A stretch of DNA of 64,000 nt from an uncultured Acidobacteriota bacterium (GCA_963796275.1 CAWCKY010000002.1:96001-160000); one strand, 5' to 3'; positions 1 to 64,000 are shown, counted from the stretch's first letter. Notes: generated by a model not told the origin, from the letters alone. A program made the numbers and translations.

Positions 1-387
1 CTGGAAGCGTGGAATTTGCGCGGATAGTCAAGTCGGTGGCGGGGAATAGTCCGGGCAGTCTCTCATCCCGAAACTGCCGCAGCCGCCGGCAGAGGATGCT
101 ATAGGCTTGCTCGCGCGCATCGGTCTGTTCTTCGGTCGACCTTCATGGCACACGGCGCACAGAAACTTTTTGACGCATTCGGTGGGCCAGGGCTTTCGGC
201 CATCATCCAGTTGATGTGGCCTTCGGAAGCGCCTTATTGAACACCTCATTATTAGTATGTTTAAATACGAATGTAGTAGTAGAGAAAATCAATCTCGTGA
301 TGTGTATTCCGCTCGGGCTCAATAAAGTGACTGGCGCGTCAGGATTGCCGAATTGACTTAAAGGAAAAGGAATAAGACGCCTAGCCC

Positions 388-437
388 TCTTCAAAGCCTG
401 GTGTCCCACATATCTTCAAAGCCTGGTGTCCCACATA
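388..437. repeat. Exact 25-bp tandem duplication (TCTTCAAAGCCTGGTGTCCCACATA x2)
   Basis: 388-412 is identical to 413-437. Confidence 0.95.
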
Positions 438-524
438 AATGAGCAGGGACTCCATGAATCGGTGTTAGTCAGCTCTCGTCGGTTGAAAACTATCCCCATT
501 TATGGGCCAAAAAAGGAGATTGTC

Positions 525-1226
525 ATGCACAAAGTAACGAACGTCGTTCTCGTTCACGGTGGTTTCGTGGACGGTTCAGGATGGAAGGATGTCTATAAGA
601 TTCTGAGGAAGGATGGCTATGCGGTCAGCATCGTCCAGAATCCGACAATATCGCTGGCAGATGATGTTGCCGCGACCAGGCACATGATTGAGATGCATAA
701 TGGCCCCGTGATTCTCGTGGGTCACTCCTATGGTGGAGCGGTGATTACAGAAGCTGGCAATGATCCAAAGGTCGTGGGACTTGTCTATATTGCCGCCTTT
801 GCTCTTGACCAAGGCGAATCGGTCTCTACGCTTATCAAGGACGCTCCACCCGACGCGCCCGTTCCGCCGATCCTGCCCCCACGGGACGGCTTTCTATTTC
901 TCGACAAGGCGAAGTTTCCAGCATCATTTGCGGCGGACGTGGACGCAGATGGAGCCGCTTTCATGGCTGACTCTCAGGTTCCATGGGGCGTGGACGCGCT
1001 CAGCGGCACGATCAGCGTGCCAGCGTGGAAAACCAAGCCGAGTTGGTACATGGTCGCCACTCAGGACAAGATGATTCCTCCAGCTGCCCAACACTTCATG
1101 TCTAAACGTGCCGGGGCAAAAGTCGTAGAGGTTGCAGGCAGTCATGCGATCTACCTATCACAGCCAAACGCTGTGGCCGCGCTAATCACACAGGCCGCTA
1201 AAGGAGCGGAAGCTGCGGCGAATTGA
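525..1226 (+). CDS. Alpha/beta hydrolase (Abhydrolase_6-like)
   Basis: VVLVHGG, nucleophile elbow GHSYGG, C-terminal GSH; AAGGAG RBS before ATG 525 (ORF track starts at 426). Confidence 0.9.
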   Translation: MHKVTNVVLVHGGFVDGSGWKDVYKILRKDGYAVSIVQNPTISLADDVAATRHMIEMHNGPVILVGHSYGGAVITEAGNDPKVVGLVYIAAFALDQGESVSTLIKDAPPDAPVPPILPPRDGFLFLDKAKFPASFAADVDADGAAFMADSQVPWGVDALSGTISVPAWKTKPSWYMVATQDKMIPPAAQHFMSKRAGAKVVEVAGSHAIYLSQPNAVAALITQAAKGAEAAAN

Positions 1227-1551
1227 GACTCGCGTCGGGAGCTGTTATTTAGATGGCGGCGCGGTGAACATCCTAGCTGGGCGTTTTTATTGTGAAAACT
1301 TGCGACGCCTCAATACGCGTTAAGTCCCTACCCCGCGCCGCCTCGTCCTCCCCCCCCCCGCGATTGCCTCCCATGGCCCGCTTCCCTTCCTCCCAAACCG
1401 GCCGGAGACAGTTGACGGTAATCGAGAGTGTAGGTTTACTCAACGTTCCATTACGAGAGGTTTCTCTAATTGGTTCTCGACTGACAGCTGCTGCCGTTCC
1501 GCCCGCTAAGGACATTACCATCACAATTAGTTCGAGGTCAGCACATCGGAT

Positions 1552-2310
1552 TCAAGTGGCCACAACTAGGCCGCCTGCGACTCGAATGACCTCTCCAGTG
1601 ATCCAGGCGGATTCGTCTGATGCTAGGAATACCGCCAGCGGTGCGATATCGGTGATGCGACCGATCCGGCCGAGCGGCGTCTTTTCAGCCAGAACGGCGC
1701 CCGCACCACCCTCAAAGGTCCCCGCAGCTATATTGCCTTCGGTTTCCGTATGACCGGGAGAGATGGCGTTGACGCGGATATTGCGCGGCGCCAGTTCGAG
1801 CGCCAATCCCCTAGTCAGCGTTTCGATGGCGCCTTTCGTGGACGCGTACAGCAGAGCTCCCGCCACGGGATGCGAACCGACGATGGAGCTGAGGTTGATG
1901 ATGCTCCCGCCATCGGCGCCGAACCGCTTGATCGCCTCTTGCACAGCGAGAATCGCTCCGAGAACGTTGATGTTAAAGTGGAAGTGAAAGCTCTCTTCGG
2001 TAATCTCGGCGAAGGCACCGAAGCGGAATACCCCGGCGTTATTGACCAGAACGTCCAGTCTTCCGAACGCGGAGTCCACCTCTTTGAATAGCCGCGTGAC
2101 ATCCGCGGGATTGGACACGTCGGCCCCGACCGCGATCGCCTTGCCCCCGCTGTCGATGATGGTCTGAGCGACCCGTTCGGCGCCTTCCCGGTCGGAAGAA
2201 TAGTTCACGGCTACGCGTGCGCCCGCAGCAGCCAATGCCGTTGCAATCCCAGCGCCTATGCCTTTGGACGCTCCAGTCACTATTGCCACTTTGTCAGATA
2301 GTCTGTTCAT
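1552..2310 (-). CDS. Short-chain dehydrogenase/reductase (glucose 1-dehydrogenase/FabG-like)
   Basis: TGASKGIG, NNAG, YASTK, VNAISPG motifs. Confidence 0.93.
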   Translation of the reverse strand: MNRLSDKVAIVTGASKGIGAGIATALAAAGARVAVNYSSDREGAERVAQTIIDSGGKAIAVGADVSNPADVTRLFKEVDSAFGRLDVLVNNAGVFRFGAFAEITEESFHFHFNINVLGAILAVQEAIKRFGADGGSIINLSSIVGSHPVAGALLYASTKGAIETLTRGLALELAPRNIRVNAISPGHTETEGNIAAGTFEGGAGAVLAEKTPLGRIGRITDIAPLAVFLASDESAWITGEVIRVAGGLVVAT

Positions 2311-2508
2311 CTAAAACCTCAAAAGGATACTCCATCCATAGCGAACAACTCGGTGACTTGGGTGGAGAGGATTTTGAGATCGAGGGAATCACGGAGAGTT
2401 TATCCTCTCCCGCTTTCTTCGATGATTCGTTAGAATCACTCTTCCCTCTGCTTATGCTTCAGGGTGATGTTAGCCTCGCCGATGTTATCGGACATCCTCG
2501 TCTTCCTT

Positions 2509-4185
2509 TCATTCGCGCAGCGCTTGATGGACAAAGGCGACCGCAATCGATCCTTCCCCGACTGCCGACGCCACACGCTTGAGGCTGCCTCCGCGGACGT
2601 CGCCGACAGCGAATACCCCTGGCAGACTCGTTTCCAGGAGATGAGGGGCCCGGGCAAGCGGCCAATTCGCCGCGGCCAATTCGTCCTGCGACAGATCCGG
2701 CCCCGTTTTGATGAAACCTTTCGCGTCGAGCGCGACGCAACCGTCGAGCCAGTGGGTGTTTGGAATGGCGCCTGCCATAACGAAGACATGGCTGATGTTG
2801 CGCATCTCGATGTCCCCAGTTTGATTGTCCCGCCAGCAAACGCGCTCGAGATGATAATTCCCTTCAAGAGCAACGATTTCTGTGTGCAGTCTTAAGACGA
2901 TGGCAGGACTCTGTTCGATGCGGCGAATTAGGTAGCGCGACATGGTCTCCGCCAATCTGTCAGATCGGACGAGCAGGTACACGCGTCTGGCGGTCTGGGC
3001 GAGAAACACGGCGGCTTGGCCCGCTGAGTTGCCTCCGCCTACCACAATCACTTCTTCATCACGGCAAAGTTGGGCCTCAATAAATGTCGCGACGTAATAG
3101 ACACCCGCGCTTTCGAATTTCGACAAGTTATCGAGCGATGGTTTCCGATATTCGGCGCCGGTCGCGATGATGATAGTGCGCGCCGGTACACTCAGCCCAC
3201 CGTCCACCTCAACGGCATATGGCTTCCGGTCGCACACAAGCTTTTTGGCGCCCTTCGCGATGATCAGTTGCGCCCCGAACTTTTGCGACTGTACGTAAGC
3301 GCGCGCAGCGAGTTCCTGCCCCGAGATGCCTGTGGGAAAGCCGAGGTAATTTTCGATCTTGGAGCTTGAACCTGCCTGTCCCCCCGGTGCGTTAGCTTCC
3401 AGCGCCAGAACATCAAGTCCTTCAGACGCGCCATACACAGCCGCCGAAAGGCCCGCAGGTCCGGCGCCGACGATAACCAGGTCGCGGATCTGTGTCTGGT
3501 CAATCGCCTCGTTGAAGCCGAGACAATCGGCGAGTTGTTGATTGGTCGGATTGCGAAGTACAACCTTGTCGTAACAGATCACAACAGGCACGTCAGCCGG
3601 GGTGACGTGGAAATGATCCAGCAATTCCTGTACGTCGGCGTCGCGGTCAAGATCGATGGACGAATACGGGTGTCCGTTACGGGTCAGGAACTCTTTGACG
3701 CGAAGTGTCCCCGCACAATGGCTCGACCCGACGATCGCAATATCCCCTAGTCCATGAGCAATCAACTCTATTCGGCGGAGGATGAAGGCTCGCATGAAAA
3801 TATCGCTCAACTCGCTGTCCGTTTGCACAAGCGTCAGCAGATGTTCGCGATCAACTTCAATCACTTCGCTCGTCTCGCCTGCCCGTATCTGGGCCAGCCC
3901 GCGGCGCCCCGTAAGAAGTGTTACTTCGCCAGTAAACATACCCGGACCATAGATAGCTATAAGCTCTTCGGTTGCGCCTGATAGCCGTATAATCTCGATT
4001 TGACCTGCGGTGACGACGAAGAACCGGGCAGTGCGAATGCCGGCTTCGACCAGCACTTCACCGCGTTGCACGCGCCGCACGCGACCATGCGCCGCGATCC
4101 GCGCGATCTGGGCCTCCGTCAATGTCGGGAGTATTTTTTCGGTGGGCGCCTTTGCCGATTGGATTATCGGGGTTTTATCATTCAT
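2509..4185 (-). CDS. Cyclic-nucleotide-binding domain + thioredoxin-reductase-like flavoprotein
   Basis: N-terminal cNMP-like domain (GMFTGE); GAGPAG, IENYLGFP, GGGNSAG and GVFAVGD motifs. Confidence 0.9.
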   Translation of the reverse strand: MNDKTPIIQSAKAPTEKILPTLTEAQIARIAAHGRVRRVQRGEVLVEAGIRTARFFVVTAGQIEIIRLSGATEELIAIYGPGMFTGEVTLLTGRRGLAQIRAGETSEVIEVDREHLLTLVQTDSELSDIFMRAFILRRIELIAHGLGDIAIVGSSHCAGTLRVKEFLTRNGHPYSSIDLDRDADVQELLDHFHVTPADVPVVICYDKVVLRNPTNQQLADCLGFNEAIDQTQIRDLVIVGAGPAGLSAAVYGASEGLDVLALEANAPGGQAGSSSKIENYLGFPTGISGQELAARAYVQSQKFGAQLIIAKGAKKLVCDRKPYAVEVDGGLSVPARTIIIATGAEYRKPSLDNLSKFESAGVYYVATFIEAQLCRDEEVIVVGGGNSAGQAAVFLAQTARRVYLLVRSDRLAETMSRYLIRRIEQSPAIVLRLHTEIVALEGNYHLERVCWRDNQTGDIEMRNISHVFVMAGAIPNTHWLDGCVALDAKGFIKTGPDLSQDELAAANWPLARAPHLLETSLPGVFAVGDVRGGSLKRVASAVGEGSIAVAFVHQALRE

Positions 4186-4439
4186 AGTATTGAGCGTCCT
4201 CCTTTCGTTCCCTACTGAGCCTATTACTCCTTAACCTGCAGGGCTTCCCAAAGAATCGCCTATAAGGCTGGATCGTTACCCTAATTTAAGGAGACGTCGG
4301 CCTACGTTTCAATAGGCCATCGACGTGTCGTCGTGCCGTCGTGCCGCCCTGTCTCTTTGATAAATCGGCTGGTCCAGCACGTCTGATTGATCGATTGCCT
4401 GCCTTGATGCAGCCGGTGGAAGAACCCTCCTGATGAATA

Positions 4440-5675
4440 TTAGTAGTCCCCTTTCTTCTCCTTTCCCTTCTCGTAGAAAGGCTCTTTGAGGCCGCGCCGC
4501 GCCTGTTCCCTCGTGTCGTAAACGTTGGGCCGCGTCAGTACGACCTTGTACTGTAACACCGCCTCATTGCGCAGCCCCGCCAGGTCATAAACCTGGGCCG
4601 ACCTCAATAGGGCCAGGGTGGCTAGGTTCGCATCTGATCCATCGCACTTCGGTACCGCAAGGAAATGCTCGACCGCGCGTTTATACTCTTGGTTGAGCAC
4701 CAGCGCTTCAGCAAACTGGTAATGGATCAGGTCACCTGCCTGTCCCGCCTCGGGCTCTTGAAGTAGTTCCTCAAAAGCTTCGTATGCGTCTTGAGTGTGC
4801 TTGAGCGATACCAAAGTATATGTCTTCTCCAGCTTGACCAGATAATTGCGCGGGTACTTGGCGGAGAGATAGTCGAGAATGTTAAGCGCGTCGTGATATC
4901 GTTTCTCGTTTTGGTAGACCGCCAATAACAAGACGCGCGCGCCATCAGCAGACGCGGCCTCTTTCTCGATGGCCGTTTGAAGCCTCTTGATCCCGCGCTC
5001 GGCGTTCCCGCGGTGCCCGGCAATCACTGCCATCGCTTTATAGGCGAAGGGCAGATTCCCCAATATGTAGTCATACATCCCGACCGAGAGATAGGCGTCG
5101 TAGTAGTCTGGTTCCAACTTCAAAACCTTCTGATGCGCATCCACGCTGCGCGACCCATTACGCAGCGCGGTGAAGAATTTGCGCGCGGTCGAGGCTTCAT
5201 ACCCAGCCATCACACCGTAAATGGCCCCGAGAAAATAGAGCGCATCGGCATCATTCCTGTTGCGAGCGACGAGCGCGAGCGCCTTGGTCTTGGCTTGCGC
5301 CATCAGATCGCGAAACGTGCGATCGACCGCCGGGTCGACCGCATCGCCTTCGGTCTCCTCCTTCGCTTTGTCGGCGCCGGCATAGAAGCTTGATCGGTCG
5401 CGATAGAGGCTGGTCTGCAGGCGACGACTCTTGTATAGGTGTTCGAGCCAGGTGACTGTCGCCAGATAAAGGTAGCCTGCAGGATGATACGGTAAGCGCT
5501 TCCTGATCTCATCGTATTTAGCCCGCGCAGTGGTGTAATCAATGTTATAGGTAGCCGCATTCGCCTCGGCCCTCAACTGGATCACATCAGGCGGCAGAGC
5601 GGCACCCTTATCCTGCGTCTGCCCCAAGACCAATCCAGGCAGAACGGCGAGGAAGAAAATTGCAATTTTATTCAT
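4440..5675 (-). CDS. Secreted TPR-like helical repeat protein
   Basis: Signal peptide (MNKIAIFFLAVLPGLVLG); TPR-like helices (DALYFLG, LEPDYYDAYLSVG). Confidence 0.8.
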   Translation of the reverse strand: MNKIAIFFLAVLPGLVLGQTQDKGAALPPDVIQLRAEANAATYNIDYTTARAKYDEIRKRLPYHPAGYLYLATVTWLEHLYKSRRLQTSLYRDRSSFYAGADKAKEETEGDAVDPAVDRTFRDLMAQAKTKALALVARNRNDADALYFLGAIYGVMAGYEASTARKFFTALRNGSRSVDAHQKVLKLEPDYYDAYLSVGMYDYILGNLPFAYKAMAVIAGHRGNAERGIKRLQTAIEKEAASADGARVLLLAVYQNEKRYHDALNILDYLSAKYPRNYLVKLEKTYTLVSLKHTQDAYEAFEELLQEPEAGQAGDLIHYQFAEALVLNQEYKRAVEHFLAVPKCDGSDANLATLALLRSAQVYDLAGLRNEAVLQYKVVLTRPNVYDTREQARRGLKEPFYEKGKEKKGDY

Positions 5676-6280
5676 ATCTCATCCCAGTTCCCGAACCAAA
5701 CAGAAGATAATTCATCCTCTTCGAAGCGTCCCAGCTAGACAAATCCCTGCATCCTCGCGGCGGGCGGAGCACATAGGGCTGCAGCAGAAAGGTGGTGTAC
5801 AGGGAGGTAAGGGATTAGACGGACAGCCGTACCTCAAAACCGCGGGTAGCACCGAGATGAAATGTCAGGCTTCGACATGCGCATGCTTACACTTTATTGA
5901 ACCCCTGAGCCCTGACCGTGGTCAGGCTACTCAGCGAGCAGAACCAGTTACTCTATGAAGGAGGAATTACTTGTAGGAGTAGTTAATAGGAGCGATTAAG
6001 ATGATAACTCGATCAATGACTTTCTACAACCAAGCCACTTTGCCCAGACAGTGATTGCTCTCTCAAGGTGCTCGTTTCGCCGCGCTGCACCATAGGATTA
6101 ATGGCGGGCGAAGCGCCCTCGATGCAAAATTCATCTCCAGCCAAGCTCGCCAAGATGCTCGCTATGGATGGAGTATTCTTTCCGCGAACTTCAGATAAAT
6201 TGGCGATCGGCGACTGCAAATCGGCGATCTTTGCAGGGACGTACACCAAAGAACGGTGTGCGTCCCTGCTGGCTCTGTTC

Positions 6281-7870
6281 TCAGCGGCGGTGGATTTCGA
6301 AAATCGCGCCCTTTGAGAGTGAAACGACAAAGAGGTTGCCATTGGGTCCGGTCTCGATGTCGGTGCCGACTCCGAAGTCACGGCCGATAAGGAGGCTTTC
6401 GCTCTCGGTAATATCATGTTTCGCGAGGTTGTCAGCCACGCGGTCCTTGAGCCGTGGGTCGTCCACCGCGATTCTTCCGCGGTTGCGGGTCAGTTTGAGA
6501 CGGAACAGGTAGCCACCCTCCAAGAGAGGCGTTGCAGCCCCCACGAACAGGTCTCCTTCGAACTTGCTCCCTAACGCAGGGCTATTCACGAACCCGATCC
6601 CTCCTGGGGCAACTTCGAACTTCCAACTGAATTCGGGGTCGCTGTAATCTGCGTCGCGCAACATAAAGAGGCGCGAGAGGGCCTCCTGCGGTGTATCGGC
6701 AATATTCGTGGGTGGCCAGCGGATTTGCTGAAGTTCGGCACCGGGCACACCTCCAGATGGAGGTAAGGTTAACTCGATTTGTTTGAACTGCTCGATTCGC
6801 GATACCGGACCCATGATTTGGATCCAACCCCCGTTCATTCCCGGCTCGACGCGATCAATTTCGCTGAAGGAATCATCGCCGTTTTGTTGTATCCACAGGT
6901 CCTCAGACCGGGGATCGACAGCCATACCAAAGCTGTTGCGGAAGCCATAAGCGAAAACCTTCTGGATGTTTGTCCCGACTTCGCCACCCATTTTCTCGCC
7001 GACTTCGAAAAACGGATTGTCCTGGGGGATGGAACCGTCGTCATTCAGCCTGAGAACCACTCCGGAGAGGTGCGCATTATCCGGCTCCGGTCCTCCAAAT
7101 TGATCGTCCTGGACTTTCGGGCCCGGACAGTTAGCAGTGGGGCCACACGGAAGGTTCTGCATCCAGCCGCGCCGGCCCAAGTCGCCGATCAGGATGAAGA
7201 GCTTGGCGAGATCGTCATCCTTATCAGCCTTATCATCTCCATCCCTGCCGTCGTTGTTGGCATCGCCCTGTTCAAACGCAAGGACGCCGCCGTTATGGTT
7301 GCCTCGCTCTGGCTGACCGTCATCCTGCTGAATGGCGCGTATTCTGATGAGATTCCGATCTAACGTCAAAGTTGATCCGTTCCAAACAAAGCGATCCACG
7401 CGGTTGCCCAGCAACGGCGTCTCCGCGGGCACATTTGTGTCGGCGCCCGTGGTGCTTTCCGTCCAGTAAAGATAGACGCCAGGATTCCTCGGGAAGTCCG
7501 GGTGCAAGGCAATTCCCAGCAGACCACGTTCGGAAAAGAAGTTCACCGCAAGGTCCAGCACCGTAGCTCCGATGATTCCGTTTTCCACGCGCCGCACCCT
7601 GCCCGTGTTCTTTTCCAGCACGAGGATGTCATTAGCGCCGAGGAACGCAATGGTGCTTGGGGTAATCAGACCGCTGACGACTGTTCTAACAGCCAGGTCC
7701 GGGTGCAACATACTGGGCTCTGGTAATTGAGCTTCTACGCGGTCACTCGTGCTCAAAAGTACTACGACTGCAAGACCGGCAAGTAGTGCGCCAACCACAA
7801 CATAAAGCCGTTTCGTCGGCGTAGACGGATGTGTCGAACAATTTTCGCTGCTCTTTTTGAAAAGTCGCAT
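6281..7870 (-). CDS. PQQ-dependent sugar dehydrogenase (glucose/sorbosone dehydrogenase family)
   Basis: ERGLLGIALHPDF, NHNGG, IPQDNPF, AYGFRNSFG; N-terminal hydrophobic export segment. Confidence 0.88.
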   Translation of the reverse strand: MRLFKKSSENCSTHPSTPTKRLYVVVGALLAGLAVVVLLSTSDRVEAQLPEPSMLHPDLAVRTVVSGLITPSTIAFLGANDILVLEKNTGRVRRVENGIIGATVLDLAVNFFSERGLLGIALHPDFPRNPGVYLYWTESTTGADTNVPAETPLLGNRVDRFVWNGSTLTLDRNLIRIRAIQQDDGQPERGNHNGGVLAFEQGDANNDGRDGDDKADKDDDLAKLFILIGDLGRRGWMQNLPCGPTANCPGPKVQDDQFGGPEPDNAHLSGVVLRLNDDGSIPQDNPFFEVGEKMGGEVGTNIQKVFAYGFRNSFGMAVDPRSEDLWIQQNGDDSFSEIDRVEPGMNGGWIQIMGPVSRIEQFKQIELTLPPSGGVPGAELQQIRWPPTNIADTPQEALSRLFMLRDADYSDPEFSWKFEVAPGGIGFVNSPALGSKFEGDLFVGAATPLLEGGYLFRLKLTRNRGRIAVDDPRLKDRVADNLAKHDITESESLLIGRDFGVGTDIETGPNGNLFVVSLSKGAIFEIHRR

Positions 7871-8699
7871 TAGCTAAGTTCTCCTCTCTGGTTCACTGTC
7901 AATCGCAGAAACTCTCTATACTCGGATTGTCGATCGGGAAAACGTTCGAACCCTCGCCACATCGTGCCCGATCAACGCAATTATCACCTTGGATAGAAAG
8001 CAGTTCGTATAGGGTTGATAGGTTTGGCGGCAAGCAACATCCAGGGGATCCCTGCCAATATTGCCACTAGGTATTTAGATCTACTCTTCATACACTGACT
8101 CTTTCTGTGGCCTTAACATCGTTAAGCCCCTATGAGACTCACATTTCCTCTGTTGGATGAAAACACGTGGGAGTTGCGCAACCATGACCTTGACCATCGC
8201 CGCACGGGCGAGAGTGGTCATTTCGCGCGAGACAATGCGCCGCGAACTGCACCAAGGCCTATGTCTGGAAGCGCGTCAGACTCCGTGCCAATAATGATGA
8301 CCCCGAGCGGGCGGCAAATTGGCACTCGTTCGTCAGACAATAGAGCATTTGGGTAAGGAGGAAGCCTTCTTTTGGTCGATGAACTCGAAATGCACCTCCT
8401 GGCGAAGGATAAGTTTCAGAGGATGCTCGAAGGGAGTTACACCGCAAGTACACTTACAATTTTGTCTGAGCAATTAGTGTTCCACTTGATCTGACAGATG
8501 TGATCGCACTTTTACAATGATTTTAGGTCTTCAAGGCGTGGGTCTGCGATACAGCGCTGACATCATCTGTGGCATTCCGTAAGACAGTAGTACATTCTGT
8601 TTTCACACAACGAGAACTCTATTGGAGTGGGAGGCTAGCTCCATAGCGAGCGATCAACCTGAGGCAATTCATTCCACCTAAGACGCCGATGTTCGTCGC

Positions 8700-9258
8700 C
8701 GGAGACGGCTCACCTATGGCATCGCTGCGGTCGGTCTCACTTTCTATCAGTACACTCGAAATACAGAAGTCGCAATCAATCAATTACGGTCCTGCCATTT
8801 GTCAATCAGAACAACCAGCAGGACATGGATTACCGCTCGGATGGTTTGACTGAAGGGATCATCAACATCCTCACTCATCTTCCAAATCTTTGAAGCTCTC
8901 GGGTGAGCAACACACGCGTATGAATAAGCATTACACCGACAACCCCGATGCTTATCAGCTTTATTTGAGAGGCGCTTCTACTGGAACAAACGTACGGGTG
9001 GGCGCTGAAAAAATCGATCGAGTATTTCAACCAGGAAGTCGAGAAAGACCGAGCTACGCCTTGGCTTACGCGGGATTAGCCGATGCATATGGCTTGCTTT
9101 TGCTTCCCAGCTATGCGGCTAACTCATCCCAGGAGGCTGTTCCAAAAGCGAAAGCCGCATCAAGGAAAGCAATCGAGCTGGATGCCTCTCAGGCTGAGGC
9201 TCATACGTCGCTTGCGAACGCTGTGTTCAATTACGATTGGAACCTCCCGGAAGCAACT
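8700..9258 (+). pseudogene. Remnant of a TolB-like (SIAVLPF) + TPR module of the kind found on Ser/Thr kinases and regulators
   Basis: SITVLPFVNQ...SDGLTEGIINILTHLPNL* (about 8780-8893), then in another frame NPDAYQLYLRG...YALAYAGLADAY...AIELD...AEAHTSLA...YDWN; internal deletion, frameshifts, no intact start. Confidence 0.75.
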
Positions 9259-9414
9259 TTCGTAACGCTTCTCCTTCTGTCGCTGCCGGATCAGCGCATT
9301 GTTCATCGGCACCGAGGCCGCCAGCGCCAATCCGGTCACAAGAAGAAGAGCAATCGCGGCGCCGGCCATCTTGCGTTGCTTCCTTTCCTTCGTTATTTCG
9401 CTTTTGCGATTCAC
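9259..9414 (-). pseudogene. 5' fragment of an exported protein (signal/TM followed by KRYE; possibly SCO/copper-binding), truncated
   Basis: Downstream of the TonB receptor fragment; hydrophobic segment, then runs into the opposite-strand TPR remnant. Confidence 0.35.
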
Positions 9415-9438
9415 AGATATTTTCCTCCAAGGGTAGAA

Positions 9439-10007
9439 TCAAAACCGCAAGCGTATCCCGCCGAATATCGAGCGCCCATTCGCCGGCTCGAAGAAGGTAC
9501 CCGCGGCGCTGTCAACTTGAACCGACGCCGAGTAGAGCCGGTCGGTCAGATTATTCGCCGCGAAGAAGATGCCCCACCGTTGCCGGTCGAAGCCCGCCCT
9601 ACAATTCAGCACCGCGTACTTGTCGTTGCGCGCAGTGTTCGCGCTGTCCATGAAATAGGTCGCGGGCGACCAGTCAACGTTGGGCGCCATCCAGAAACCG
9701 CGCGGGTGGTCGTAGCGCAGCTCCGTGCGTAGAAGATGGCGCGGCGCGCCCGGCAGGTAGTTATTGAAGTACGTCAGGTCATCAACGTAGCGGAAACGCG
9801 AGAATGTGTAAACCGTGGCGCCGAGAGCGCGTCGCTGCCGGTGAAAAACCCTTTCCGGAGTGTGGCGTCGAGCGCGAGTTCAACTCCAGTGTGGCGCATG
9901 TTAGGAGCGCTGCGGAAGCTCGGAATCGTGAAGGGCGCGACGGGAAACGGGAGGACGTTGGTGTTGATGATTTCGTCGTTAATTTCAGGATTGAAGAACG
10001 TCAGCTC
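9439..10007 (-). pseudogene. C-terminal fragment of a TonB-dependent receptor, frameshifted near 9815
   Basis: HTGVELALD.../YTFSRFRY...NYLPGAPRH...ANNLTDRLY...PANGRSIFGGIRLRF with terminal Phe; 5' part missing. Confidence 0.8.
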
Positions 10008-10286
10008 TTAGTTGAGCCTTTCTCCCGCGATCAAAGTGCTGGATAGGCGCCAATACCCGTTCTTAAGTGGTTTTCACTACCTCAGTCGTGAATGGGTATT
10101 CGGGCAATGCTAGCTTCATTGATGCGAGAGATATCTGTCACGATGATGGTTGCCGTCGTCAGTGGTAGTGTCCGTTTCCATATCGATCGAAGGGGGCAAA
10201 CAATGATCTCTGAGATGAACGTCAAAAGTTATCCCTAGTGATGTTGCGTCGGTAAATTGTGGAACAATCTGGATCCTAACGAACTG

Positions 10287-11042
10287 CTATGAGATCAAGT
10301 CTTCCTCCCAGTGCTCTACTCCCGACGACGTCTCACCTACCAGCAAGGAGACGAATGCGAGTAACGCCACCCGTGCACTGCCGAGAGGATAGTAAAACGC
10401 ATCCCAGTTCTCGCTATCTTCCCCGTCGTGATTATGGATGACATATTGAAAGTAGTGTGCTTCCTGCAGTTCGCGATAGGCGCTCGAAGCACGTCTTTCG
10501 ATGTCCTCCAGGTCCCTCAGTGAGAGTTCGCCCTTCTGCCGCCTTGTTCGACGCAGCAGTTTTCTCCGCATGACGTCGGTAATGAGGTTGGGAAGTGATA
10601 CGCTAGGTTCCGCCGCCTTAAGGAAGATGATCTCGTTACGAGAGAGCGGGGACATGAATACACTCAGCCGGTTCACCTCGGCTAGCGCAGGGGAAGTCTG
10701 CAAGGACTGGCCGACAAAGGGATTGCCCTCGAAGAGTACGTCGCCTCGAGCCAAGGACACCGACAACTCCTGAAGATCCAGGGCCTGCAGATCGCCCCGT
10801 ACATCCATAACCACGAACTGATCTTTCGCCTTCAGATTCTCTACTTGCTCGCGGGAACGGAAATGGTAGGCGACTCCATCTTCCTCCCCTGGTCGAGCGG
10901 CACGACTGTTGTAGAGCACGAGAGGCTGCAAAGTCTTGCGCAGCTCCGGATAAAATTTGGCGAGAGCCTTGGCTAGGGGGCTCTTCCCTACGCACGAAGG
11001 GCCAGAGAGAATAACCAGACGTCCTTTTCGTTCATCCGTCAT
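10287..11042 (-). CDS. Guanylate-kinase-like P-loop kinase (divergent)
   Basis: LVILSGPSCVGKS P-loop; SRAARPGEEDGVAYHF resembles the Gmk TRxxRxGExxGxxYxF motif; GGAGG RBS. Confidence 0.8.
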   Translation of the reverse strand: MTDERKGRLVILSGPSCVGKSPLAKALAKFYPELRKTLQPLVLYNSRAARPGEEDGVAYHFRSREQVENLKAKDQFVVMDVRGDLQALDLQELSVSLARGDVLFEGNPFVGQSLQTSPALAEVNRLSVFMSPLSRNEIIFLKAAEPSVSLPNLITDVMRRKLLRRTRRQKGELSLRDLEDIERRASSAYRELQEAHYFQYVIHNHDGEDSENWDAFYYPLGSARVALLAFVSLLVGETSSGVEHWEEDLIS

Positions 11043-11084
11043 ATATGAATCCTCCGCTTGTGGTGTGTCGTACGTTTAAGCTCA

Positions 11085-11099
11085 GCAACAGCCGTCCCA
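11085..11099 (-). promoter_or_regulatory. Candidate sigma-54 (-24/-12) promoter of the Gmk-like gene
   Basis: Minus strand TGGGACGGCTGTTGC(T) fits GG-N10-GC, 43 bp upstream of the ATG; GTCCGGAAA direct repeats at 11128 and 11152. Confidence 0.55.
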
Positions 11100-11299
11100 C
11101 TTTCGGCGTCTGGTTTGGAAACTTCTCGTCCGGAAAACAGCAAAGCCTCATGTCCGGAAATGCTCACCAGGAAAAATAGTTCCGCTCTTTACCTCGCAGC
11201 CGGGTGATCGAAATCGCGCTTTTACCCTTGTGGTACTTCCTCGGTCTGGGGCTCGAGATCGCAGTGATGTTCTGAACGGTAGAACCTCGTTGAACCACG

Positions 11300-12274
11300 T
11301 TACTCGGCTCGTTCGAATAAACCGCTATTCGCTTCAAGGAACTCCCTCATGGCAGCAGCAATTTCCACCACGTGTGTCTCCGTCGCAAAATGACCGGTGT
11401 CCAAAAGCTGGACTGATGCGTTCGGTAAGTCCTTCCGAAAGGCATCCGCCCCGGCAGGGATGAAAAACGGATCATTCTTACCCCAGATTGCCAGCAGAGG
11501 CGGCTGAGCTTTGCGAAAGTATTCCTGAAACTTCGGATATAGCCTCAGGTTCGATGCATAGTCCAGAAGCAGATCGAGCTGAATCTCCTTGTTCCCGGGC
11601 CTCTCCATCAACGCCGCATCCAACGTATAGGATTCTGGTGCAACCCCGTCCGGAATTGCCACGCCGTGCGTGTACTGCCACCGCGTTCCCTCCAACGTTA
11701 GAATATTGCGCCCGATTACTTCGCGGTTTTCCAGTGTCGGCGTAGCCCAATACCTTCGAATAGAATCCCAAGCATCACCAAGCCCTTCCTCATACGCATT
11801 CCCGTTCTGTGAAATGATTGCGAGAACTCGTTCGGGGTGAGCCATCGCCAAACGGAATCCAGTGGGCGCGCCGTAATCGAAAACGTAGAGCGCGTACTGT
11901 TGCAAACCGAGTGTATCCGCGAACGCCTCGATCGATTGCGCCAGCGAATCGAACGAATACCGGTATTTCCGTTCCTTCGGAACATGAGTAAAGCCGAAAC
12001 CAGGCAAGTCTGGCGCAATCAGTCGATACCGATCGGCCAGGCGTGGGATCAACTCACGGAACATGAACGAAGATGTTGGGAACCCATGGAGCAAGAGAAT
12101 CACGGGCGCGTCCGGATCTCCGGCAGCGCGGTAGAAGATCCGGACGCCATCGGCCTCAACCGTCCCGAAGGAGGTGACTGGGATCGCCAACTGAGTCTCG
12201 GCAGGATGGGGAGCGACTCTCGATTTCCCCGACCCAGGCGCAGAGCGAATTGACTCGGAAATATTTTGTCTCAT
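11300..12274 (-). CDS. Alpha/beta hydrolase (epoxide hydrolase/haloalkane dehalogenase-like)
   Basis: LLHGFP, PDLPGFG, FDYG (Asp nucleophile), WGKND, GHF; start uncertain. Confidence 0.9.
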   Translation of the reverse strand: MRQNISESIRSAPGSGKSRVAPHPAETQLAIPVTSFGTVEADGVRIFYRAAGDPDAPVILLLHGFPTSSFMFRELIPRLADRYRLIAPDLPGFGFTHVPKERKYRYSFDSLAQSIEAFADTLGLQQYALYVFDYGAPTGFRLAMAHPERVLAIISQNGNAYEEGLGDAWDSIRRYWATPTLENREVIGRNILTLEGTRWQYTHGVAIPDGVAPESYTLDAALMERPGNKEIQLDLLLDYASNLRLYPKFQEYFRKAQPPLLAIWGKNDPFFIPAGADAFRKDLPNASVQLLDTGHFATETHVVEIAAAMREFLEANSGLFERAE

Positions 12275-12404
12275 GAGGTTCTTCTCCCTCCAAACTCCTG
12301 ATTTCTGACAGCGCGATTTGCCGATGGGCTCACTGGCAATGGAGCAGCGGTTGCCCCTCAGCTTGAATACAAATGGTTCTTTTGCCGCCAACGACGATCG
12401 CTAA

Positions 12405-12468
12405 ATCAGCAGAGGCGGCCCAACCACCCGGCATAAATGGGATAATCGTGATGGTCGCTATAAATAGC
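12405..12468 (-). pseudogene. Short remnant of a DUF417/YkgB (RclC-like) membrane protein
   Basis: FIATITIIPFMPGGWAASA matches my recollection of a conserved DUF417 segment; no start or end. Confidence 0.5.
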
Positions 12469-12478
12469 TCACTTAATG

Positions 12479-12541
12479 ATACTAACAGGGGCAGCTCGAG
12501 GCATCTTTCTGAAATTTGCTGTGTGTTGCTATTTCTTGCGA
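12479..12541 (-). promoter_or_regulatory. Shared operator-promoter copy 1 (before the DUF417 remnant and hydrolase)
   Basis: tcGCAAGAaatAGcaacacacaGCAAATttcagaAAGAT, 18-bp gap, TAGTAT. Confidence 0.8.
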
Positions 12542-12550
12542 GTTTCCTGG

Positions 12551-13156
12551 CTATGAAATCACCATAGCCTGTCTCGCATCGCGCTCCTTGACTTGCGCGT
12601 GCTCGCGTAAACAGTGCGTCTCGCAGTGCCAAAGCAGACTCGGCCAACGCCGAAGCCGCTTCACGAGCCCCTCAACACCCGCCTTGGTTGCGATATACGG
12701 GAAATATGTGGGGATTGACTTGGCGATGACGCTGCTCGAGAAAGCGATGATGCGGCCGCCTTCTGGGAGATGCGTCGCCGCCTGCCCCAGCACCAAAAAG
12801 GTTCCGCGCAAGTTGGTTGCAACCACTTTGTCGAATCTTTCTAGTTCCCCTCCAGAGATCGGAAGCAGCGGCATGATGCCGGCACAGTTGACAACTACGT
12901 TCAGCCCGTCGAAGGCATCGATGGTCTCCTTGACGAGCCGCTCCACGTCTGCGGCGTTTGCCACATCCCCCCTCACCTCGATCGCCTGTCCGCCCGCCGC
13001 CTTGATTGCGGCCATAACTTCCAGTGCCTTCGCGGAGTTGCCGGCGTAGCTCACTGTGACAGCAAAGCCGTCACGCCCCAGCCTTTCCGCCACCGCACGG
13101 CCAATCCCGCCTGAAGCGCCGGTAACGATAGCGCTCTTGATCGATGCGTTTTTCAT
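12551..13156 (-). pseudogene. SDR oxidoreductase, C-terminally truncated
   Basis: TGASGGIG, VNCAG, YIATK present; homology ends after GVEGLV and the expected VNAVAPG region is absent. Confidence 0.8.
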
Positions 13157-13363
13157 ATGTAGCTCCCTCGTTTTCGGATTCACAACCTTTTAACCCCTGA
13201 AGGGGCGCAAAAATAAAAGCCACAGGTGGAGCGAAACGCAACCCCTGACAAGTAGCATCTCGTGTCGCAATCATGTGCATCCCCTTTCGGTGTTGCGCGT
13301 GAAATAATGGGCTACCAACAGGAATATTCCTGCTATCACCTACAGTTTGGAACGATTCCGTTA

Positions 13364-13870
13364 TCACGAATGCATAATCCCCTTCTGCTTTCTGATTACG
13401 CCATCTATCGCCAATGGTCCGGAGCCACCCAAGACAAGGGCCGCGAGGCAGGCGAGATAGAGGAGGTTACATTCATAGCCTGGAGGTCCGAACTGCGCCC
13501 CGGCTGCAGTCACGGCTATCAACTTGATCGAACTGAACCCGTAGGGTAGATGCACGGTAAACATCGCCACCAGTAGAACCGCAGCCATTGGTAAGCTGAC
13601 AAGCGGCACGAAAGCGCCTAGAATTACGGCTAATCCACCAAATAGCTCGACCAGTATGGTGGTCCACGCCATGAAATGTGGTCCAGGCACGCCCATCGCT
13701 TGCAGGATGGTGGCGAAAGCGTCTGGGCCCTTGGATAGTTTGGAGAAACCGTGCTCCATGAAACCATAGCCAACTATCAGACGCAGCGGAATGGGAGCCC
13801 AGCGTGCGAGGGGAAGCCGACTTAGCAACTCCATTGAAAAAACAGGCAGCTTATTTTCACGAATACCCAT
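13364..13870 (-). CDS. DoxX family membrane protein
   Basis: PLRLIVG...HGFSKL, ELFGG, VH, GYE, GSGPLAID; start at 13870 or 13834. Confidence 0.88.
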   Translation of the reverse strand: MGIRENKLPVFSMELLSRLPLARWAPIPLRLIVGYGFMEHGFSKLSKGPDAFATILQAMGVPGPHFMAWTTILVELFGGLAVILGAFVPLVSLPMAAVLLVAMFTVHLPYGFSSIKLIAVTAAGAQFGPPGYECNLLYLACLAALVLGGSGPLAIDGVIRKQKGIMHS

Positions 13871-13874
13871 ACCT

Positions 13875-14324
13875 CTATTTTTCCAGTGAAGCGACTTCAG
13901 CCAGGCGACGCAGGTGACGCTCGGCCTGGCTGAACTCAGCCGCCAGGAACGCCTCGACAAGGTCCCAGGCGAGGAATGGCCCCAGAGTCCGAGCGCCCAG
14001 ACAAATTATGTTCATGTGATCATCCTCCACCCCTTGCCGGGCGGAGAAGTGATCGCTGATCAGACCGGCGCGAATACCCGGAATTTTATTGGCGCAGACG
14101 GTCGCGCCCACACCGCTGCCGCAAACGGCCACTCCGCGCTCGAGCTCACCTGCCGCCACCGACCGGGCCAGTGGGATAACAAAATCAGGGTAATCGTCAC
14201 CTGAATTTAGACTATGTGCACCGAAGTCGAAGACTTCATGACCCGCCGCGCGAAGACGCGCAAGCATATCTTCCTTCAGCCAGTATCCACCGTGATCGGT
14301 GGCGATTCCGAGATGCATATTCAC
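13875..14324 (-). CDS. rpiB: Ribose-5-phosphate isomerase B (RpiB/LacA/LacB family)
   Basis: TDHGG, DYPD, CGSGVG, ANKIPGIRA, RHLRRL. Confidence 0.92.
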   Translation of the reverse strand: MNMHLGIATDHGGYWLKEDMLARLRAAGHEVFDFGAHSLNSGDDYPDFVIPLARSVAAGELERGVAVCGSGVGATVCANKIPGIRAGLISDHFSARQGVEDDHMNIICLGARTLGPFLAWDLVEAFLAAEFSQAERHLRRLAEVASLEK

Positions 14325-14407
14325 TCCTTCGTTGGATTGCTCCAGCCTCCCATCGGCGTCACTCGCTCGACCTCAGCCGGTCCCCAAGTATTCGTTTCCA
14401 GCGCCAT
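14321..14407 (-). pseudogene. C-terminal remnant of glucose-6-phosphate dehydrogenase
   Basis: NTWGPAEVERVTPMGGWSNP resembles the G6PD tail (WGP...W.NP); its stop overlaps the rpiB GTG. Confidence 0.6.
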
Positions 14408-14468
14408 GAAATGATCTCCAGCCACCGATATCTCCTGCAAGTAACATCGTCAAACGGTTGTGCCGATT

Positions 14469-15894
14469 TCAAGCTGACCTTTGTGTGCTTTTCGCGGGGA
14501 CGCTGGCCAACAGCCCGACCAGACCTTCAGACAACGTGGGATGGGTGAAGAGCGCATCACGCAACATGGTATAGGTCATACGCCCGATCATCGCGGTCTG
14601 AACAGCAGCCATCGGTTCGCTAGCCTCGAAGCAAAATGCTGTGACCCCTAGAATTTCGTCGCTGTTCGCGCCGATGAGCATCTTCAAGAACCCACGCGGT
14701 TCAGAGACCGTCACGTTACGGAGAACATCAGCCGCCTGCATTTTAGCCACGCGGTACGCGATACCATCGCGCCGCGCCTCGGATTCGTTGCTCCCCACTC
14801 GCGCCAATTCCGGATCGGTGAAGAGGCAAAACGGCACCAAACGATTCTTAGTCGTGCGATTGCCACCGTTGAGATTGCCATACACCACACGGAAATCATC
14901 AAAAGCTACATGAGTAAACTGGGGGCTGCCGGCGCAATCACCCATTGCCCAGATGTTTGCAGCGGTTGTCTCCAGCCGATCGTTGACCTTGATATAACCG
15001 CGCCCGTCGAGTTCGACTCCAGTCAGCTCAAGTCCGATGCCGTCGGTGTTCGCTATCCGGCCTGTAGCGACAAGGACGTCAGTCCCTTCGAGAATTCGCT
15101 CGCCATCCTGGTCCTTAGCATGGATGCGAACCTTCTTGCCGGAACGCCCTTCAACCCGGGCGGCATGCGTTTCGAGTAAAACATCGATCCCTTCGTCTCG
15201 AAACAACTCAAGAAGCGCGGCGCCGACATCGGAATCTTCATGTCTTGCGAGCTGCGGGCCGGCTTCTAATAACGTCACCTGCGAGCCGAATCGCCGAATC
15301 GCCGAATCGCCGAATCGCCTGCGTTAGTTCGAGGCCGACATAGCCGCCGCCGAGAACGATGAGATGCTCCGGAAGCCGGTCGAGGTCGAGAGCTTCGATG
15401 TGTGTCATCGGTTGGGCCGCAGCAAGACCCGGAATGTTGGGCATGGGCGAGCGCGAACCTAGAGCGAGAAAAACGCGATCGGCGAGAACGGTTCTCGCAC
15501 CACCTTCGTTGAGCGAGATTTCGACGGTTCGCGGAGCGATGAACCGGGCATTGCCCATGATCAGTTCCACGCCGCTGGCTACTCCAAGGTCAACGTGTAC
15601 CTGATGCTGCTCTTCGACCATGAGCCGCTTGCGACGCTGAACGCCCGCCATGTTGATGGAAAGCGAACCAAGTTCGAGGCCAAATTCCGCGCCGCGCCGC
15701 GCCAGTGAAGCCACTCTCGCGGAGTAGATCAGGTTTTTGCTTGGCAGGCATGCGACGTTGGGGCATGATCCTCCTAAATTTTTCCTTTCGACCATCGCGA
15801 TCTGATGACCCGCCTTGGCCATCGTCCAGGCAAGAAACTTACCCGCTTCTCCGCTCCCGATAACGAGATTCTCATATCTTTCGATGTCCGGCAT
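14469..15894 (-). pseudogene. MerA/RclA/Lpd-like pyridine nucleotide-disulfide oxidoreductase split by a frameshift
   Basis: GGSCPNVACLPSK disulfide motif and GGGYVG in 15238-15894; ATGR, GD and HPT in 14469-15278; the break lies in the 8-bp repeat. Confidence 0.88.
15285..15319. repeat. (GCCGAATC)x4 intragenic tandem repeat
   Basis: Four exact 8-mers at 15285-15316 plus GCC. Confidence 0.95.
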
Positions 15895-15926
15895 TTGTCA
15901 TTCTCCTTTTATTAATCGAAGAAATG

Positions 15927-15989
15927 AGCTTACGAAGATGGCTCGGATGTGTCTTACTATTTTTTGCCGGAACCGGCTGTTTCTTGCGA
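15927..15989 (-). promoter_or_regulatory. Shared operator-promoter copy 2 (disulfide reductase-rpiB-doxX operon)
   Basis: tcGCAAGAaacAGccggttccgGCAAAAaatagtAAGAC, 18-bp gap, TAAGCT. Confidence 0.8.
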
Positions 15990-16094
15990 TCTCTTTTTGA
16001 GAGCAATCAATCCCAACGGTAATGGCAGGTAGAAATGCGGAAGCAATTCGTGAGCTTCTGTGAAGGATCAAGTCCACCTCAGAAATCGTATCTT

Positions 16095-17858
16095 TCACAA
16101 ATCGATGACGACGTCTCGTATCGGTTGTGAGCAGCAAACGAGAAGATTGCCGTCGGCGGGCTTTTCGAGTGGCTCCGGGCTGTACACGATCGGCCCAGAA
16201 ACCAGACCGCTCTCACAGCTGTGACAAACACCGGTCCGGCACGACCAACGGACCGGGACGTCGCACGCCTCGGCCAGCTCCAAAATGCTCTGGTAGGCCG
16301 ATGAGTTCCAGTGTGCGGCTATGCCACTGCGAGCGAAAGATATCAGCGGACCGGTGTTGGCATCGTCCTCGGGCAGATGCGGAGCTCGCGTCACCGCGCC
16401 GACGACGCCAGGGGTCATCGACTCGCTACCATTGAAGATTTCGACGTGAATCCGCTCCGGCGCCGCGCCTAAGCTTGCGAGAGCCTCTTTCATTTCTGCC
16501 ATGAAGCGAGTAGGCCCGCAGAGGTAGACATCCGCTTCCCGTGGGACGACGACCTTGTCGAAGACCGATCGCGACAGGCGTCCGGTAGCGTCGAAATCCT
16601 CACCCATCTTGTCGCGCGAGCCCGGTCTGCTGTAACAAACATAACTTCGGCTGTGCATGAGCGAGGGAAGGAGGCGGTGGACTTCTGCGGCGAATGGATG
16701 ATGCTCCCGATCGCGAGCCCCGTGCAGCCACCAGACCTGCCGGGTCGAGCGGGCCGCCGCCAGAGCGTGCAGCATCGCCAGTACAGGTGTCGCACCGATT
16801 CCGGCGCTGAGCAGCACCACCGGTCGTTCTCCAGGCTGCAGAATGAAGCTGCCGCGCGGCGAGCTGAAGTCGAGAGCATCGCCCACTCGGACATGCTCCT
16901 GCAGGTAGGTTCCCGCCACCCCATTCGGCTCGATCTTCACGCTGATTCGATAACGCTCCGTCGAAAGTGGACCGGAGAGCGAGTAACTGCGAAAAAGTGG
17001 AGGACCGCCGGCGGTCGGCTGAAGACGCAAGACCACGTACTGGCCTGGCAGAGCCGTTCGCAGCGGCTGACCGTCCGGGCTCTGCATCGTCAGCGAGAGG
17101 ACGTCCGCCGCCTCATGATTGATCGCCGTCACCTTGAGCGGCCGAAACCCAGGTGCAACCGGATGCGCAGCAGCTGCCGGCGCGAGCCCCGCGTTACCAC
17201 TCCCTGCGCCAGTCGTTTGGCTCTGAAGTAACGCCTCAAACGACGAGCGCCAGCCGGGCGAAAGCGCTTCGATACGCAATGCGCGCTCCAGTCGATCGCG
17301 CGCATGATCGGGCGAATAGAGGAGCGCGTTGATCTCTGCGACGGTCATTTGCTCCTTCGCCTCTCCCATCTTCACGATTTCATCGCCGGCGCCCACTGCG
17401 CCTTCTTGCAGGACGCGGAAGTAAAACCCAGGCCGGCCGCTCGATGTCAGCAATGCCGGCATTCGGGGCTCGTTCATCCGAATGCCGACGCGATAACAGG
17501 TAACGCGAGGTTGAGTGACCTCGAACAGCGCGTTGCCGATCTGATAACGGTCGCCGATACACACAACATCGTCGGGCAACCCTTCGATCGTGAAATTCTC
17601 CCCGAACTGTCCGTAGACGAAGTCGGTCCTCTTCAACTGCTCCTGCCAATGGCGATACGATTCGATCTGGTAGACGAAGACGGCGCGCTGCTCTCCCCCG
17701 TGCCCGGCCAGGTCGCCTTGGCCGTCTCCCTCGATATTCAAACGGCCGACCCGACAGCGGCCAGACACCGGATACTTCCAGATTCCGGTGTGCACAGTGC
17801 GACCCTTCCACGCGATGTCGCGCGGTAGTCCGACGTTTACTGATAGTAGTCGAGCCAT
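16095..17858 (-). CDS. MOSC + FAD/NAD-binding reductase + 2Fe-2S fusion protein
   Basis: FGENFT, QPRVTC (MOSC); RSYSLS, SAGIGATP, YLCGP (FNR); CRTGVCHSC...C (ferredoxin). Confidence 0.92.
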   Translation of the reverse strand: MARLLSVNVGLPRDIAWKGRTVHTGIWKYPVSGRCRVGRLNIEGDGQGDLAGHGGEQRAVFVYQIESYRHWQEQLKRTDFVYGQFGENFTIEGLPDDVVCIGDRYQIGNALFEVTQPRVTCYRVGIRMNEPRMPALLTSSGRPGFYFRVLQEGAVGAGDEIVKMGEAKEQMTVAEINALLYSPDHARDRLERALRIEALSPGWRSSFEALLQSQTTGAGSGNAGLAPAAAAHPVAPGFRPLKVTAINHEAADVLSLTMQSPDGQPLRTALPGQYVVLRLQPTAGGPPLFRSYSLSGPLSTERYRISVKIEPNGVAGTYLQEHVRVGDALDFSSPRGSFILQPGERPVVLLSAGIGATPVLAMLHALAAARSTRQVWWLHGARDREHHPFAAEVHRLLPSLMHSRSYVCYSRPGSRDKMGEDFDATGRLSRSVFDKVVVPREADVYLCGPTRFMAEMKEALASLGAAPERIHVEIFNGSESMTPGVVGAVTRAPHLPEDDANTGPLISFARSGIAAHWNSSAYQSILELAEACDVPVRWSCRTGVCHSCESGLVSGPIVYSPEPLEKPADGNLLVCCSQPIRDVVIDL

Positions 17859-17869
17859 GTCACACCGCT

Positions 17870-18773
17870 TTAGTGGAGATCAGAAGCCCTACCAGCTTGG
17901 ATATCCTTATTTGCAGGCGGGAGCGCCTCGGCTACGGTGAGGTCGCGATCTGGGCCGTGCGAAATCACCGTCTGACCCGGCTCTAGACGAAGTTGGGTGC
18001 CATCGAGCTGTACCGTGACCATGTCCGGCTCAAACGACACCAGGTCGGAGATCCGGCCGACGCTCGGGATACGCCTCACGATACGACCATGCCGCCCGAT
18101 GTGCGTCACCGATGTCGTAGTAGCTGCACAGCCCTTTGTACGGACAGAAGGTCTGGAATTCCACGGGGGTCAGTTCGGACTCATCGATGTCGGCGCGTAC
18201 AACATACCAGCGCGGCGCGAAGCCGGACTCGTAGAGTACTACCGGCCGCCTGGTATCGGCGATAATGCGGTCACGATGGCGGACCACCAGGCTACGGGAG
18301 GACTGGCGAATGTCGATGCGGTGGTAGCTGTCGGCGGCATGACCCAGGATCCGTTCGTCTTCTTCGTAGAAGGCGTCCATTGCCGGCCAGGCGAACGCGA
18401 CCCGTGATTGCAGCTCACTCGCGTAGGCGGGTAGTTCAATGTGCTGCCACGCTCCTCGAGGCGCGCTCTGCTCGCCCATCCGGACGATGTACCAGGACGT
18501 GAGCCCGAGGTCGAGGTGCCGGGTAGTGTGATCGGTGTGTACTAGTGTGTCGGGAGAGACGTCGGCCTCCGGGAAGTAGGCCACCGGATAGCGGCCGGGT
18601 TCGAAGAGTAAGATCACATCCTCGCTATCGGCGATCCATGTTCCGCCGAAGCGCACGCGCATGCGCCGACGCAGCGGCTCGACATACAACAGTCTCTTGG
18701 GTAGCGGTTCGGGCACGAGGAACCGGCCGATTGCTCCCGATGAGAGCGGACCTTGTTGCCATGACAGTCCCAT
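17870..18773 (-). pseudogene. Tandem DUF427 protein with a +1 frameshift near 18062
   Basis: Two DUF427-like domains (IADS, YFP, FCPYKG, AAWSY); the C-terminus VGRISDLVSFEP continues in another frame. Confidence 0.8.
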
Positions 18774-18838
18774 TGCTCTTTCCTCCTATTGGGTTAACCA
18801 GCCGCGATCGCAAGCAAGGCTCCTCCGTTCTACACTCG

Positions 18839-20029
18839 TCATAATTCCTCTTGCTTCTCTTTGATAACCGCCCCAAAACCCTGAGCGGTCAGCAGCACTT
18901 GATTAGGCCGCCGCCGATTTATACCGATTGAGACTGGGGATATGACCGCCTGCGAAGTGATTGACTTCCTGAAACCCAATTCGCAGAACCTCTTATCGAA
19001 ATCGACTCGGATAATATCTCCCGAGTCGAGCTGCCCGGTCGCGATCAAATTCGACAGCGGGATGACCAGATGGCGCTCGATCGCCCGCTTCAGTGGACGG
19101 GCGCCATAGCGCCGGTCATAGCCCTCAACAAGCAGGAAATCTTTCGCTTGGTCGCTGCAACTGAGTATGAAAGGGATATACCCTGCTTCTAGAATTCGGC
19201 ACTGAACTCGTTCGATCTCAAGCTCCAGAATTCGTCGCAGCGCCTCTTCAGTCAGCGACCGGAAGACCACTACCTTATCCAGACGGTTCATAAATTCAGG
19301 AGAAAACTTGCGCCGAGCCGCCTCTACTCCGATCTTCTCCAATTTCGCATCAAGCTCCTCAGAAGGGACGGCTCTCGATGCGAAGCCCAACTTCCCTTCA
19401 GTAACTTCACTCATCTCGCGCGCCCCGAGATTAGAGGTCAGGATCACGATGCAGTCGGAGAAGTCGACACGACGGTTGTCGCCCAGAGTGAGCGTCGCCT
19501 TATCCAAGATAGCGAGCAGCAATTGCCAAAGCGTTTCAGAGGCTTTCTCGATCTCATCGAAGAGCAAAAACGTCAGATTCGTCTGCGGCGTGTGGAAGCG
19601 ATCGAGGTTCTCCTGCGTCAACAGCGGCGCGGTCTCGCGGTGGCCCAGATAGCCCGGAGGCGATCCGACCAGCTTGGCTATCTCGTGCGAATGCTGGAAT
19701 TCGGCGCAATCAATCTTGACGATGGCGTGCGGATCACCGAACAGGACTTCGGCAGCCGCCTCGACAGCGTGTGTCTTGCCGGAACCAGTGGGGCCCAAGA
19801 AAAGCATCGTCCCGAGTGGTTTGCCGGGCAGCGCCATCTTGGCCAGATATATCTGGTATAACTGCGAGAGCGCCAGGACCGCGTCATCTTGTGCGACGAC
19901 TCGCTTAAAGAGTTCTTCTTCGAACCAGCTTGCCTTCTCGCACCTTCGCTTAGCATCCAGCGAGAGCCAACCCGACGGCTGAGTCGCTGTAGCGGCGGCT
20001 GGCCCGATTATCGATTTCTGGGATACCAT
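18839..20029 (-). CDS. Stand-alone ClpA/ClpB D2-like AAA+ ATPase
   Basis: GPTGSGKT, LVGSPPGYLG, FDEIEKA, TSNLG, PEFMNRLD, YGARPLKR; no D1 or N-domain; GGAGG before ATG 20029. Confidence 0.88.
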   Translation of the reverse strand: MVSQKSIIGPAAATATQPSGWLSLDAKRRCEKASWFEEELFKRVVAQDDAVLALSQLYQIYLAKMALPGKPLGTMLFLGPTGSGKTHAVEAAAEVLFGDPHAIVKIDCAEFQHSHEIAKLVGSPPGYLGHRETAPLLTQENLDRFHTPQTNLTFLLFDEIEKASETLWQLLLAILDKATLTLGDNRRVDFSDCIVILTSNLGAREMSEVTEGKLGFASRAVPSEELDAKLEKIGVEAARRKFSPEFMNRLDKVVVFRSLTEEALRRILELEIERVQCRILEAGYIPFILSCSDQAKDFLLVEGYDRRYGARPLKRAIERHLVIPLSNLIATGQLDSGDIIRVDFDKRFCELGFRKSITSQAVISPVSIGINRRRPNQVLLTAQGFGAVIKEKQEEL

Positions 20030-20048
20030 TTGTTCCTCCACAGAAAAT

Positions 20049-20108
20049 AGTTTTCAGTTGAGCGATTTCGATCGGAGGCTGAAAACCGAAAACTGAAAAC
20101 TGAAAACT
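20049..20108. repeat. Palindromic heptamer element (TTTTCAG...(CTGAAAA)n), copy 1
   Basis: AGTTTTCAG...CTGAAAACCGAAAACTGAAAACTGAAAACT. Confidence 0.8.
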
Positions 20109-20111
20109 CTA

Positions 20112-21119
20112 TTACATTCCCCTTCTGAAAATGCTCGGTGTGACGCCGGCCAATCTACGGAAAGAGGTTGTAAAATGGCTCTGGCTGGAGAAACCCGCCC
20201 TGAGAGCGATCTCCGAGATCGGAAGTTCTGTCTCCGCCAAGAGCCTCTTGGCCCGTTCTATCCGCTGCCGGGTGATGTAATTTATGGGGCTCAACCCTAT
20301 CGATTGTTTAAAAGATCTTGAAAAGTGGTAGTAGCTCATCCCGACCTCTTCTGCTATCACCGCCAGAGAGACCTCCTGCTCCTGCTCGAGATGATCGCTG
20401 ATGCGTTCGACAGCTCGACGCAGTTTGTGTGGCGCCATTCCACCCCTTGTGATCCGGACATCTTTCAAACAGCTGTAGCGCCTGACGAGTTGTATAGCGA
20501 TCACAGACGCCACTGAATCCGCATACAGTCTTCCGACAACGTTCTCTTCTTTCAGCTCATATAGAAGAGACATGGCAAGATAACTGAGCTGTTCATCTAT
20601 TACGCCGAGTTGCGGTTCGATCGCGATCTGCTTGTGATTGAGATCACACGCCTCAGCGGTCTTCTGGACAAACCCAGGGTGAAGATAGATGTTTAAAGTC
20701 TCCTGGGACCTGCCGCTGTGCCTACGCCAATGCGAAAGCACACCAGCCGGAATAATCGCTATCTCTCCGGGGCTCAGGCGCCGCTCAAATTCGTACCCGT
20801 CTATGCTCACGCTGGCAGTGGGCTGTGGCCCGTGCGGCCCCAGCGACAGAATCATGGAGTGACTCTCGAGAGGAGGTATCTCCATCTCGCGGTTGGTATG
20901 TCGCATGTGCAAAACCCGAATATTCTGCCAGCCGAGATACTCACTCGATGTAATGACCGCCTCAGGATGAATCTGTGACAGGTCACTCAGTGACCTCCCT
21001 AAGCGATCGCCTGTTCTATCAGCGAACATTTTTACCTTGCTACGGTGCGGTGGTCCCTCCCAAAATTGCCCAGCAAAAAGTGAGCAGTTATCGCCATAGA
21101 CTGTTTTTGTTTGGAACAT
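20112..21119 (-). CDS. AraC family transcriptional regulator
   Basis: Cupin-like N-terminal domain; double HTH (MSYYHFSRSFKQ...AGFSSQSHFTTSFRR); AAGGAAGG RBS. Confidence 0.95.
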   Translation of the reverse strand: MFQTKTVYGDNCSLFAGQFWEGPPHRSKVKMFADRTGDRLGRSLSDLSQIHPEAVITSSEYLGWQNIRVLHMRHTNREMEIPPLESHSMILSLGPHGPQPTASVSIDGYEFERRLSPGEIAIIPAGVLSHWRRHSGRSQETLNIYLHPGFVQKTAEACDLNHKQIAIEPQLGVIDEQLSYLAMSLLYELKEENVVGRLYADSVASVIAIQLVRRYSCLKDVRITRGGMAPHKLRRAVERISDHLEQEQEVSLAVIAEEVGMSYYHFSRSFKQSIGLSPINYITRQRIERAKRLLAETELPISEIALRAGFSSQSHFTTSFRRLAGVTPSIFRRGM

Positions 21120-21293
21120 GTATCCCTTCCTTCCAACTGTCTCGTCGACGACGGGCGTCGAATATTTATGAGTGAGCGTCTATATTTGTGAGTTGCAAAA
21201 TCGGTCGGCATCGCGTCACAACCACTCCAGTAAAGCATCAAGTTCGATTGGCTTTTTAAAGCGCGCCGCCCTTACGCTCGCATCTCGAGTAAG

Positions 21294-21308
21294 GCAACGG
21301 ACGTACCA
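21294..21308 (-). promoter_or_regulatory. Candidate sigma-54 promoter of the AraC gene
   Basis: Minus strand TGGTACGTCCGTTGC matches TGGYAC-N5-TTGC. Confidence 0.7.
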
Positions 21309-21368
21309 AAAACGAAGGATTTGTATGTTGCTGAATCAAAGAGTAATCTGAAGATAATGAGGCGAATG

Positions 21369-21427
21369 TGTCGGAGTGTCGCCTGAGTCCGACATGTGTC
21401 GGGACGGAATTGTCATCCGCCCCGACA
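21369..21427. promoter_or_regulatory. Two tandem palindromes (TGTCGG...CCGACA), candidate enhancer sites
   Basis: TGTCGGA-N12-TCCGACA (21369-21394) and TGTCGGG-N17-CCCGACA (21397-21427), 60-120 bp upstream of the -24 element. Confidence 0.5.
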
Positions 21428-21453
21428 GTGTTAGTTCACTTGAATCACATATA

Positions 21454-21516
21454 TATACACGGATGCTGCGAATAGATGCAGATTTTGTCCGCGAATATCC
21501 GCCGCATCCGTGTATA
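21454..21516. repeat. 13-bp perfect inverted repeat (REP-like or terminator-like)
   Basis: TATACACGGATGC...GCATCCGTGTATA, just after the activator stop codon. Confidence 0.75.
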
Positions 21517-21545
21517 CACATGATTCATCATCATACCGAGTATAC

Positions 21546-23090
21546 TCAGAACGTATGTGGTCGTGGGCGAGTAATGCCAAGCTTAGACATTCTGGTGTGG
21601 AGAGTCGTGCGGTTCAAGCCGAGACGCGCCGCGGCGCCTGTCGGCCCCCCGATCACCCAGTTCGATTCGTACAACGCGTCGAGGATACGTTCACGCTCCA
21701 GAGATTCACGCGTCGATGCACTAGTCTGATCGGCTGCTGCTTTCGCCGCCATCGCCAACTGAGAGCGCGGGTTTTCGGTGGTATGACTACGAGCGAGCAT
21801 CACCGCCTGCTCGATCAGATTTTGCAGTTCCCGGATGAGAAGGCCCTCTCGTTCCCTGGTTTCATGCGTCGATCCGTAGGCCTGGTGGGCCGCTATTCTT
21901 GCCGACTCCTTCAACTCGGCGAACGGGATTTCAAGGACAGCGCCGCGCGTGAGAATGACGGCTCGCTCGATCAGATTTTGCAGTTCTCGGATGTTGCCCA
22001 GCCAGGAATAACTACACAGCAACGCCATCGCCTCTTCAGGAATCGTCTCTATTCGTTTATTCATGCGCTGCGCATACTTATCCACGTAATGCTGCGCCAA
22101 AAGCGGAATGTCCTCCGCGCGCTCCCGTAGTGGTGGGACCCGTATCGGGAAAACGTTTAGCCGAAAATAGAGATCCTCGCGAAATGCTTTCTCTCCCACC
22201 ATCTGCGCCAAGTCCCGATTCGTGGCTGCCACCAGACGTACATCGACGTGAATAGTTCGCGTGCTTCCCAATTGTTCAAATTCCTGCTCCTGCAACACAC
22301 GCAGCAGTTTAGGCTGGATATCCAACGGAATATCGCCTACTTCGTCGAGAAAGATCGTTCCACCATGCGCCAGACCGAAGCGCCCGATCTTCTGTGATAA
22401 CGCTCCGGTAAAAGCTCCCTTTTCATGACCGAACAGTTCACTTTCCAATAACCCCGAGGGAATCGCCGCGCAGTTGAGCTTGACGAATGGGCGATTGGAC
22501 CGGGAGCTCAGGTTGTGGATCGCTCGCGCAATGAGCTCCTTTCCCGTGCCGGTCTCTCCCAAAATCACCGCCGTCGAGTCCGTCGGCGCTACCAGCTCGA
22601 CCTGATGTAACACCGCTCTCAAAGCTGCGCTCGTCCCGACAATCTCTTCAAAGATATGCGGCGCAATGTTGTCCCGTTGCTGCCGCACTCTCTGATCCCA
22701 GGCGATCCCCTTTTGGATCGCCTCCAACAGATCCTCAACGTCAAACGGCTTCGTCAAAAACTCCAGTGCGCCTGCTTTGATCGCACGGACAGACATCGGA
22801 ATGCTGCCGTGACCTGTCAGAAAAATAATGGGGATCTGAACTCCCGCCTTGGCCAGCTCTTGTTGCAGTTCAAGCCCGCTGAGCCCGGGGAGTTGCACAT
22901 CCAACACCAAACAGCTCGGCACATCCATATTGTTTGGGCTTTGGCTGTTTGGCCGCGAGCTGGCCAAAAACTCCTGCGCCGACGCAAAAGTCTCCACCCT
23001 CAGTCCCGCTGATCGAAGCAGATTTTCCAGGGCTTCGCGCATCGACGCATCATCATCCACAACATATACGAGAGGGCTCAACTTTCTCAT
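21546..23090 (-). CDS. Sigma-54-dependent activator (receiver + AAA+ + Fis HTH; FhlA-like AAA domain)
   Basis: VVDDD/LDV/KPF receiver; GETGTGKE, ESELFGHEKGAFTGA, FLDEVG; AAARLGLNRTTL; start at 23090 or 23159. Confidence 0.93.
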   Translation of the reverse strand: MRKLSPLVYVVDDDASMREALENLLRSAGLRVETFASAQEFLASSRPNSQSPNNMDVPSCLVLDVQLPGLSGLELQQELAKAGVQIPIIFLTGHGSIPMSVRAIKAGALEFLTKPFDVEDLLEAIQKGIAWDQRVRQQRDNIAPHIFEEIVGTSAALRAVLHQVELVAPTDSTAVILGETGTGKELIARAIHNLSSRSNRPFVKLNCAAIPSGLLESELFGHEKGAFTGALSQKIGRFGLAHGGTIFLDEVGDIPLDIQPKLLRVLQEQEFEQLGSTRTIHVDVRLVAATNRDLAQMVGEKAFREDLYFRLNVFPIRVPPLRERAEDIPLLAQHYVDKYAQRMNKRIETIPEEAMALLCSYSWLGNIRELQNLIERAVILTRGAVLEIPFAELKESARIAAHQAYGSTHETREREGLLIRELQNLIEQAVMLARSHTTENPRSQLAMAAKAAADQTSASTRESLERERILDALYESNWVIGGPTGAAARLGLNRTTLHTRMSKLGITRPRPHTF

Positions 23091-23231
23091 TGAGATACTT
23101 CCTCTGCCTGCAAATAGGCACCGACGAATGGGAAAACACGCTATCCCCTCTTCGCTCATATCCGAATGCCGTATGGGTCTCTATGTGTCGGTCGACCCCA
23201 TTTCGCAATTCCTATTATCTTTCATTTCTCC

Positions 23232-23603
23232 TCATTGCTTGTCTAGAGCCGTGTGGATCGCATTGAGTAAAGCCTCCTCACTGAAGGGCTTGAGTAAGTA
23301 ATCCACCGCCCCGTATTTCAAAGCTTGCAAGCGCGCCATCTCATCTTCATGTGAGGTGATAAAGATCACTGGGATTCCACTCTTACTGGCCAACAGTTGA
23401 CGCTGAAGCTCGAGCCCATTCATCCCCGGCATACGCACATCGAGGATCAGGCAGTCAGTATCCCGGATATGATCCGAATTCAAAAACTCTTCGGCCAAAG
23501 CAAATACCTGCACCCCATACCCAAGAGACCTGATAAACCCCTGAAGGGATTCACGGACGGAATCATCATCGTCAACCACTGAAATTAAATGCTTATTGGC
23601 CAT
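23232..23603 (-). CDS. Single-domain response regulator
   Basis: VVDDD, LDVRMPGMNG, FITS, KPF. Confidence 0.92.
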   Translation of the reverse strand: MANKHLISVVDDDDSVRESLQGFIRSLGYGVQVFALAEEFLNSDHIRDTDCLILDVRMPGMNGLELQRQLLASKSGIPVIFITSHEDEMARLQALKYGAVDYLLKPFSEEALLNAIHTALDKQ

Positions 23604-23661
23604 CCATACCTTTCTATGATGCACTAGCGCAAGATAACAGCATCTCAGACAAAACATCTAT

Positions 23662-23675
23662 TATACTTTGGTATA
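23662..23675. promoter_or_regulatory. Palindrome TATAC-N4-GTATA, candidate FixJ/NodW/TodT-type regulator box
   Basis: TATACTTTGGTATA about 60 bp upstream of the receiver gene. Confidence 0.45.
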
Positions 23676-23749
23676 GGTGGCCCAAAAGGATTAGTTCCGC
23701 TAAGGTTCCGCAAGAAACTGAAACAAACAGTGATCCACACCGACGAAAT

Positions 23750-23813
23750 TGGCAAAACACAGATGAAATAAGCAAAAAATGAAAAGATCGAGCAGGATTG
23801 ACTCAGGTAAGCT
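23750..23813 (+). promoter_or_regulatory. Shared operator-promoter copy 3 (sodC)
   Basis: tgGCAAAAcacAGatgaaataaGCAAAAaatgaaAAGAT, 19-bp gap, TAAGCT; extra half-site GCAAGAAAC at 23710. Confidence 0.8.
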
Positions 23814-23871
23814 CTGCTTTTAGCAGAGGCACAACCGTATAAAAGAATTTAATTCAAGGAGAAGGTCACTT

Positions 23872-24408
23872 ATGAAACATCAAGGTTTGATGATAATGAT
23901 CGCGATAACCATTGCAGCTTCTCTGTTGGCTAACGGACGCTCACAGAAGAAGGATATCAAGGTGGATATGAAGAACGCGAAGGGAGAGAGTGTTGGCACC
24001 GCTACTTTGTCCGAAGCAGATACCGGGATCAAGATCAACCTTGATCTCGAAAATCTCCCGCCCGGTGTACACGCCATCCACATTCATCAGGCAGCCAAGT
24101 GTGAGCCGCCGGATTTCACCTCTGCCGGGCCACATTTCAACCCGGAGAATAAGCACCACGGCCTGGAAAACCCGAATGGGCCTCACGCGGGAGACATGAA
24201 GAATATCACAGTCGGTAGTGACGGAACTGCGCACACGACCGTAGCCGACTCGATGGTCAATCTTGGAATGGATAGTCATTCGGTTTTCACTAATGGAGGA
24301 ACGTCACTCGTCATACACGCGGACGCGGATGATATGAAAACAGATCCGGCCGGGAATTCAGGCGCCCGCATCGCCTGCGGCCTGATTACAAAGAGCAGCT
24401 CACGATGA
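23872..24408 (+). CDS. sodC: Periplasmic Cu/Zn superoxide dismutase
   Basis: Signal peptide; [35 protein letters not shown]. Confidence 0.95.
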
Positions 24409-24412
24409 ATGG

Positions 24413-25069
24413 TTAACAGTCTGTATCGGAAATGTTCGATCCTGTTGTAAGCCTCCTGTTGACGGCCGCGATCAGATCACCGATGGTCGAGACACAAATT
24501 TCATCGCCCAACAAAGTGTTAAGCATCGCGTGATAAAGTGGGCGCGTCGGCCAATCTTTGCCGAAGTAGCGTTTGACGAAGGCAGCGCGCTCGCTGTCGA
24601 CCGTGTCCAAAAGTTGAATCGCTTCTGCTTGATCTTTCACGCGTGCAGTCAGCCGCCGAACCTTTTCAGACCTCGGAGCATATAGAAAGACGCTGAAAGT
24701 GTCCGGCCGGCATCGCAGGAACCACGGCGCGCCACGGCCGACGATCACACAGTTCCCTTCTTCCGCAGCCTTCTCGATCACCTCTTGAACCAGAAGGACC
24801 ATTCGGTCCGCATCGAAGGCTTTATCTTCGGCAAAGTGCAGGGCCTTTTCGGAGGTGCCGCGCCAAAAGACTCTTCCCAACCGATAAAGGAGCGGATCGA
24901 GCCGTTCGTCACATCGCTGAACATCTGACGCCTCAACTCGCGCAAGCCTGGCAATCTCTGAGGTGAGTTGTCGGTCAAACAATTTCCAGCCGAGACGATC
25001 GGCAAGCATTTCGGCAATTACGCCGCCTCCACAACCGTATTCACGTTCTATAGCTATGATCTTAATCAC
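24413..25069 (-). CDS. Cytidylate-kinase-like family protein
   Basis: IIAIEREYGCGG, VIVGRGA, D.ERAAF..RYF; GTG 25069 after AGAGGT. Confidence 0.85.
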   Translation of the reverse strand: MIKIIAIEREYGCGGGVIAEMLADRLGWKLFDRQLTSEIARLARVEASDVQRCDERLDPLLYRLGRVFWRGTSEKALHFAEDKAFDADRMVLLVQEVIEKAAEEGNCVIVGRGAPWFLRCRPDTFSVFLYAPRSEKVRRLTARVKDQAEAIQLLDTVDSERAAFVKRYFGKDWPTRPLYHAMLNTLLGDEICVSTIGDLIAAVNRRLTTGSNISDTDC

Positions 25070-25089
25070 GGCAGACCTCTTCTGAAAAT

Positions 25090-25165
25090 AGATAGGATTT
25101 ACGAGTTTTTCAGGATTTATGGGATCGAAGTAAATTCTGAAAAAGCCGGTAAACCTGTCTAAATT
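25090..25165. repeat. Degenerate palindromic element (AGGATTTAC...GTAAACCTG type)
   Basis: AGGATTTA occurs twice, followed by partially complementary GTAAAT/GTAAACCTG units. Confidence 0.45.
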
Positions 25166-25167
25166 TT

Positions 25168-26769
25168 TCAGTGAACAGCTACCCCGCCTGTCGATCTCAC
25201 TTTCTTGAACAGGACGGCTAAGAGGGCGGATATCACGCAAATCAGCGCGAACAAACGAAAGTTGTCTACGTAAGACCAAAGCGACGCCTGCCTGAGCAGC
25301 GTATTGTAGAGCACACCATAAGCGCGCTGGTCAGATCCGACCTCCTGTCCGAGCGATTGCAACTGTTGCTGAAAGACCGGATCGAAGGGCGTCATATGCG
25401 ACCGCATCAGCGCCTGATGAGTCTGCGCACCGCGATCCAGGAGCGTAGTGACCAGCGAGATGCCGATGCTCCCTCCGAGATTCCGCATGAGGTTGTAGAT
25501 TCCGGTGGCATTGCCGATTTGATCATTGCTCAGCTTGCCCATTGTCACAGTCGTCAGGGGAACGAAGATCAAACCAAACGACACACCAATCAATATGTTC
25601 GGCCAGAGAATGAAACCCTGCGAAACGTCCAGAGTCACGCCGCTCAAGACAAAGCTGGCGTAAGCGAAAAGTAAGAACCCGGCCGCGATCAACAGCCTGT
25701 TGTCCATCCGGCTGACCAGAATGCCGACAATGGGCATAGTGAGCAGCGCCCCAATCCCCCGTGGGCTGACGGTCAATCCGCTCTGAAGCGCCGGGTATCC
25801 CATGAGCGTTTGCAAAAAGAGCGGCAGCATTACGATCGACCCGTACAATGTAATACCGACGATCAAGATCAGCCCCGAACCGACGGCAAAATTGCGATTC
25901 TTGAAAACGCGGAGGTCGACGATCGGCTCTTTCGCGGTCAGTTGGCGGATGATGAAGGCGATAAAAGCGATAGTTGAAATTACGGCGAACCAGCGAATCC
26001 ACATAGCGCCGAACCAATCATCCTCCTGCCCTTTGTCGAGAATGATCTGGAGCGTCGCTATCCAGAGGGCCAGTAACCCGAATCCGATTATGTCGATACG
26101 ACCGGCCTTCGCCTGTTTGATATAGGGCGGATCTTCGACAAAGGTCTGCAGCATAAAAATGGCAAGTATGCCGATCGGGATGTTGATGTAAAAGACCCAT
26201 CGCCACGAGTAATTGTCGGTGATCCACCCGCCAAGTGTCGGTCCGATGATCGGAGCGACAACTACGCCTAATCCGAAGATCGCCATGGCGATGCCTCTTT
26301 TTTGGGGCGGAAAACTTTCGAGCAGAATCGCCTGCGAGAACGGCTGCAACGCACCGCCGCCGATTCCCTGCAATACGCGTGTGATAATCAGAAACTCCAG
26401 GCTTGTCGCCGCGCCGCAGAGAAATGACGAGACGGTGAAGAGTATGATGCAGGCGATCAGGAATCGCTTGCGACCGAAGAATTTCCCCAGCCACCCGCTG
26501 GCCGGCAGCACAATGGCGTTTGAAACCAGATAGCTCGTCAATACCCACGTCGCCTCGCTGTTGCTCGCTGCGAGACTGCCGGCGATGTAGGGCACGGAGA
26601 CATTGACAATCGTCGTATCGAGCACCTCCATGAAAGTCGCCAGCATGACTGATATGGTGATCAACCATACACTCGCCTTCGGGCGCCACTCAGTCGCGGA
26701 TTGGGAATTATCAGCTATCGATTGGTGATCGTTGCCCTCCGTTTGATGATCTGTGTCTTCATGCTTCAT
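25168..26769 (-). CDS. DHA2 (EmrB/QacA) MFS efflux permease
   Basis: FMEVLDTTIVNV, WVLTSYL, APIIGPTLGG, WRWVFYINIP, RNLGGSIG. Confidence 0.95.
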   Translation of the reverse strand: MKHEDTDHQTEGNDHQSIADNSQSATEWRPKASVWLITISVMLATFMEVLDTTIVNVSVPYIAGSLAASNSEATWVLTSYLVSNAIVLPASGWLGKFFGRKRFLIACIILFTVSSFLCGAATSLEFLIITRVLQGIGGGALQPFSQAILLESFPPQKRGIAMAIFGLGVVVAPIIGPTLGGWITDNYSWRWVFYINIPIGILAIFMLQTFVEDPPYIKQAKAGRIDIIGFGLLALWIATLQIILDKGQEDDWFGAMWIRWFAVISTIAFIAFIIRQLTAKEPIVDLRVFKNRNFAVGSGLILIVGITLYGSIVMLPLFLQTLMGYPALQSGLTVSPRGIGALLTMPIVGILVSRMDNRLLIAAGFLLFAYASFVLSGVTLDVSQGFILWPNILIGVSFGLIFVPLTTVTMGKLSNDQIGNATGIYNLMRNLGGSIGISLVTTLLDRGAQTHQALMRSHMTPFDPVFQQQLQSLGQEVGSDQRAYGVLYNTLLRQASLWSYVDNFRLFALICVISALLAVLFKKVRSTGGVAVH

Positions 26770-26800
26770 TCAGCTCACCTTCGCAATCCGCAATCAGCAA

Positions 26801-28223
26801 TCACTTGACCTTCACCTCCGGCTCAACCGACATTCCCGGACCAAGCGCGTATCTCGCATCTGGAGGATCGTCAAAGATGATCTTGACCGGCACACGCTGG
26901 ACGACTTTGATGTAGTTGCCCGTCGCGTTCTCCGGCGGCAGCAGGCTGAAGACCGCACCGCTGCCTCGCTGAATGCTGTCGACGCGAGCTCTGAACAATT
27001 GGCCCGGATAGGCGTCGACGGTGACATTCACCGGCTGTCCCGGTTTCATATAAGTCAATTGGGTCTCTTTGAAGTTGGCCGTCACCCACAAATTGTCGGG
27101 CACTATCGAAAAGAGGGCGTCACCCGCTTGAAGATATTCGCCAAACTCGACTGTTCGTTTGGTAATGCGCCCCGGCTCTGGCGCATAGATTTTCGTATAA
27201 GACAGATCGAGCTCGGCTTGCCGAACCGCCGCCTTCGCCTGCTCGACATCCGCGCTTGCAACATCAACCTGAGATTTACTGGCGGCTAATCGATGCGGGC
27301 GAGAGTTGGCGTCTGCCAGTTGGCCTCGCGCTTCACCGACCTTCGCCTGCGATTCGTTCACCTCTGATTCGGCCTGGCGGAGACTTTCGGCGGCCGACTG
27401 CTCCCCGGCTTGTGCGTCAGCCACCTGCGACCTGGCCGCGGCAACCCGCTTGCGTGCGGCCTCTAGTTGAGCATTCGCGGCTCGCGCCGTCGCCACAACG
27501 CTATCGAGTTGTTGGCGTGATACTTCATCCTTTTGATAGAGCAGTTGATAACGTGGGACATCGGTGTTTGTCCTGATCGCCTCAGCTTCCGCCGCAGCAA
27601 CCTGCGCGAGCGCCTGTTCGGCATTGGCCTCTGCCGTCTTGACCTGCATCTGAGATTGAACGAGCCGGGCACGGGCCGCCTCCATCTGCGCCTTTGTCGT
27701 CTGCACGTTCGACCTCGCCTGATCGACACCTGCCGATGCCTGGATCACGGAGGCTCCTGAAGTCACGTCGGTCAAATCGACGTTGATCCGCGCGGCTCCG
27801 TGTCGCGCAATGGCCGATTGCAGATTGGCGCGCGCTTGCGCCAGCCGTATCTCGTAATCGCGAGGATCAATCTCGAGCAGTAGATCGCCGGCATTAACGT
27901 GCTGGTTGTCGGTAATCAGAAGCTTGACCACATAACCCGACACCTTCGGGCTGATCTGAATGATGTGACCGTCAATAAAAGCGTCATCGGTCGATTCGTG
28001 CGAGATGGCGTGGAGGTAGTAATGCACGCCGAAGATAAGCCCGATGATCAGTAAGAGACCGGCGAGATAGATAAACAGCGGTCGTTTGTAGAGAGGTTTT
28101 CTTCTTCTTGGCTTCGTGCAAATCCTCCTCGGAGACCGCAATCGATTGCTTGCTAGTTTGATCGACCTTGCCCGTATTCTCCTGATTGCTCGTATCCTCT
28201 TCGTTCACTGAATCATTTTCCAT
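26801..28223 (-). CDS. EmrA/HlyD membrane fusion protein; apparent frameshift near 28110-28140
   Basis: STDDAFI, ANFKETQL, FSLLPPENATGNYIKVVQRVPV; the natural-looking start MENDS (28223) is out of frame with the body. Confidence 0.85.
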
Positions 28224-28268
28224 AGTCTCGTCTTCAAAAGCTCGCATACAGATTTGCCTCTTCGCGTT

Positions 28269-29678
28269 TCAGAAGCGAAAAGACTGGGCGCGGCCCAATG
28301 CGGCAGCCAGATTGACCCGTGCGGTGTTATAGACAGCGACCGCAGCGACGCGCCCGTTTCGCCCGTTCTCAAGAGATGTCTGTGCCTGGACGACCTCGAT
28401 GTTGTCGGCAACGCCGGCCAAAAAGCGATCACGCGCCATGCGCAATTCGCGTTCAGCCAGATTGAGCGTCACTTCTGCAGCGCGCACCTGCTCAACTGCC
28501 GATGCCAGGGTGACGAGCGCGAGACGCACGTCCTCTTCGACCTGCCACTCCATGTCGCGCAATTGCAGCTCGGCTTGACACTCCTGGCTCCTGGCCACCT
28601 CGATACGCCCACGCGTATAGCCGCCATTGAAGATAGGAATCTTGACTTGCAATGCCACGCTGCGAGTAGGGAGATTGAACTGAGATGGTGTAACGCCACT
28701 TGATCCGTAATCGGCGATGAAGCCCAGCGACGGATACTGCTCGGCCACTGCCGCTTTACCTTCCAGTCTGCGCTGCTTGAGCATTTGCGCGGCGATCTGC
28801 AATTCGTAGCGATTCTGCTTGGCGTAGGCTATGGCCACCTCAACGGTCGGCGCGTATCCGTCGGCAGATCGCATCGTGTCGCTCAAAACAAGCTTTCCTC
28901 CCAGCGGGAGGCCGGTCACCCGTTGCAAACGCAACCGCGCCTGTTCCGAACCAGTCTCAGCCTGTACGAGCGCAAGCTTATTCTGCGCCACGCTGGTAGC
29001 GGCGCGCGCGACATCAATACCTGTGGCAACTCCCGCGTCGCGTTGATCTCCGGCCTGCTTCAGTAGATCCTGTGCCAGACGTAGATTGGCTTGTGCCGCC
29101 TGTAATGCCTCGCCGCTGCGTAAGGACTCGACATAAGCGAGAATCGCTGCTGTGGCGACCTGCTCGCGCGACAGATTCTCCTGAAGCCCGGCAATCCCCT
29201 CCGCGACCTGAGCGCTTTGAAACGCGCGCAGACTGCTGAGGTCGAAGAGCGTCTGCGACAGTCTGAGGCGCGCATCGAATGTCTTGTAAGGTCCGAGAAA
29301 AGCCGGGATAGTAGGAATCTGGAGGCCCTCAGCGAAAAGGTTCTCAGTGTTGTTAGATTGAGATACCGCGGATACCAGATTCGGCAACAACGACGAGAGA
29401 CTCTCTCGCTTCGACCCATGCGCCTCGCGCCGGCGCTCACGTGCGAGCGATGTGGTAAGGTTATTCTCGATGGCAATCTGGATCGCCTTCTCCAGACTGA
29501 GGTCGATCGCGGCTGTATTCGAAATTGCCCCGTTGCTTCCCTGCTGAGCAGCTACAATCGGCTCTAGCGACAAAAGACAGGTGACTACCATCGATATGAG
29601 TTGCAGAATCCATTCCTTCAGCTTGGCAACACTTATATCTCTCGCAATCCATACCATAGAATTCATCTCATTCAGCAA
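28269..29678 (-). CDS. TolC family outer membrane efflux protein
   Basis: LSLEKAI..A..NN, two OEP-like repeats, PIFNGG, RF.AG; start uncertain. Confidence 0.9.
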   Translation of the reverse strand: MLNEMNSMVWIARDISVAKLKEWILQLISMVVTCLLSLEPIVAAQQGSNGAISNTAAIDLSLEKAIQIAIENNLTTSLARERRREAHGSKRESLSSLLPNLVSAVSQSNNTENLFAEGLQIPTIPAFLGPYKTFDARLRLSQTLFDLSSLRAFQSAQVAEGIAGLQENLSREQVATAAILAYVESLRSGEALQAAQANLRLAQDLLKQAGDQRDAGVATGIDVARAATSVAQNKLALVQAETGSEQARLRLQRVTGLPLGGKLVLSDTMRSADGYAPTVEVAIAYAKQNRYELQIAAQMLKQRRLEGKAAVAEQYPSLGFIADYGSSGVTPSQFNLPTRSVALQVKIPIFNGGYTRGRIEVARSQECQAELQLRDMEWQVEEDVRLALVTLASAVEQVRAAEVTLNLAERELRMARDRFLAGVADNIEVVQAQTSLENGRNGRVAAVAVYNTARVNLAAALGRAQSFRF

Positions 29679-29715
29679 CCACGCTACACAATTATCCTTA
29701 GATGACCAGAAATCT

Positions 29716-29778
29716 ATCCTACCTGGCTGCTGACGCGAGGTCTTGCGCGATTTTGCGGGAAGTGTCTATCTTTTGCGG
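29716..29778 (-). promoter_or_regulatory. Shared operator-promoter copy 4 (tolC-emrAB-like operon)
   Basis: ccGCAAAAgatAGacacttcccGCAAAAtcgcgcAAGAC, 18-bp gap, TAGGAT. Confidence 0.8.
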
Positions 29779-29812
29779 CAGTTCTCTTCCGCTTAAGTGG
29801 TAGATTACAAAT

Positions 29813-30274
29813 ATGCTTGAGTTGCAGAACCTCAAAGAGCAAACTATCATTCTAGCGATCTTTGTCGAAGGACTGAACGTCGTCGGGATGCTCAAGAATG
29901 GCAACTTGGCCAAGCATATAGCGGATGCGGCGTTCGCCGAGATATTCCGGGAGCTTGAATACAAGGCGCGCTGGTATGGGAGAAGCTACATTGAACTGGA
30001 TCGGTTCTTCCCATCGTCCAAGTTATGTTCTAGCTGTGGCCATCTGCTGAAAGACCTAGCTCTGTCGATTCGAGAGTGGGATTGCCCGCAGTGCGGGGTG
30101 CATCACGACCGGGACGAAAACGCCGCGATCAATATATTGCGAGCGGGGCAATACCTGCGAAAACTACCGGGTGGGATGCCCGGAAAGTAACGCCTACGAG
30201 AGATGAGCGACGGCGCTCAGCGTAGGAATCCCCCACTATACCGCGCTTTAGCGGTTGGTGGAGGAGAAAGTCAA
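29813..30274 (+). mobile_element. tnpB: 5'-truncated IS200/IS605-family relic: C-terminal tnpB (to 30190) plus right end
   Basis: VEGLNV (RuvC-II), LEYKA, PSSKLCSSCG, WDCPQCG..HDRDENAAINI; AGGAATCCCC, subterminal hairpin and TCAA end. Confidence 0.88.
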
Positions 30275-30325
30275 GCTGTGCTGCTCATAATGCCAATGCA
30301 ATGGAATTCGGCATAAAGTCCTGGG

Positions 30326-31894
30326 ATGCTTGGTATGTCCAAGTCTGATACATCGGTGCAGGGTGCGTTATCTGCGGGTTTGAGATACGGTCTGGCAGTT
30401 TCAAGCGTTGCAGTAGCGGTGATCATCACATATCTAATGCATTCCGATGTGCTTATCTCACCGCTCTTCTTACTGGCCATCTTGTTGAGCGCATGGTTTG
30501 GCGGCTTCGGGCCGGGCATAGTTGCCGCATCGTTGGCGACTCTAGCTATCAATTATTTCTTCCTGCACCAGATGCACACCTTGCGGATTGACCTCGCCGA
30601 CGTTCCTAAAATTATCGTCTTCTATGCCTCAGCTCTGCTCGTCAGTTCGTGGAGCGCCGCGAAAGGCCGCACGGAGACACTGCTCCGGCGAACGCGCGAT
30701 GAATTGGAGGCCAGAGTTCAAGAGCGAACAGCGGACCTCAGGCAAAGCAACGAACAGTTACGGGTCGAGGTCGCCGAGCGCCAGCGGACAGAAAAAGTGC
30801 TGCGCGAGCAGGCCAACCTCCTCGACCTCACGCACGACACGGTCTTCGTCCGCGACATTAACGATGTCATCACCTACTGGAATCGGGGCGCCGAGGAGCT
30901 CTACGGATGGAAAAGGGAGGAGGCGATCGGCCAGATCACTCACCGGCTTCTACAATCGATCTTCCCCGCACAGATCGAAGAGATCACGACGGAGTTGTTC
31001 CGCAGTGGGCGATGGGCGGGAGAGATCGTTCACACAAGGCGAGATGGGACGCAGATCACTGTGGCGAGCCGGTGGTCTCTGCAGCGGGACGAGGAGGGGC
31101 AGCCGATCGCGATGCTCGAGACCAATAATGACATTACCGAACGCAGGCAGGTTGAGGAGGGATTGCGCAAAGCGCAGGCCGAACTGGCACACATCACGCG
31201 CGTGATGACGATGGGCGAGCTGGCATCCTCGATTGCTCATGAAATTAACCAGCCGCTCGCTGCAGTCGTCACCAACGGCAACGCCTGTCTGCGATGGCTG
31301 GCGAACGAGCCGGCCAATCTCGATGAGGGGCGTGAATGCATCAGGCGAATCATCCGGGATGGGAATCGGGCGAGCGAAGTCATCGCGCGGATTCGGGCCC
31401 TGGCGAAGAAATCTTCGCCGGACAAAGCACCGCTGAATCTCAACGAAACCATCCAGGAAGTTCTCGCCCTGACCAACAACGAAGCGCGCAGGAACAGGGT
31501 TTTGCTACAGACCGATCTGGCCGCCGGCCTGCCGCCCGTGCAAGGCGACAGGGTGCAGTTGCAGCAAGTGATCATCAATCTGGTGATGAACGGGATCGAA
31601 GCCATGAAGGGGGTCACCAACCAGCCGCGAGAGTTACTCATCAAATCCAATCGATACGAATCGGACAAAGTGTTCGTCGCCGTGCAGGATACCGGCATCG
31701 GGCTTGACGCTCAGAATCTGGATCGGATATTCAATGCCTTCTATACGACCAAGGCGGAGGGAATGGGTATGGGGCTCTCGATCAGCCGCTCGATCATCGA
31801 AGCTCACGGCGGGAGGTTATGGGCGAGACCTAACGAGGGTTTGGGCGCGATTTTTCAATTCACCCTGCCAACCGATGGGAATCATCATGACTGA
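30326..31894 (+). CDS. Membrane PAS/PAC sensor histidine kinase (NodV/FixL-like)
   Basis: Four TM segments (DUF4118-like), PAS (YWNRGAE..YGW, NDITER), IAHEINQPL, DTGIG, GMGMGLSI. Confidence 0.95.
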   Translation: MLGMSKSDTSVQGALSAGLRYGLAVSSVAVAVIITYLMHSDVLISPLFLLAILLSAWFGGFGPGIVAASLATLAINYFFLHQMHTLRIDLADVPKIIVFYASALLVSSWSAAKGRTETLLRRTRDELEARVQERTADLRQSNEQLRVEVAERQRTEKVLREQANLLDLTHDTVFVRDINDVITYWNRGAEELYGWKREEAIGQITHRLLQSIFPAQIEEITTELFRSGRWAGEIVHTRRDGTQITVASRWSLQRDEEGQPIAMLETNNDITERRQVEEGLRKAQAELAHITRVMTMGELASSIAHEINQPLAAVVTNGNACLRWLANEPANLDEGRECIRRIIRDGNRASEVIARIRALAKKSSPDKAPLNLNETIQEVLALTNNEARRNRVLLQTDLAAGLPPVQGDRVQLQQVIINLVMNGIEAMKGVTNQPRELLIKSNRYESDKVFVAVQDTGIGLDAQNLDRIFNAFYTTKAEGMGMGLSISRSIIEAHGGRLWARPNEGLGAIFQFTLPTDGNHHD

Positions 31895-32522
31895 GCCAGA
31901 GGCCACTGTCTATGTGATCGATGACGATGCGGCGATTCGCGAGGCGCTCGGAAGCCTCATCCGCTCGGTGGGGCTCGGCGTCGAAACCTTCCCTTCGGCG
32001 CAGGAATTTCTCTCCAGCAATCGTCCGGAGAGATCCGGCTGCCTGATTCTTGATGTGCGGCTGCCGGGATTGAGCGGACTCGATCTGCAGAGCGGACTGA
32101 CCGAAGCAAACATCCACCTCCCGATCATCTTCATCACCGGCCATGGCGACATCCCGATGACGGTGCGGGCGATGAAAGCGGGGGCGGTGGAGTTTCTCAC
32201 CAAGCCCTTCCGCGATAAGGACCTGTTGGATGCCATCTCTCAGGCGATCGATCTCGACCGCCATCAGCGACAACAGCGAGGGGACCTGGCAGAGTTGCGC
32301 AGCCGGTACGACCACCTCACGTCGCGCGAGCGGGAGGTGATGGCGTTGGTCGTGACGGGGCTGCTCAATAAGCAGGTCGCTGCTGAACTCGGGACGAGCG
32401 AGATCACGGTCAAGCTCCATCGCCATCAGGTCATGCAAAAGATGCGGGCAGACTCGCTGGCAAAACTGGTCAGGATGGCCGAAAAACTGGGAATTCCCGC
32501 CACAAAGACGCAAGAGTCGTGA
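31887..32522 (+). CDS. FixJ/NodW/TodT-like response regulator (receiver + LuxR HTH)
   Basis: VIDDD, LDVRLPG, KPF, LTSREREV...LLNKQVA; overlaps the kinase stop. Confidence 0.95.
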   Translation: MTEPEATVYVIDDDAAIREALGSLIRSVGLGVETFPSAQEFLSSNRPERSGCLILDVRLPGLSGLDLQSGLTEANIHLPIIFITGHGDIPMTVRAMKAGAVEFLTKPFRDKDLLDAISQAIDLDRHQRQQRGDLAELRSRYDHLTSREREVMALVVTGLLNKQVAAELGTSEITVKLHRHQVMQKMRADSLAKLVRMAEKLGIPATKTQES

Positions 32523-32542
32523 AGGCGGCGACCACTATGGCG

Positions 32543-33643
32543 CTATTGCGTACCCTTTTTAAACTCGACTTTAAGCTCGACGAGCTCTTGAATCCGCTTG
32601 CGCATGGTATTCACATAAGACGCCACTTCGCTGTCACTAAAACCGCCAGCGCGGAACGCATCTGAAAGCTGCTCCACCGACAACCGGGCGAGCAGGCCTC
32701 CGATCCAGAGCGCATTTTCGACCGATACATTCTTGAGCAGCAACCGCCCTCGCGTTCGCCCGAGATAGAATTTGATCTGGCCGTTTCGATTCTCGGTGAT
32801 GAACTTCTCGCTAGCGTAAGCTTCCGGGTCTCCCTTCGCCTTTCGTTTACCGGGCCCGCGATCTGCCGGCACATCGCCCGTAAATGGAATTCCGCCGTAG
32901 CCAGACCTGGTTCGCCCTAATGTCGCTCCCAGGTCGGAGACATAGTAGATCAATCTCCCTTGCTCCTCCTCACTGCTGGGGCGCTCTACCTTATTATTCA
33001 GTTCTTTAAGGTCCCAGTTGTTGAGCAGGGCCATGAGCGTCTTCAGCCCCTCGAGCTCGCGCGTTCCTACGAAAGGGTTTGATTCCCACGACCAGTTCCC
33101 GATGGTCTTGTATCCGTCGTCTCGCCGTTGAAAGCGCACATTGTAGATGACCGGTTCCGAATAACCTTCGATGCGCGCATCTTTAATGAAATAGTCCTGG
33201 TTGGCGTGGTAACCGACGGCCCACGCGATCCGAGAGGCCACGGTCTCCGGCCCCGCCTCGGGCCCGAATTTCACCGTCCAGTTTCTACCTCGATCGTCCT
33301 TCACAATTATCTTCTTCTGCATACCGGTCGGCTGATCCCTAACATATATGAATTTGCTCACGGGATCGGGAGAACCGGTTTTTCCGCCGAGTCCATAGAA
33401 CAAATCCCGTTGCTCGATCTCTCCTGGATCTCGCCACAAAACCGGGGTGTTAGCGCCCACATCGACTTCACGCGGCTGTTCGTGGACCTCTCTCTTTTTA
33501 CTTTCGCCGGGTTTCTGATCCTTACCTCGTAGATTTGGTTCTGCATTCCGTTGCGTGGCAGTCTGTGCCTCGGCTATCGAAGACGAAATTGAGATAACCA
33601 GAAACGAGGCAATAACTGCTACCATCATTATTCGTTTCTTCAT
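32543..33643 (-). CDS. Secreted hypothetical protein with atypical kinase-like motifs
   Basis: Signal peptide; W.VKFG, E..ASR, NNWDLKELNN, SDLG. Confidence 0.7.
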   Translation of the reverse strand: MKKRIMMVAVIASFLVISISSSIAEAQTATQRNAEPNLRGKDQKPGESKKREVHEQPREVDVGANTPVLWRDPGEIEQRDLFYGLGGKTGSPDPVSKFIYVRDQPTGMQKKIIVKDDRGRNWTVKFGPEAGPETVASRIAWAVGYHANQDYFIKDARIEGYSEPVIYNVRFQRRDDGYKTIGNWSWESNPFVGTRELEGLKTLMALLNNWDLKELNNKVERPSSEEEQGRLIYYVSDLGATLGRTRSGYGGIPFTGDVPADRGPGKRKAKGDPEAYASEKFITENRNGQIKFYLGRTRGRLLLKNVSVENALWIGGLLARLSVEQLSDAFRAGGFSDSEVASYVNTMRKRIQELVELKVEFKKGTQ

Positions 33644-33665
33644 TGTTTTACTCCCCGCAATCGTT

Positions 33666-36600
33666 TCAGTCTCCCGCGGCCGGCTCAGTCGCTTTCGGCG
33701 CGGCTCCCGGAGCGCGCTTCTTCGCTGCGCCCGAGAGCTTCTCAATCACATAGAAGCTCACCGGGATAATGAAAATAGCGATCATCGTGGCGGCCAGCAT
33801 CCCGACGATCACGACTGTTCCCAGTATCCGCCTCCCCGCCGCGCCAGAACCCGACGCGATCCACAACGGCACGCATCCACCGATGAACGCGAACGAGGTC
33901 ATCAGGATTGGGCGCAGACGAACACGCGCTCCCTCGAGTGCTGCGTCCACCACGCTACGTCCCTTCTCCAACTCGACCTTGGCGAACTCGACAATCAGGA
34001 TCGCGTTCTTCGCCGAAAGGCCGATGAGCACGATCAGTCCGATCTGGGCATAGACGTTCAGTTCGTAGCCGCGCAGCAAGAGTCCGGCAAAGGCGCCAAG
34101 GACCGCAATCGGCACCGTCAGGAGCACCGAGAAAGGCAGCGACCAGCTCTCATAGAGTGCCGCCAGGATCAGGAAGACGAAGACCAGCGACAGGGCGAAC
34201 GACGTCATCGCGGCTCCTGAAGCCTGCCTCTCCTGATAAGAGAGATCAGCCCAGTCGAAGCCCATCTCGGGCGGCAGGACTTCTTTAGCGACTTCTTCTA
34301 GTGCGGCCATGGCTTGCCCGGAGCTGTAACCGGGCGCAGCTGTACCGATGATTTGGGCGGCGCGGAAGAGATTGAAACGGTTGGTGTATTCCGGGCCGCT
34401 TATGCTGCGTGTGGTCACCAGCGCCGAGAGCGGGACCATGTTGCCGTCGTTATTCCGCACATAGTAATTCCGGATGTCCTGATCGCTCCGGCGCTCTTCC
34501 CCTTCCGCCTGCAGGAAGACGCGCCATTGCCGGCCGAAGCGGTTGAACTGGTTCAGAAAGAGGCCGCCCAGAAATGCCTGCAGCGTTTGATATACGTCCG
34601 CTACGGCAACTCCCTGCTTCAGCACCTTGTCGCGATCCACTTCAGCGAAGATTTGCGGAACGTCGGAGGAGAACTGTGAAGTGACTCCGGCCAGCTCCGG
34701 ACGCTTGCGGCACGCGGCGAGGAAATTCTGCAGATTCTGGTCGAGGAATTCGACCGTCCCGCCACTGCGATCCTGCAGCCAGAACGAGAAACCACCCGCA
34801 CTGCCAAGTCCGGGAATCGAAGGCGGCATGAAAGCGAATGCGATCGCCTCCGGCACCTGGGAGGCCAGAGCCAGATTAACGCGATCAATAATCGCACGCG
34901 CTCCCAACTGCCGCTCGGTGCGCTCATCCCATGGCTTAAGAGCGACGAAGAAGAATCCCTGGTAAGTGGCGGATGTGCGAGTCAGCAGACTGAAGCCGCC
35001 AATCGTATTATAAGACTGCACTCCTTCGGTCTTACCGAGAATCCCCTCGATCTTTTTCAACACCTCATCTGTCCTCGACAGTGATGCCGCCGCTGGCAGC
35101 TGGACGTTGAGGAATGCGTAGCCGTAGTCTTCTTCGGGCAAAAAACCCGTCGGTAGCCGTCTTCCGATGAGGCCATCGGCAACGGCGAAAGCGGCGAGAA
35201 TCAGCATTCCCACAACCGCCTTGCGAATCAGGGCGTGGCTCCATTTGACATATCCGTGCGTCGCCTTCGCAAACACACGGTTGAAGGCGGCGAAGAAGCG
35301 GGCGAGAATGCCGCGCGATTCCTTCCGCGGCCTGAGCAGGAGCGCAGAGAGCGCGGGCGAGAGTGTCAGCGCGTTGAATGCGGAGATGAGCACGGAGATC
35401 GCAATCGTCACTGCGAACTGATTGTTAAGCCGGCCCTGGATGCCGCCCATAAACGCCACCGGCAGGAAGACCGAAGCGAGGATCAGCGCAATGCCGATCA
35501 CCGGCCCCGAGACCTCCTTCATCGCCTGGATCGTGGCCTCGCGCGGCGACATTCCCTCCTCGATGTGATGTTCGACCGCTTCTACGACCACAATCGCGTC
35601 ATCTACGACCAGACCGATCGCGAGCACCAGGCCGAAGAGCGACAACGTGTTGATCGAGAAACCCAACAATGGAAAGACGGCGAAGGTACCGATGAGCGAG
35701 ACCGGCACGGCAATCGCCGGGATAAGTGTAGCTCGCCAGTTCTGCAGGAAGAGGAAGACGACGATGATGACAAGTATCAGAGCCTCAATCAGCGTCTGGA
35801 CGATATCGCGGATTCCCTCGGTCACCGACAGCGTCGTGTCCAGGCTAATAACGTAATCGAGATCGGATGGAAACCGCCCCTTCAGCTCCGCAATCGTCTT
35901 TTTGACCCCGTCGGCGACCTCCAACGCATTTGAGCCTGGAACCTGAAAGACCGCGATGATCGCGCCGGGCTGGCCGTTTATGCGCGACGTCTGCTGATAG
36001 TTGAGGGCACCGAGCTCGATCCTGGCGACATCCTTCATCCGCACGACTGAGCCGTCCGGGTTGGAGCGGACGACGATCTGGCCGAACTCTTCCGGCGTCT
36101 GGAGCCGCCCCTGGGCGCGAACGGTATAGGTCTTCTCCATTTTCTCCGACACAGGCTCAGCCCCTACGCGACCACTGGGGTTGACGGTGCTCTGCTGCTG
36201 GACCGCATTGGCGAGGTCGGGAACCGCGAGACCGAGTTTGGAGAGCCGATCCGGCATAACCCAGATCCGCATCGCATAATCCGTAGCCCCAAAAAGAAGC
36301 ACCTGCCCGACGCCTGGGACTCGGTAGAGCGTGTCATTGATGTTGATATTGGCGTAGTTTGCCAGGAAGAGCGAGTCGTATGTCTTGTTTGGCGAGAAGA
36401 TCGAAATGACGAGCATCGGAATTCCCGTGGACTTGCGCAAACTGATCCCAAACTGGTTGACGTCGGTGGGCAGGTTCGGTTGCGCCTGCGCGATGCGGTT
36501 CTGGACGTTCACCTGATCGATGTTGACGTCGGTATCGATGCCGAACGTCACAGTCAACTGCATCGTCCCATCATTGGCGTTGGTCGACTGCATATAGAGC

Positions 36601-36827
36601 ATATTGTCCACGCCGTTCATCTGCTGTTCGATAGGAGTGGCGACCGATTGCTCGATAGTGACGGCATCTGCTCCCGTATAGGTAGTGGAAGCGATGATCT
36701 GGGGTGGTACGATCTCGGGGAACTGAGCCAACGGTAGACCGCGCATGGCGATGACACCGACGACGACAGTCAAAATGGCGATGACCATCGCGACGATCGG
36801 CCGATTAATGAAAAAGTTGGAAATCAT
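33666..36827 (-). CDS. RND multidrug efflux permease (HAE1/AcrB family)
   Basis: [37 protein letters not shown]. Confidence 0.96.
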
Positions 36828-36842
36828 CGATAAATCCCTCTC

Positions 36843-38132
36843 CTATTGCGCCGGAGCTGTTGAGTCAAACGGTTTCGGGTCGACTATCCCGTCCGGTCTG
36901 ACATTTTGAGTGCCGTCCGCGACGACTCTTTCAGACGGATTCAGCCCTTTCTCAATAATCCACATTGCGCCGACGCGATTGCCGACCTTGACTGGTCGAA
37001 TGCTCACCTTGTTGTCACTGCCCACAACGGCGACCCGGTAGCTGCCCTGCAACTCAGTGACGGCCCGCTGCGGCACAAGTAACGCGTCTTCTCTTATGCT
37101 GGTTACCGCGCGGACTCGGCCATACTGGCCGGGGCGAAGAGTGTTCCCCGGGTTCGGGAAGAGTCCGGCAACTCTGATCGCTCCCGTCTGCTGATCGACT
37201 TGCCGGTCCGCCACGAAGAACCGCCCTTTCTGGGGATAAGTCGTGCCATCAACCAGGATCAGCTCCAGTTGAAGCCTGCTGCTTGCCGCGTCACGCTGGC
37301 TCTGCGTCGGATTGATTCTGGTGAAGTTGAGATAATCCTGTTCCGTTGGGGTGAAATAGACCTTGATCGGATCCACTGTTGAGACCGTGGTGAGAGCCCC
37401 GCTGGTAGGGCTGACCAGGTTGCCGACCTGAGCCTGGGCGATGCCGGCGATCCCGTCTATCAGAGAAGTGATGTTAGTGAAACTAAGGTTGAGCTGAGCA
37501 GTCTCCACCGCAGCATCGGCCGCGGCGACCGCGGCTTTGGCCGCAACGATTGCGGCTTTGGCCGTCTCGACTCCGGCGCTCGAAGCCTTGACCTGGGCCT
37601 GAGCAGCGAGATTGGCTTGGACGGCATTGTCGAGTTCCTGATCGGTGATCGCTTGCTGCCTGGCGAGCGGGGTGTAGCGATTTACATCGAGCTGAGTCTT
37701 GCCCTGATTCGCCTCGTCCTGTGCGAGTTGCGCCTGCGACCCCAGGAGTTGCCCATCAGCCTGTGTGAGCTGCGCTTGAGCTTTTGCCAGATCCCCTTTG
37801 ACTTGATCGAGCGTCGCCTGAAACGGCCTCGGATCGATCTCAAAGAGCAACTGGCCCTTCCTGACGAAAGAGCCTTCCCTGTAAACCTGTCTGAGCATGT
37901 AGCCTGAGACTTGTGCCCTGATCTCAGCGTTGACCATGCCGTCCATCGTCCCAATCCATTCGCTATAGATCGGGACATCCTTTTGCTCGACTTCGACTAC
38001 TTCGACTTCTGGCGCCGGCATCGCCTTCGCCGCGGGCTTGGTCTTTGAAACTCGGAGAGCGATGAACAGGGTGAGGCATGCCAGGCCAATTGAACCCACA
38101 ATGATCAGTTTGCGTTTCGAAAGTGATTTCAT
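36843..38132 (-). CDS. RND periplasmic adaptor subunit
   Basis: EIRAQVSG, LFEIDPRPF, long alpha-hairpin, LRPGQY, VPQRAV. Confidence 0.95.
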   Translation of the reverse strand: MKSLSKRKLIIVGSIGLACLTLFIALRVSKTKPAAKAMPAPEVEVVEVEQKDVPIYSEWIGTMDGMVNAEIRAQVSGYMLRQVYREGSFVRKGQLLFEIDPRPFQATLDQVKGDLAKAQAQLTQADGQLLGSQAQLAQDEANQGKTQLDVNRYTPLARQQAITDQELDNAVQANLAAQAQVKASSAGVETAKAAIVAAKAAVAAADAAVETAQLNLSFTNITSLIDGIAGIAQAQVGNLVSPTSGALTTVSTVDPIKVYFTPTEQDYLNFTRINPTQSQRDAASSRLQLELILVDGTTYPQKGRFFVADRQVDQQTGAIRVAGLFPNPGNTLRPGQYGRVRAVTSIREDALLVPQRAVTELQGSYRVAVVGSDNKVSIRPVKVGNRVGAMWIIEKGLNPSERVVADGTQNVRPDGIVDPKPFDSTAPAQ

Positions 38133-38159
38133 CTCCTTCTCCGATCTGTCTAGCCGGCG

Positions 38160-38223
38160 ACACTAACTCATACCGGCAGCCGGTATCTTTCACGCATTTG
38201 TTGGGTTCTTCTGGATTTTGCTC
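38160..38223 (-). promoter_or_regulatory. Shared operator-promoter copy 5 (RND operon)
   Basis: gaGCAAAAtccAGaagaacccaACAAATgcgtgaAAGAT, 19-bp gap, TAGTGT. Confidence 0.75.
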
Positions 38224-38279
38224 AATAAGCCGGACTGAAGCTGGAGGGTGAAATAAGTACCAATCCTATGTGCATTCGT

Positions 38280-39287
38280 TTAAGGCAATCTCTTTTTGGA
38301 GTCGAGGGCGAGAGACCCGAGGTTTAGATGGCCGTGTTCCAACATCTCTTTCAATATGCCTTCATCCGAAAGGTCGAGCTGGCGCGAGTTCTCCCAGTCC
38401 TGGTTGAATGTGCGCTCCAAAGTCTTGACGATGCTCTCGTCCGTTACCTCGATTCCCAGTTCGCGGCGCTCATCAAAGCTGCCCGGGGCGATATTCATAG
38501 AGCCAACGATTGCACGTTTACCGTCGGCCAGCATCATCTTGGCGTGGAGGTGTAATCCTTTCAGTCTGTGTATTTTGATCCCGACGTCGTCCATGAAGCG
38601 CAGCCCGTTTACGCCTTCGAAGAGTTTCTTCTCTTTGAGCGAATGAGGCGCGAGCGACATCACCCGCACGTGCACCCCGCGGCGTTTGGCGCGCACCAGA
38701 TGCTCGATAATAGTCATATCCTGATAGCGCTCGTTTTGCAGATACAAATAGTGTTTGGCCTTGTCGATCAGGCGCGCGATCCGCAGCCGGCCGTTGCTGG
38801 GACACCAGACGAGGCGGGCATTCTTCCCGCCATCGAACTGGGACCGATCCCAATCGGCGTTAAAGCAGTCGATCACCTCCTCCACCTCCTCCCTTATTGC
38901 AGTCGCCACGGCGTAGTCGCGCGTCTCAGTAAAGTTCTTGACCGCCCAGTTCATCGATTTGACGAAAGCCAATCTCCCGTCGACTACCATCGATTTCTCG
39001 TGACTGACAGGGAATTGCGGGGGCGTATCTCTGACTTCGACGCCGGCGGCAGTCAGCAATTTGATGGTATCGGCGTTATCCGACTCCCCATCGCGACGGG
39101 CGGGATTGAGCATGATTCTCGTCCTAACACCGCGCCGATGCACAGCAATCACCGCATTGATCAGAGCAGGCTCGGTGAAAAGAAACATTTTGACATCGAG
39201 TGAGCCCTGTGCGGATTCGATTGCCTCCGCGATCGGTCTTACCCCGTCCTCCGGTAGAACGATCAGTTTTCGTTCGGCAGTACTCAT
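38280..39287 (-). CDS. Phospholipase D superfamily protein (two HKD motifs)
   Basis: HEKSMVVDG and HAKMMLADG...GSMN; no TM segment. Confidence 0.9.
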   Translation of the reverse strand: MSTAERKLIVLPEDGVRPIAEAIESAQGSLDVKMFLFTEPALINAVIAVHRRGVRTRIMLNPARRDGESDNADTIKLLTAAGVEVRDTPPQFPVSHEKSMVVDGRLAFVKSMNWAVKNFTETRDYAVATAIREEVEEVIDCFNADWDRSQFDGGKNARLVWCPSNGRLRIARLIDKAKHYLYLQNERYQDMTIIEHLVRAKRRGVHVRVMSLAPHSLKEKKLFEGVNGLRFMDDVGIKIHRLKGLHLHAKMMLADGKRAIVGSMNIAPGSFDERRELGIEVTDESIVKTLERTFNQDWENSRQLDLSDEGILKEMLEHGHLNLGSLALDSKKRLP

Positions 39288-39567
39288 AATTCGAGATTAG
39301 CGGGAAATGCCAATCTATATTTTTCTTCTTCCAGGTTTCTCATTTCAACTACCTGGCTAATTAAATTACTTTGCAGACAATTATACAGTGATACCGTCAT
39401 AGAAGCGTGCGAGTTCGGAGCACGAGCTAAGGAAGGAAGGCAGCAGGTGTCTTACGTTTTGCGGAAGACTTCGGTTATTTGCCAGAAAAGTGATTATTTG
39501 CCCTTATTTATGCGGGGTATTCCCAACCCAAAACTGGCTTCCTTTTTGCGCCCGAGCCACCAGACCA

Positions 39568-39843
39568 AAATCACCGAGCGCAAGCGGGCCGAGGATGCGC
39601 TGCAGAAGGCGCAAGCCGAACTCGCGCACGTGACATGTGTCACGACAATGGGTGAGCTGACGTCTTCCATTGTCCACGCGGTCAACCAACCGCCCGCTGC
39701 GGTCACCACCAACGGGAACCTTTACCTGCGCTGGCTCGCGGGCGAACCGCCCAATCTCGATGAGGCATGAGTCTCTGCGGCGGATCATCCGAGATGGGAA
39801 TCGTGCCAGCGAAGTGATAACGCGGATTCGCTCGCTCGTCGTG
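39568..39843 (+). pseudogene. Decayed fragment of a NodV-like histidine kinase HisKA region
   Basis: ITERKRAEDALQKAQAELAHVT...VHAVNQP...PNLDEA* then ESLRRIIRDGNRASEVITRIR; paralogous to 31130-31400. Confidence 0.85.
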
Positions 39844-39848
39844 GGCGG

Positions 39849-40490
39849 CTACAGCGGGAGGCTCGTGCCGCTACTCGCGTTGAGTGTTGCGGCGAAGGTC
39901 AGGTACATGAGCCAGGCGCCTGTGGCGAGCCGGGAGAAGCCGACCGCCCGCTCTCCGAAGACGTTCACAGACCTCAGCCGCGCGTCGGGTTTGGGATGGC
40001 GCAAGAACAGCCCGGCGAAGAGCTCGCTGACATAGACGCAGGTGAGGCCGACGAAGAGCACCCCAACGGGCCAGTCACCGGCCTTGAAGAACACGACCAT
40101 CCCGAGCACCGAGATCACCGTGAATGCGATCGCCATGAACTCGTTCGGGCGCGGGTCGCCGCCTAGCGCTCTAGTCAGCCCCAGCGAGAACCAGTGCACC
40201 CCGTAGGCGGTGAACGCGAGCGCTGCCATATACAGCGCCGGAGCGCGGTAGGAGTGAAACCAGGCAAGACCGACCCAGAGGAAGACACCGGTCAGGAACT
40301 GCATGAAGCCGGGCATGCATATCCCCCAGATCCCGGTCGTGAGATCCACCGGCCGGCTGCGTTCCGGAAGCCCGAGGAACTCCTGAGCGCCGTAGATCAG
40401 ATAGCCGGTCCCGAGACCGAAGAAGCCGACAGCCAGCGGAACGAAGGCTGATTCCGGAAACGCGACCGTGGTCTGGGCAAGAATGATCAT
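39849..40490 (-). CDS. Six-TM membrane protein, SatP/GPR1/FUN34/YaaH- or AmiS/UreI-like channel
   Basis: GFMQFLTG and AFTAYGVHWF resemble SatP motifs; ATGA-coupled to the upstream oxidoreductase. Confidence 0.6.
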   Translation of the reverse strand: MIILAQTTVAFPESAFVPLAVGFFGLGTGYLIYGAQEFLGLPERSRPVDLTTGIWGICMPGFMQFLTGVFLWVGLAWFHSYRAPALYMAALAFTAYGVHWFSLGLTRALGGDPRPNEFMAIAFTVISVLGMVVFFKAGDWPVGVLFVGLTCVYVSELFAGLFLRHPKPDARLRSVNVFGERAVGFSRLATGAWLMYLTFAATLNASSGTSLPL

Positions 40491-42859
40491 TGGTCTGCTC
40501 CTTTCGTGCGAGCTGGTGTCACCTCGACGACCAGGTGCTTGGTGACCGGCTGCTCGCTCTGCGTGCTGAAGTCGGCGATGCCGCAGAGGACGTTCAACTC
40601 TGGCATGTAACCGGCTGTGCAGCCGGGCGGGATCTCATAGCGGACGGCGCGGTAACCGTATACGGTCCGCTGCGTCCCGTCTCGCGAGTAGCTCGTGATG
40701 TCGACGAGATCGAACTCGCCGAGGCCGCGGTTCTTCATGTCGTCATCGTTCATGAACACGACCGTGCGCAGGCCTTTCAGACCCCGGTAGCGGTCGTCGT
40801 TCGAGTAGATTGTGGTGTTGAACTGGTCGTGCGAGCGGACCGTCGTCAGCAGCAGCCGGCCCTCGCCCGGATCTACGTCTGCCGGTAGCGGCACCGCCGA
40901 GAACTCCGCCCGACCCGACGGAGTTTTGAAGACTCGCTCTCGTGCCGGCTGCGCGATCCGGAAGCCATGCGGATGGCGGGCACGGCGATTGAAGTCCTCG
41001 AAGCCCTCCAGCACACGCTCCATCGTGTCGCGGATCCGGTCGTAATTATTGACGTAGTCCTGCCATGGCGTCTTACTGTCCGGCAGCGTCGCCTGGGCCA
41101 TGGAGGTGAGGATCGCGCATTCCGAGCGCTGGTGCGGCGAGTCGGGCTCCTTCATCCCGTGGGAGATGTGCACCATCGATATCGCGTCCTCGACCGTCAC
41201 CCCCTGCTCGCCGCTCGCCTGGCGGTCTTTGTCGGTGCGAGCGAGGCATGGCAGGATCAGAGCGCGCTTGCCGTGCACGATGTGGCTGCGGTTGAGCTTC
41301 GTGCTCACCTGAACGGTCAACTCGCAATTCCTCAGCGCTTCAGCCGTGTAAGGAATGTCGGGCGTACAGAGCGCAAAGTTCCCCCCGAGCGCGACGAAGA
41401 CCTTCACGTCGCCGCGATGCATCGCCTCGATCGTCGCAACCGTGCCGAGCCCGCGCTCGCGCGGCGGGTCGATCCCGCAGACCTCGGCGAGACGGTCGAG
41501 AAATGCCGCGTCCGGATGATGGTTAACCCCACAGGTGCGGTTGCCTTGTACGTTGCTGTGGCCCCGGACTGGACACGGGCCCGCTCCCTCGCGCCCGATG
41601 TTGCCGCGCAGAAGCAGCACGTTGACGAACTCGCGTACCGTGTCGACGCCGTGTTCGTGCTGCGTGATGCCGAGGCACCGGGCCATGATCACGCGCTTCG
41701 ACGCCATGTATGAGTCCGCGAGCTTCCGGATGTCGGGCTCGGCGATGCCTGAGCCCTCGACCAGGTCGGACCACGGGGTGGACTCGACAAGCGCACGGTA
41801 CTCGTCGAAGCCATGCGTGTGGTATTCGATGAACTCTCGGTCGAGCACAGCCGGGTCTATCGCCGCCGCCTCGAAGACCGCCTTGGCGACGCCACGCATC
41901 AGCGCCATGTCGCCGCCAATCCGCACCTGAACATTCATCGTCCCGATCTCGGTCGTGTGGAAAGTGGCCATGTCGACGAACTCGTGCGGGACGATCGTTC
42001 GTCTCGAAGCCGCTTCGACCAGCGGGTTGATGTGGATGAGCTGCGCGCCGCGCCGGTCGGCCTCGGCGAGCCAGGTGAGCATCCGCGGCGCGGTCGTGGC
42101 GGCGTTGTCGCCCAGCAGCCAGATCGCGTCGGCGGCCGCCCAGTCGCGCATGTCGACGGTGCCCTTGCCACTCCCGAGTGCCGCCGTCAGCGCCCGGCCA
42201 CTGGCCTCGTGGCACATGTTCGAGCAGTCCGGCAGGTTGTTCGTGCCGAATTCGCGCACCCAGAGCTGGTAGAGGAAGGTCGCCTCGTTGCTAAGCCGCC
42301 CGGAGGTGTAGAACGAGGCCTGGTGCGGGCTCTCCAGAGCTCGCAGCGTGTCGCCTACCAATGCGAACGCGTCCTCCCAGGAGATCGGCTCGTATTTGTC
42401 GGTCGCGAGGTTGTAGCTCAGCGGCTCCGCGAGCCGTCCCACCGCCTCGAGGTCGTAGTCGCTCCACTCGGCCAGCTCGCTGACGGTATGGGCGGCAAAA
42501 AAGTCGCGGTCGGCCTTAGCATGCTCGAGTTCCCACGTGGCGTGCTTGACGCCGTTCTCGCAGATGTCGAGGCGGAGTCCGTCGGGGTCGTCTGGCCAGG
42601 CGCAACCCGGGCAGTCGAAGCCCCCGTTCTGGTGGTTCATCACGAAGAGCGAGCGCATGCCGTGCAGAGGCTCCCCCGCGCGCTGGAGTACGCTGGCCAC
42701 GCTGCGCGCAGCACCCCACCCGGCGGCAGGGTGGTGGTATTCGTGCCGCGAGTAGTCGCCGCTCGGTGCCGGGCCGCGGCCGAGCGCGGGTTCGCCCGGT
42801 ATTGCGCCGAGCATCCGCTGCTCCGCGTCGTGTGTCTTTTTCGATGGTGATGTCATCAT
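40487..42859 (-). CDS. FdhF/YdeP family molybdopterin oxidoreductase
   Basis: GFDCPGCAWPD, CENGVK, YTSGR, NNLPDCSNMCHE, RGHSNVQG, RSHDQFNTTIY. Confidence 0.95.
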   Translation of the reverse strand: MMTSPSKKTHDAEQRMLGAIPGEPALGRGPAPSGDYSRHEYHHPAAGWGAARSVASVLQRAGEPLHGMRSLFVMNHQNGGFDCPGCAWPDDPDGLRLDICENGVKHATWELEHAKADRDFFAAHTVSELAEWSDYDLEAVGRLAEPLSYNLATDKYEPISWEDAFALVGDTLRALESPHQASFYTSGRLSNEATFLYQLWVREFGTNNLPDCSNMCHEASGRALTAALGSGKGTVDMRDWAAADAIWLLGDNAATTAPRMLTWLAEADRRGAQLIHINPLVEAASRRTIVPHEFVDMATFHTTEIGTMNVQVRIGGDMALMRGVAKAVFEAAAIDPAVLDREFIEYHTHGFDEYRALVESTPWSDLVEGSGIAEPDIRKLADSYMASKRVIMARCLGITQHEHGVDTVREFVNVLLLRGNIGREGAGPCPVRGHSNVQGNRTCGVNHHPDAAFLDRLAEVCGIDPPRERGLGTVATIEAMHRGDVKVFVALGGNFALCTPDIPYTAEALRNCELTVQVSTKLNRSHIVHGKRALILPCLARTDKDRQASGEQGVTVEDAISMVHISHGMKEPDSPHQRSECAILTSMAQATLPDSKTPWQDYVNNYDRIRDTMERVLEGFEDFNRRARHPHGFRIAQPARERVFKTPSGRAEFSAVPLPADVDPGEGRLLLTTVRSHDQFNTTIYSNDDRYRGLKGLRTVVFMNDDDMKNRGLGEFDLVDITSYSRDGTQRTVYGYRAVRYEIPPGCTAGYMPELNVLCGIADFSTQSEQPVTKHLVVEVTPARTKGADQ

Positions 42860-42967
42860 ATCTCCTTTCCTATTGTTCGCCTTCGCCCGGCTGCCGGCAC
42901 CCCTTCGGGGGCCAGCGTCGTGCGGTGTTCAGCGCCACGATCGCACGTCGGCTCGAGAGTCATACGC

Positions 42968-44884
42968 CTAAAAGGTGAATAACGTGGCAAGCTCCGAGCG
43001 CAAGTTATGGGTAGCGCGACTTGGAATGCCCCGAAATAGCGGCAACCCGCCGAAGCTGTCAGCTGTGTTGTTAGCGGCGCGCGTGCGGTAATACCCTTGC
43101 TCGAAGGCGAAGGTGACGAACGTATTCAATTTATATTGAATATTACCCGAGAAGAGATCGCTTCGGCCGCGAACGGGAGAGAACTGTCTGGCGTCGCGCG
43201 CATTCGCCTGATCATAACCGTAATACAAATATGCTGTCCAGCCTGCGTTCCGCCCCTCAGGATTGGCCCCGAAGATGCGCGAGAGTGGGAACCCTAATTG
43301 GACGAATCCCCCCTGCGCGCGAACCGGTCTCTGTGGCGCGACGGTGGAAACCCCGTTGAGTAAACCGAACGCGACGGTTGACGCCCCATCAATCGAAATG
43401 CCCGTGGCTATGTTCGACAGCCCTGCCGTGTCGTTAAAGTTTGAGATCAGTTGTCCGCCGAAGTAAAAGCGGAGATCCGAACCGTTGTAATACTTGCCGA
43501 CCAGGGTGATGGCCCGCGTCGGCAGTTGCAGCTCGGCGGTGTAGCCGATACTGCTGCTACCCACTTCCGCGCCGTTGGGGAAGGCCGATTGGAAAGCGGT
43601 GGGCACACCGGCAGCCGTAACAATCGCTTTGCGCCGCGCCTGCTCAAAACTGACGATGAACTGTGCGGGCTCAACCCCTGGCGTCTTATCAAGCTGCCAT
43701 TGTGTGACCATGCGAGCGTCAATCCCCGGGCGCCGCGAATCAGCGCCTTGTCGCTCGCCGAAACCCAACTGGTCGGCGACATTTGCGGGCAGATTGCCGA
43801 AGGCCGGAAAGACGACGGCGAATTCAGGCTGCAATTTCACCGAGCGCGAGCCGCCCAAGTTGTAGTTGAGACCAAAGCGAGTCTGGGGGGAGCGTTCGTA
43901 GATCGTCCCATAACCGAAGCCACCAAAATTGGTATTTTCAATCATGTTCGGCAGAGTTGAGGAAGCGAAGGCGGTATAGTCCTGACCGAAGAGGGCGAAG
44001 CCGGTAAGATTCTCGGTGAGCTGACGATCAATGCGCCCCCAGGCGAGGCGGAGCGAGGGTTGGCTGGAGCGAATCGAAGATATATTACGATTATCGACCC
44101 TGGTAAAGTCGCCCTCGAAATCGAACTCAAGGCGGCCCGTGATGATTGTCTTCGGAGCCGGATCGAGCCACTCGAACTGAGTACCCAAACGAAGGCCGCG
44201 CGCCCTGAGATGAAACTCCGGTGAACCCTTTGGCCCAGTATCTGTGGCCAACAACGGTAATGGGAAGTCATTGCCCTGCGGCGATGATGAAGCATAGATA
44301 ACACTGACCTTGAAGAACCCGTAGGGCTTGAGACGCACACCGGAGCTGAGCTTGATGTCAGGAATAAGACCTTCGCGTTTCGGCGGCTCGACTTGCAAGA
44401 GGCGTATAGGCGCCACAGCGGCGATTACTGGTGGCGAGGCTTCTGATTTCTGGGTGGCCGCTAATGCAGCCGGTTTCTCAATCATAGTTTGCTCAGCCGA
44501 CGGGGTGCCGGCCGGCCCCACGAAAGTTCCAGAGGTGCCATCTCCTGATGGAACGGCGGTTCGGAGGGCATCAAACTCGGCATCAGAGATCATTCCTTTC
44601 GCATGCAACAGGACGATTAAGCGATTGCGTTCCTCATCAGGTTTGCTGCCGGAGGCAATAAGACGCGCCTCTTCGGTGGTCAACAACTCTTTGGACACCA
44701 TTAGGCGGATCAGTGGATCGTTGATGACCGGGCCCGAATCGTCGGTTTTCTCTGACTGCGCGCGTGTCAGCGGAGCAGTCACAAGCAACAAAATGAGAGT
44801 TAATAGTAGGCCGAAAGCTCGCGACATTGCCCCGGCGCCTTTGATGAGCGTCGTCCTGATAAGTTTTATCCTTAACACATCCAT
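42968..44884 (-). CDS. Outer membrane beta-barrel porin (DcaP-like)
   Basis: Export signal; YGFFK, RLG, EFDF, LRLAW, GQD; C-terminal FTF. Confidence 0.75.
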   Translation of the reverse strand: MDVLRIKLIRTTLIKGAGAMSRAFGLLLTLILLLVTAPLTRAQSEKTDDSGPVINDPLIRLMVSKELLTTEEARLIASGSKPDEERNRLIVLLHAKGMISDAEFDALRTAVPSGDGTSGTFVGPAGTPSAEQTMIEKPAALAATQKSEASPPVIAAVAPIRLLQVEPPKREGLIPDIKLSSGVRLKPYGFFKVSVIYASSSPQGNDFPLPLLATDTGPKGSPEFHLRARGLRLGTQFEWLDPAPKTIITGRLEFDFEGDFTRVDNRNISSIRSSQPSLRLAWGRIDRQLTENLTGFALFGQDYTAFASSTLPNMIENTNFGGFGYGTIYERSPQTRFGLNYNLGGSRSVKLQPEFAVVFPAFGNLPANVADQLGFGERQGADSRRPGIDARMVTQWQLDKTPGVEPAQFIVSFEQARRKAIVTAAGVPTAFQSAFPNGAEVGSSSIGYTAELQLPTRAITLVGKYYNGSDLRFYFGGQLISNFNDTAGLSNIATGISIDGASTVAFGLLNGVSTVAPQRPVRAQGGFVQLGFPLSRIFGANPEGRNAGWTAYLYYGYDQANARDARQFSPVRGRSDLFSGNIQYKLNTFVTFAFEQGYYRTRAANNTADSFGGLPLFRGIPSRATHNLRSELATLFTF

Positions 44885-45090
44885 GCCGGCATCCTCCTTT
44901 GAGAGTATTTTTACAAATTCGAAAACAGCAAAATGACTTTAGTTGAAACGCTGGGGACGAGTGGCAAACATGGCTTGCGTCGCGTAGCCACCGGGCGCCT
45001 TGATACATCCGGCTAAAATCGGGCGCCGCTATGCGGCGATGCAGCTAGGAGGAGCCTTACATTTTCATCGTTACACTTTGAATATGGCGG

Positions 45091-45153
45091 AGCTTACCTG
45101 AGTCGCTCCGCCTGGTCTTTTCATATTTTGCTCATTTTATCTGTTTTTTGCCC
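45091..45153 (-). promoter_or_regulatory. Shared operator-promoter copy 6 (porin-FdhF-like operon)
   Basis: ggGCAAAAaacAGataaaatgaGCAAAAtatgaaAAGAC, 18-bp gap, TAAGCT. Confidence 0.8.
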
Positions 45154-45582
45154 ATCTCTTCGTCTGTCTTTTGAGAGAAGATGCTTCGTTGATACTTGGC
45201 GGGCTTGTCCTCCCAGGTAATCATATTTTTCGAAAATTTTGGTGGATTTTGTGCGAATCGTGCCCGTCATTGCAGTCGGAGATTGCCTTCGCCTTCTGTC
45301 ACCTGCTCGGCACCGTACGTCTTATGCCAGGCTCAAGCGCATTAAGAGCGCAACTCTTCGGAAAAAATGTTTCGTCTTGGCCAGCCTTGATTGCCGTAGT
45401 GATGGACCGCCTCTAAAGGGAAGAGCCCCGAACGTCTTTCCACATTTTGCTGAAAAATGCTCGATCTTGCGCAATTGTATTGATCGTCGATTTCCGGGGG
45501 ACGGAAATCAATTATTTCTTTTGGAGGCTTCCAGGCCCTATTACTATAAATGACGGGGTTTGCTGTGTCTCATGTTTGCTCA

Positions 45583-47088
45583 TTATTTTGTCAGCTCATG
45601 CTGCGTGGGCAACTTCGCAGTGTTCCAACTACCTCCCAGCGCCAGGATTAATTGGACGCTTTCCGTTATCTGTTGCATTCGAATATTCACCGCGGTTTGT
45701 TGATTGTTTAACAACGTTGTTTGAGCCGTGATCACATTAAGGTAGCTATCGATCCCGAGTCTGTACCGGTCGACGGCTAGCACCAAAAATCTCTCCGATG
45801 ATTTGACCGCGGCGTCCTGTTGCTGCCGTTCTTGCGACAGAATTCGCAACGCTGCGAGGCTGTCTTCCACCTCCTGAAAGGCCGTCAGTACGGTCTCCCG
45901 GTAGTTCGCAACCGTTAAATCATAGTTGGCCCGAGCCTGTTGGGAGACCGCCTTTCGCTCCCCGGCGTCAAAGAGCGTTTGCGCCAGCGAAGGACCCACA
46001 GACCAGATACGACTCGGCCAGATCAACCAATCGGCTATTGATGAGCTTTGGAATCCCGTTGAGCTATTTAGCAAAAGCGCCGGGAAGTATGCTGCTTTCG
46101 CCACTCCGATCCCGGCGTTCGCCTCAGCCACGCGGCGCTCTGCTGCACCGATATCCGGACGTCGCTCGAGAAGCTCAGAGGGAACGCCGAAGGGGATCGC
46201 CGGAGGAGTTGCTTTCAGCGGCTCGACTGGAATCGAGAACGTCGGAGCGGGGTGGCCGATGAGAAGTGCGATCGCATGCCCATATTGAGCCCGCAGTATA
46301 CCGAGATCGGTGGCCTGCGCCTGAGTGGTTTGGAGTTGAGTCTCAGCCTGGGCGACGTCCTGGTCCGATGCGATACCGGTATCGTAGAGAACCTTCGTCA
46401 GGTCGAGCGACTCCCGAAAAGCGATGACAGTTTCATCCAATAGCTGTCTGAGAGCGTCCTGCCCGCGAAGCTGATAATAAACAGTAGCGACCTGCGCGTG
46501 GATGCTGAGACGCGTGTTTTCCAGATCGGCAGCAGTGGCCTGAGCCTCATAGGCGTTCTCCTTGACAATGTTCCGAATACGACCCCAAAGATCAGGCTCC
46601 CAGGAGATATCGATCGGCAGCGCAAGATTTGTGGTTGTAATGCCGGTCGAAATATTTATTTGTCTTCCTGTCGATGATGACCGCGATCTTGTATAGGACG
46701 GAGTTGTCGTCACGAGCGGGAAATACTGTGACCGGGCTTGTTTGACCAGTGCCCGTGCCACCTCATAATTTGCTGCTGCCGCAGCAATGGTCTGGTTTGA
46801 AATATCTACTTGCTCTTCGAGGGCATTCAAGTTCGGATCACCGAACATTTCCCACCAGTTATCGCGAATCTGGTCCTCCTTCGGCTGGGCCACTTTCCAG
46901 CCATCTGTTTCTTTGAAATTCCCCGGTGTGAGCTCCTTGTAGGCCACGGGAGCCTGCACAGTCGGCTTACGATACTTTGGGCCGGTAGTACAAGAATTAA
47001 GTAAACCCAGGGTAAATAGAGAATACGAAACAATCAGTACCGCGAGCGGTAACGAGCGAGTCGTGATTGTTTCGGATTCTCTATTCAT
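45583..47088 (-). CDS. NodT/OprM-type outer membrane efflux lipoprotein
   Basis: Lipobox LNSC, WWEMFGDP.L, SWEPDLWGR, PSELLERRPDI, LALGGSW. Confidence 0.95.
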   Translation of the reverse strand: MNRESETITTRSLPLAVLIVSYSLFTLGLLNSCTTGPKYRKPTVQAPVAYKELTPGNFKETDGWKVAQPKEDQIRDNWWEMFGDPNLNALEEQVDISNQTIAAAAANYEVARALVKQARSQYFPLVTTTPSYTRSRSSSTGRQINISTGITTTNLALPIDISWEPDLWGRIRNIVKENAYEAQATAADLENTRLSIHAQVATVYYQLRGQDALRQLLDETVIAFRESLDLTKVLYDTGIASDQDVAQAETQLQTTQAQATDLGILRAQYGHAIALLIGHPAPTFSIPVEPLKATPPAIPFGVPSELLERRPDIGAAERRVAEANAGIGVAKAAYFPALLLNSSTGFQSSSIADWLIWPSRIWSVGPSLAQTLFDAGERKAVSQQARANYDLTVANYRETVLTAFQEVEDSLAALRILSQERQQQDAAVKSSERFLVLAVDRYRLGIDSYLNVITAQTTLLNNQQTAVNIRMQQITESVQLILALGGSWNTAKLPTQHELTK

Positions 47089-47130
47089 CTTCTAGTAACC
47101 GTAAACTCAAACGATAGGCGCCCTAGTGAT

Positions 47131-50100
47131 CTACTGATAGTCTGTTGCGACACCTCCCGAAATTCGATTTGCCCGTATGCGTGTAACCCACAACCTCAGC
47201 CGATCGAGGTAAAGGTACACAACCGGGGTTGTGTAGAGCGTGAGCATCTGGCTTACGATCAGTCCCCCGACGATGGTGATACCGAGCGGGCGTCTCAACT
47301 CCGACCCGGTCCCGGTGCCCAGTGCGAGCGGCAACGCGCCGAAGATGGCTGCCATAGTCGTCATCATGATTGGACGAAAACGCAGCACGCAGGCCTGATA
47401 GATGGCATCCGCGGGTCTTTTACCTTCATTGCGCTCGGCCGCCAGGGCAAAATCGATCATCATGATCGCATTCTTCTTGACGATACCGATGAGCAGAATG
47501 ATGCCGATCAGTGCGATTACACTGAGGTCTGTCCGGGTGATCAACAACGCCAGCACCGCGCCGACGCCCGCCGATGGGAGGGTCGAAAGAATCGTGATAG
47601 GGTGAACGTAGCTTTCATAAAGAATGCCCAGCACGATATAGACCGCCACCAGCGCCATTGCAATCAGGAGCGGTTCATTCGCCAGTGATGCCTGGAATGC
47701 CTGCAGTGTTCCGGAAAAGCTTCCGTGGATTGTTTCAGGCACACCTATGCCCTGCTTCATCTCCTCTATAACCCTGACAGCATCGCTGAGCGCCACACCC
47801 GGCGCGAGGTTGAATGACAGCGTCACCGAGGGAAACTGCCCTTGATGGTTGACGGCGAGCGGAGCTGTTGTCGGTTCGTAATGTGCGAATGCGCTCAAGG
47901 GAACCATTCCACCGGTACTTGTGGGAAGGTAAATCTCCTTCAACCCCGCAGGGCTCTGCCAGAACCTTGGCTCGACGCCCATCACGACGTAATACTGGTT
48001 CAGTTGCGTATACATGGTCGATACCTGCCTTTGTCCAAAGGCATCGTAGAGCGTATTGTCAATCATCTGCGGCGTGATCCCCATTCTCGACGCCGTCGAT
48101 CGGTCATAGACGAGTGAGGCTTGCAGGCCATTGTTCTGTTGATTGGTATTGACGTCGGTCAGACCGGGCAGCTTCCTCACCTGCTCGAGCAGGACAGGGC
48201 CCCATTTATTCAAATCCTGCAGGTTTTCGCTCTGAATAGTGTATTGATACTGCGCGTTGCTCTGAATCCCACCGATGCGCAAATCCTGCGAGGATTGCAG
48301 GAAGAGCGATGCCCCGGGCACCTGCGCCAGTTGCGGGCGTAATCGGTTGATGACCTGGTCCGCGCTGATCCATCGCTCATTGAGCGGCTTCAACGCGATG
48401 AACATTCGTCCGGTATTCGTTGTGAGGCCTGAGGGACCGCCGCTACCGGTGAAGGCCACTACGTTGGCTACCGCCGGATCGGCTTTAACGATGTCGACGA
48501 ATCGCACCATCCTTAATCGCATCGCCTGAAACGAAGTGTCCTGCGAACCCTGCATGCCGCCATTGATTCGCCCGGTATCCTGCTGCGGAAAGAATCCCTT
48601 GGGCACAATCATGAAGAGATAGATATTCACGCCGACCGTGATCAGAAGAACAACAAGCGTGAAGGCCGGATGTCGCAGCACCAGCCTCAGGCTGCGCTCA
48701 TAGACATCCAATATCCAGGCAAACACCTTTTCGCTTGCCCGATAGAGTCTTCCAAAATCTTCCTCTCGCTGATGCTTGAGCAGCATGGAACACATCATAG
48801 GCGTTGTGGTCAGAGAAATGACGAGAGAAACGAGAATTGCCGCCGAGAGCGTCACGGCAAATTCGCGGAACAAACGCCCGACGATACCCCCCATCAGTAA
48901 GATCGGAGTGAAAACGGCGACCAGCGAAATACTGATCGAGAGCACCGTGAAACCGATCTCCTTTGCCCCCGTCAAGGCAGCTTCCATAGGGCGCATTCCC
49001 TGCTCCAGATGGCGCGCCACGTTTTCGATGACCACAATTGCGTCATCCACCACGAATCCTGTCGAAATAGTAAGCGCCATCAGTGAGAGGTTATCAAGGC
49101 TGTACCCGAACAGATACATCACGCCGAATGTACCGATTAGTGAGACGGGGACCACCACGCCGGGGATAAATGTCGCTCGTACATTTCGCAGAAAGATAAA
49201 GACGACTATGATCACGAGCCCAATTGAGATAACCAGCGTGCGTTCCACATCCTGGACCGATGCTCGGATTGTAGTCGTCTGATCGAGTACGATCGTGAAA
49301 TCGACACCCGCGGGGATGGAGGCTTCTAACTGAGGAAGGGCTTGTCGAACGCCTTCAACGGTCTCGATGATATTTGCACCGGGCTCGCGGAATATAATCA
49401 CCAGGGCCGCCGGCTTTCCATTCGTTATTCCGGCCGATCGTAAATCCTGCACCGAATCTTGCACGTTGGCGATGTCCGACAGCTTGACGGCGGCGCCATC
49501 ACGGAAGCTGATGATCAGCGGACGGTAGTTTTCGGCCCTGAGCAGCTGGTCGTTCGCCGCCAGATCCGAGGTAGTCGTCTCATCCGACATCTGTCCCTTC
49601 GGCCGATTCGCATTCTGTTGGCTCAGCATCGCGCGAACGTCTTCGAGGCTGAGCCCATAGGCATTAAGTTGGGTAGGATTGACGTCGACGCGCACGGCAG
49701 GCAGTGAACTGCCGCCCACAACTACCTGGCCCACGCCCTCAACCTGCGAGAGCTTCTGCTGTACTAGTGTCGATGCAATATCGTAGAGGCGCCCCTGATC
49801 GTAGACCTCCGATGTCAGCGCCACGATCATAATCGGCGCATCGGCGGGATTTATTTTCCGATAGGTCGGATTGTTCGGCAGGTTGGTCGGCAGATACCCC
49901 CTGGCGGCATTGATGGCGGCCTGAACGTCTCTGGCAGCCGCGTCGATATCACGGTTGAGGTCAAACTGAAGTGTGATGCTGGTCGAGCCGAGAGTACTGG
50001 TGGAAGTCATCTCCGTCACCCCGGCGATGCGGCCGAATTGCCGCTCCAACGGTGTGGCGACCGAAGAAGCCATAATTTCAGGGCTTGCTCCCGGCAAACT

Positions 50101-50247
50101 CGCCTGGACTGAAATAGTCGGGAAGTCGATCTGCGGGAGCGGCGATACCGGCAGCACGTTGTATGCGACCACCCCTGCAAGCGCGACTGCCGCCGTCAGG
50201 AGAACGGTGGCCACCGGCCGATGAATGAATGGAGAGGATATGTTCAT
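47131..50247 (-). CDS. mdtC: RND permease MdtC-like
   Basis: [40 protein letters not shown]; second RND of a heteromeric pair. Confidence 0.88.
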   Translation of the reverse strand: MNISSPFIHRPVATVLLTAAVALAGVVAYNVLPVSPLPQIDFPTISVQASLPGASPEIMASSVATPLERQFGRIAGVTEMTSTSTLGSTSITLQFDLNRDIDAAARDVQAAINAARGYLPTNLPNNPTYRKINPADAPIMIVALTSEVYDQGRLYDIASTLVQQKLSQVEGVGQVVVGGSSLPAVRVDVNPTQLNAYGLSLEDVRAMLSQQNANRPKGQMSDETTTSDLAANDQLLRAENYRPLIISFRDGAAVKLSDIANVQDSVQDLRSAGITNGKPAALVIIFREPGANIIETVEGVRQALPQLEASIPAGVDFTIVLDQTTTIRASVQDVERTLVISIGLVIIVVFIFLRNVRATFIPGVVVPVSLIGTFGVMYLFGYSLDNLSLMALTISTGFVVDDAIVVIENVARHLEQGMRPMEAALTGAKEIGFTVLSISISLVAVFTPILLMGGIVGRLFREFAVTLSAAILVSLVISLTTTPMMCSMLLKHQREEDFGRLYRASEKVFAWILDVYERSLRLVLRHPAFTLVVLLITVGVNIYLFMIVPKGFFPQQDTGRINGGMQGSQDTSFQAMRLRMVRFVDIVKADPAVANVVAFTGSGGPSGLTTNTGRMFIALKPLNERWISADQVINRLRPQLAQVPGASLFLQSSQDLRIGGIQSNAQYQYTIQSENLQDLNKWGPVLLEQVRKLPGLTDVNTNQQNNGLQASLVYDRSTASRMGITPQMIDNTLYDAFGQRQVSTMYTQLNQYYVVMGVEPRFWQSPAGLKEIYLPTSTGGMVPLSAFAHYEPTTAPLAVNHQGQFPSVTLSFNLAPGVALSDAVRVIEEMKQGIGVPETIHGSFSGTLQAFQASLANEPLLIAMALVAVYIVLGILYESYVHPITILSTLPSAGVGAVLALLITRTDLSVIALIGIILLIGIVKKNAIMMIDFALAAERNEGKRPADAIYQACVLRFRPIMMTTMAAIFGALPLALGTGTGSELRRPLGITIVGGLIVSQMLTLYTTPVVYLYLDRLRLWVTRIRANRISGGVATDYQ

Positions 50248-50250
50248 ATA

Positions 50251-50318
50251 TTCAGTTTTCATTTTTCAGTTTCAGTTGGGACGGCTTTATCACTGAAAAC
50301 TGAAACTGAAAACTAAAA
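50251..50318. repeat. Palindromic heptamer element, copy 2
   Basis: TTCAGTTTTCA...CTGAAAACTGAAACTGAAAAC. Confidence 0.8.
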
Positions 50319-53300
50319 CCTCCTCGCAAGCCGATCAAAAAAGAGGTAGATAACCGGCGTCGTATACAAAGTAAGCAGCTGGCTCACCATCAGTCCGCCA
50401 ACGATGGTGATACCGAGTGGCCGGCGTAACTCCGATCCGATTCCCGACCCGAAAGCCAACGCCAGGCCAGCCAGAAGAGCGGCCATAGTGGTCATCATGA
50501 TCGGGCGAAATCGCAGCAGACAGGCTTCATAGATCGCATCGAGCGGGCTCTTGCCGCCATTTCGCTCCGCATCGAGAGCGAAATCGATCATCATGATGGC
50601 GTTCTTTTTAACGATACCTATCAGCAGGATGATGCCAATGATCGCAACCACATCCAGTTCCGACCGGCTGACCATCAGGGCAAGAATGGCTCCAACTCCA
50701 GCCGATGGGAGTGTCGACAGAATCGTAATCGGATGAATGTAGCTTTCATAAAGAACCCCCAGCACAATATAGACTGTCACCAGTGCCGCCAGAATGAGGA
50801 GAGGCTGGTTGGACAGTGAAGCCTGGAACGCTGCAGCCGCGCCCTGGAAGGCGGGCTGAATACTCGCCGGCATACCGATCTCTTTTTGAGCCCCTTCGAT
50901 CGCAGTTATGGCCTCACCCAATGCAGCGCCGGGGGCCAGGTTGAATGAGATGGTGACGACGGGGAATTGCCCTTGATGGTTGATAGACAGGGGCGCGGTC
51001 CCCGACTCAAAATGAGCGAACGCGCTAAGCGGCACTGCTCCATTCGAAGTGAAGGCAGAAGCCTGAGTAAAGACGGAAGCCTGAGCAACTGAAGTTCCAG
51101 TCGCAGATGACGTGGCGAAACCCGGAGCCGGCGCCGGCGCTGCGACTAAACTGGAAGCCTGCACAGCTGAAGTTGTAATCGCAGCCGACGCGGCTAGACC
51201 GGTAGCCGGCATCGGTGTTGCGACTATGCCGGATGACTGCGCAGTTGAAGTTGCAATCGCAGCCGACGCGGCAAGGCTTGTAGCCGGGGTCGCTGCCGGG
51301 ACTATGCTGGATACCTGAGGAGCTGAACCTCCAGCCCCAGAACCTACGCCGGCGAGACTTGCAGCCGGCGTTGCCGCCGGGGCAGCAGAGCGAACATAGA
51401 TGTCATGCAATTTAGCCGGGTTCTTTTGAAAGTCCGGCATCGTTTCCAGAATGACGTGGTACTGGTTCAGCTGTGTGAAAAGCGTCGAGACTTGGCGTTG
51501 ACCGAAGGCGTCGTAGAGCGTGTCAACGATCAAAAGTGGCGTAATCCCCATCCGCGAGGCCGTCACACGGTCGATGACGAGTGATGTTTGCAGGGCACGA
51601 GTCTGCTGGTCGGTGGCCACATCGCGGAGTTGAGCCAGCGCCTTCAGCTTGTCGACTATCTTCGTTGCCCAGGCGTTCAACTCATTCGAGTCGGGGGCTT
51701 CCAGCGTGTACTGATATTGTGTTCGGCTGACCCGATCTTCAATCGTCAAATCCTGCACCGGCTGCATGTAGAGCGTGATGCCGTCGACCTTCGCCAGTTC
51801 CGGCTGCAGGCGGCGGATCACCTCGGCGGCGCTTATTTTGCGATCTTCCAACGGCTTGAGATTGATCAGAATGCGACCGCTATTGAGCGTGGTGTTTGTG
51901 CCATCTACGCCGATGAACGAAGAAAGACTCGCGACCGCCGGGTCTTTCAGAACGACCTGGACGAGCGCCTGTTGTCTCTGTGACATCGCAGGGAACGAGA
52001 TCGATTGCTGTGCCTCCGAGATGCCCTGGATCACGCCTGTGTCCTGCACGGGGAAGAAGCCTTTCGGTACGATGATGTAAAGCCAGATAGTGAGGCCAAG
52101 CATCGCTACAGCTATGAGCAGAGTCGCCGCTTGATACTTCAGAACCCACTGAAGAGTCTTCCCATAGAATCCGATGATGCTTTGAAAGACATGTTCCGAT
52201 GCTCGATAGAGCCGCCCATGATGCGCCTCGGGTTTGTGGCGTAACAATTTGGCGCACATCATCGGCGTGAGCGTCAGGGAGACGATGGCAGAGATGAGAA
52301 TGGTCACGGCGAGGGTGATGGCAAACTCGCGGAATAACCGCCCGACGATGTCTCCCATGAAGAGCAGCGGAATCAGGACGGCGATCAGCGAAATCGTCAA
52401 AGACACAATAGTGAATCCGATCTGCTCAGCCCCCTTCAACGCAGCAGCGAGAGGGTTCTCGCCTGCCTCGACATAGCGAATGATGTTCTCGATCATAACG
52501 ATCGCATCGTCTACTACAAAGCCCGTCGAAATAGTCAACGCCATAAGAGTCAGGTTGTTGAGGCTATAGCCGAGCATATACATCACGGCAAGCGCCCCCA
52601 CGAGAGAGAGCGGCACCGCGACGCCCGGAATGATCGTCGCCGACAGGTTACGTAAAAAGAGAAAGATCACCATCACCACGAGCGCCACGGTTAGCATGAG
52701 ATCGAACTGAACATCCTTGACCGATGCGCGGATCGTAACGGTGCGATCAGTCAGAACCGAAACCTCAATGGAAGATGGCAGGGTCGTCTGCAGCTGCGGC
52801 AAAAGCGCTTTGATCCGGTCGACAACCTCGATGATATTGGCGCCAGGTTGCCGCTGGATGTTGACGATCACTGCCGGAACGTCATTCATCCATGCCGCCT
52901 GCTTGACGTTTTCTACATCGTCAATTACGGTCGCCACGTCCGACAGCACGACCGGCGCCCCGTTGCGATAGGCAACCAAAACGGACCGGTAATCCTTACT
53001 CGTCAAAATCTGATCGTTCGCGTTGATCTGATATGATTGGTGCGGCCCGTCGAGGTTCCCCTTGGCCAGGTTGACGCTCGTCTGTTGCACCGCGGACCGC
53101 AGATCCTCGAGATTGATGCCGTACGATGAGAGTGCCGTGGGGTTCGCCTGAATCCGGACAGCCGGTTTCTGGCCGCCGCTGATGCTCACCAGTCCCACCC
53201 CCGGCAACTGCGATATCTTCTGAGCGAGCCGTGTATCCGCCAGGTCCTGTACCTTTGATAACGGGATGGAGTTCGATGTCAGCGCCAATGTCAGAACCGG

Positions 53301-53711
53301 CGTGTCGGCCGGATTTGTTTTGCTGTAAATGGGCGGAGTAGGGAGATCAGCAGGCAGATAGGTCTGCGCCGCGTTGATCGCCGCCTGCACCTCTTGCGCT
53401 GCCACATCAATATTGATGTCGAGCGAAAACTGCAGAATGATGACGGAGCTGCCGCCCGAACTCGTCGACGTCATCTGATTCAGTCCCGGCAACTGCCCTA
53501 ATTGCCGTTCGAGCGGCGCGGTGACGCCGGTGGCCATGACATCGGGACTGGCCCCGGGAAAGAAAGTCAGGATTTGAATTGTGGGGTAGTCCACTTCGGG
53601 CAACGCCGAAACAGGCAGTTGCCTATATGCCACGATGCCGGCGAGCAGAATGGCCGCCATCAGCAGCGATGTCGCGACCGGCCGAAGGATGAACTGGCGA
53701 GAAGGACTCAC
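50313..53711 (-). CDS. mdtB: RND permease MdtB-like with an Ala/Ser/Thr-rich repeat insertion
   Basis: [33 protein letters not shown]; 1132 aa versus 1043 aa for its MdtC partner. Confidence 0.88.
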
Positions 53712-54943
53712 AGGCCCGCCCTTCGATTCGTATTCTCAGGCTGCCTGCGCCCGACTACCTTGACTCCGTCTTGCAGCTTGTCAAACCCATCAACAGCGAC
53801 GATGTCGCCTGGGCTCACTCCCTCTACCGCTGTCACATTGCCCTCCGTTGTACCTACCGAGATATTGCGCATCGCAGCAGTCTGGTCGTGGTTCACCACG
53901 AACACATAGGCGCTCTGGGCGTTGCGCTGAATGGCCGCCGTTGGAACCAGAGTTGCTCCGCGTTGCGTCTCGATCAGGAGTCTCGCGTTCACGAACTGGT
54001 TCGGAAAAAGAGAATTGTCCTTATTCGGAAAGATCGACTTGAGCCTAATCGTCCCGGTGGTTGTGTCGATCAGATTGTCCAGGGTTAAGAGGGATCCGGT
54101 CGCAAGCCTCTTCTGTTGTGTGCGGTCAAACGCTTCAACCTCCAGACGGTGTCCCCGCCGCAACTGTTGCTGGATATTCGGCAGGTAGTCCTGAGCCACA
54201 CTGAAAATCACAGTGATCGGCTGAAGCTGTGTGATGACCAGTAGACCGCCTGTACCGCTCGCGGAGACGATATTGCCAGGGTCTACCAGTCGAAGGCCCA
54301 CGCGGCCTGAAATGGGCGAGGTGATGCGGCAATATGCAAGCTGTACCTTTGCGCTATCAACCTGCCCCTGATCGAACTTGACCGTACCTTCTAACTGGTG
54401 GACTGTTGCAACCTGGGTATCGAGCGTTTGTCTGGGTATCGCTTTCCTGGCATATGCCTCCTTGTAACGATCCAGGTCGATGTATGCGTTCTCCAACAAT
54501 GCTTTGTCGCGCGCAAATTGTCCTTCTGCTTGAGTCAGCTGTGCTTGAAAAGGCCTGGGATCGATCTCCGCCAAAAGATCGCCTTCGCGAACCATCTGCC
54601 CTTCTTGGTAGTTCACGCTCATGAGCTGTCCATCCACCCGGCTTTGGACTGTCACGGTATAGACCGGCGTCACCGTACCGAGGGCGTTGAGATAAACCCC
54701 GATATTGCCTTTCTCCGCAGCGGCTATAACGACAGCCACTGCCGGCCGGCTCGGAGCCGGATTGGCTTTCTTCATTTGCTCAGCCCTCTGACGTTGGAAG
54801 AGAAAGAACCCGCCGCCCCCTAAAAGGAGAGCTACGAGAAGCCAACCCCACCTGTGCCTCCTTCGTCGGGAAGGTTTATCCGGTGCTGTGTTGGGGACCG
54901 GAGGTGGCGATTGGTTGGAATCTGTTTGTGTGTCTTCGGGCAT
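53708..54943 (-). CDS. mdtA: MdtA-like periplasmic adaptor
   Basis: [37 protein letters not shown]; start uncertain. Confidence 0.9.
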
Positions 54944-54984
54944 CTTCACAAAATTGAAGAGTGCGCAAATTAAGATGACTGGAA

Positions 54985-55548
54985 TCAACTACTTATTTCA
55001 TAGAGAAACCAGATACGACGCTCCGTTTGATCCAGGATTTCCTGTAACAAGTTGCTGGTCGGCGTATCACGGTTCTGCTCGCAGATTTCTATCGCCGCCC
55101 GCTGCATCTCAGCAATATGACGGTTATCATTGAGTAACTCTTCGATCATTTTGTCCGGAGGCACGAAATCCTGGTTGTCGTCCTCGATGGTCTGCAGCTG
55201 GCTGATGTGAGTGATGCTGCGGATCGTAGTCCCGCCTATTCGGCGCATCCTCTCAGCCAGAGGGTCGATAGATTCGAAGATGGCATCCGCTTGCTCGTCA
55301 AGCAGCAGGTGGTAGTCCCGATAATGCGAACTCGCAATGTGCCAGTGAAAGTTCTTTGTCTTGGCGTAAAGCGCAAACGCGTCGGCGATCAGCGGATTGA
55401 CCGCCTCGACAATTCGTTTCACTTCTTCCGGCTTGAGGTCGGTCGGTGTAGCGAGCTGCTTGGGGGCCGGATAGGATTTGACCTGTTCACCCTTTCTGGT
55501 TGATGCAGCCTGTTGAGATGTCGTTTTGTTTGCTGTACCGGTAGCCAT
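54985..55548 (-). CDS. dps: Dps DNA starvation/stationary-phase protection protein
   Basis: KTKNFHWH, HLLLDEQ, D.LAER, ERRIWFL. Confidence 0.95.
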   Translation of the reverse strand: MATGTANKTTSQQAASTRKGEQVKSYPAPKQLATPTDLKPEEVKRIVEAVNPLIADAFALYAKTKNFHWHIASSHYRDYHLLLDEQADAIFESIDPLAERMRRIGGTTIRSITHISQLQTIEDDNQDFVPPDKMIEELLNDNRHIAEMQRAAIEICEQNRDTPTSNLLQEILDQTERRIWFLYEISS

Positions 55549-55578
55549 GTCTTCTCCTCTCTATTGTGCGTGGTCTCT

Positions 55579-56151
55579 TTACATCTTCTCCGGTGGGGGC
55601 GGAAACTTCTCGAACATCTTCTTCACCCCCTCATCGATAGTCTTCGCGTTTTTCTGAGGGTTGCTGCTGACCGTCTTGGTAGAAGTCCCGCGCCAGATAT
55701 ATCTCTTCTCTGCCGTATCTCCGATGTCTACTATCAAATGACCCACCGGAATTTGTTCCACCTGAGTGATAGAATTGCCCATGCCTCCTCCCCAGCGTCC
55801 CCATCCTCGTCCCCAGCCCCAGCCGCCCAGGTAACTGGTGTTGAGCTGGGTTTGTTTGTCGACGGCGCAGTGATAGACGACGATCAAATCCGGATTACTC
55901 TCAACCATTGTCAATCCCTTCGCAGCAAGCTGACTCTCGATTGCCTCATGAATCCGCTGGTTCGTAAGCGTCTCCGGCGCGGGCGTGCCCTCGCCAAAGG
56001 AGTAAGTCTTGTACTTCGAGAAGTCGGTGTTCCTGTCGAAGTCTATGGTCACTTTTTGTGCGAATGCCGTCCCGGTCATCAGCCAGAAGCAGATGCCGAG
56101 CACGACTGTTAGAGAACTAATTACCTGCCTTCTATTCTTTGTTACATTCAT
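55579..56151 (-). CDS. DUF4136-like exported protein
   Basis: Signal peptide, DFSKYKTYSF, QLAAKGL, Gly/Trp-rich loop, G.LIVDI.D, IWRG. Confidence 0.8.
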   Translation of the reverse strand: MNVTKNRRQVISSLTVVLGICFWLMTGTAFAQKVTIDFDRNTDFSKYKTYSFGEGTPAPETLTNQRIHEAIESQLAAKGLTMVESNPDLIVVYHCAVDKQTQLNTSYLGGWGWGRGWGRWGGGMGNSITQVEQIPVGHLIVDIGDTAEKRYIWRGTSTKTVSSNPQKNAKTIDEGVKKMFEKFPPPPEKM

Positions 56152-56222
56152 CGCAAACCGTTCCCTTTCTTTAAGTTCTGCGGCCTCGCCGCAAATTGTC
56201 AATACAGTTAACTTCACCGATG

Positions 56223-56285
56223 ATCCTATCAGAGGGAACGCGAGGCATCTTTCTGAATTTTGTCGAGAGTTGCTGTTTCTTGCGA
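56223..56285 (-). promoter_or_regulatory. Shared operator-promoter copy 7 (DUF4136-dps-mdtABC)
   Basis: tcGCAAGAaacAGcaactctcgACAAAAttcagaAAGAT, 18-bp gap, TAGGAT; 40/46 identical to copy 1. Confidence 0.85.
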
Positions 56286-56302
56286 GATACTTAGATGTAT
56301 TG

Positions 56303-56722
56303 TCATTTCTGAGCAGGTTTGGCTGTTCGAGATAACGAAGTGAATATCTCGCCAATGAGAAATAGATCAGTGAGCAGAGCGCGGAGATGAATCGATGCGT
56401 TCAGGTTGTCAATCAACTGCGAACTGATGGCGGGTTGGGCCAGAACCAGCTCGATGGCGGCGAGCGAGTCGCGTGCGTCACGGTCTAAAACCCCAAGGAA
56501 CGCCTCGTATCGTTCGATCGGCTCAAGGCCCACCTCTTCGACTGCCCGCGCACAGCTAACAGCCAGCCCGGATAGCGCTTTGACGGCGCGCTGCAGGTAT
56601 TCGCGGGCTTGCCCACCTGACTTGCCGCTCTCGTCACCCGGAAGCCCTTGCGCAGCGTAAGCCAGCATGAACTCATAGCATTCTTCGATCGCGTTACAGC
56701 GCTCTCCAATTTCGGCTAACAT
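56303..56722 (-). CDS. Small helical hypothetical protein, last gene of the molybdoenzyme operon
   Basis: ATG lies 1 bp after the cytochrome b stop; IEECYEFMLAYAAQG...IDNLNASIHLRALLTDLFL. Confidence 0.7.
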   Translation of the reverse strand: MLAEIGERCNAIEECYEFMLAYAAQGLPGDESGKSGGQAREYLQRAVKALSGLAVSCARAVEEVGLEPIERYEAFLGVLDRDARDSLAAIELVLAQPAISSQLIDNLNASIHLRALLTDLFLIGEIFTSLSRTAKPAQK

Positions 56723-56723
56723 C

Positions 56724-57602
56724 TTATGGATTGCCCTCCGCCTCCCCCGCCCCCCCTGCTCTTTTGAAGGAAGTCGATGATGAAGTTGTAGTCTCGATGG
56801 CCCATCGCTCCGGATCGTGCTCTTCCAGATAAAATTCACGGCTCATCGAACCTACGATCATTGATTTCGTGATGGGGAGCTTTTCCGGTCGAACGGCAAA
56901 GTAGACGTGCACCATAACCAACGCGATCAGTCCCACGCCCGCCAGCCCGTGCATCACATAGATCAGCCCCCAGGTCATATCGCTGAAGAGATACGGATTG
57001 CGTGGGAAGAAGATCGTACGCACGCGAAACATCATAAACACTCCCGTGATGATCGCCGACAGGCCGGTGGCGATTATCGCGAGATGATAGAGCTTGTTGT
57101 CCAGGGGATATTTGGCGAATTTCCGCGGCGGCGGATATGCATATCCCAAAAACCGCCGAATCCTTCTCCAGGCGTCTCGCAAATCTATTTTGTCCGGCCA
57201 GATAGACCAGAAGTCCAGCCAAAAGGAGGCATGGATGATGTGAAAGAGAATGGAAGCGGTCAACACGGTCCCCGCGATCCAATGATAGGTCACCCAGTCA
57301 AACTGGTACCCCACTTTAGGCAGGAAGGCGGTGACCAGCAGCGTGAGCATTGAGGCTGCCATAATCCAGTGAAACAGCCGCGCGGCCAGCGAGTGCCTGG
57401 GAATCCGATCTGGTAACCGGTCCGCGAACTCCAGCGACTCACCTTCAGCAAACTCCCTATCCTTGGCGAAATACCGCACGTAGATGGCGTGAACGACGAG
57501 GAAGATCAATCCAGCGATCGCTGCCGCCCAGATCAAGAACCATGCAATGTGGATGGGTACATTCTCACCCCACGGACTAGTGGCCCACTCTATGATGTCC
57601 AT
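56724..57602 (-). CDS. Di-haem cytochrome b (formate dehydrogenase gamma/FdnI-like)
   Basis: RHS..ARLFHW, YHW, KY...KLYH, MH...VHVY, SMI.G....Y..EH; extra N-terminal TM. Confidence 0.85.
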   Translation of the reverse strand: MDIIEWATSPWGENVPIHIAWFLIWAAAIAGLIFLVVHAIYVRYFAKDREFAEGESLEFADRLPDRIPRHSLAARLFHWIMAASMLTLLVTAFLPKVGYQFDWVTYHWIAGTVLTASILFHIIHASFWLDFWSIWPDKIDLRDAWRRIRRFLGYAYPPPRKFAKYPLDNKLYHLAIIATGLSAIITGVFMMFRVRTIFFPRNPYLFSDMTWGLIYVMHGLAGVGLIALVMVHVYFAVRPEKLPITKSMIVGSMSREFYLEEHDPERWAIETTTSSSTSFKRAGGAGEAEGNP

Positions 57603-58615
57603 GTTACTTCCTCCACTCCGCCGATGGCGCGTTTCACCAGATTCCTCATCAGCGGGATCTTGTAAGCGTTGAACTGTAACGGGATTGCTCCCTGCACGGC
57701 TAGTCTCCCCGCCATCTCACCGGTCTCCGCGCTCGGCGGCTTGCCGCGAACTGCGTCTTCGACCGCCTTCAACCGCAGCGGACGAGCGGCCGCGCCGTTC
57801 ACCGCTATGCGGATTCGCTCGATCCTCTCTCCTGCTACCACCATGGCCGAGGCCACGTTCAACAAGGGAAAGTCCCACACGTTCCGGTCTCGCACTTTCT
57901 CAAAATAGAATTTCGCACCGTTCCCTGCGGACCATGTCGATGGAATCCTAATGGCTGTCAGAAGATCTCCCGGCTGCAAGATGTGCATTCGGGTGATGTC
58001 GATCTCCGGTCCGATGAAGTAGTCCTCGGCATCCACGACGCGCTCACCCTTCGGCGTCCGGATGGCGAATTTAGCGTCCAGTGCGATGAGTGCCGGAGCA
58101 GAATCGGACGGATTGACGGCCACGCAGCGGTCCGCGTGGAGAATCGCGTGCTCGCGGTTCCGGGCCGTCGGTGTGTCGGCATAGCAAATGTTCCCTCCGG
58201 CACGATAGCACGGCCAACCCGCCCGGTAATACCAGCAACGTGCGTCCTGCGACACATTGCCGCCGATCGTGCCCTGGTTCCTGATCTGCGGCGATGCTAC
58301 CAATTCCGCTCCCTGCGCCAGCAGACCGTAGTTTTGTTTGATGATCGGATTCTTCACCACTTCGGTGAGTGTGGTCATCGCGCCGATCTCGATGCCGTCA
58401 CGGGTTGTACGAACTCCCTTGAGTTCACCGATTCCGCTCAGATCGATCACCACCTTCGGTCTCTTGATACGATCCTTGAGCCAGTCGAAGCTATCCATCC
58501 CTCCGGCCAGTATCCAGGCATCTTGCCCATATTGTTCGAGAAGCTTCTGGGCATCAGCTACTGAGGCCGGTTGAAGCAGCTCGAAAGCGGGCATGACATC
58601 TCGTATTACAGCCAT
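57590..58615 (-). CDS. Xanthine dehydrogenase family FAD subunit (PaoB/YagS-like)
   Basis: AGG.D, ASPQIRNQGTIGGN, CWYYR...CY..GG..C...C (4Fe-4S insert), PSD, NAYK. Confidence 0.92.
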   Translation of the reverse strand: MAVIRDVMPAFELLQPASVADAQKLLEQYGQDAWILAGGMDSFDWLKDRIKRPKVVIDLSGIGELKGVRTTRDGIEIGAMTTLTEVVKNPIIKQNYGLLAQGAELVASPQIRNQGTIGGNVSQDARCWYYRAGWPCYRAGGNICYADTPTARNREHAILHADRCVAVNPSDSAPALIALDAKFAIRTPKGERVVDAEDYFIGPEIDITRMHILQPGDLLTAIRIPSTWSAGNGAKFYFEKVRDRNVWDFPLLNVASAMVVAGERIERIRIAVNGAAARPLRLKAVEDAVRGKPPSAETGEMAGRLAVQGAIPLQFNAYKIPLMRNLVKRAIGGVEEVTWTS

Positions 58616-58632
58616 GGCTCTCCTCAGGAAAT

Positions 58633-58712
58633 ATTTTTCAGTTTTCAGTTTTCAGTTTTCAGTTGCCGATCGAGACATCCCAAATGAAAACTGAAACTGA
58701 AAACGGGAAACT
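58633..58712. repeat. Palindromic heptamer element, copy 3
   Basis: (TTTTCAG)x4...TGAAAACTGAAACTGAAAAC. Confidence 0.85.
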
Positions 58713-61223
58713 TTAAATGAATGCCATCAAGGGATGCTGCATGGGCCGCCCCGCCTCCAACGATGTCAGAATGGTGTCGGCATTGACGGGGGCGCGCCGG
58801 AAGATATCGTCCCCTAGCGCATCCGAGAGGGCATTTAAGATAGAAGCACATCCGCCTCCAACAGGTGGTTCGCCTATACCGCGAGCGCCAACTGGCGTCT
58901 CCGGATCCGGGATATCCAGCGCCATCCATTGCATAGTGTGTGGTACATCCAGAATCGTCGGCGGCTTGTTTTGGTAGAAACGTGTGGAGACCATGATGCC
59001 GTAATGGGGATCGAAGACCCACTTCTGGCCGATCGCATGACCAATACCCAGCGTCGAGCGACCAAGCACCTGACCGCCGTGCGCGGCTGGGTGGATCACA
59101 GTCCCGGTGTCGGCAGATGCAAGGAAATCCACTATATAGTAATTGCCGGTCTCGAGATCGACCTCGACTTCGGCAAAGCTGGCGACATATGAATAGGTCA
59201 TACCGTCTCGCCCATAGTTGTCGCGAGCGGCCACAACCAGGCCCTGGCCAGCGAGTGCAGCCACCGACGCCCTGGTAAAACTGTTCACATCCGCGCTGGC
59301 TTCGTGTCCGTCGTAGATGCCACCCAGTTGAATGGCGCGCTGGGCAGCATGCGCCAAAGTCATGCCGGCGCCGCCCTTCCGAAAAACACGCTCGTTCGCG
59401 ACCTCGTAATCCTCCGGCCTGCCGCCGAGACTCATGGCGGCGATCTCCCGGAGCCGCTTCCTTGCCTCCATCGCCACCGCGTGTGCCGCCCGTGTCATCG
59501 CGTGAGTCGTCTGGCTGCCGCCGGAGACGCAGGTATACGGAAAGTTTTTCGAGGTGTCGCCCCAGACGACGTCGCACTTCTCCCACGGCACGCCGAGAAC
59601 CTCCGCGCCCACACGGTGAACGTCGATCACCGACTCCGTACCCAGGTTGCCGATTCCGGACAGGAATGAAACCCTGCCATCAGGATTGATAACTAACAGC
59701 CCGTCGAAGCCGATCGTGCCACCGACGTAACAGCTAAGCGATACACCGACACCACGCGCCTTCGAGCCGATTCGTTTAGGGTTGCGCGCTGCTCTCTCCT
59801 TCCATTTGAACTGTTCTGCGCCGCGGTCGAGCGCCTCCTTGAGGAATGCGCTCGTTGCATGCTGCCGCTTTCCCTGCACCTGGGGTCCGAACTCCGCCTT
59901 GCCCTCCGGACAGTTGATTCGGCGGATGGCGACCTGGTCGATCCCGAGCTTGCGCGCAGCATGCGCGATAATCGGTTCGATGATGGTAATCCCCTGCATT
60001 CCGCCAGGTGCGCTCTGCGCGCTCCGTGGCGGCGTGTTCGTCAGAACCGTCACACCGCGCCAGCGCATCGCTTGCGGTTGATACAGAAGAGAGACGATAC
60101 GACCCGACGTGGGAGCATCGCCCTGCGCGTCGTAGGGACCGTTATTGGAAATTACGAACATGTCGAGCGCCGTGATCCTCCCCTCCCTGGAGAAGCCCAC
60201 TTTCATTCGGCCTTGAAAACCGGGGCGCGCGCGTCCGATGAAGGTCTCCTCCTCGCGGCTAATGCGCATCATTACCGGGGCGTTGGCCTTCTTCGACAGG
60301 AGCGCTGGGATGATCATCGTGACTCCGCCGGTTATCTTGCTGCCGAAACCGCCACCTGTATATTCGCTGATAAAGACGACTTTGCTCTGGTCCATGTTCA
60401 ACCATCGGGCGAGGACAGGTAGTGTCCGAGCCGTGCTCTGAGTGCCCGAGTGAACGTAGACCTTGCCGTTCTGCCAGTAAGCCATTGCACTGCGCGGTTC
60501 GAGGGTCTGATGGCTGGTGTCCGGAGTAACGAACGTTTCATCGAGTATAAGCGCAGCATTCTTGAAACCCGCATCGAGGTCGCCGTACGCCCATTCGTCT
60601 GGCGCCTTGCCCATCGGCAACCGGCCGTCCTTGTACTCAGCGAAGTCCGCCTCGGTCCACTTGAGTTCCGCGACCAGGGGTAGCGATTGACCCTGCGGGG
60701 GGAGCCAGATGTTGCCGTCGGTTCTCGCGTTCGGCCCACCGGGACGAAGAGTCTCCAGTGGGTCGACGACGAACGGAAGACGCTCAAAATCGATGCGAAT
60801 TTTTTCGATCGCTTCCGCGGCTGTGAGCTCGTCAATCGCGGCCACAGCGAGGATCGGTTCACCCTGGTAGAGCGGCTCCATGGTGAGCGCCCGTTCAACC
60901 CACTTGCTGGCCTTGATCACTGTTCCATTATCTGTGAGCGTATCAGCTGGAGGTGGCAGATCATCCGCCGTCAGAATCGCTTTGACGCCGGGCATAGCGA
61001 GCGCCTCGCTCGTATCGATGCGCTTGATACGCGCATGCGGCAACGGGCTGAGCAATAGCTTGCAGAACAGCATGCCTTCGGCGCGATAGTCTTCGGCGTA
61101 CTTCGCCTTCCCCGTGACCTTCGCATAGAGATCGGCGGTCGTGTAGTTTTTGCCGATCAACTTGTACTGAGGCGCGTCTTTAGAACGCGCCGCTTTGACA
61201 GGCTCTCTTACCTTATCCGGCAC
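58713..61223 (-). CDS. Xanthine dehydrogenase family molybdopterin-binding subunit
   Basis: KVTGKAKY, SPLPHARI, GGGFGSK, SGGS, RGIGEP (catalytic Glu). Confidence 0.93.
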   Translation of the reverse strand: MPDKVREPVKAARSKDAPQYKLIGKNYTTADLYAKVTGKAKYAEDYRAEGMLFCKLLLSPLPHARIKRIDTSEALAMPGVKAILTADDLPPPADTLTDNGTVIKASKWVERALTMEPLYQGEPILAVAAIDELTAAEAIEKIRIDFERLPFVVDPLETLRPGGPNARTDGNIWLPPQGQSLPLVAELKWTEADFAEYKDGRLPMGKAPDEWAYGDLDAGFKNAALILDETFVTPDTSHQTLEPRSAMAYWQNGKVYVHSGTQSTARTLPVLARWLNMDQSKVVFISEYTGGGFGSKITGGVTMIIPALLSKKANAPVMMRISREEETFIGRARPGFQGRMKVGFSREGRITALDMFVISNNGPYDAQGDAPTSGRIVSLLYQPQAMRWRGVTVLTNTPPRSAQSAPGGMQGITIIEPIIAHAARKLGIDQVAIRRINCPEGKAEFGPQVQGKRQHATSAFLKEALDRGAEQFKWKERAARNPKRIGSKARGVGVSLSCYVGGTIGFDGLLVINPDGRVSFLSGIGNLGTESVIDVHRVGAEVLGVPWEKCDVVWGDTSKNFPYTCVSGGSQTTHAMTRAAHAVAMEARKRLREIAAMSLGGRPEDYEVANERVFRKGGAGMTLAHAAQRAIQLGGIYDGHEASADVNSFTRASVAALAGQGLVVAARDNYGRDGMTYSYVASFAEVEVDLETGNYYIVDFLASADTGTVIHPAAHGGQVLGRSTLGIGHAIGQKWVFDPHYGIMVSTRFYQNKPPTILDVPHTMQWMALDIPDPETPVGARGIGEPPVGGGCASILNALSDALGDDIFRRAPVNADTILTSLEAGRPMQHPLMAFI

Positions 61224-61869
61224 CGTTAGTCCTCCTCATTATCTCCGCGCCGCGCATTATCGCGGTGAGTATCTTGTCATAGTCCTGGCACCGGCAAAGG
61301 TTACCTGAAATGCCATGCGCCAATTCTGAGCGCGTGGGATTGGTGTTTGTTTTCAGGAACCCGACCGCCGACATAATGAAGCCCGACATACAGAATGCGC
61401 ACTGAAACCCTTGTTCCTCGACGATCCCCTGCTGCACCGGGTGCAGTGTTCCGTCGACGCGCGCCAGGCCCTCGATCGTCACAACTTTTCGGCCGCGCAC
61501 CGTGTGTGTGAGTATCGAGCACGAATAGTGGGGCACATCTTCAATGAGAACAGTACAGGCGCCGCATTCAGCGCGGTCGCAGCCGAGCTTGGTGCCAGTG
61601 AGGCCCAGCTTGTAACGCAGCGTCCACGCCAGCGTCTCTTGCTTCATAACATCGACTCGCCGCTGCTGGCCGTTGACGTTTACCGTGATCAGTCGCTCTC
61701 CTGCACCAGCGGCCGGTCTCTGGCCCGGTCCCTGGCTATGGATAAGAGTGGAGGCGCGGAACAGATAACTCGCTGAAGAAACTGCCGCGCCTCCAGCAAT
61801 GACCCCTTTGATGAAATTGCGTCTCGAAACTGACTTCGGAGTGTCATCGATTATCTTATCTGTCTTCAT
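61213..61869 (-). CDS. Twin-arginine (Tat) 2Fe-2S subunit (PaoA/YagT-like)
   Basis: SRRNFIK; GTKLGCDRAECGACTV, QCAFC, GNLCRC. Confidence 0.93.
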   Translation of the reverse strand: MKTDKIIDDTPKSVSRRNFIKGVIAGGAAVSSASYLFRASTLIHSQGPGQRPAAGAGERLITVNVNGQQRRVDVMKQETLAWTLRYKLGLTGTKLGCDRAECGACTVLIEDVPHYSCSILTHTVRGRKVVTIEGLARVDGTLHPVQQGIVEEQGFQCAFCMSGFIMSAVGFLKTNTNPTRSELAHGISGNLCRCQDYDKILTAIMRGAEIMRRTNGAG

Positions 61870-61909
61870 ATCTGGTTCATGTCTATCAATTCTGCCGTTT
61901 CAAAGCTTA

Positions 61910-61973
61910 TTTCTAGCAGAGGCAGGGTACCCGGGTCTTACATAAATTTGCGGCTAATTGCTCTCTTTTGCTA
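61910..61973 (-). promoter_or_regulatory. Shared operator-promoter copy 8 (molybdoenzyme operon)
   Basis: taGCAAAAgagAGcaattagccGCAAATttatgtAAGAC, 19-bp gap, TAGAAA (weaker -10). Confidence 0.75.
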
Positions 61974-62027
61974 GCTATCAATGGAGGACGCTTCTTTTGA
62001 AGGATGCTGGGGAAACAGGTAGGTAAG

Positions 62028-62113
62028 GTAGAAACAAAAAAGGCAGAAAAAAACAAAGGGAGAAAAAGGCTCTTTTTTCATTCTCTTTGCTTCTTTTTGC
62101 CTTTTTTTACTTA
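62028..62113. repeat. A-rich/T-rich imperfect inverted repeat
   Basis: AAAAAAGGCAGAAAAAAACAAAG...CTTTGCTTCTTTTTGCCTTTTTT, just after the TIGR03118 stop. Confidence 0.7.
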
Positions 62114-62130
62114 TGAAAGTATGCGCCTTG

Positions 62131-63258
62131 TCACCTGGCACTTTCAGCTGCGCCGCCCGGTGCTGAGACAGCTTCGATGCGTCCATAAAGTCCGCCATTC
62201 CCCTCATTGGGACCAGCGGTGAAGAACAGCACGTTGGTTGACTGCGCTAGAATCCCATTGCCGAAAGCAATCCCCCACAAACCTTCAATCCTGATCGGTT
62301 CGCCATTGCTATCGCGGAGTTGATCGATGAACTCGCCGGTCGCTACGTCAAACGCATTGATCCAGCCATCACCGAAATTTCCGACCAACAGTCGATTGCT
62401 GAAGCGTCCGAAATCGGCTGGAGCAATCGTAACTCCCCACGGTGCGTTGAGCGCACCGCGCGAAGCCACACGACGGATCAGATTTCCATTGGCATCGAAA
62501 ACATTGACGAATCCTAGCCCTGGACCCGGGACATCTTGCTCGGCATTCTCGTCCTGTTTGGCATAGGTCACGTAAAGATTGCCGTTGAGATTTTGAATGC
62601 CGAACGGCGCGAAGCCTTCGGGAATTTCGCTATCCTGGAATGAGCCGGTAAGCGTAGCCGGTTGAAAATTCGCATCGAAGACATCAATTTTGGCGTTGTG
62701 AAAATCGGCCGCGTAAAGGAAATTCGCATCGCCGTTGGACGCCAGCGCCAGTCCTGTATAAATAGCTCCTGAAGCCGAATTATTCACCGCCAGGATAGCA
62801 TTGGTGGGATTAACGCTCGGCGCCCAGCCAGAAATCGTGCCATCCAGGCTGGCGAAAATAAACACGCTCGTTGCAGGAGCGCCATCTCCTTGCTGCACGG
62901 CAAAATCGCCGGAGCCGTTGAAAACAATTCCGGTCGGTCGGCCTGGCGTCCCACCACCTGCGGCTGACGGGATTGCTACCACCAGCGTTTGCGGATTCCC
63001 CAGGCCATCATACAGAGATGCTTGGCCTGTGCCATTATCAGCCACCCAGACGAAGCCAGCCGGATTGAAAGACACGCCCCAGCCATTGATCAAATTCGGG
63101 TCAGTGTGAACAGCAGCAACGCTGCCGTCGGAAACGAGATTCTCGACGCGATACACATTCGGGCGATTATCAGTGACAAACTGCAAGACCAGACTCAACA
63201 GCAAAGACGAGGTTAGAACGGTTCGGTTTCTTACGAAAAAATTGGTGATTCGAGTCAT
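62131..63258 (-). CDS. TIGR03118 family protein
   Basis: NLVSD, DPNLINGWG, PTGIVFNG, YTGLA, APFGIQ, LNAPWG, LVGNFGDG, GLWG, FTAG; no PEP-CTERM tail. Confidence 0.88.
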   Translation of the reverse strand: MTRITNFFVRNRTVLTSSLLLSLVLQFVTDNRPNVYRVENLVSDGSVAAVHTDPNLINGWGVSFNPAGFVWVADNGTGQASLYDGLGNPQTLVVAIPSAAGGGTPGRPTGIVFNGSGDFAVQQGDGAPATSVFIFASLDGTISGWAPSVNPTNAILAVNNSASGAIYTGLALASNGDANFLYAADFHNAKIDVFDANFQPATLTGSFQDSEIPEGFAPFGIQNLNGNLYVTYAKQDENAEQDVPGPGLGFVNVFDANGNLIRRVASRGALNAPWGVTIAPADFGRFSNRLLVGNFGDGWINAFDVATGEFIDQLRDSNGEPIRIEGLWGIAFGNGILAQSTNVLFFTAGPNEGNGGLYGRIEAVSAPGGAAESAR

Positions 63259-63446
63259 AGATTCCTCCTTTGGATATATGTATTGTTTTTACGCAATCGG
63301 CTCGATCGCAGCGTGGGAATCCATCGCTAGTAAAACCAACAAACGAAAGAAACTCACAGCATTTTTTGGAAATGCAATATTGATGCGAAGGAGCCCATTG
63401 CTATTGGAGGTTGGCTCTACGCTAGGGATTGGCACGGTCTGCTACG

Positions 63447-63461
63447 GCAACGTCCGTGCCA
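63447..63461 (-). promoter_or_regulatory. Candidate sigma-54 promoter of the TIGR03118 gene
   Basis: Minus strand TGGCACGGACGTTGC is an exact TGGCAC-N5-TTGC match. Confidence 0.65.
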
Positions 63462-63643
63462 TCCTCACTGAAGCTTCGCTCTCCTTCAATGTGAGAGTAG
63501 AAAATGGCGAGGTCCGGCGTCTAAAGTTATGGGTGGAGCAGGCGAACAACGAATACGTTTAAAGAATGTTGGCTATAAACAAAATCGACAGTTGGATCCC
63601 CCATCCCCTCAAGTGGTCGGCAGCATGAACCAGTGGCTTGAGA

Positions 63644-63770
63644 CAGGCTTGACTCATTCTTACATCAGGCTTGACTCATTCTTACATAAAGCTGCCACAG
63701 ACGCAGACAGCGATGGGTGAACGGTACATCAAGATGCCACAGATGCGGACAGCGGACGCGGACAGTGATA
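63644..63770. repeat. Exact 22-bp tandem duplication followed by an imperfect ~30-bp repeat
   Basis: CAGGCTTGACTCATTCTTACAT x2 (63644-63687); TACAT.AAG.TGCCACAGA.GC.GACAGCG at 63683 and 63725. Confidence 0.85.
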
Positions 63771-63860
63771 GATGCTAAAGGGATCGCTTTCATAGTAATA
63801 AGTTGGTATGAATGTTTGTGCATTGTCTAAATCGATACATGCGAGATTGGAACAGCGGCA

Positions 63861-63937
63861 ACCACGGATTTTTACAGATGCAATGGATAGTCACGGATTA
63901 GTCGGGTTGATTCATCGCATCGGTAAAAATTCGTGGT
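63861..63937. repeat. REP-like imperfect inverted repeat (CACGGAT type)
   Basis: ACCACGGATTTTTACAGATGC...GCATCGGTAAAAATTCGTGGT. Confidence 0.75.
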
Positions 63938-64000
63938 GAATTTACTCCTCCATTTCCCCCAGTGTGACATTATTGAGTCACATGACCATAAATTCACTAT

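Follow-up and report, generated by a model that had tools for sequence, protein, structure and literature searches.

A candidate AraC-type operator shared by efflux and oxidant-defence promoters of an uncultured Acidobacteriota bacterium

A 37-nt box, GCAARA-N3-AG-N9-RCAAAW-N6-AAGAY, is a promoter element and marks nine promoters within 50 kb of a soil acidobacterium, a member of a little-studied phylum. Most likely, a single AraC-type regulator jointly switches on the efflux pumps and the oxidant- and aldehyde-detoxifying enzymes encoded there; the box is probably the operator of the AraC-family protein encoded at 20112–21119 on the minus strand (estimated probability about 0.7). Such a regulon would be new but fairly conventional. 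The window, i.e., the whole stretch of DNA analysed, comprises 64,000 nucleotides (GCA_963796275.1 CAWCKY010000002.1:96001-160000), and positions are counted from its first letter.

The nine boxes and the operons that follow them

An IUPAC pattern search found nine exact matches in the window against none in each of 100 dinucleotide-preserving shuffles of it, and the same nine are the sole exact matches in the 9,456,497-base genome; the set of boxes observed in the window is confirmed as real. Scored with a weight matrix built from them, the nine boxes reach 38.2–45.1 bits, compared with 24.2 bits for the highest-scoring other position of the genome, which is A-rich. The comparison with shuffled DNA and the genome-wide search had been proposed in a preliminary description of this DNA, and both speak for the motif. 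The eight sites listed there are all exact matches, but the ninth (45434–45470, minus strand) was overlooked, and the length of 39 bp given for the motif is to be corrected to 37 nt, the spans having been two bases too long on the 5' side. The observation that the copies are intergenic and aimed at the downstream gene holds for all nine boxes, relative to the ORFs taken as genes.

Box 1 (12503–12539, minus strand; −10 TAGTAT at 12479–12484) precedes a gene for an alpha/beta hydrolase (11300–12391). Box 2 (15951–15987, minus; −10 TAAGCT at 15927–15932) stands before an operon encoding a pyridine-nucleotide disulfide oxidoreductase, split into two ORFs (15238–15894 and 14469–15278), RpiB (13875–14324), DoxX (13364–13960) and an SDR protein (12551–13183). 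Box 3 (23752–23788, plus; −10 TAAGCT at 23808–23813) is followed by sodC (23872–24408) and lies in the divergent region which this gene has in common with a REC gene starting at 23657. Box 4 (29740–29776, minus; −10 TAGGAT at 29716–29721) precedes genes encoding OEP (28269–29678), HlyD (26801–28141), MFS (25168–26769) and cytidylate-kinase-like (24413–25279) proteins, and Box 5 (38185–38221, minus; −10 TAGTGT at 38160–38165) those of an RND adaptor (36843–38132), an RND pump (33666–36827) and a protein without assigned function (32543–33745). The operon after Box 6 (45115–45151, minus; −10 TAAGCT at 45091–45096) encodes a 638-aa exported porin-like protein (42968–44884), a YdeP/FdhF-family oxidoreductase (40487–42859) and perhaps the product of 39849–40490. 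Box 7, the additional site on the minus strand, is located 283 nt upstream of Box 6 and has a poor −10 (TAGAGG, 45410–45415); no credible ORF was found in the interval between the two, and Box 7 may be a second upstream promoter or a decayed copy. Box 8 (56247–56283, minus; −10 TAGGAT at 56223–56228) is followed by genes for a DUF4136 lipoprotein (55579 to about 56154), Dps (54985–55548), an RND adaptor (53708–54988), RND pumps (50313–53711 and 47131–50262) and OEP (45583–47088). Finally, Box 9 (61935–61971, minus; −10 TAGAAA at 61910–61915) precedes a PaoABC-like aldehyde oxidoreductase (61213–61869, 58713–61223 and 57590–58615) and cytochrome b561 (56724–57602). Pfam and NCBIfam assignments bear out the target families named in the preliminary description, except for a "DUF417 remnant", which was not confirmed.

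Boxes 1 and 8, which are paralogous (12503/56247), agree also at unconstrained positions, and this pair and the pair 23752/45115 each give an 82% BLAST match; both are recently duplicated pairs. The remaining 34 of the 36 box pairs look random at the unconstrained positions, and the set can therefore be counted as about seven independent copies.

Promoter geometry and the AraC-family protein

GCAA at box positions 1–4 and 21–24 forms direct repeats 20 bp apart, and AAGAC at positions 33–37 aligns with the TTGAC of the −35 hexamer TTGACA, making a weak −35. The spacing was counted in 59 non-redundant boxes from several genomes, scoring at least 20 bits with a matrix from which the −10 had been left out; TAnnnT is placed exactly 18 or 19 nt downstream in 48 of them (18 nt in 25 and 19 nt in 23, the mean at the other 43 offsets being 0.44), with a spacer of 17–18 bp between the −35 and TAnnnT, and outside the window the same placement was found in 41 of 50 boxes. 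With this fixed distance, the GCAA repeats lie near −67 and −47, and AAGAC occupies the −35 position. The −10 hexamers previously noticed 18–19 nt past the box (TAGTAT, TAAGCT three times, TAGGAT twice, TAGTGT and TAGAAA) are all in place. In class II AraC/XylS-type sites, tandem direct repeats are spaced by about two helical turns and the proximal repeat abuts or overlaps a weak −35; the box geometry fits a predicted activator site of this type.

The proposed binder is a protein of 335 aa. Members of the AraC/XylS family are recognised by a C-terminal domain, about 100 aa long, that contains two helix-turn-helix motifs, and the profiles HTH_18 (PF12833; 97.0 bits, cut-off 33.6) and HTH_AraC (PF00165; 70.5 bits, cut-off 26.6) clearly indicate such a DNA-binding domain. 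The structure model (mean pLDDT 77) contains disordered residues 1–46, a cupin-like barrel, with beta strands at residues 55–146 and helices thereafter, a helical linker and two helix-turn-helix motifs. The modelled DNA-binding domain superposes on those of AraC, MarA, SoxS and AdpA with an rmsd of 1.3–2.6 Å; a Foldseek search matched ToxT, Rns, CsvR and CuxR along the whole length, the best being ToxT and Rns, and also 2arc, the dimerisation domain of AraC (TM 0.58 of the target). The cupin-type ligand/dimerisation domain is recognised from the model, the Pfam AraC_binding profile reaching only 16 bits, below its cut-off. According to the modelling, the protein has the dimeric, ligand-domain build of AraC, ToxT and CuxR.

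No NCBIfam equivalog cut-off was reached by this protein. It gave 35.7 bits with the RclR model (NF040475, cut-off 400), 47.1 with SoxS (cut-off 174), 39.6 with MarA (202) and 47.5 with RobA (380), the models of SoxS, MarA and RobA together giving 39–48 bits against cut-offs of 174–426. The box also departs from the marbox consensus: its position 4 is A in all nine copies, not C, and positions 12–15, corresponding to the second element, are not conserved. The earlier designation of the regulator as SoxS/MarA- or RclR-like does not suit the protein, given its length of 335 aa, its cupin domain and its double helix-turn-helix, and the likeness is confined to the kind of genes controlled. The AraC gene itself has no box upstream.

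Boxes and regulators in other genomes

Other Blastocatellia genomes also contain clusters of the box, near orthologues of the window's AraC gene. Matrix matches above 17 bits number 9 in 89 kb (G037:C51), 9 in 80 kb (G058:C1), 10 in 60 kb (G275:C7) and 5 in 60 kb (G181:C3), compared with fewer than 45 such places in the 9.4 Mb of the window's own genome outside the window; this evidence is partly circular, because the boxes were found with a matrix made from the window's sites, and the same applies to a second matrix trained on 23 such boxes. AG at box positions 10–11 is less conserved outside the window's genome. The genes after boxes elsewhere encode OEP-HlyD-MFS, RND, SodC, DUF4136, Dps, PaoA-like, porin-like and SDR proteins and Fdh-type molybdoenzymes, so that the motif is kept upstream of like genes, a check likewise suggested at the outset. 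In particular, a box is present at the orthologous OEP-HlyD-MFS operon in G037 and G058, before sodC in L091, DUF4136 in L096 and Dps in L081, before a homologue of the 638-aa porin-like protein in G154:C19 and L086, upstream of a PaoA-like gene in G058 and about 170 nt before a PaoA-like tblastn match in G275.

An orthologous AraC DNA-binding domain (51–77% identity) is encoded in all five box-bearing genomes, in four of them on the same contig at 1–40 kb from boxes, and in G154:C19 a box lies beside the AraC gene. AraC orthology was the sole criterion for choosing 27 loci (376 kb), of which 19 contained box hits of at least 18 bits, 31 in total; the other eight, many of them on short contigs, had no box at this threshold. 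The reversed matrix gave one hit in the 27 loci. Of 77 usable loci, six (0.34 expected) carry a strict GCAA-N16-GCAA pattern within 105 nt past the AraC homologue's end and on its strand, namely those from cyanobacteria (L101, L102), Pyrinomonadales (L112) and alphaproteobacteria (L114, L117, L127). All six begin with GCAAGA (GCAAGA-N14-GCAA), and L101 and L102 have TATAAT 32 nt past the second GCAA; these cross-phylum cases represent three independent lineages only, and the flanks of remote homologues are not enriched in the loose pattern GCA[AG]-N15-17-GCA[AG] (0.48 vs. 0.43 per kb). Both recognition helices (S..HF.R.F and GF.SQS.F) are invariant in nine of these AraC homologues, which are 43–63% identical to the window's protein over the domain. 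At identities of at least 40%, the remote loci L097–L147 contain none of the window's regulators except AraC.

Four further regulators, not weighed in the preliminary description, are encoded in the window: a receiver-only response regulator (23232–23657, minus), a conserved neighbour of the AraC gene; a sigma-54-dependent response regulator with REC, AAA+ and Fis HTH domains (21546–23159, minus); a FixL-like (below cut-off) histidine kinase with DUF4118, PAS, HisKA and HATPase domains (30326–31894, plus); and a FixJ/NarL-type response regulator with REC and GerE domains (31704–32522, plus), the real start of which is probably downstream of 31894. A sigma-54-like sequence, TGGTAC-N5-TTGC (21294–21308, minus), precedes the AraC gene. 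The kinase, FixJ-type and receiver-only genes accompany AraC in many loci, and co-occurrence is therefore uninformative there as to which of these regulators is involved.

It is quite unlikely that the FixJ/NarL-type regulator, phosphorylated by the adjacent PAS kinase, binds the box, with AraC controlling something else. The two genes lie mid-island, their orthologues (48–75% identity) are found together with boxes and the AraC gene in G037, G058 and G154:C38, at least one of them occurs in 12 of the 27 AraC orthologue loci, and FixJ also activates from sites upstream of and overlapping the −35; however, the box exists without a FixJ-type orthologue (E ≤ 1e-25) in G275 and G181 (whole genomes, 96% and 94% complete, respectively), both with AraC. 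The cyanobacterial and alphaproteobacterial loci with GCAAGA-N14-GCAA beside an AraC homologue have no FixJ-type gene at 40% identity or more, and none is found in the flanks of L074, L076, L079, L084 and L087, where boxes or Dps are near AraC. Besides, the box lacks dyad symmetry, whereas GerE-type domains usually bind inverted repeats.

It is unlikely that the box requires a composite or different factor, for example a split response regulator formed by AraC and the receiver-only protein, an unlinked regulator, or a dedicated sigma factor reading GAAAGAC as its −35. In many loci the receiver-only gene, which encodes a full phospho-acceptor set, immediately precedes the AraC gene, response regulators with AraC-type domains (6swi, 3lsg) are among the solved structures that match the DNA-binding domain best in sequence, and GAAAGA is conserved beyond what is usual for a −35; on the other hand, the −10 is of the housekeeping TAnnnT type at the usual spacing from AAGAC, the window contains no sigma gene, and the cross-phylum cases have an AraC homologue and, at identities of at least 40%, no receiver homologous to that of the window. 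Repression by box-bound AraC, or a likeness due to copied promoter DNA without common control, seems very unlikely: some AraC-family proteins do repress, and two promoter pairs are recent mutual copies, but the other 34 pairs share nothing outside the constrained positions, the box has been retained upstream of like genes in different families, and a site that covers about −67 to −31 and adjoins a poor −35 occupies an activator position, blocking neither the −10 nor the start. The earlier suggestion that the AraC-family protein is the activator is supported, on sequence grounds, by the geometry and by the box tracking the AraC lineage rather than the window's other regulators.

Proposed activation and related systems

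We infer binding, activation rather than repression, the dimer stoichiometry and the stress theme. In a dimer joined by the N-terminal cupin and helical domain, each subunit would read a single GCAA(R)A...G unit, the distal and proximal units spanning roughly −67 to −57 and −47 to −37, respectively; the subunit nearer the promoter, abutting the weak −35 AAGAC, would recruit or stabilise the housekeeping RNA polymerase, which would use the TAnnnT −10 placed 17–18 bp onward, in class II activation as at AraC, XylS and RhaS promoters. Because of the shared AraC-read operator, eight transcription units (about 33 genes) would fire together, comprising three tripartite efflux systems, SodC, Dps, the PaoABC-like aldehyde oxidoreductase, the YdeP-family oxidoreductase with the porin-like protein, the disulfide reductase-RpiB-DoxX-SDR operon and the hydrolase; the function of the ninth box (Box 7) is doubtful, and the activator would serve eight or nine island promoters. 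The inducing signal could be a ligand of the cupin domain or could come via the kinase and receiver proteins encoded nearby, which are conserved and may, in this genome, govern production of the AraC protein from a sigma-54 promoter.

A broader joint reading is conceivable, but we consider it doubtful: perhaps all members of an unrecognised cross-phylum AraC subfamily with the GF-SQSHF recognition helix read GCAAGA-N14-GCAA and switch on electrophile, oxidant and xenobiotic defences, Blastocatellia have put this ancient module under a PAS kinase/receiver/FixJ/sigma-54 relay with the receiver-only protein acting directly on AraC, and promoter copying has multiplied it into a self-contained, patchily inherited multi-stress island.

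The sites of XylS at Pm, AraC at araBAD (I1-I2) and RhaS/RhaR likewise consist of paired direct repeats offset by about two helical turns, of which the proximal repeat reaches a weak −35, and these dimeric activators combine an N-terminal ligand/dimerisation domain with a C-terminal double helix-turn-helix. Their regulons, in contrast, concern one catabolic pathway with one or two sites, whereas here stress and efflux genes have nine; XylS reads TGCA-N6-GGTA with a period of 21 bp, compared with GCAARA-N3-AG and 20 bp. The account of XylS in PMC5481539 describes a repeat geometry that matches that of the box, with a 5' and a 3' box in each repeat read by two recognition helices, as would be the case here.

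The regulons of SoxS, MarA and Rob resemble the putative one in the AraC-family DNA-binding domain and in including superoxide dismutase, redox enzymes and an RND efflux pump, and the SoxS/MarA activator also sits at or near the −35. SoxS and MarA, however, are single-domain monomers of about 110–130 aa that bind one asymmetric 20-bp marbox (GCAC-N7-YAAA) at scattered genes, and Rob has a C-terminal GyrI-like domain; here, the protein carries an N-terminal cupin domain and would read a tandem repeat, and the genes are clustered. The window shares with RclR an AraC-family protein next to a pyridine-nucleotide disulfide oxidoreductase (Pfam) of the RclA kind, though the reductase gene is split here and the RclR model scores far below its cut-off. 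The E. coli acid fitness island, with GadX/GadW, EvgAS and YdeO, and with YdeP and Dps in the same wider response, similarly unites AraC-type regulators, a NarL-family two-component system and an RND pump in one stress island; glutamate decarboxylase and Hde chaperones are absent here, and the box is unrelated. ExsA (type III secretion), ToxT and Rns are AraC activators of clustered operons, acting at about ten promoters through a long and conserved asymmetric site by the −35; as in the window, one AraC-family activator would have its promoters together in one gene island, which encodes virulence machinery in those pathogens and detoxification and efflux in the soil bacterium, and the N-terminal domain shows a fold-level kinship with ToxT and Rns at 10–16% identity.

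Putative operator sequence and promoter layout

A pattern scan of the window for the putative operator GCAARA-N3-AG-N9-RCAAAW-N6-AAGAY, hereafter the box, revealed nine exact matches versus none in each of 100 dinucleotide-preserving shuffles, a control that the preliminary description had proposed. All eight sites of that description were recovered, and the ninth copy, at 45434-45470 (-), corrects its total; the pattern measures 37 nt, not 39 nt, the earlier spans carrying two extra bases at the 5' side. As was stated there, the boxes are intergenic and face the downstream gene, which is true of all nine, and the observation is confirmed and extended. In the whole genome of the organism (G000; 9,456,497 bases, 7 contigs), the window's nine are the only exact matches. 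A weight matrix built from them scores its own members at 38.2–45.1 bits and the runner-up position in the genome, an A-rich low-complexity sequence, at 24.2 bits; fewer than 45 positions outside the window (9.4 Mb) exceed 17 bits. A second matrix, trained on 23 boxes that the window matrix had found in other genomes and therefore not independent of the window, ranks eight window sites ahead of every other position in the genome. The searches of published literature found no description of the box.

Two box pairs, 12503/56247 and 23752/45115, each give an 82% BLAST match, and in the former the agreement extends to the unconstrained positions; both pairs are recent copies. In the remaining 34 of the 36 pairs, agreement at unconstrained positions is no better than random, and the conservation therefore reflects constraint, not copying alone. 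A weak box (18 bits) was found outside the island, the box-bearing stretch of the window, at G000:C4:335198-335234 (+) (positions 2199-2235 of locus L148); TAAGCT stands 18 nt behind it, then come a Shine-Dalgarno sequence, the ATG start of a gene for an exported TPR protein and a DinB-family gene, and the box is likely a real tenth member. The position G000:C3:300673 (26.8 bits) lies inside an ORF of beta-lactamase fold, lacks a -10 and was dismissed as a chance match.

Among 59 non-redundant boxes scoring at least 20 bits in the window and other genomes, a TAnnnT hexamer starts 18 nt past the box end in 25 cases and 19 nt past it in 23, the other 43 offsets averaging 0.44 each; outside the window, 41 of 50 boxes have it at one of these two distances. 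Since the -10 is absent from the matrix, this spacing is an independent signal, and the box, judged by its sequence context, appears to be a promoter element. The -10-like hexamers at 18 or 19 nt are in place as first reported, the ninth box having a poor one (TAGAGG), and the placing of the AAGAY end at -35 was upheld: with the -10 set at -12 to -7, AAGAC would occupy -35 to -31 and share its GAC with TTGACA, the spacer would measure 17–18 bp, and the GCAA units would lie at about -67 and -47. When the box is read backwards as a sigma-54 -24/-12 element, inspection reveals no GG at the required distance from GC, and that reading was rejected.

Genes of the island and their counterparts in other genomes

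Pfam and NCBIfam searches confirmed the proposed target families, apart from a 'DUF417 remnant'. The targets include an alpha/beta hydrolase; a pyridine-nucleotide disulfide oxidoreductase (two ORFs) with RpiB, DoxX and an SDR protein; SodC; an OEP-HlyD-MFS set with a cytidylate-kinase-like gene; an RND pump with its adaptor; an exported protein of 638 aa whose C-terminus is beta-barrel-like, and behind it a YdeP/FdhF-family enzyme (TIGR01701, 848 bits); DUF4136 and Dps, together with an RND system of two pumps and its OEP; and a PaoABC-like oxidoreductase with cytochrome b561. Five regulators are encoded in the window: an AraC-family protein (20112-21119), a sigma-54-dependent response regulator (21546-23159), a receiver-only protein (23232-23657), a DUF4118-PAS histidine kinase (30326-31894) and a FixJ/NarL-type regulator (31704-32522). 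Rfam at gathering thresholds gave no match in the window.

The disulfide oxidoreductase after box 2, at 14469-15894 (-), consists of overlapping ORFs for the N-terminal part (15238-15894) and the C-terminal part (14469-15278), a frameshift that reflects either true pseudogenisation or an error in the assembly. A 587-aa fusion protein encoded at 16095-17858 (-) combines MOSC, YiiM-helix, FAD/NAD-binding and 2Fe-2S ferredoxin domains; its gene lies downstream of the AraC gene, where no boxes occur, and adjoins that of a double DUF427 protein. The conserved AraC neighbour at 18839-20041 (-) encodes a protein of 400 aa that joins one AAA_2 module to a ClpB D2-small domain; counterparts at 56–63% identity occur in 13 of 27 loci with an AraC orthologue.

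The strict pattern had no match in 40 relatives, and the island DNA is not recognisable in two same-genus genomes, which hold scattered pieces of about 70% identity. The relaxed pattern matched in 62 of 401 genomes of the class (a tally that, like that of AraC orthologues, includes the unpublished genome G296), mostly as single matches of chance quality; the window's organism is placed in the Blastocatellia because of its kinship to the relatives searched. The follow-up covered five genomes, G181, G058, G037, G154 and G275, and in the first three the relaxed matches agree at unconstrained positions too. In the DNA around these matches, the window matrix gave the following numbers of positions above 17 bits: nine in 89 kb of G037:C51, nine in 80 kb of G058:C1, ten in 60 kb of G275:C7, five in 60 kb of G181:C3 and four in G154; being found by a window-trained matrix, these boxes are not an independent discovery. 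Many are paired back to back in divergent orientation, and a -10 stands at the right distance from most of them.

A tblastn search with 37 window proteins against the islands of other genomes indicated counterparts at 48–79% identity in both G037 and G058 for the OEP-HlyD-MFS-kinase-like operon, the porin-like protein, the AraC protein, the single-module ClpB-like ATPase, the receiver-only protein, the FixJ-type regulator and the kinase. Conservation of the box before orthologues, suggested earlier as a check, is seen as like gene kinds behind boxes in other genomes. The first ORF after a box, picked mechanically so that some calls may be wrong, encodes SodC (locus L091), DUF4136 (L096), Dps (L081), OEP (G037, G058), RND (G037), a PaoA-like protein (G058), Fdh-type molybdoenzymes of about 990 aa (G037, G058, G275), a counterpart of the porin-like protein (G154:C19, L086), an SDR protein (G154:C21), ECF sigma factors (L086, L103), DinB (G058) or a TPR protein (L105); in G275, a box also lies just upstream of a PaoA-like tblastn match. 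Taken together, the box set has the appearance of a conserved regulon.

The predicted regulator

The AraC protein (335 aa, 20112-21119 (-)), proposed at the outset as the activator, is with a probability of about 0.7 the predicted regulator of the box; orthologues near boxes and loci chosen independently of boxes both support it. All five box-holding genomes encode an orthologue of its DNA-binding domain (51–77% identity), in four of them on the same contig as the boxes at a distance of 1–40 kb, and in the fifth (G154:C19) with an adjoining box. The box-independent comparison used 78 loci picked by AraC homology alone: 27 orthologue loci (41–62% identity, 376 kb) held 31 box matches of at least 18 bits, spread over 19 loci, versus one with the reversed matrix, and 51 loci of remoter homologues (734 kb) held six, three acidobacterial and two alphaproteobacterial among them, versus one. 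A strict GCAA-N16-GCAA repeat lies on the strand of the AraC homologue, within 105 nt past its end, in six of 77 usable loci compared with 0.34 expected. These six, from cyanobacteria (L101, L102), Pyrinomonadales (L112) and alphaproteobacteria (L114, L117, L127), amount to three independent lineages, and every repeat starts with GCAAGA. In L101 and L102, TATAAT stands 32 nt beyond the second GCAA, a distance as in the window, and the L102 repeat is followed by genes for a tautomerase, a hydrolase, a DJ-1/PfpI protein and a zinc alcohol dehydrogenase. Neither recognition helix varies among nine of these AraC proteins, despite domain identities of only 43–63% to the window's protein. The loose repeat pattern near remote AraC homologues is not enriched (0.48 vs. 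0.43 per kb).

The box might instead be bound by the FixJ-type regulator, which accompanies the AraC gene in many acidobacterial loci; however, a search of the complete sequence sets of G275 (96% complete) and G181 (94% complete), both of which have boxes and the AraC protein, gave no orthologue of it at E ≤ 1e-25, and no remote-homologue locus, the cross-phylum ones included, encodes it at 40% identity or more. In G181, a shifted box with GCAGGA units accompanies the most divergent DNA-binding domain (51%).

AlphaFold 2 modelling of the AraC protein from a 20-sequence alignment (mean pLDDT 77) predicted disordered residues 1-46, a beta barrel at 55-146, helices and a double helix-turn-helix. 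A Foldseek search with this model revealed full-length similarity to ToxT, Rns, CsvR and CuxR and a match to the AraC dimerisation domain (2arc); no NCBIfam equivalog was reached, SoxS, MarA, Rob and RclR remaining far below their cut-offs. The protein is therefore an AraC/XylS member of the dimeric, ligand-domain kind and not a SoxS/MarA monomer, so that the family assignment of the earlier SoxS/RclR-like reading stands and the subtype does not. The sites of AraC and RhaS have a repeat geometry parallel to that of the box. XylS, as described in PMC5481539, has two 15-bp direct repeats, each with a box A and a box B, the proximal repeat being filled first, and the repeat geometry of the window's box parallels these as well. 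The reading of the box as an AraC-type activator operator is supported. A database search gave 1178 relatives of the AraC protein at E ≤ 0.001, of which the 120 listed all lack a specific name. An unusual fusion is encoded at L050 6570-7622 (G181:C3), beside the G181 box cluster: an AraC relative in which a HisKA (histidine phosphotransfer) domain (44 bits) replaces the cupin N-terminus.

Significance, distribution and local elements

The island would be an AraC/XylS activator regulon, a known class with a textbook mechanism; it brings no new principle, and its value lies in the phylum, the sharp operator and a hinted subfamily that spans phyla. Acidobacteriota rank among the most abundant bacteria of soil. 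The literature searches found no described regulon or operator for the phylum, and the present finding offers a sharply defined operator, a promoter layout (-35-like AAGAC, 17–18 bp spacer, TAnnnT) and a candidate regulator. The prediction is joint induction of three efflux systems, SodC, Dps, the aldehyde oxidoreductase and the YdeP-type enzyme, which would give a handle on how Acidobacteriota meet oxidants, aldehydes or toxic compounds. Since remote cyanobacterial and alphaproteobacterial homologues combine the same recognition helices with GCAAGA-N14-GCAA, one experiment could annotate a large, uncharacterised AraC subfamily, that of the 1178 relatives.

Full-length AraC orthologues (E ≤ 1e-70) are encoded in 15 of the 401 genomes of the class, the organism's own included, in 13 of 350 high-quality ones and, within the window's own family, in just one of 86 other genomes searched; the module is therefore accessory and patchy. 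An origin in a mobile element was considered and rejected: the scanned ORFs include no integrase, and neither a tRNA nor a break in composition was found. The sole mobile trace, located between the kinase gene and box 4, is a 125-aa ORF at 29813-30190 (+) that is left over from the C-terminal part of a TnpB/Cas12f-like protein (PF07282, 82.5 bits); a repeat of about 420 bp at around 29854-30273 is 93% identical to G000:C2:357717-358141 and 85% identical to a place on C6.

A sigma-54-like element, TGGTAC-N5-TTGC, lies at 21294-21308 (-), 175 nt before the AraC start and just past the sigma-54 activator gene, and may provide a local extra tier of control. As a general trait it was rejected: of the 27 orthologue loci, L094, where such an activator adjoins, and L080 have a similar element before the AraC gene, and the other 25 lack it. 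The sigma-54 pattern is not enriched across the window (51 matches vs. 61 expected). A perfect TGGCAC-N5-TTGC occurs at 63447-63461 (-), about 190 nt before the TIGR03118 (PEP-CTERM-associated) gene at 62131-63258.

The AraC gene is flanked by hairpin elements at 20040-20115 (z -3.6) and 21445-21525 (z -9.8), the latter a stem-loop of about 75 nt with -45 kcal/mol. The former is repeated in the organism's own genome and both same-genus genomes, and the latter is copied, among the same-genus genomes, in G002 only; the copies stand in both orientations, so these are REP-like elements or terminators.
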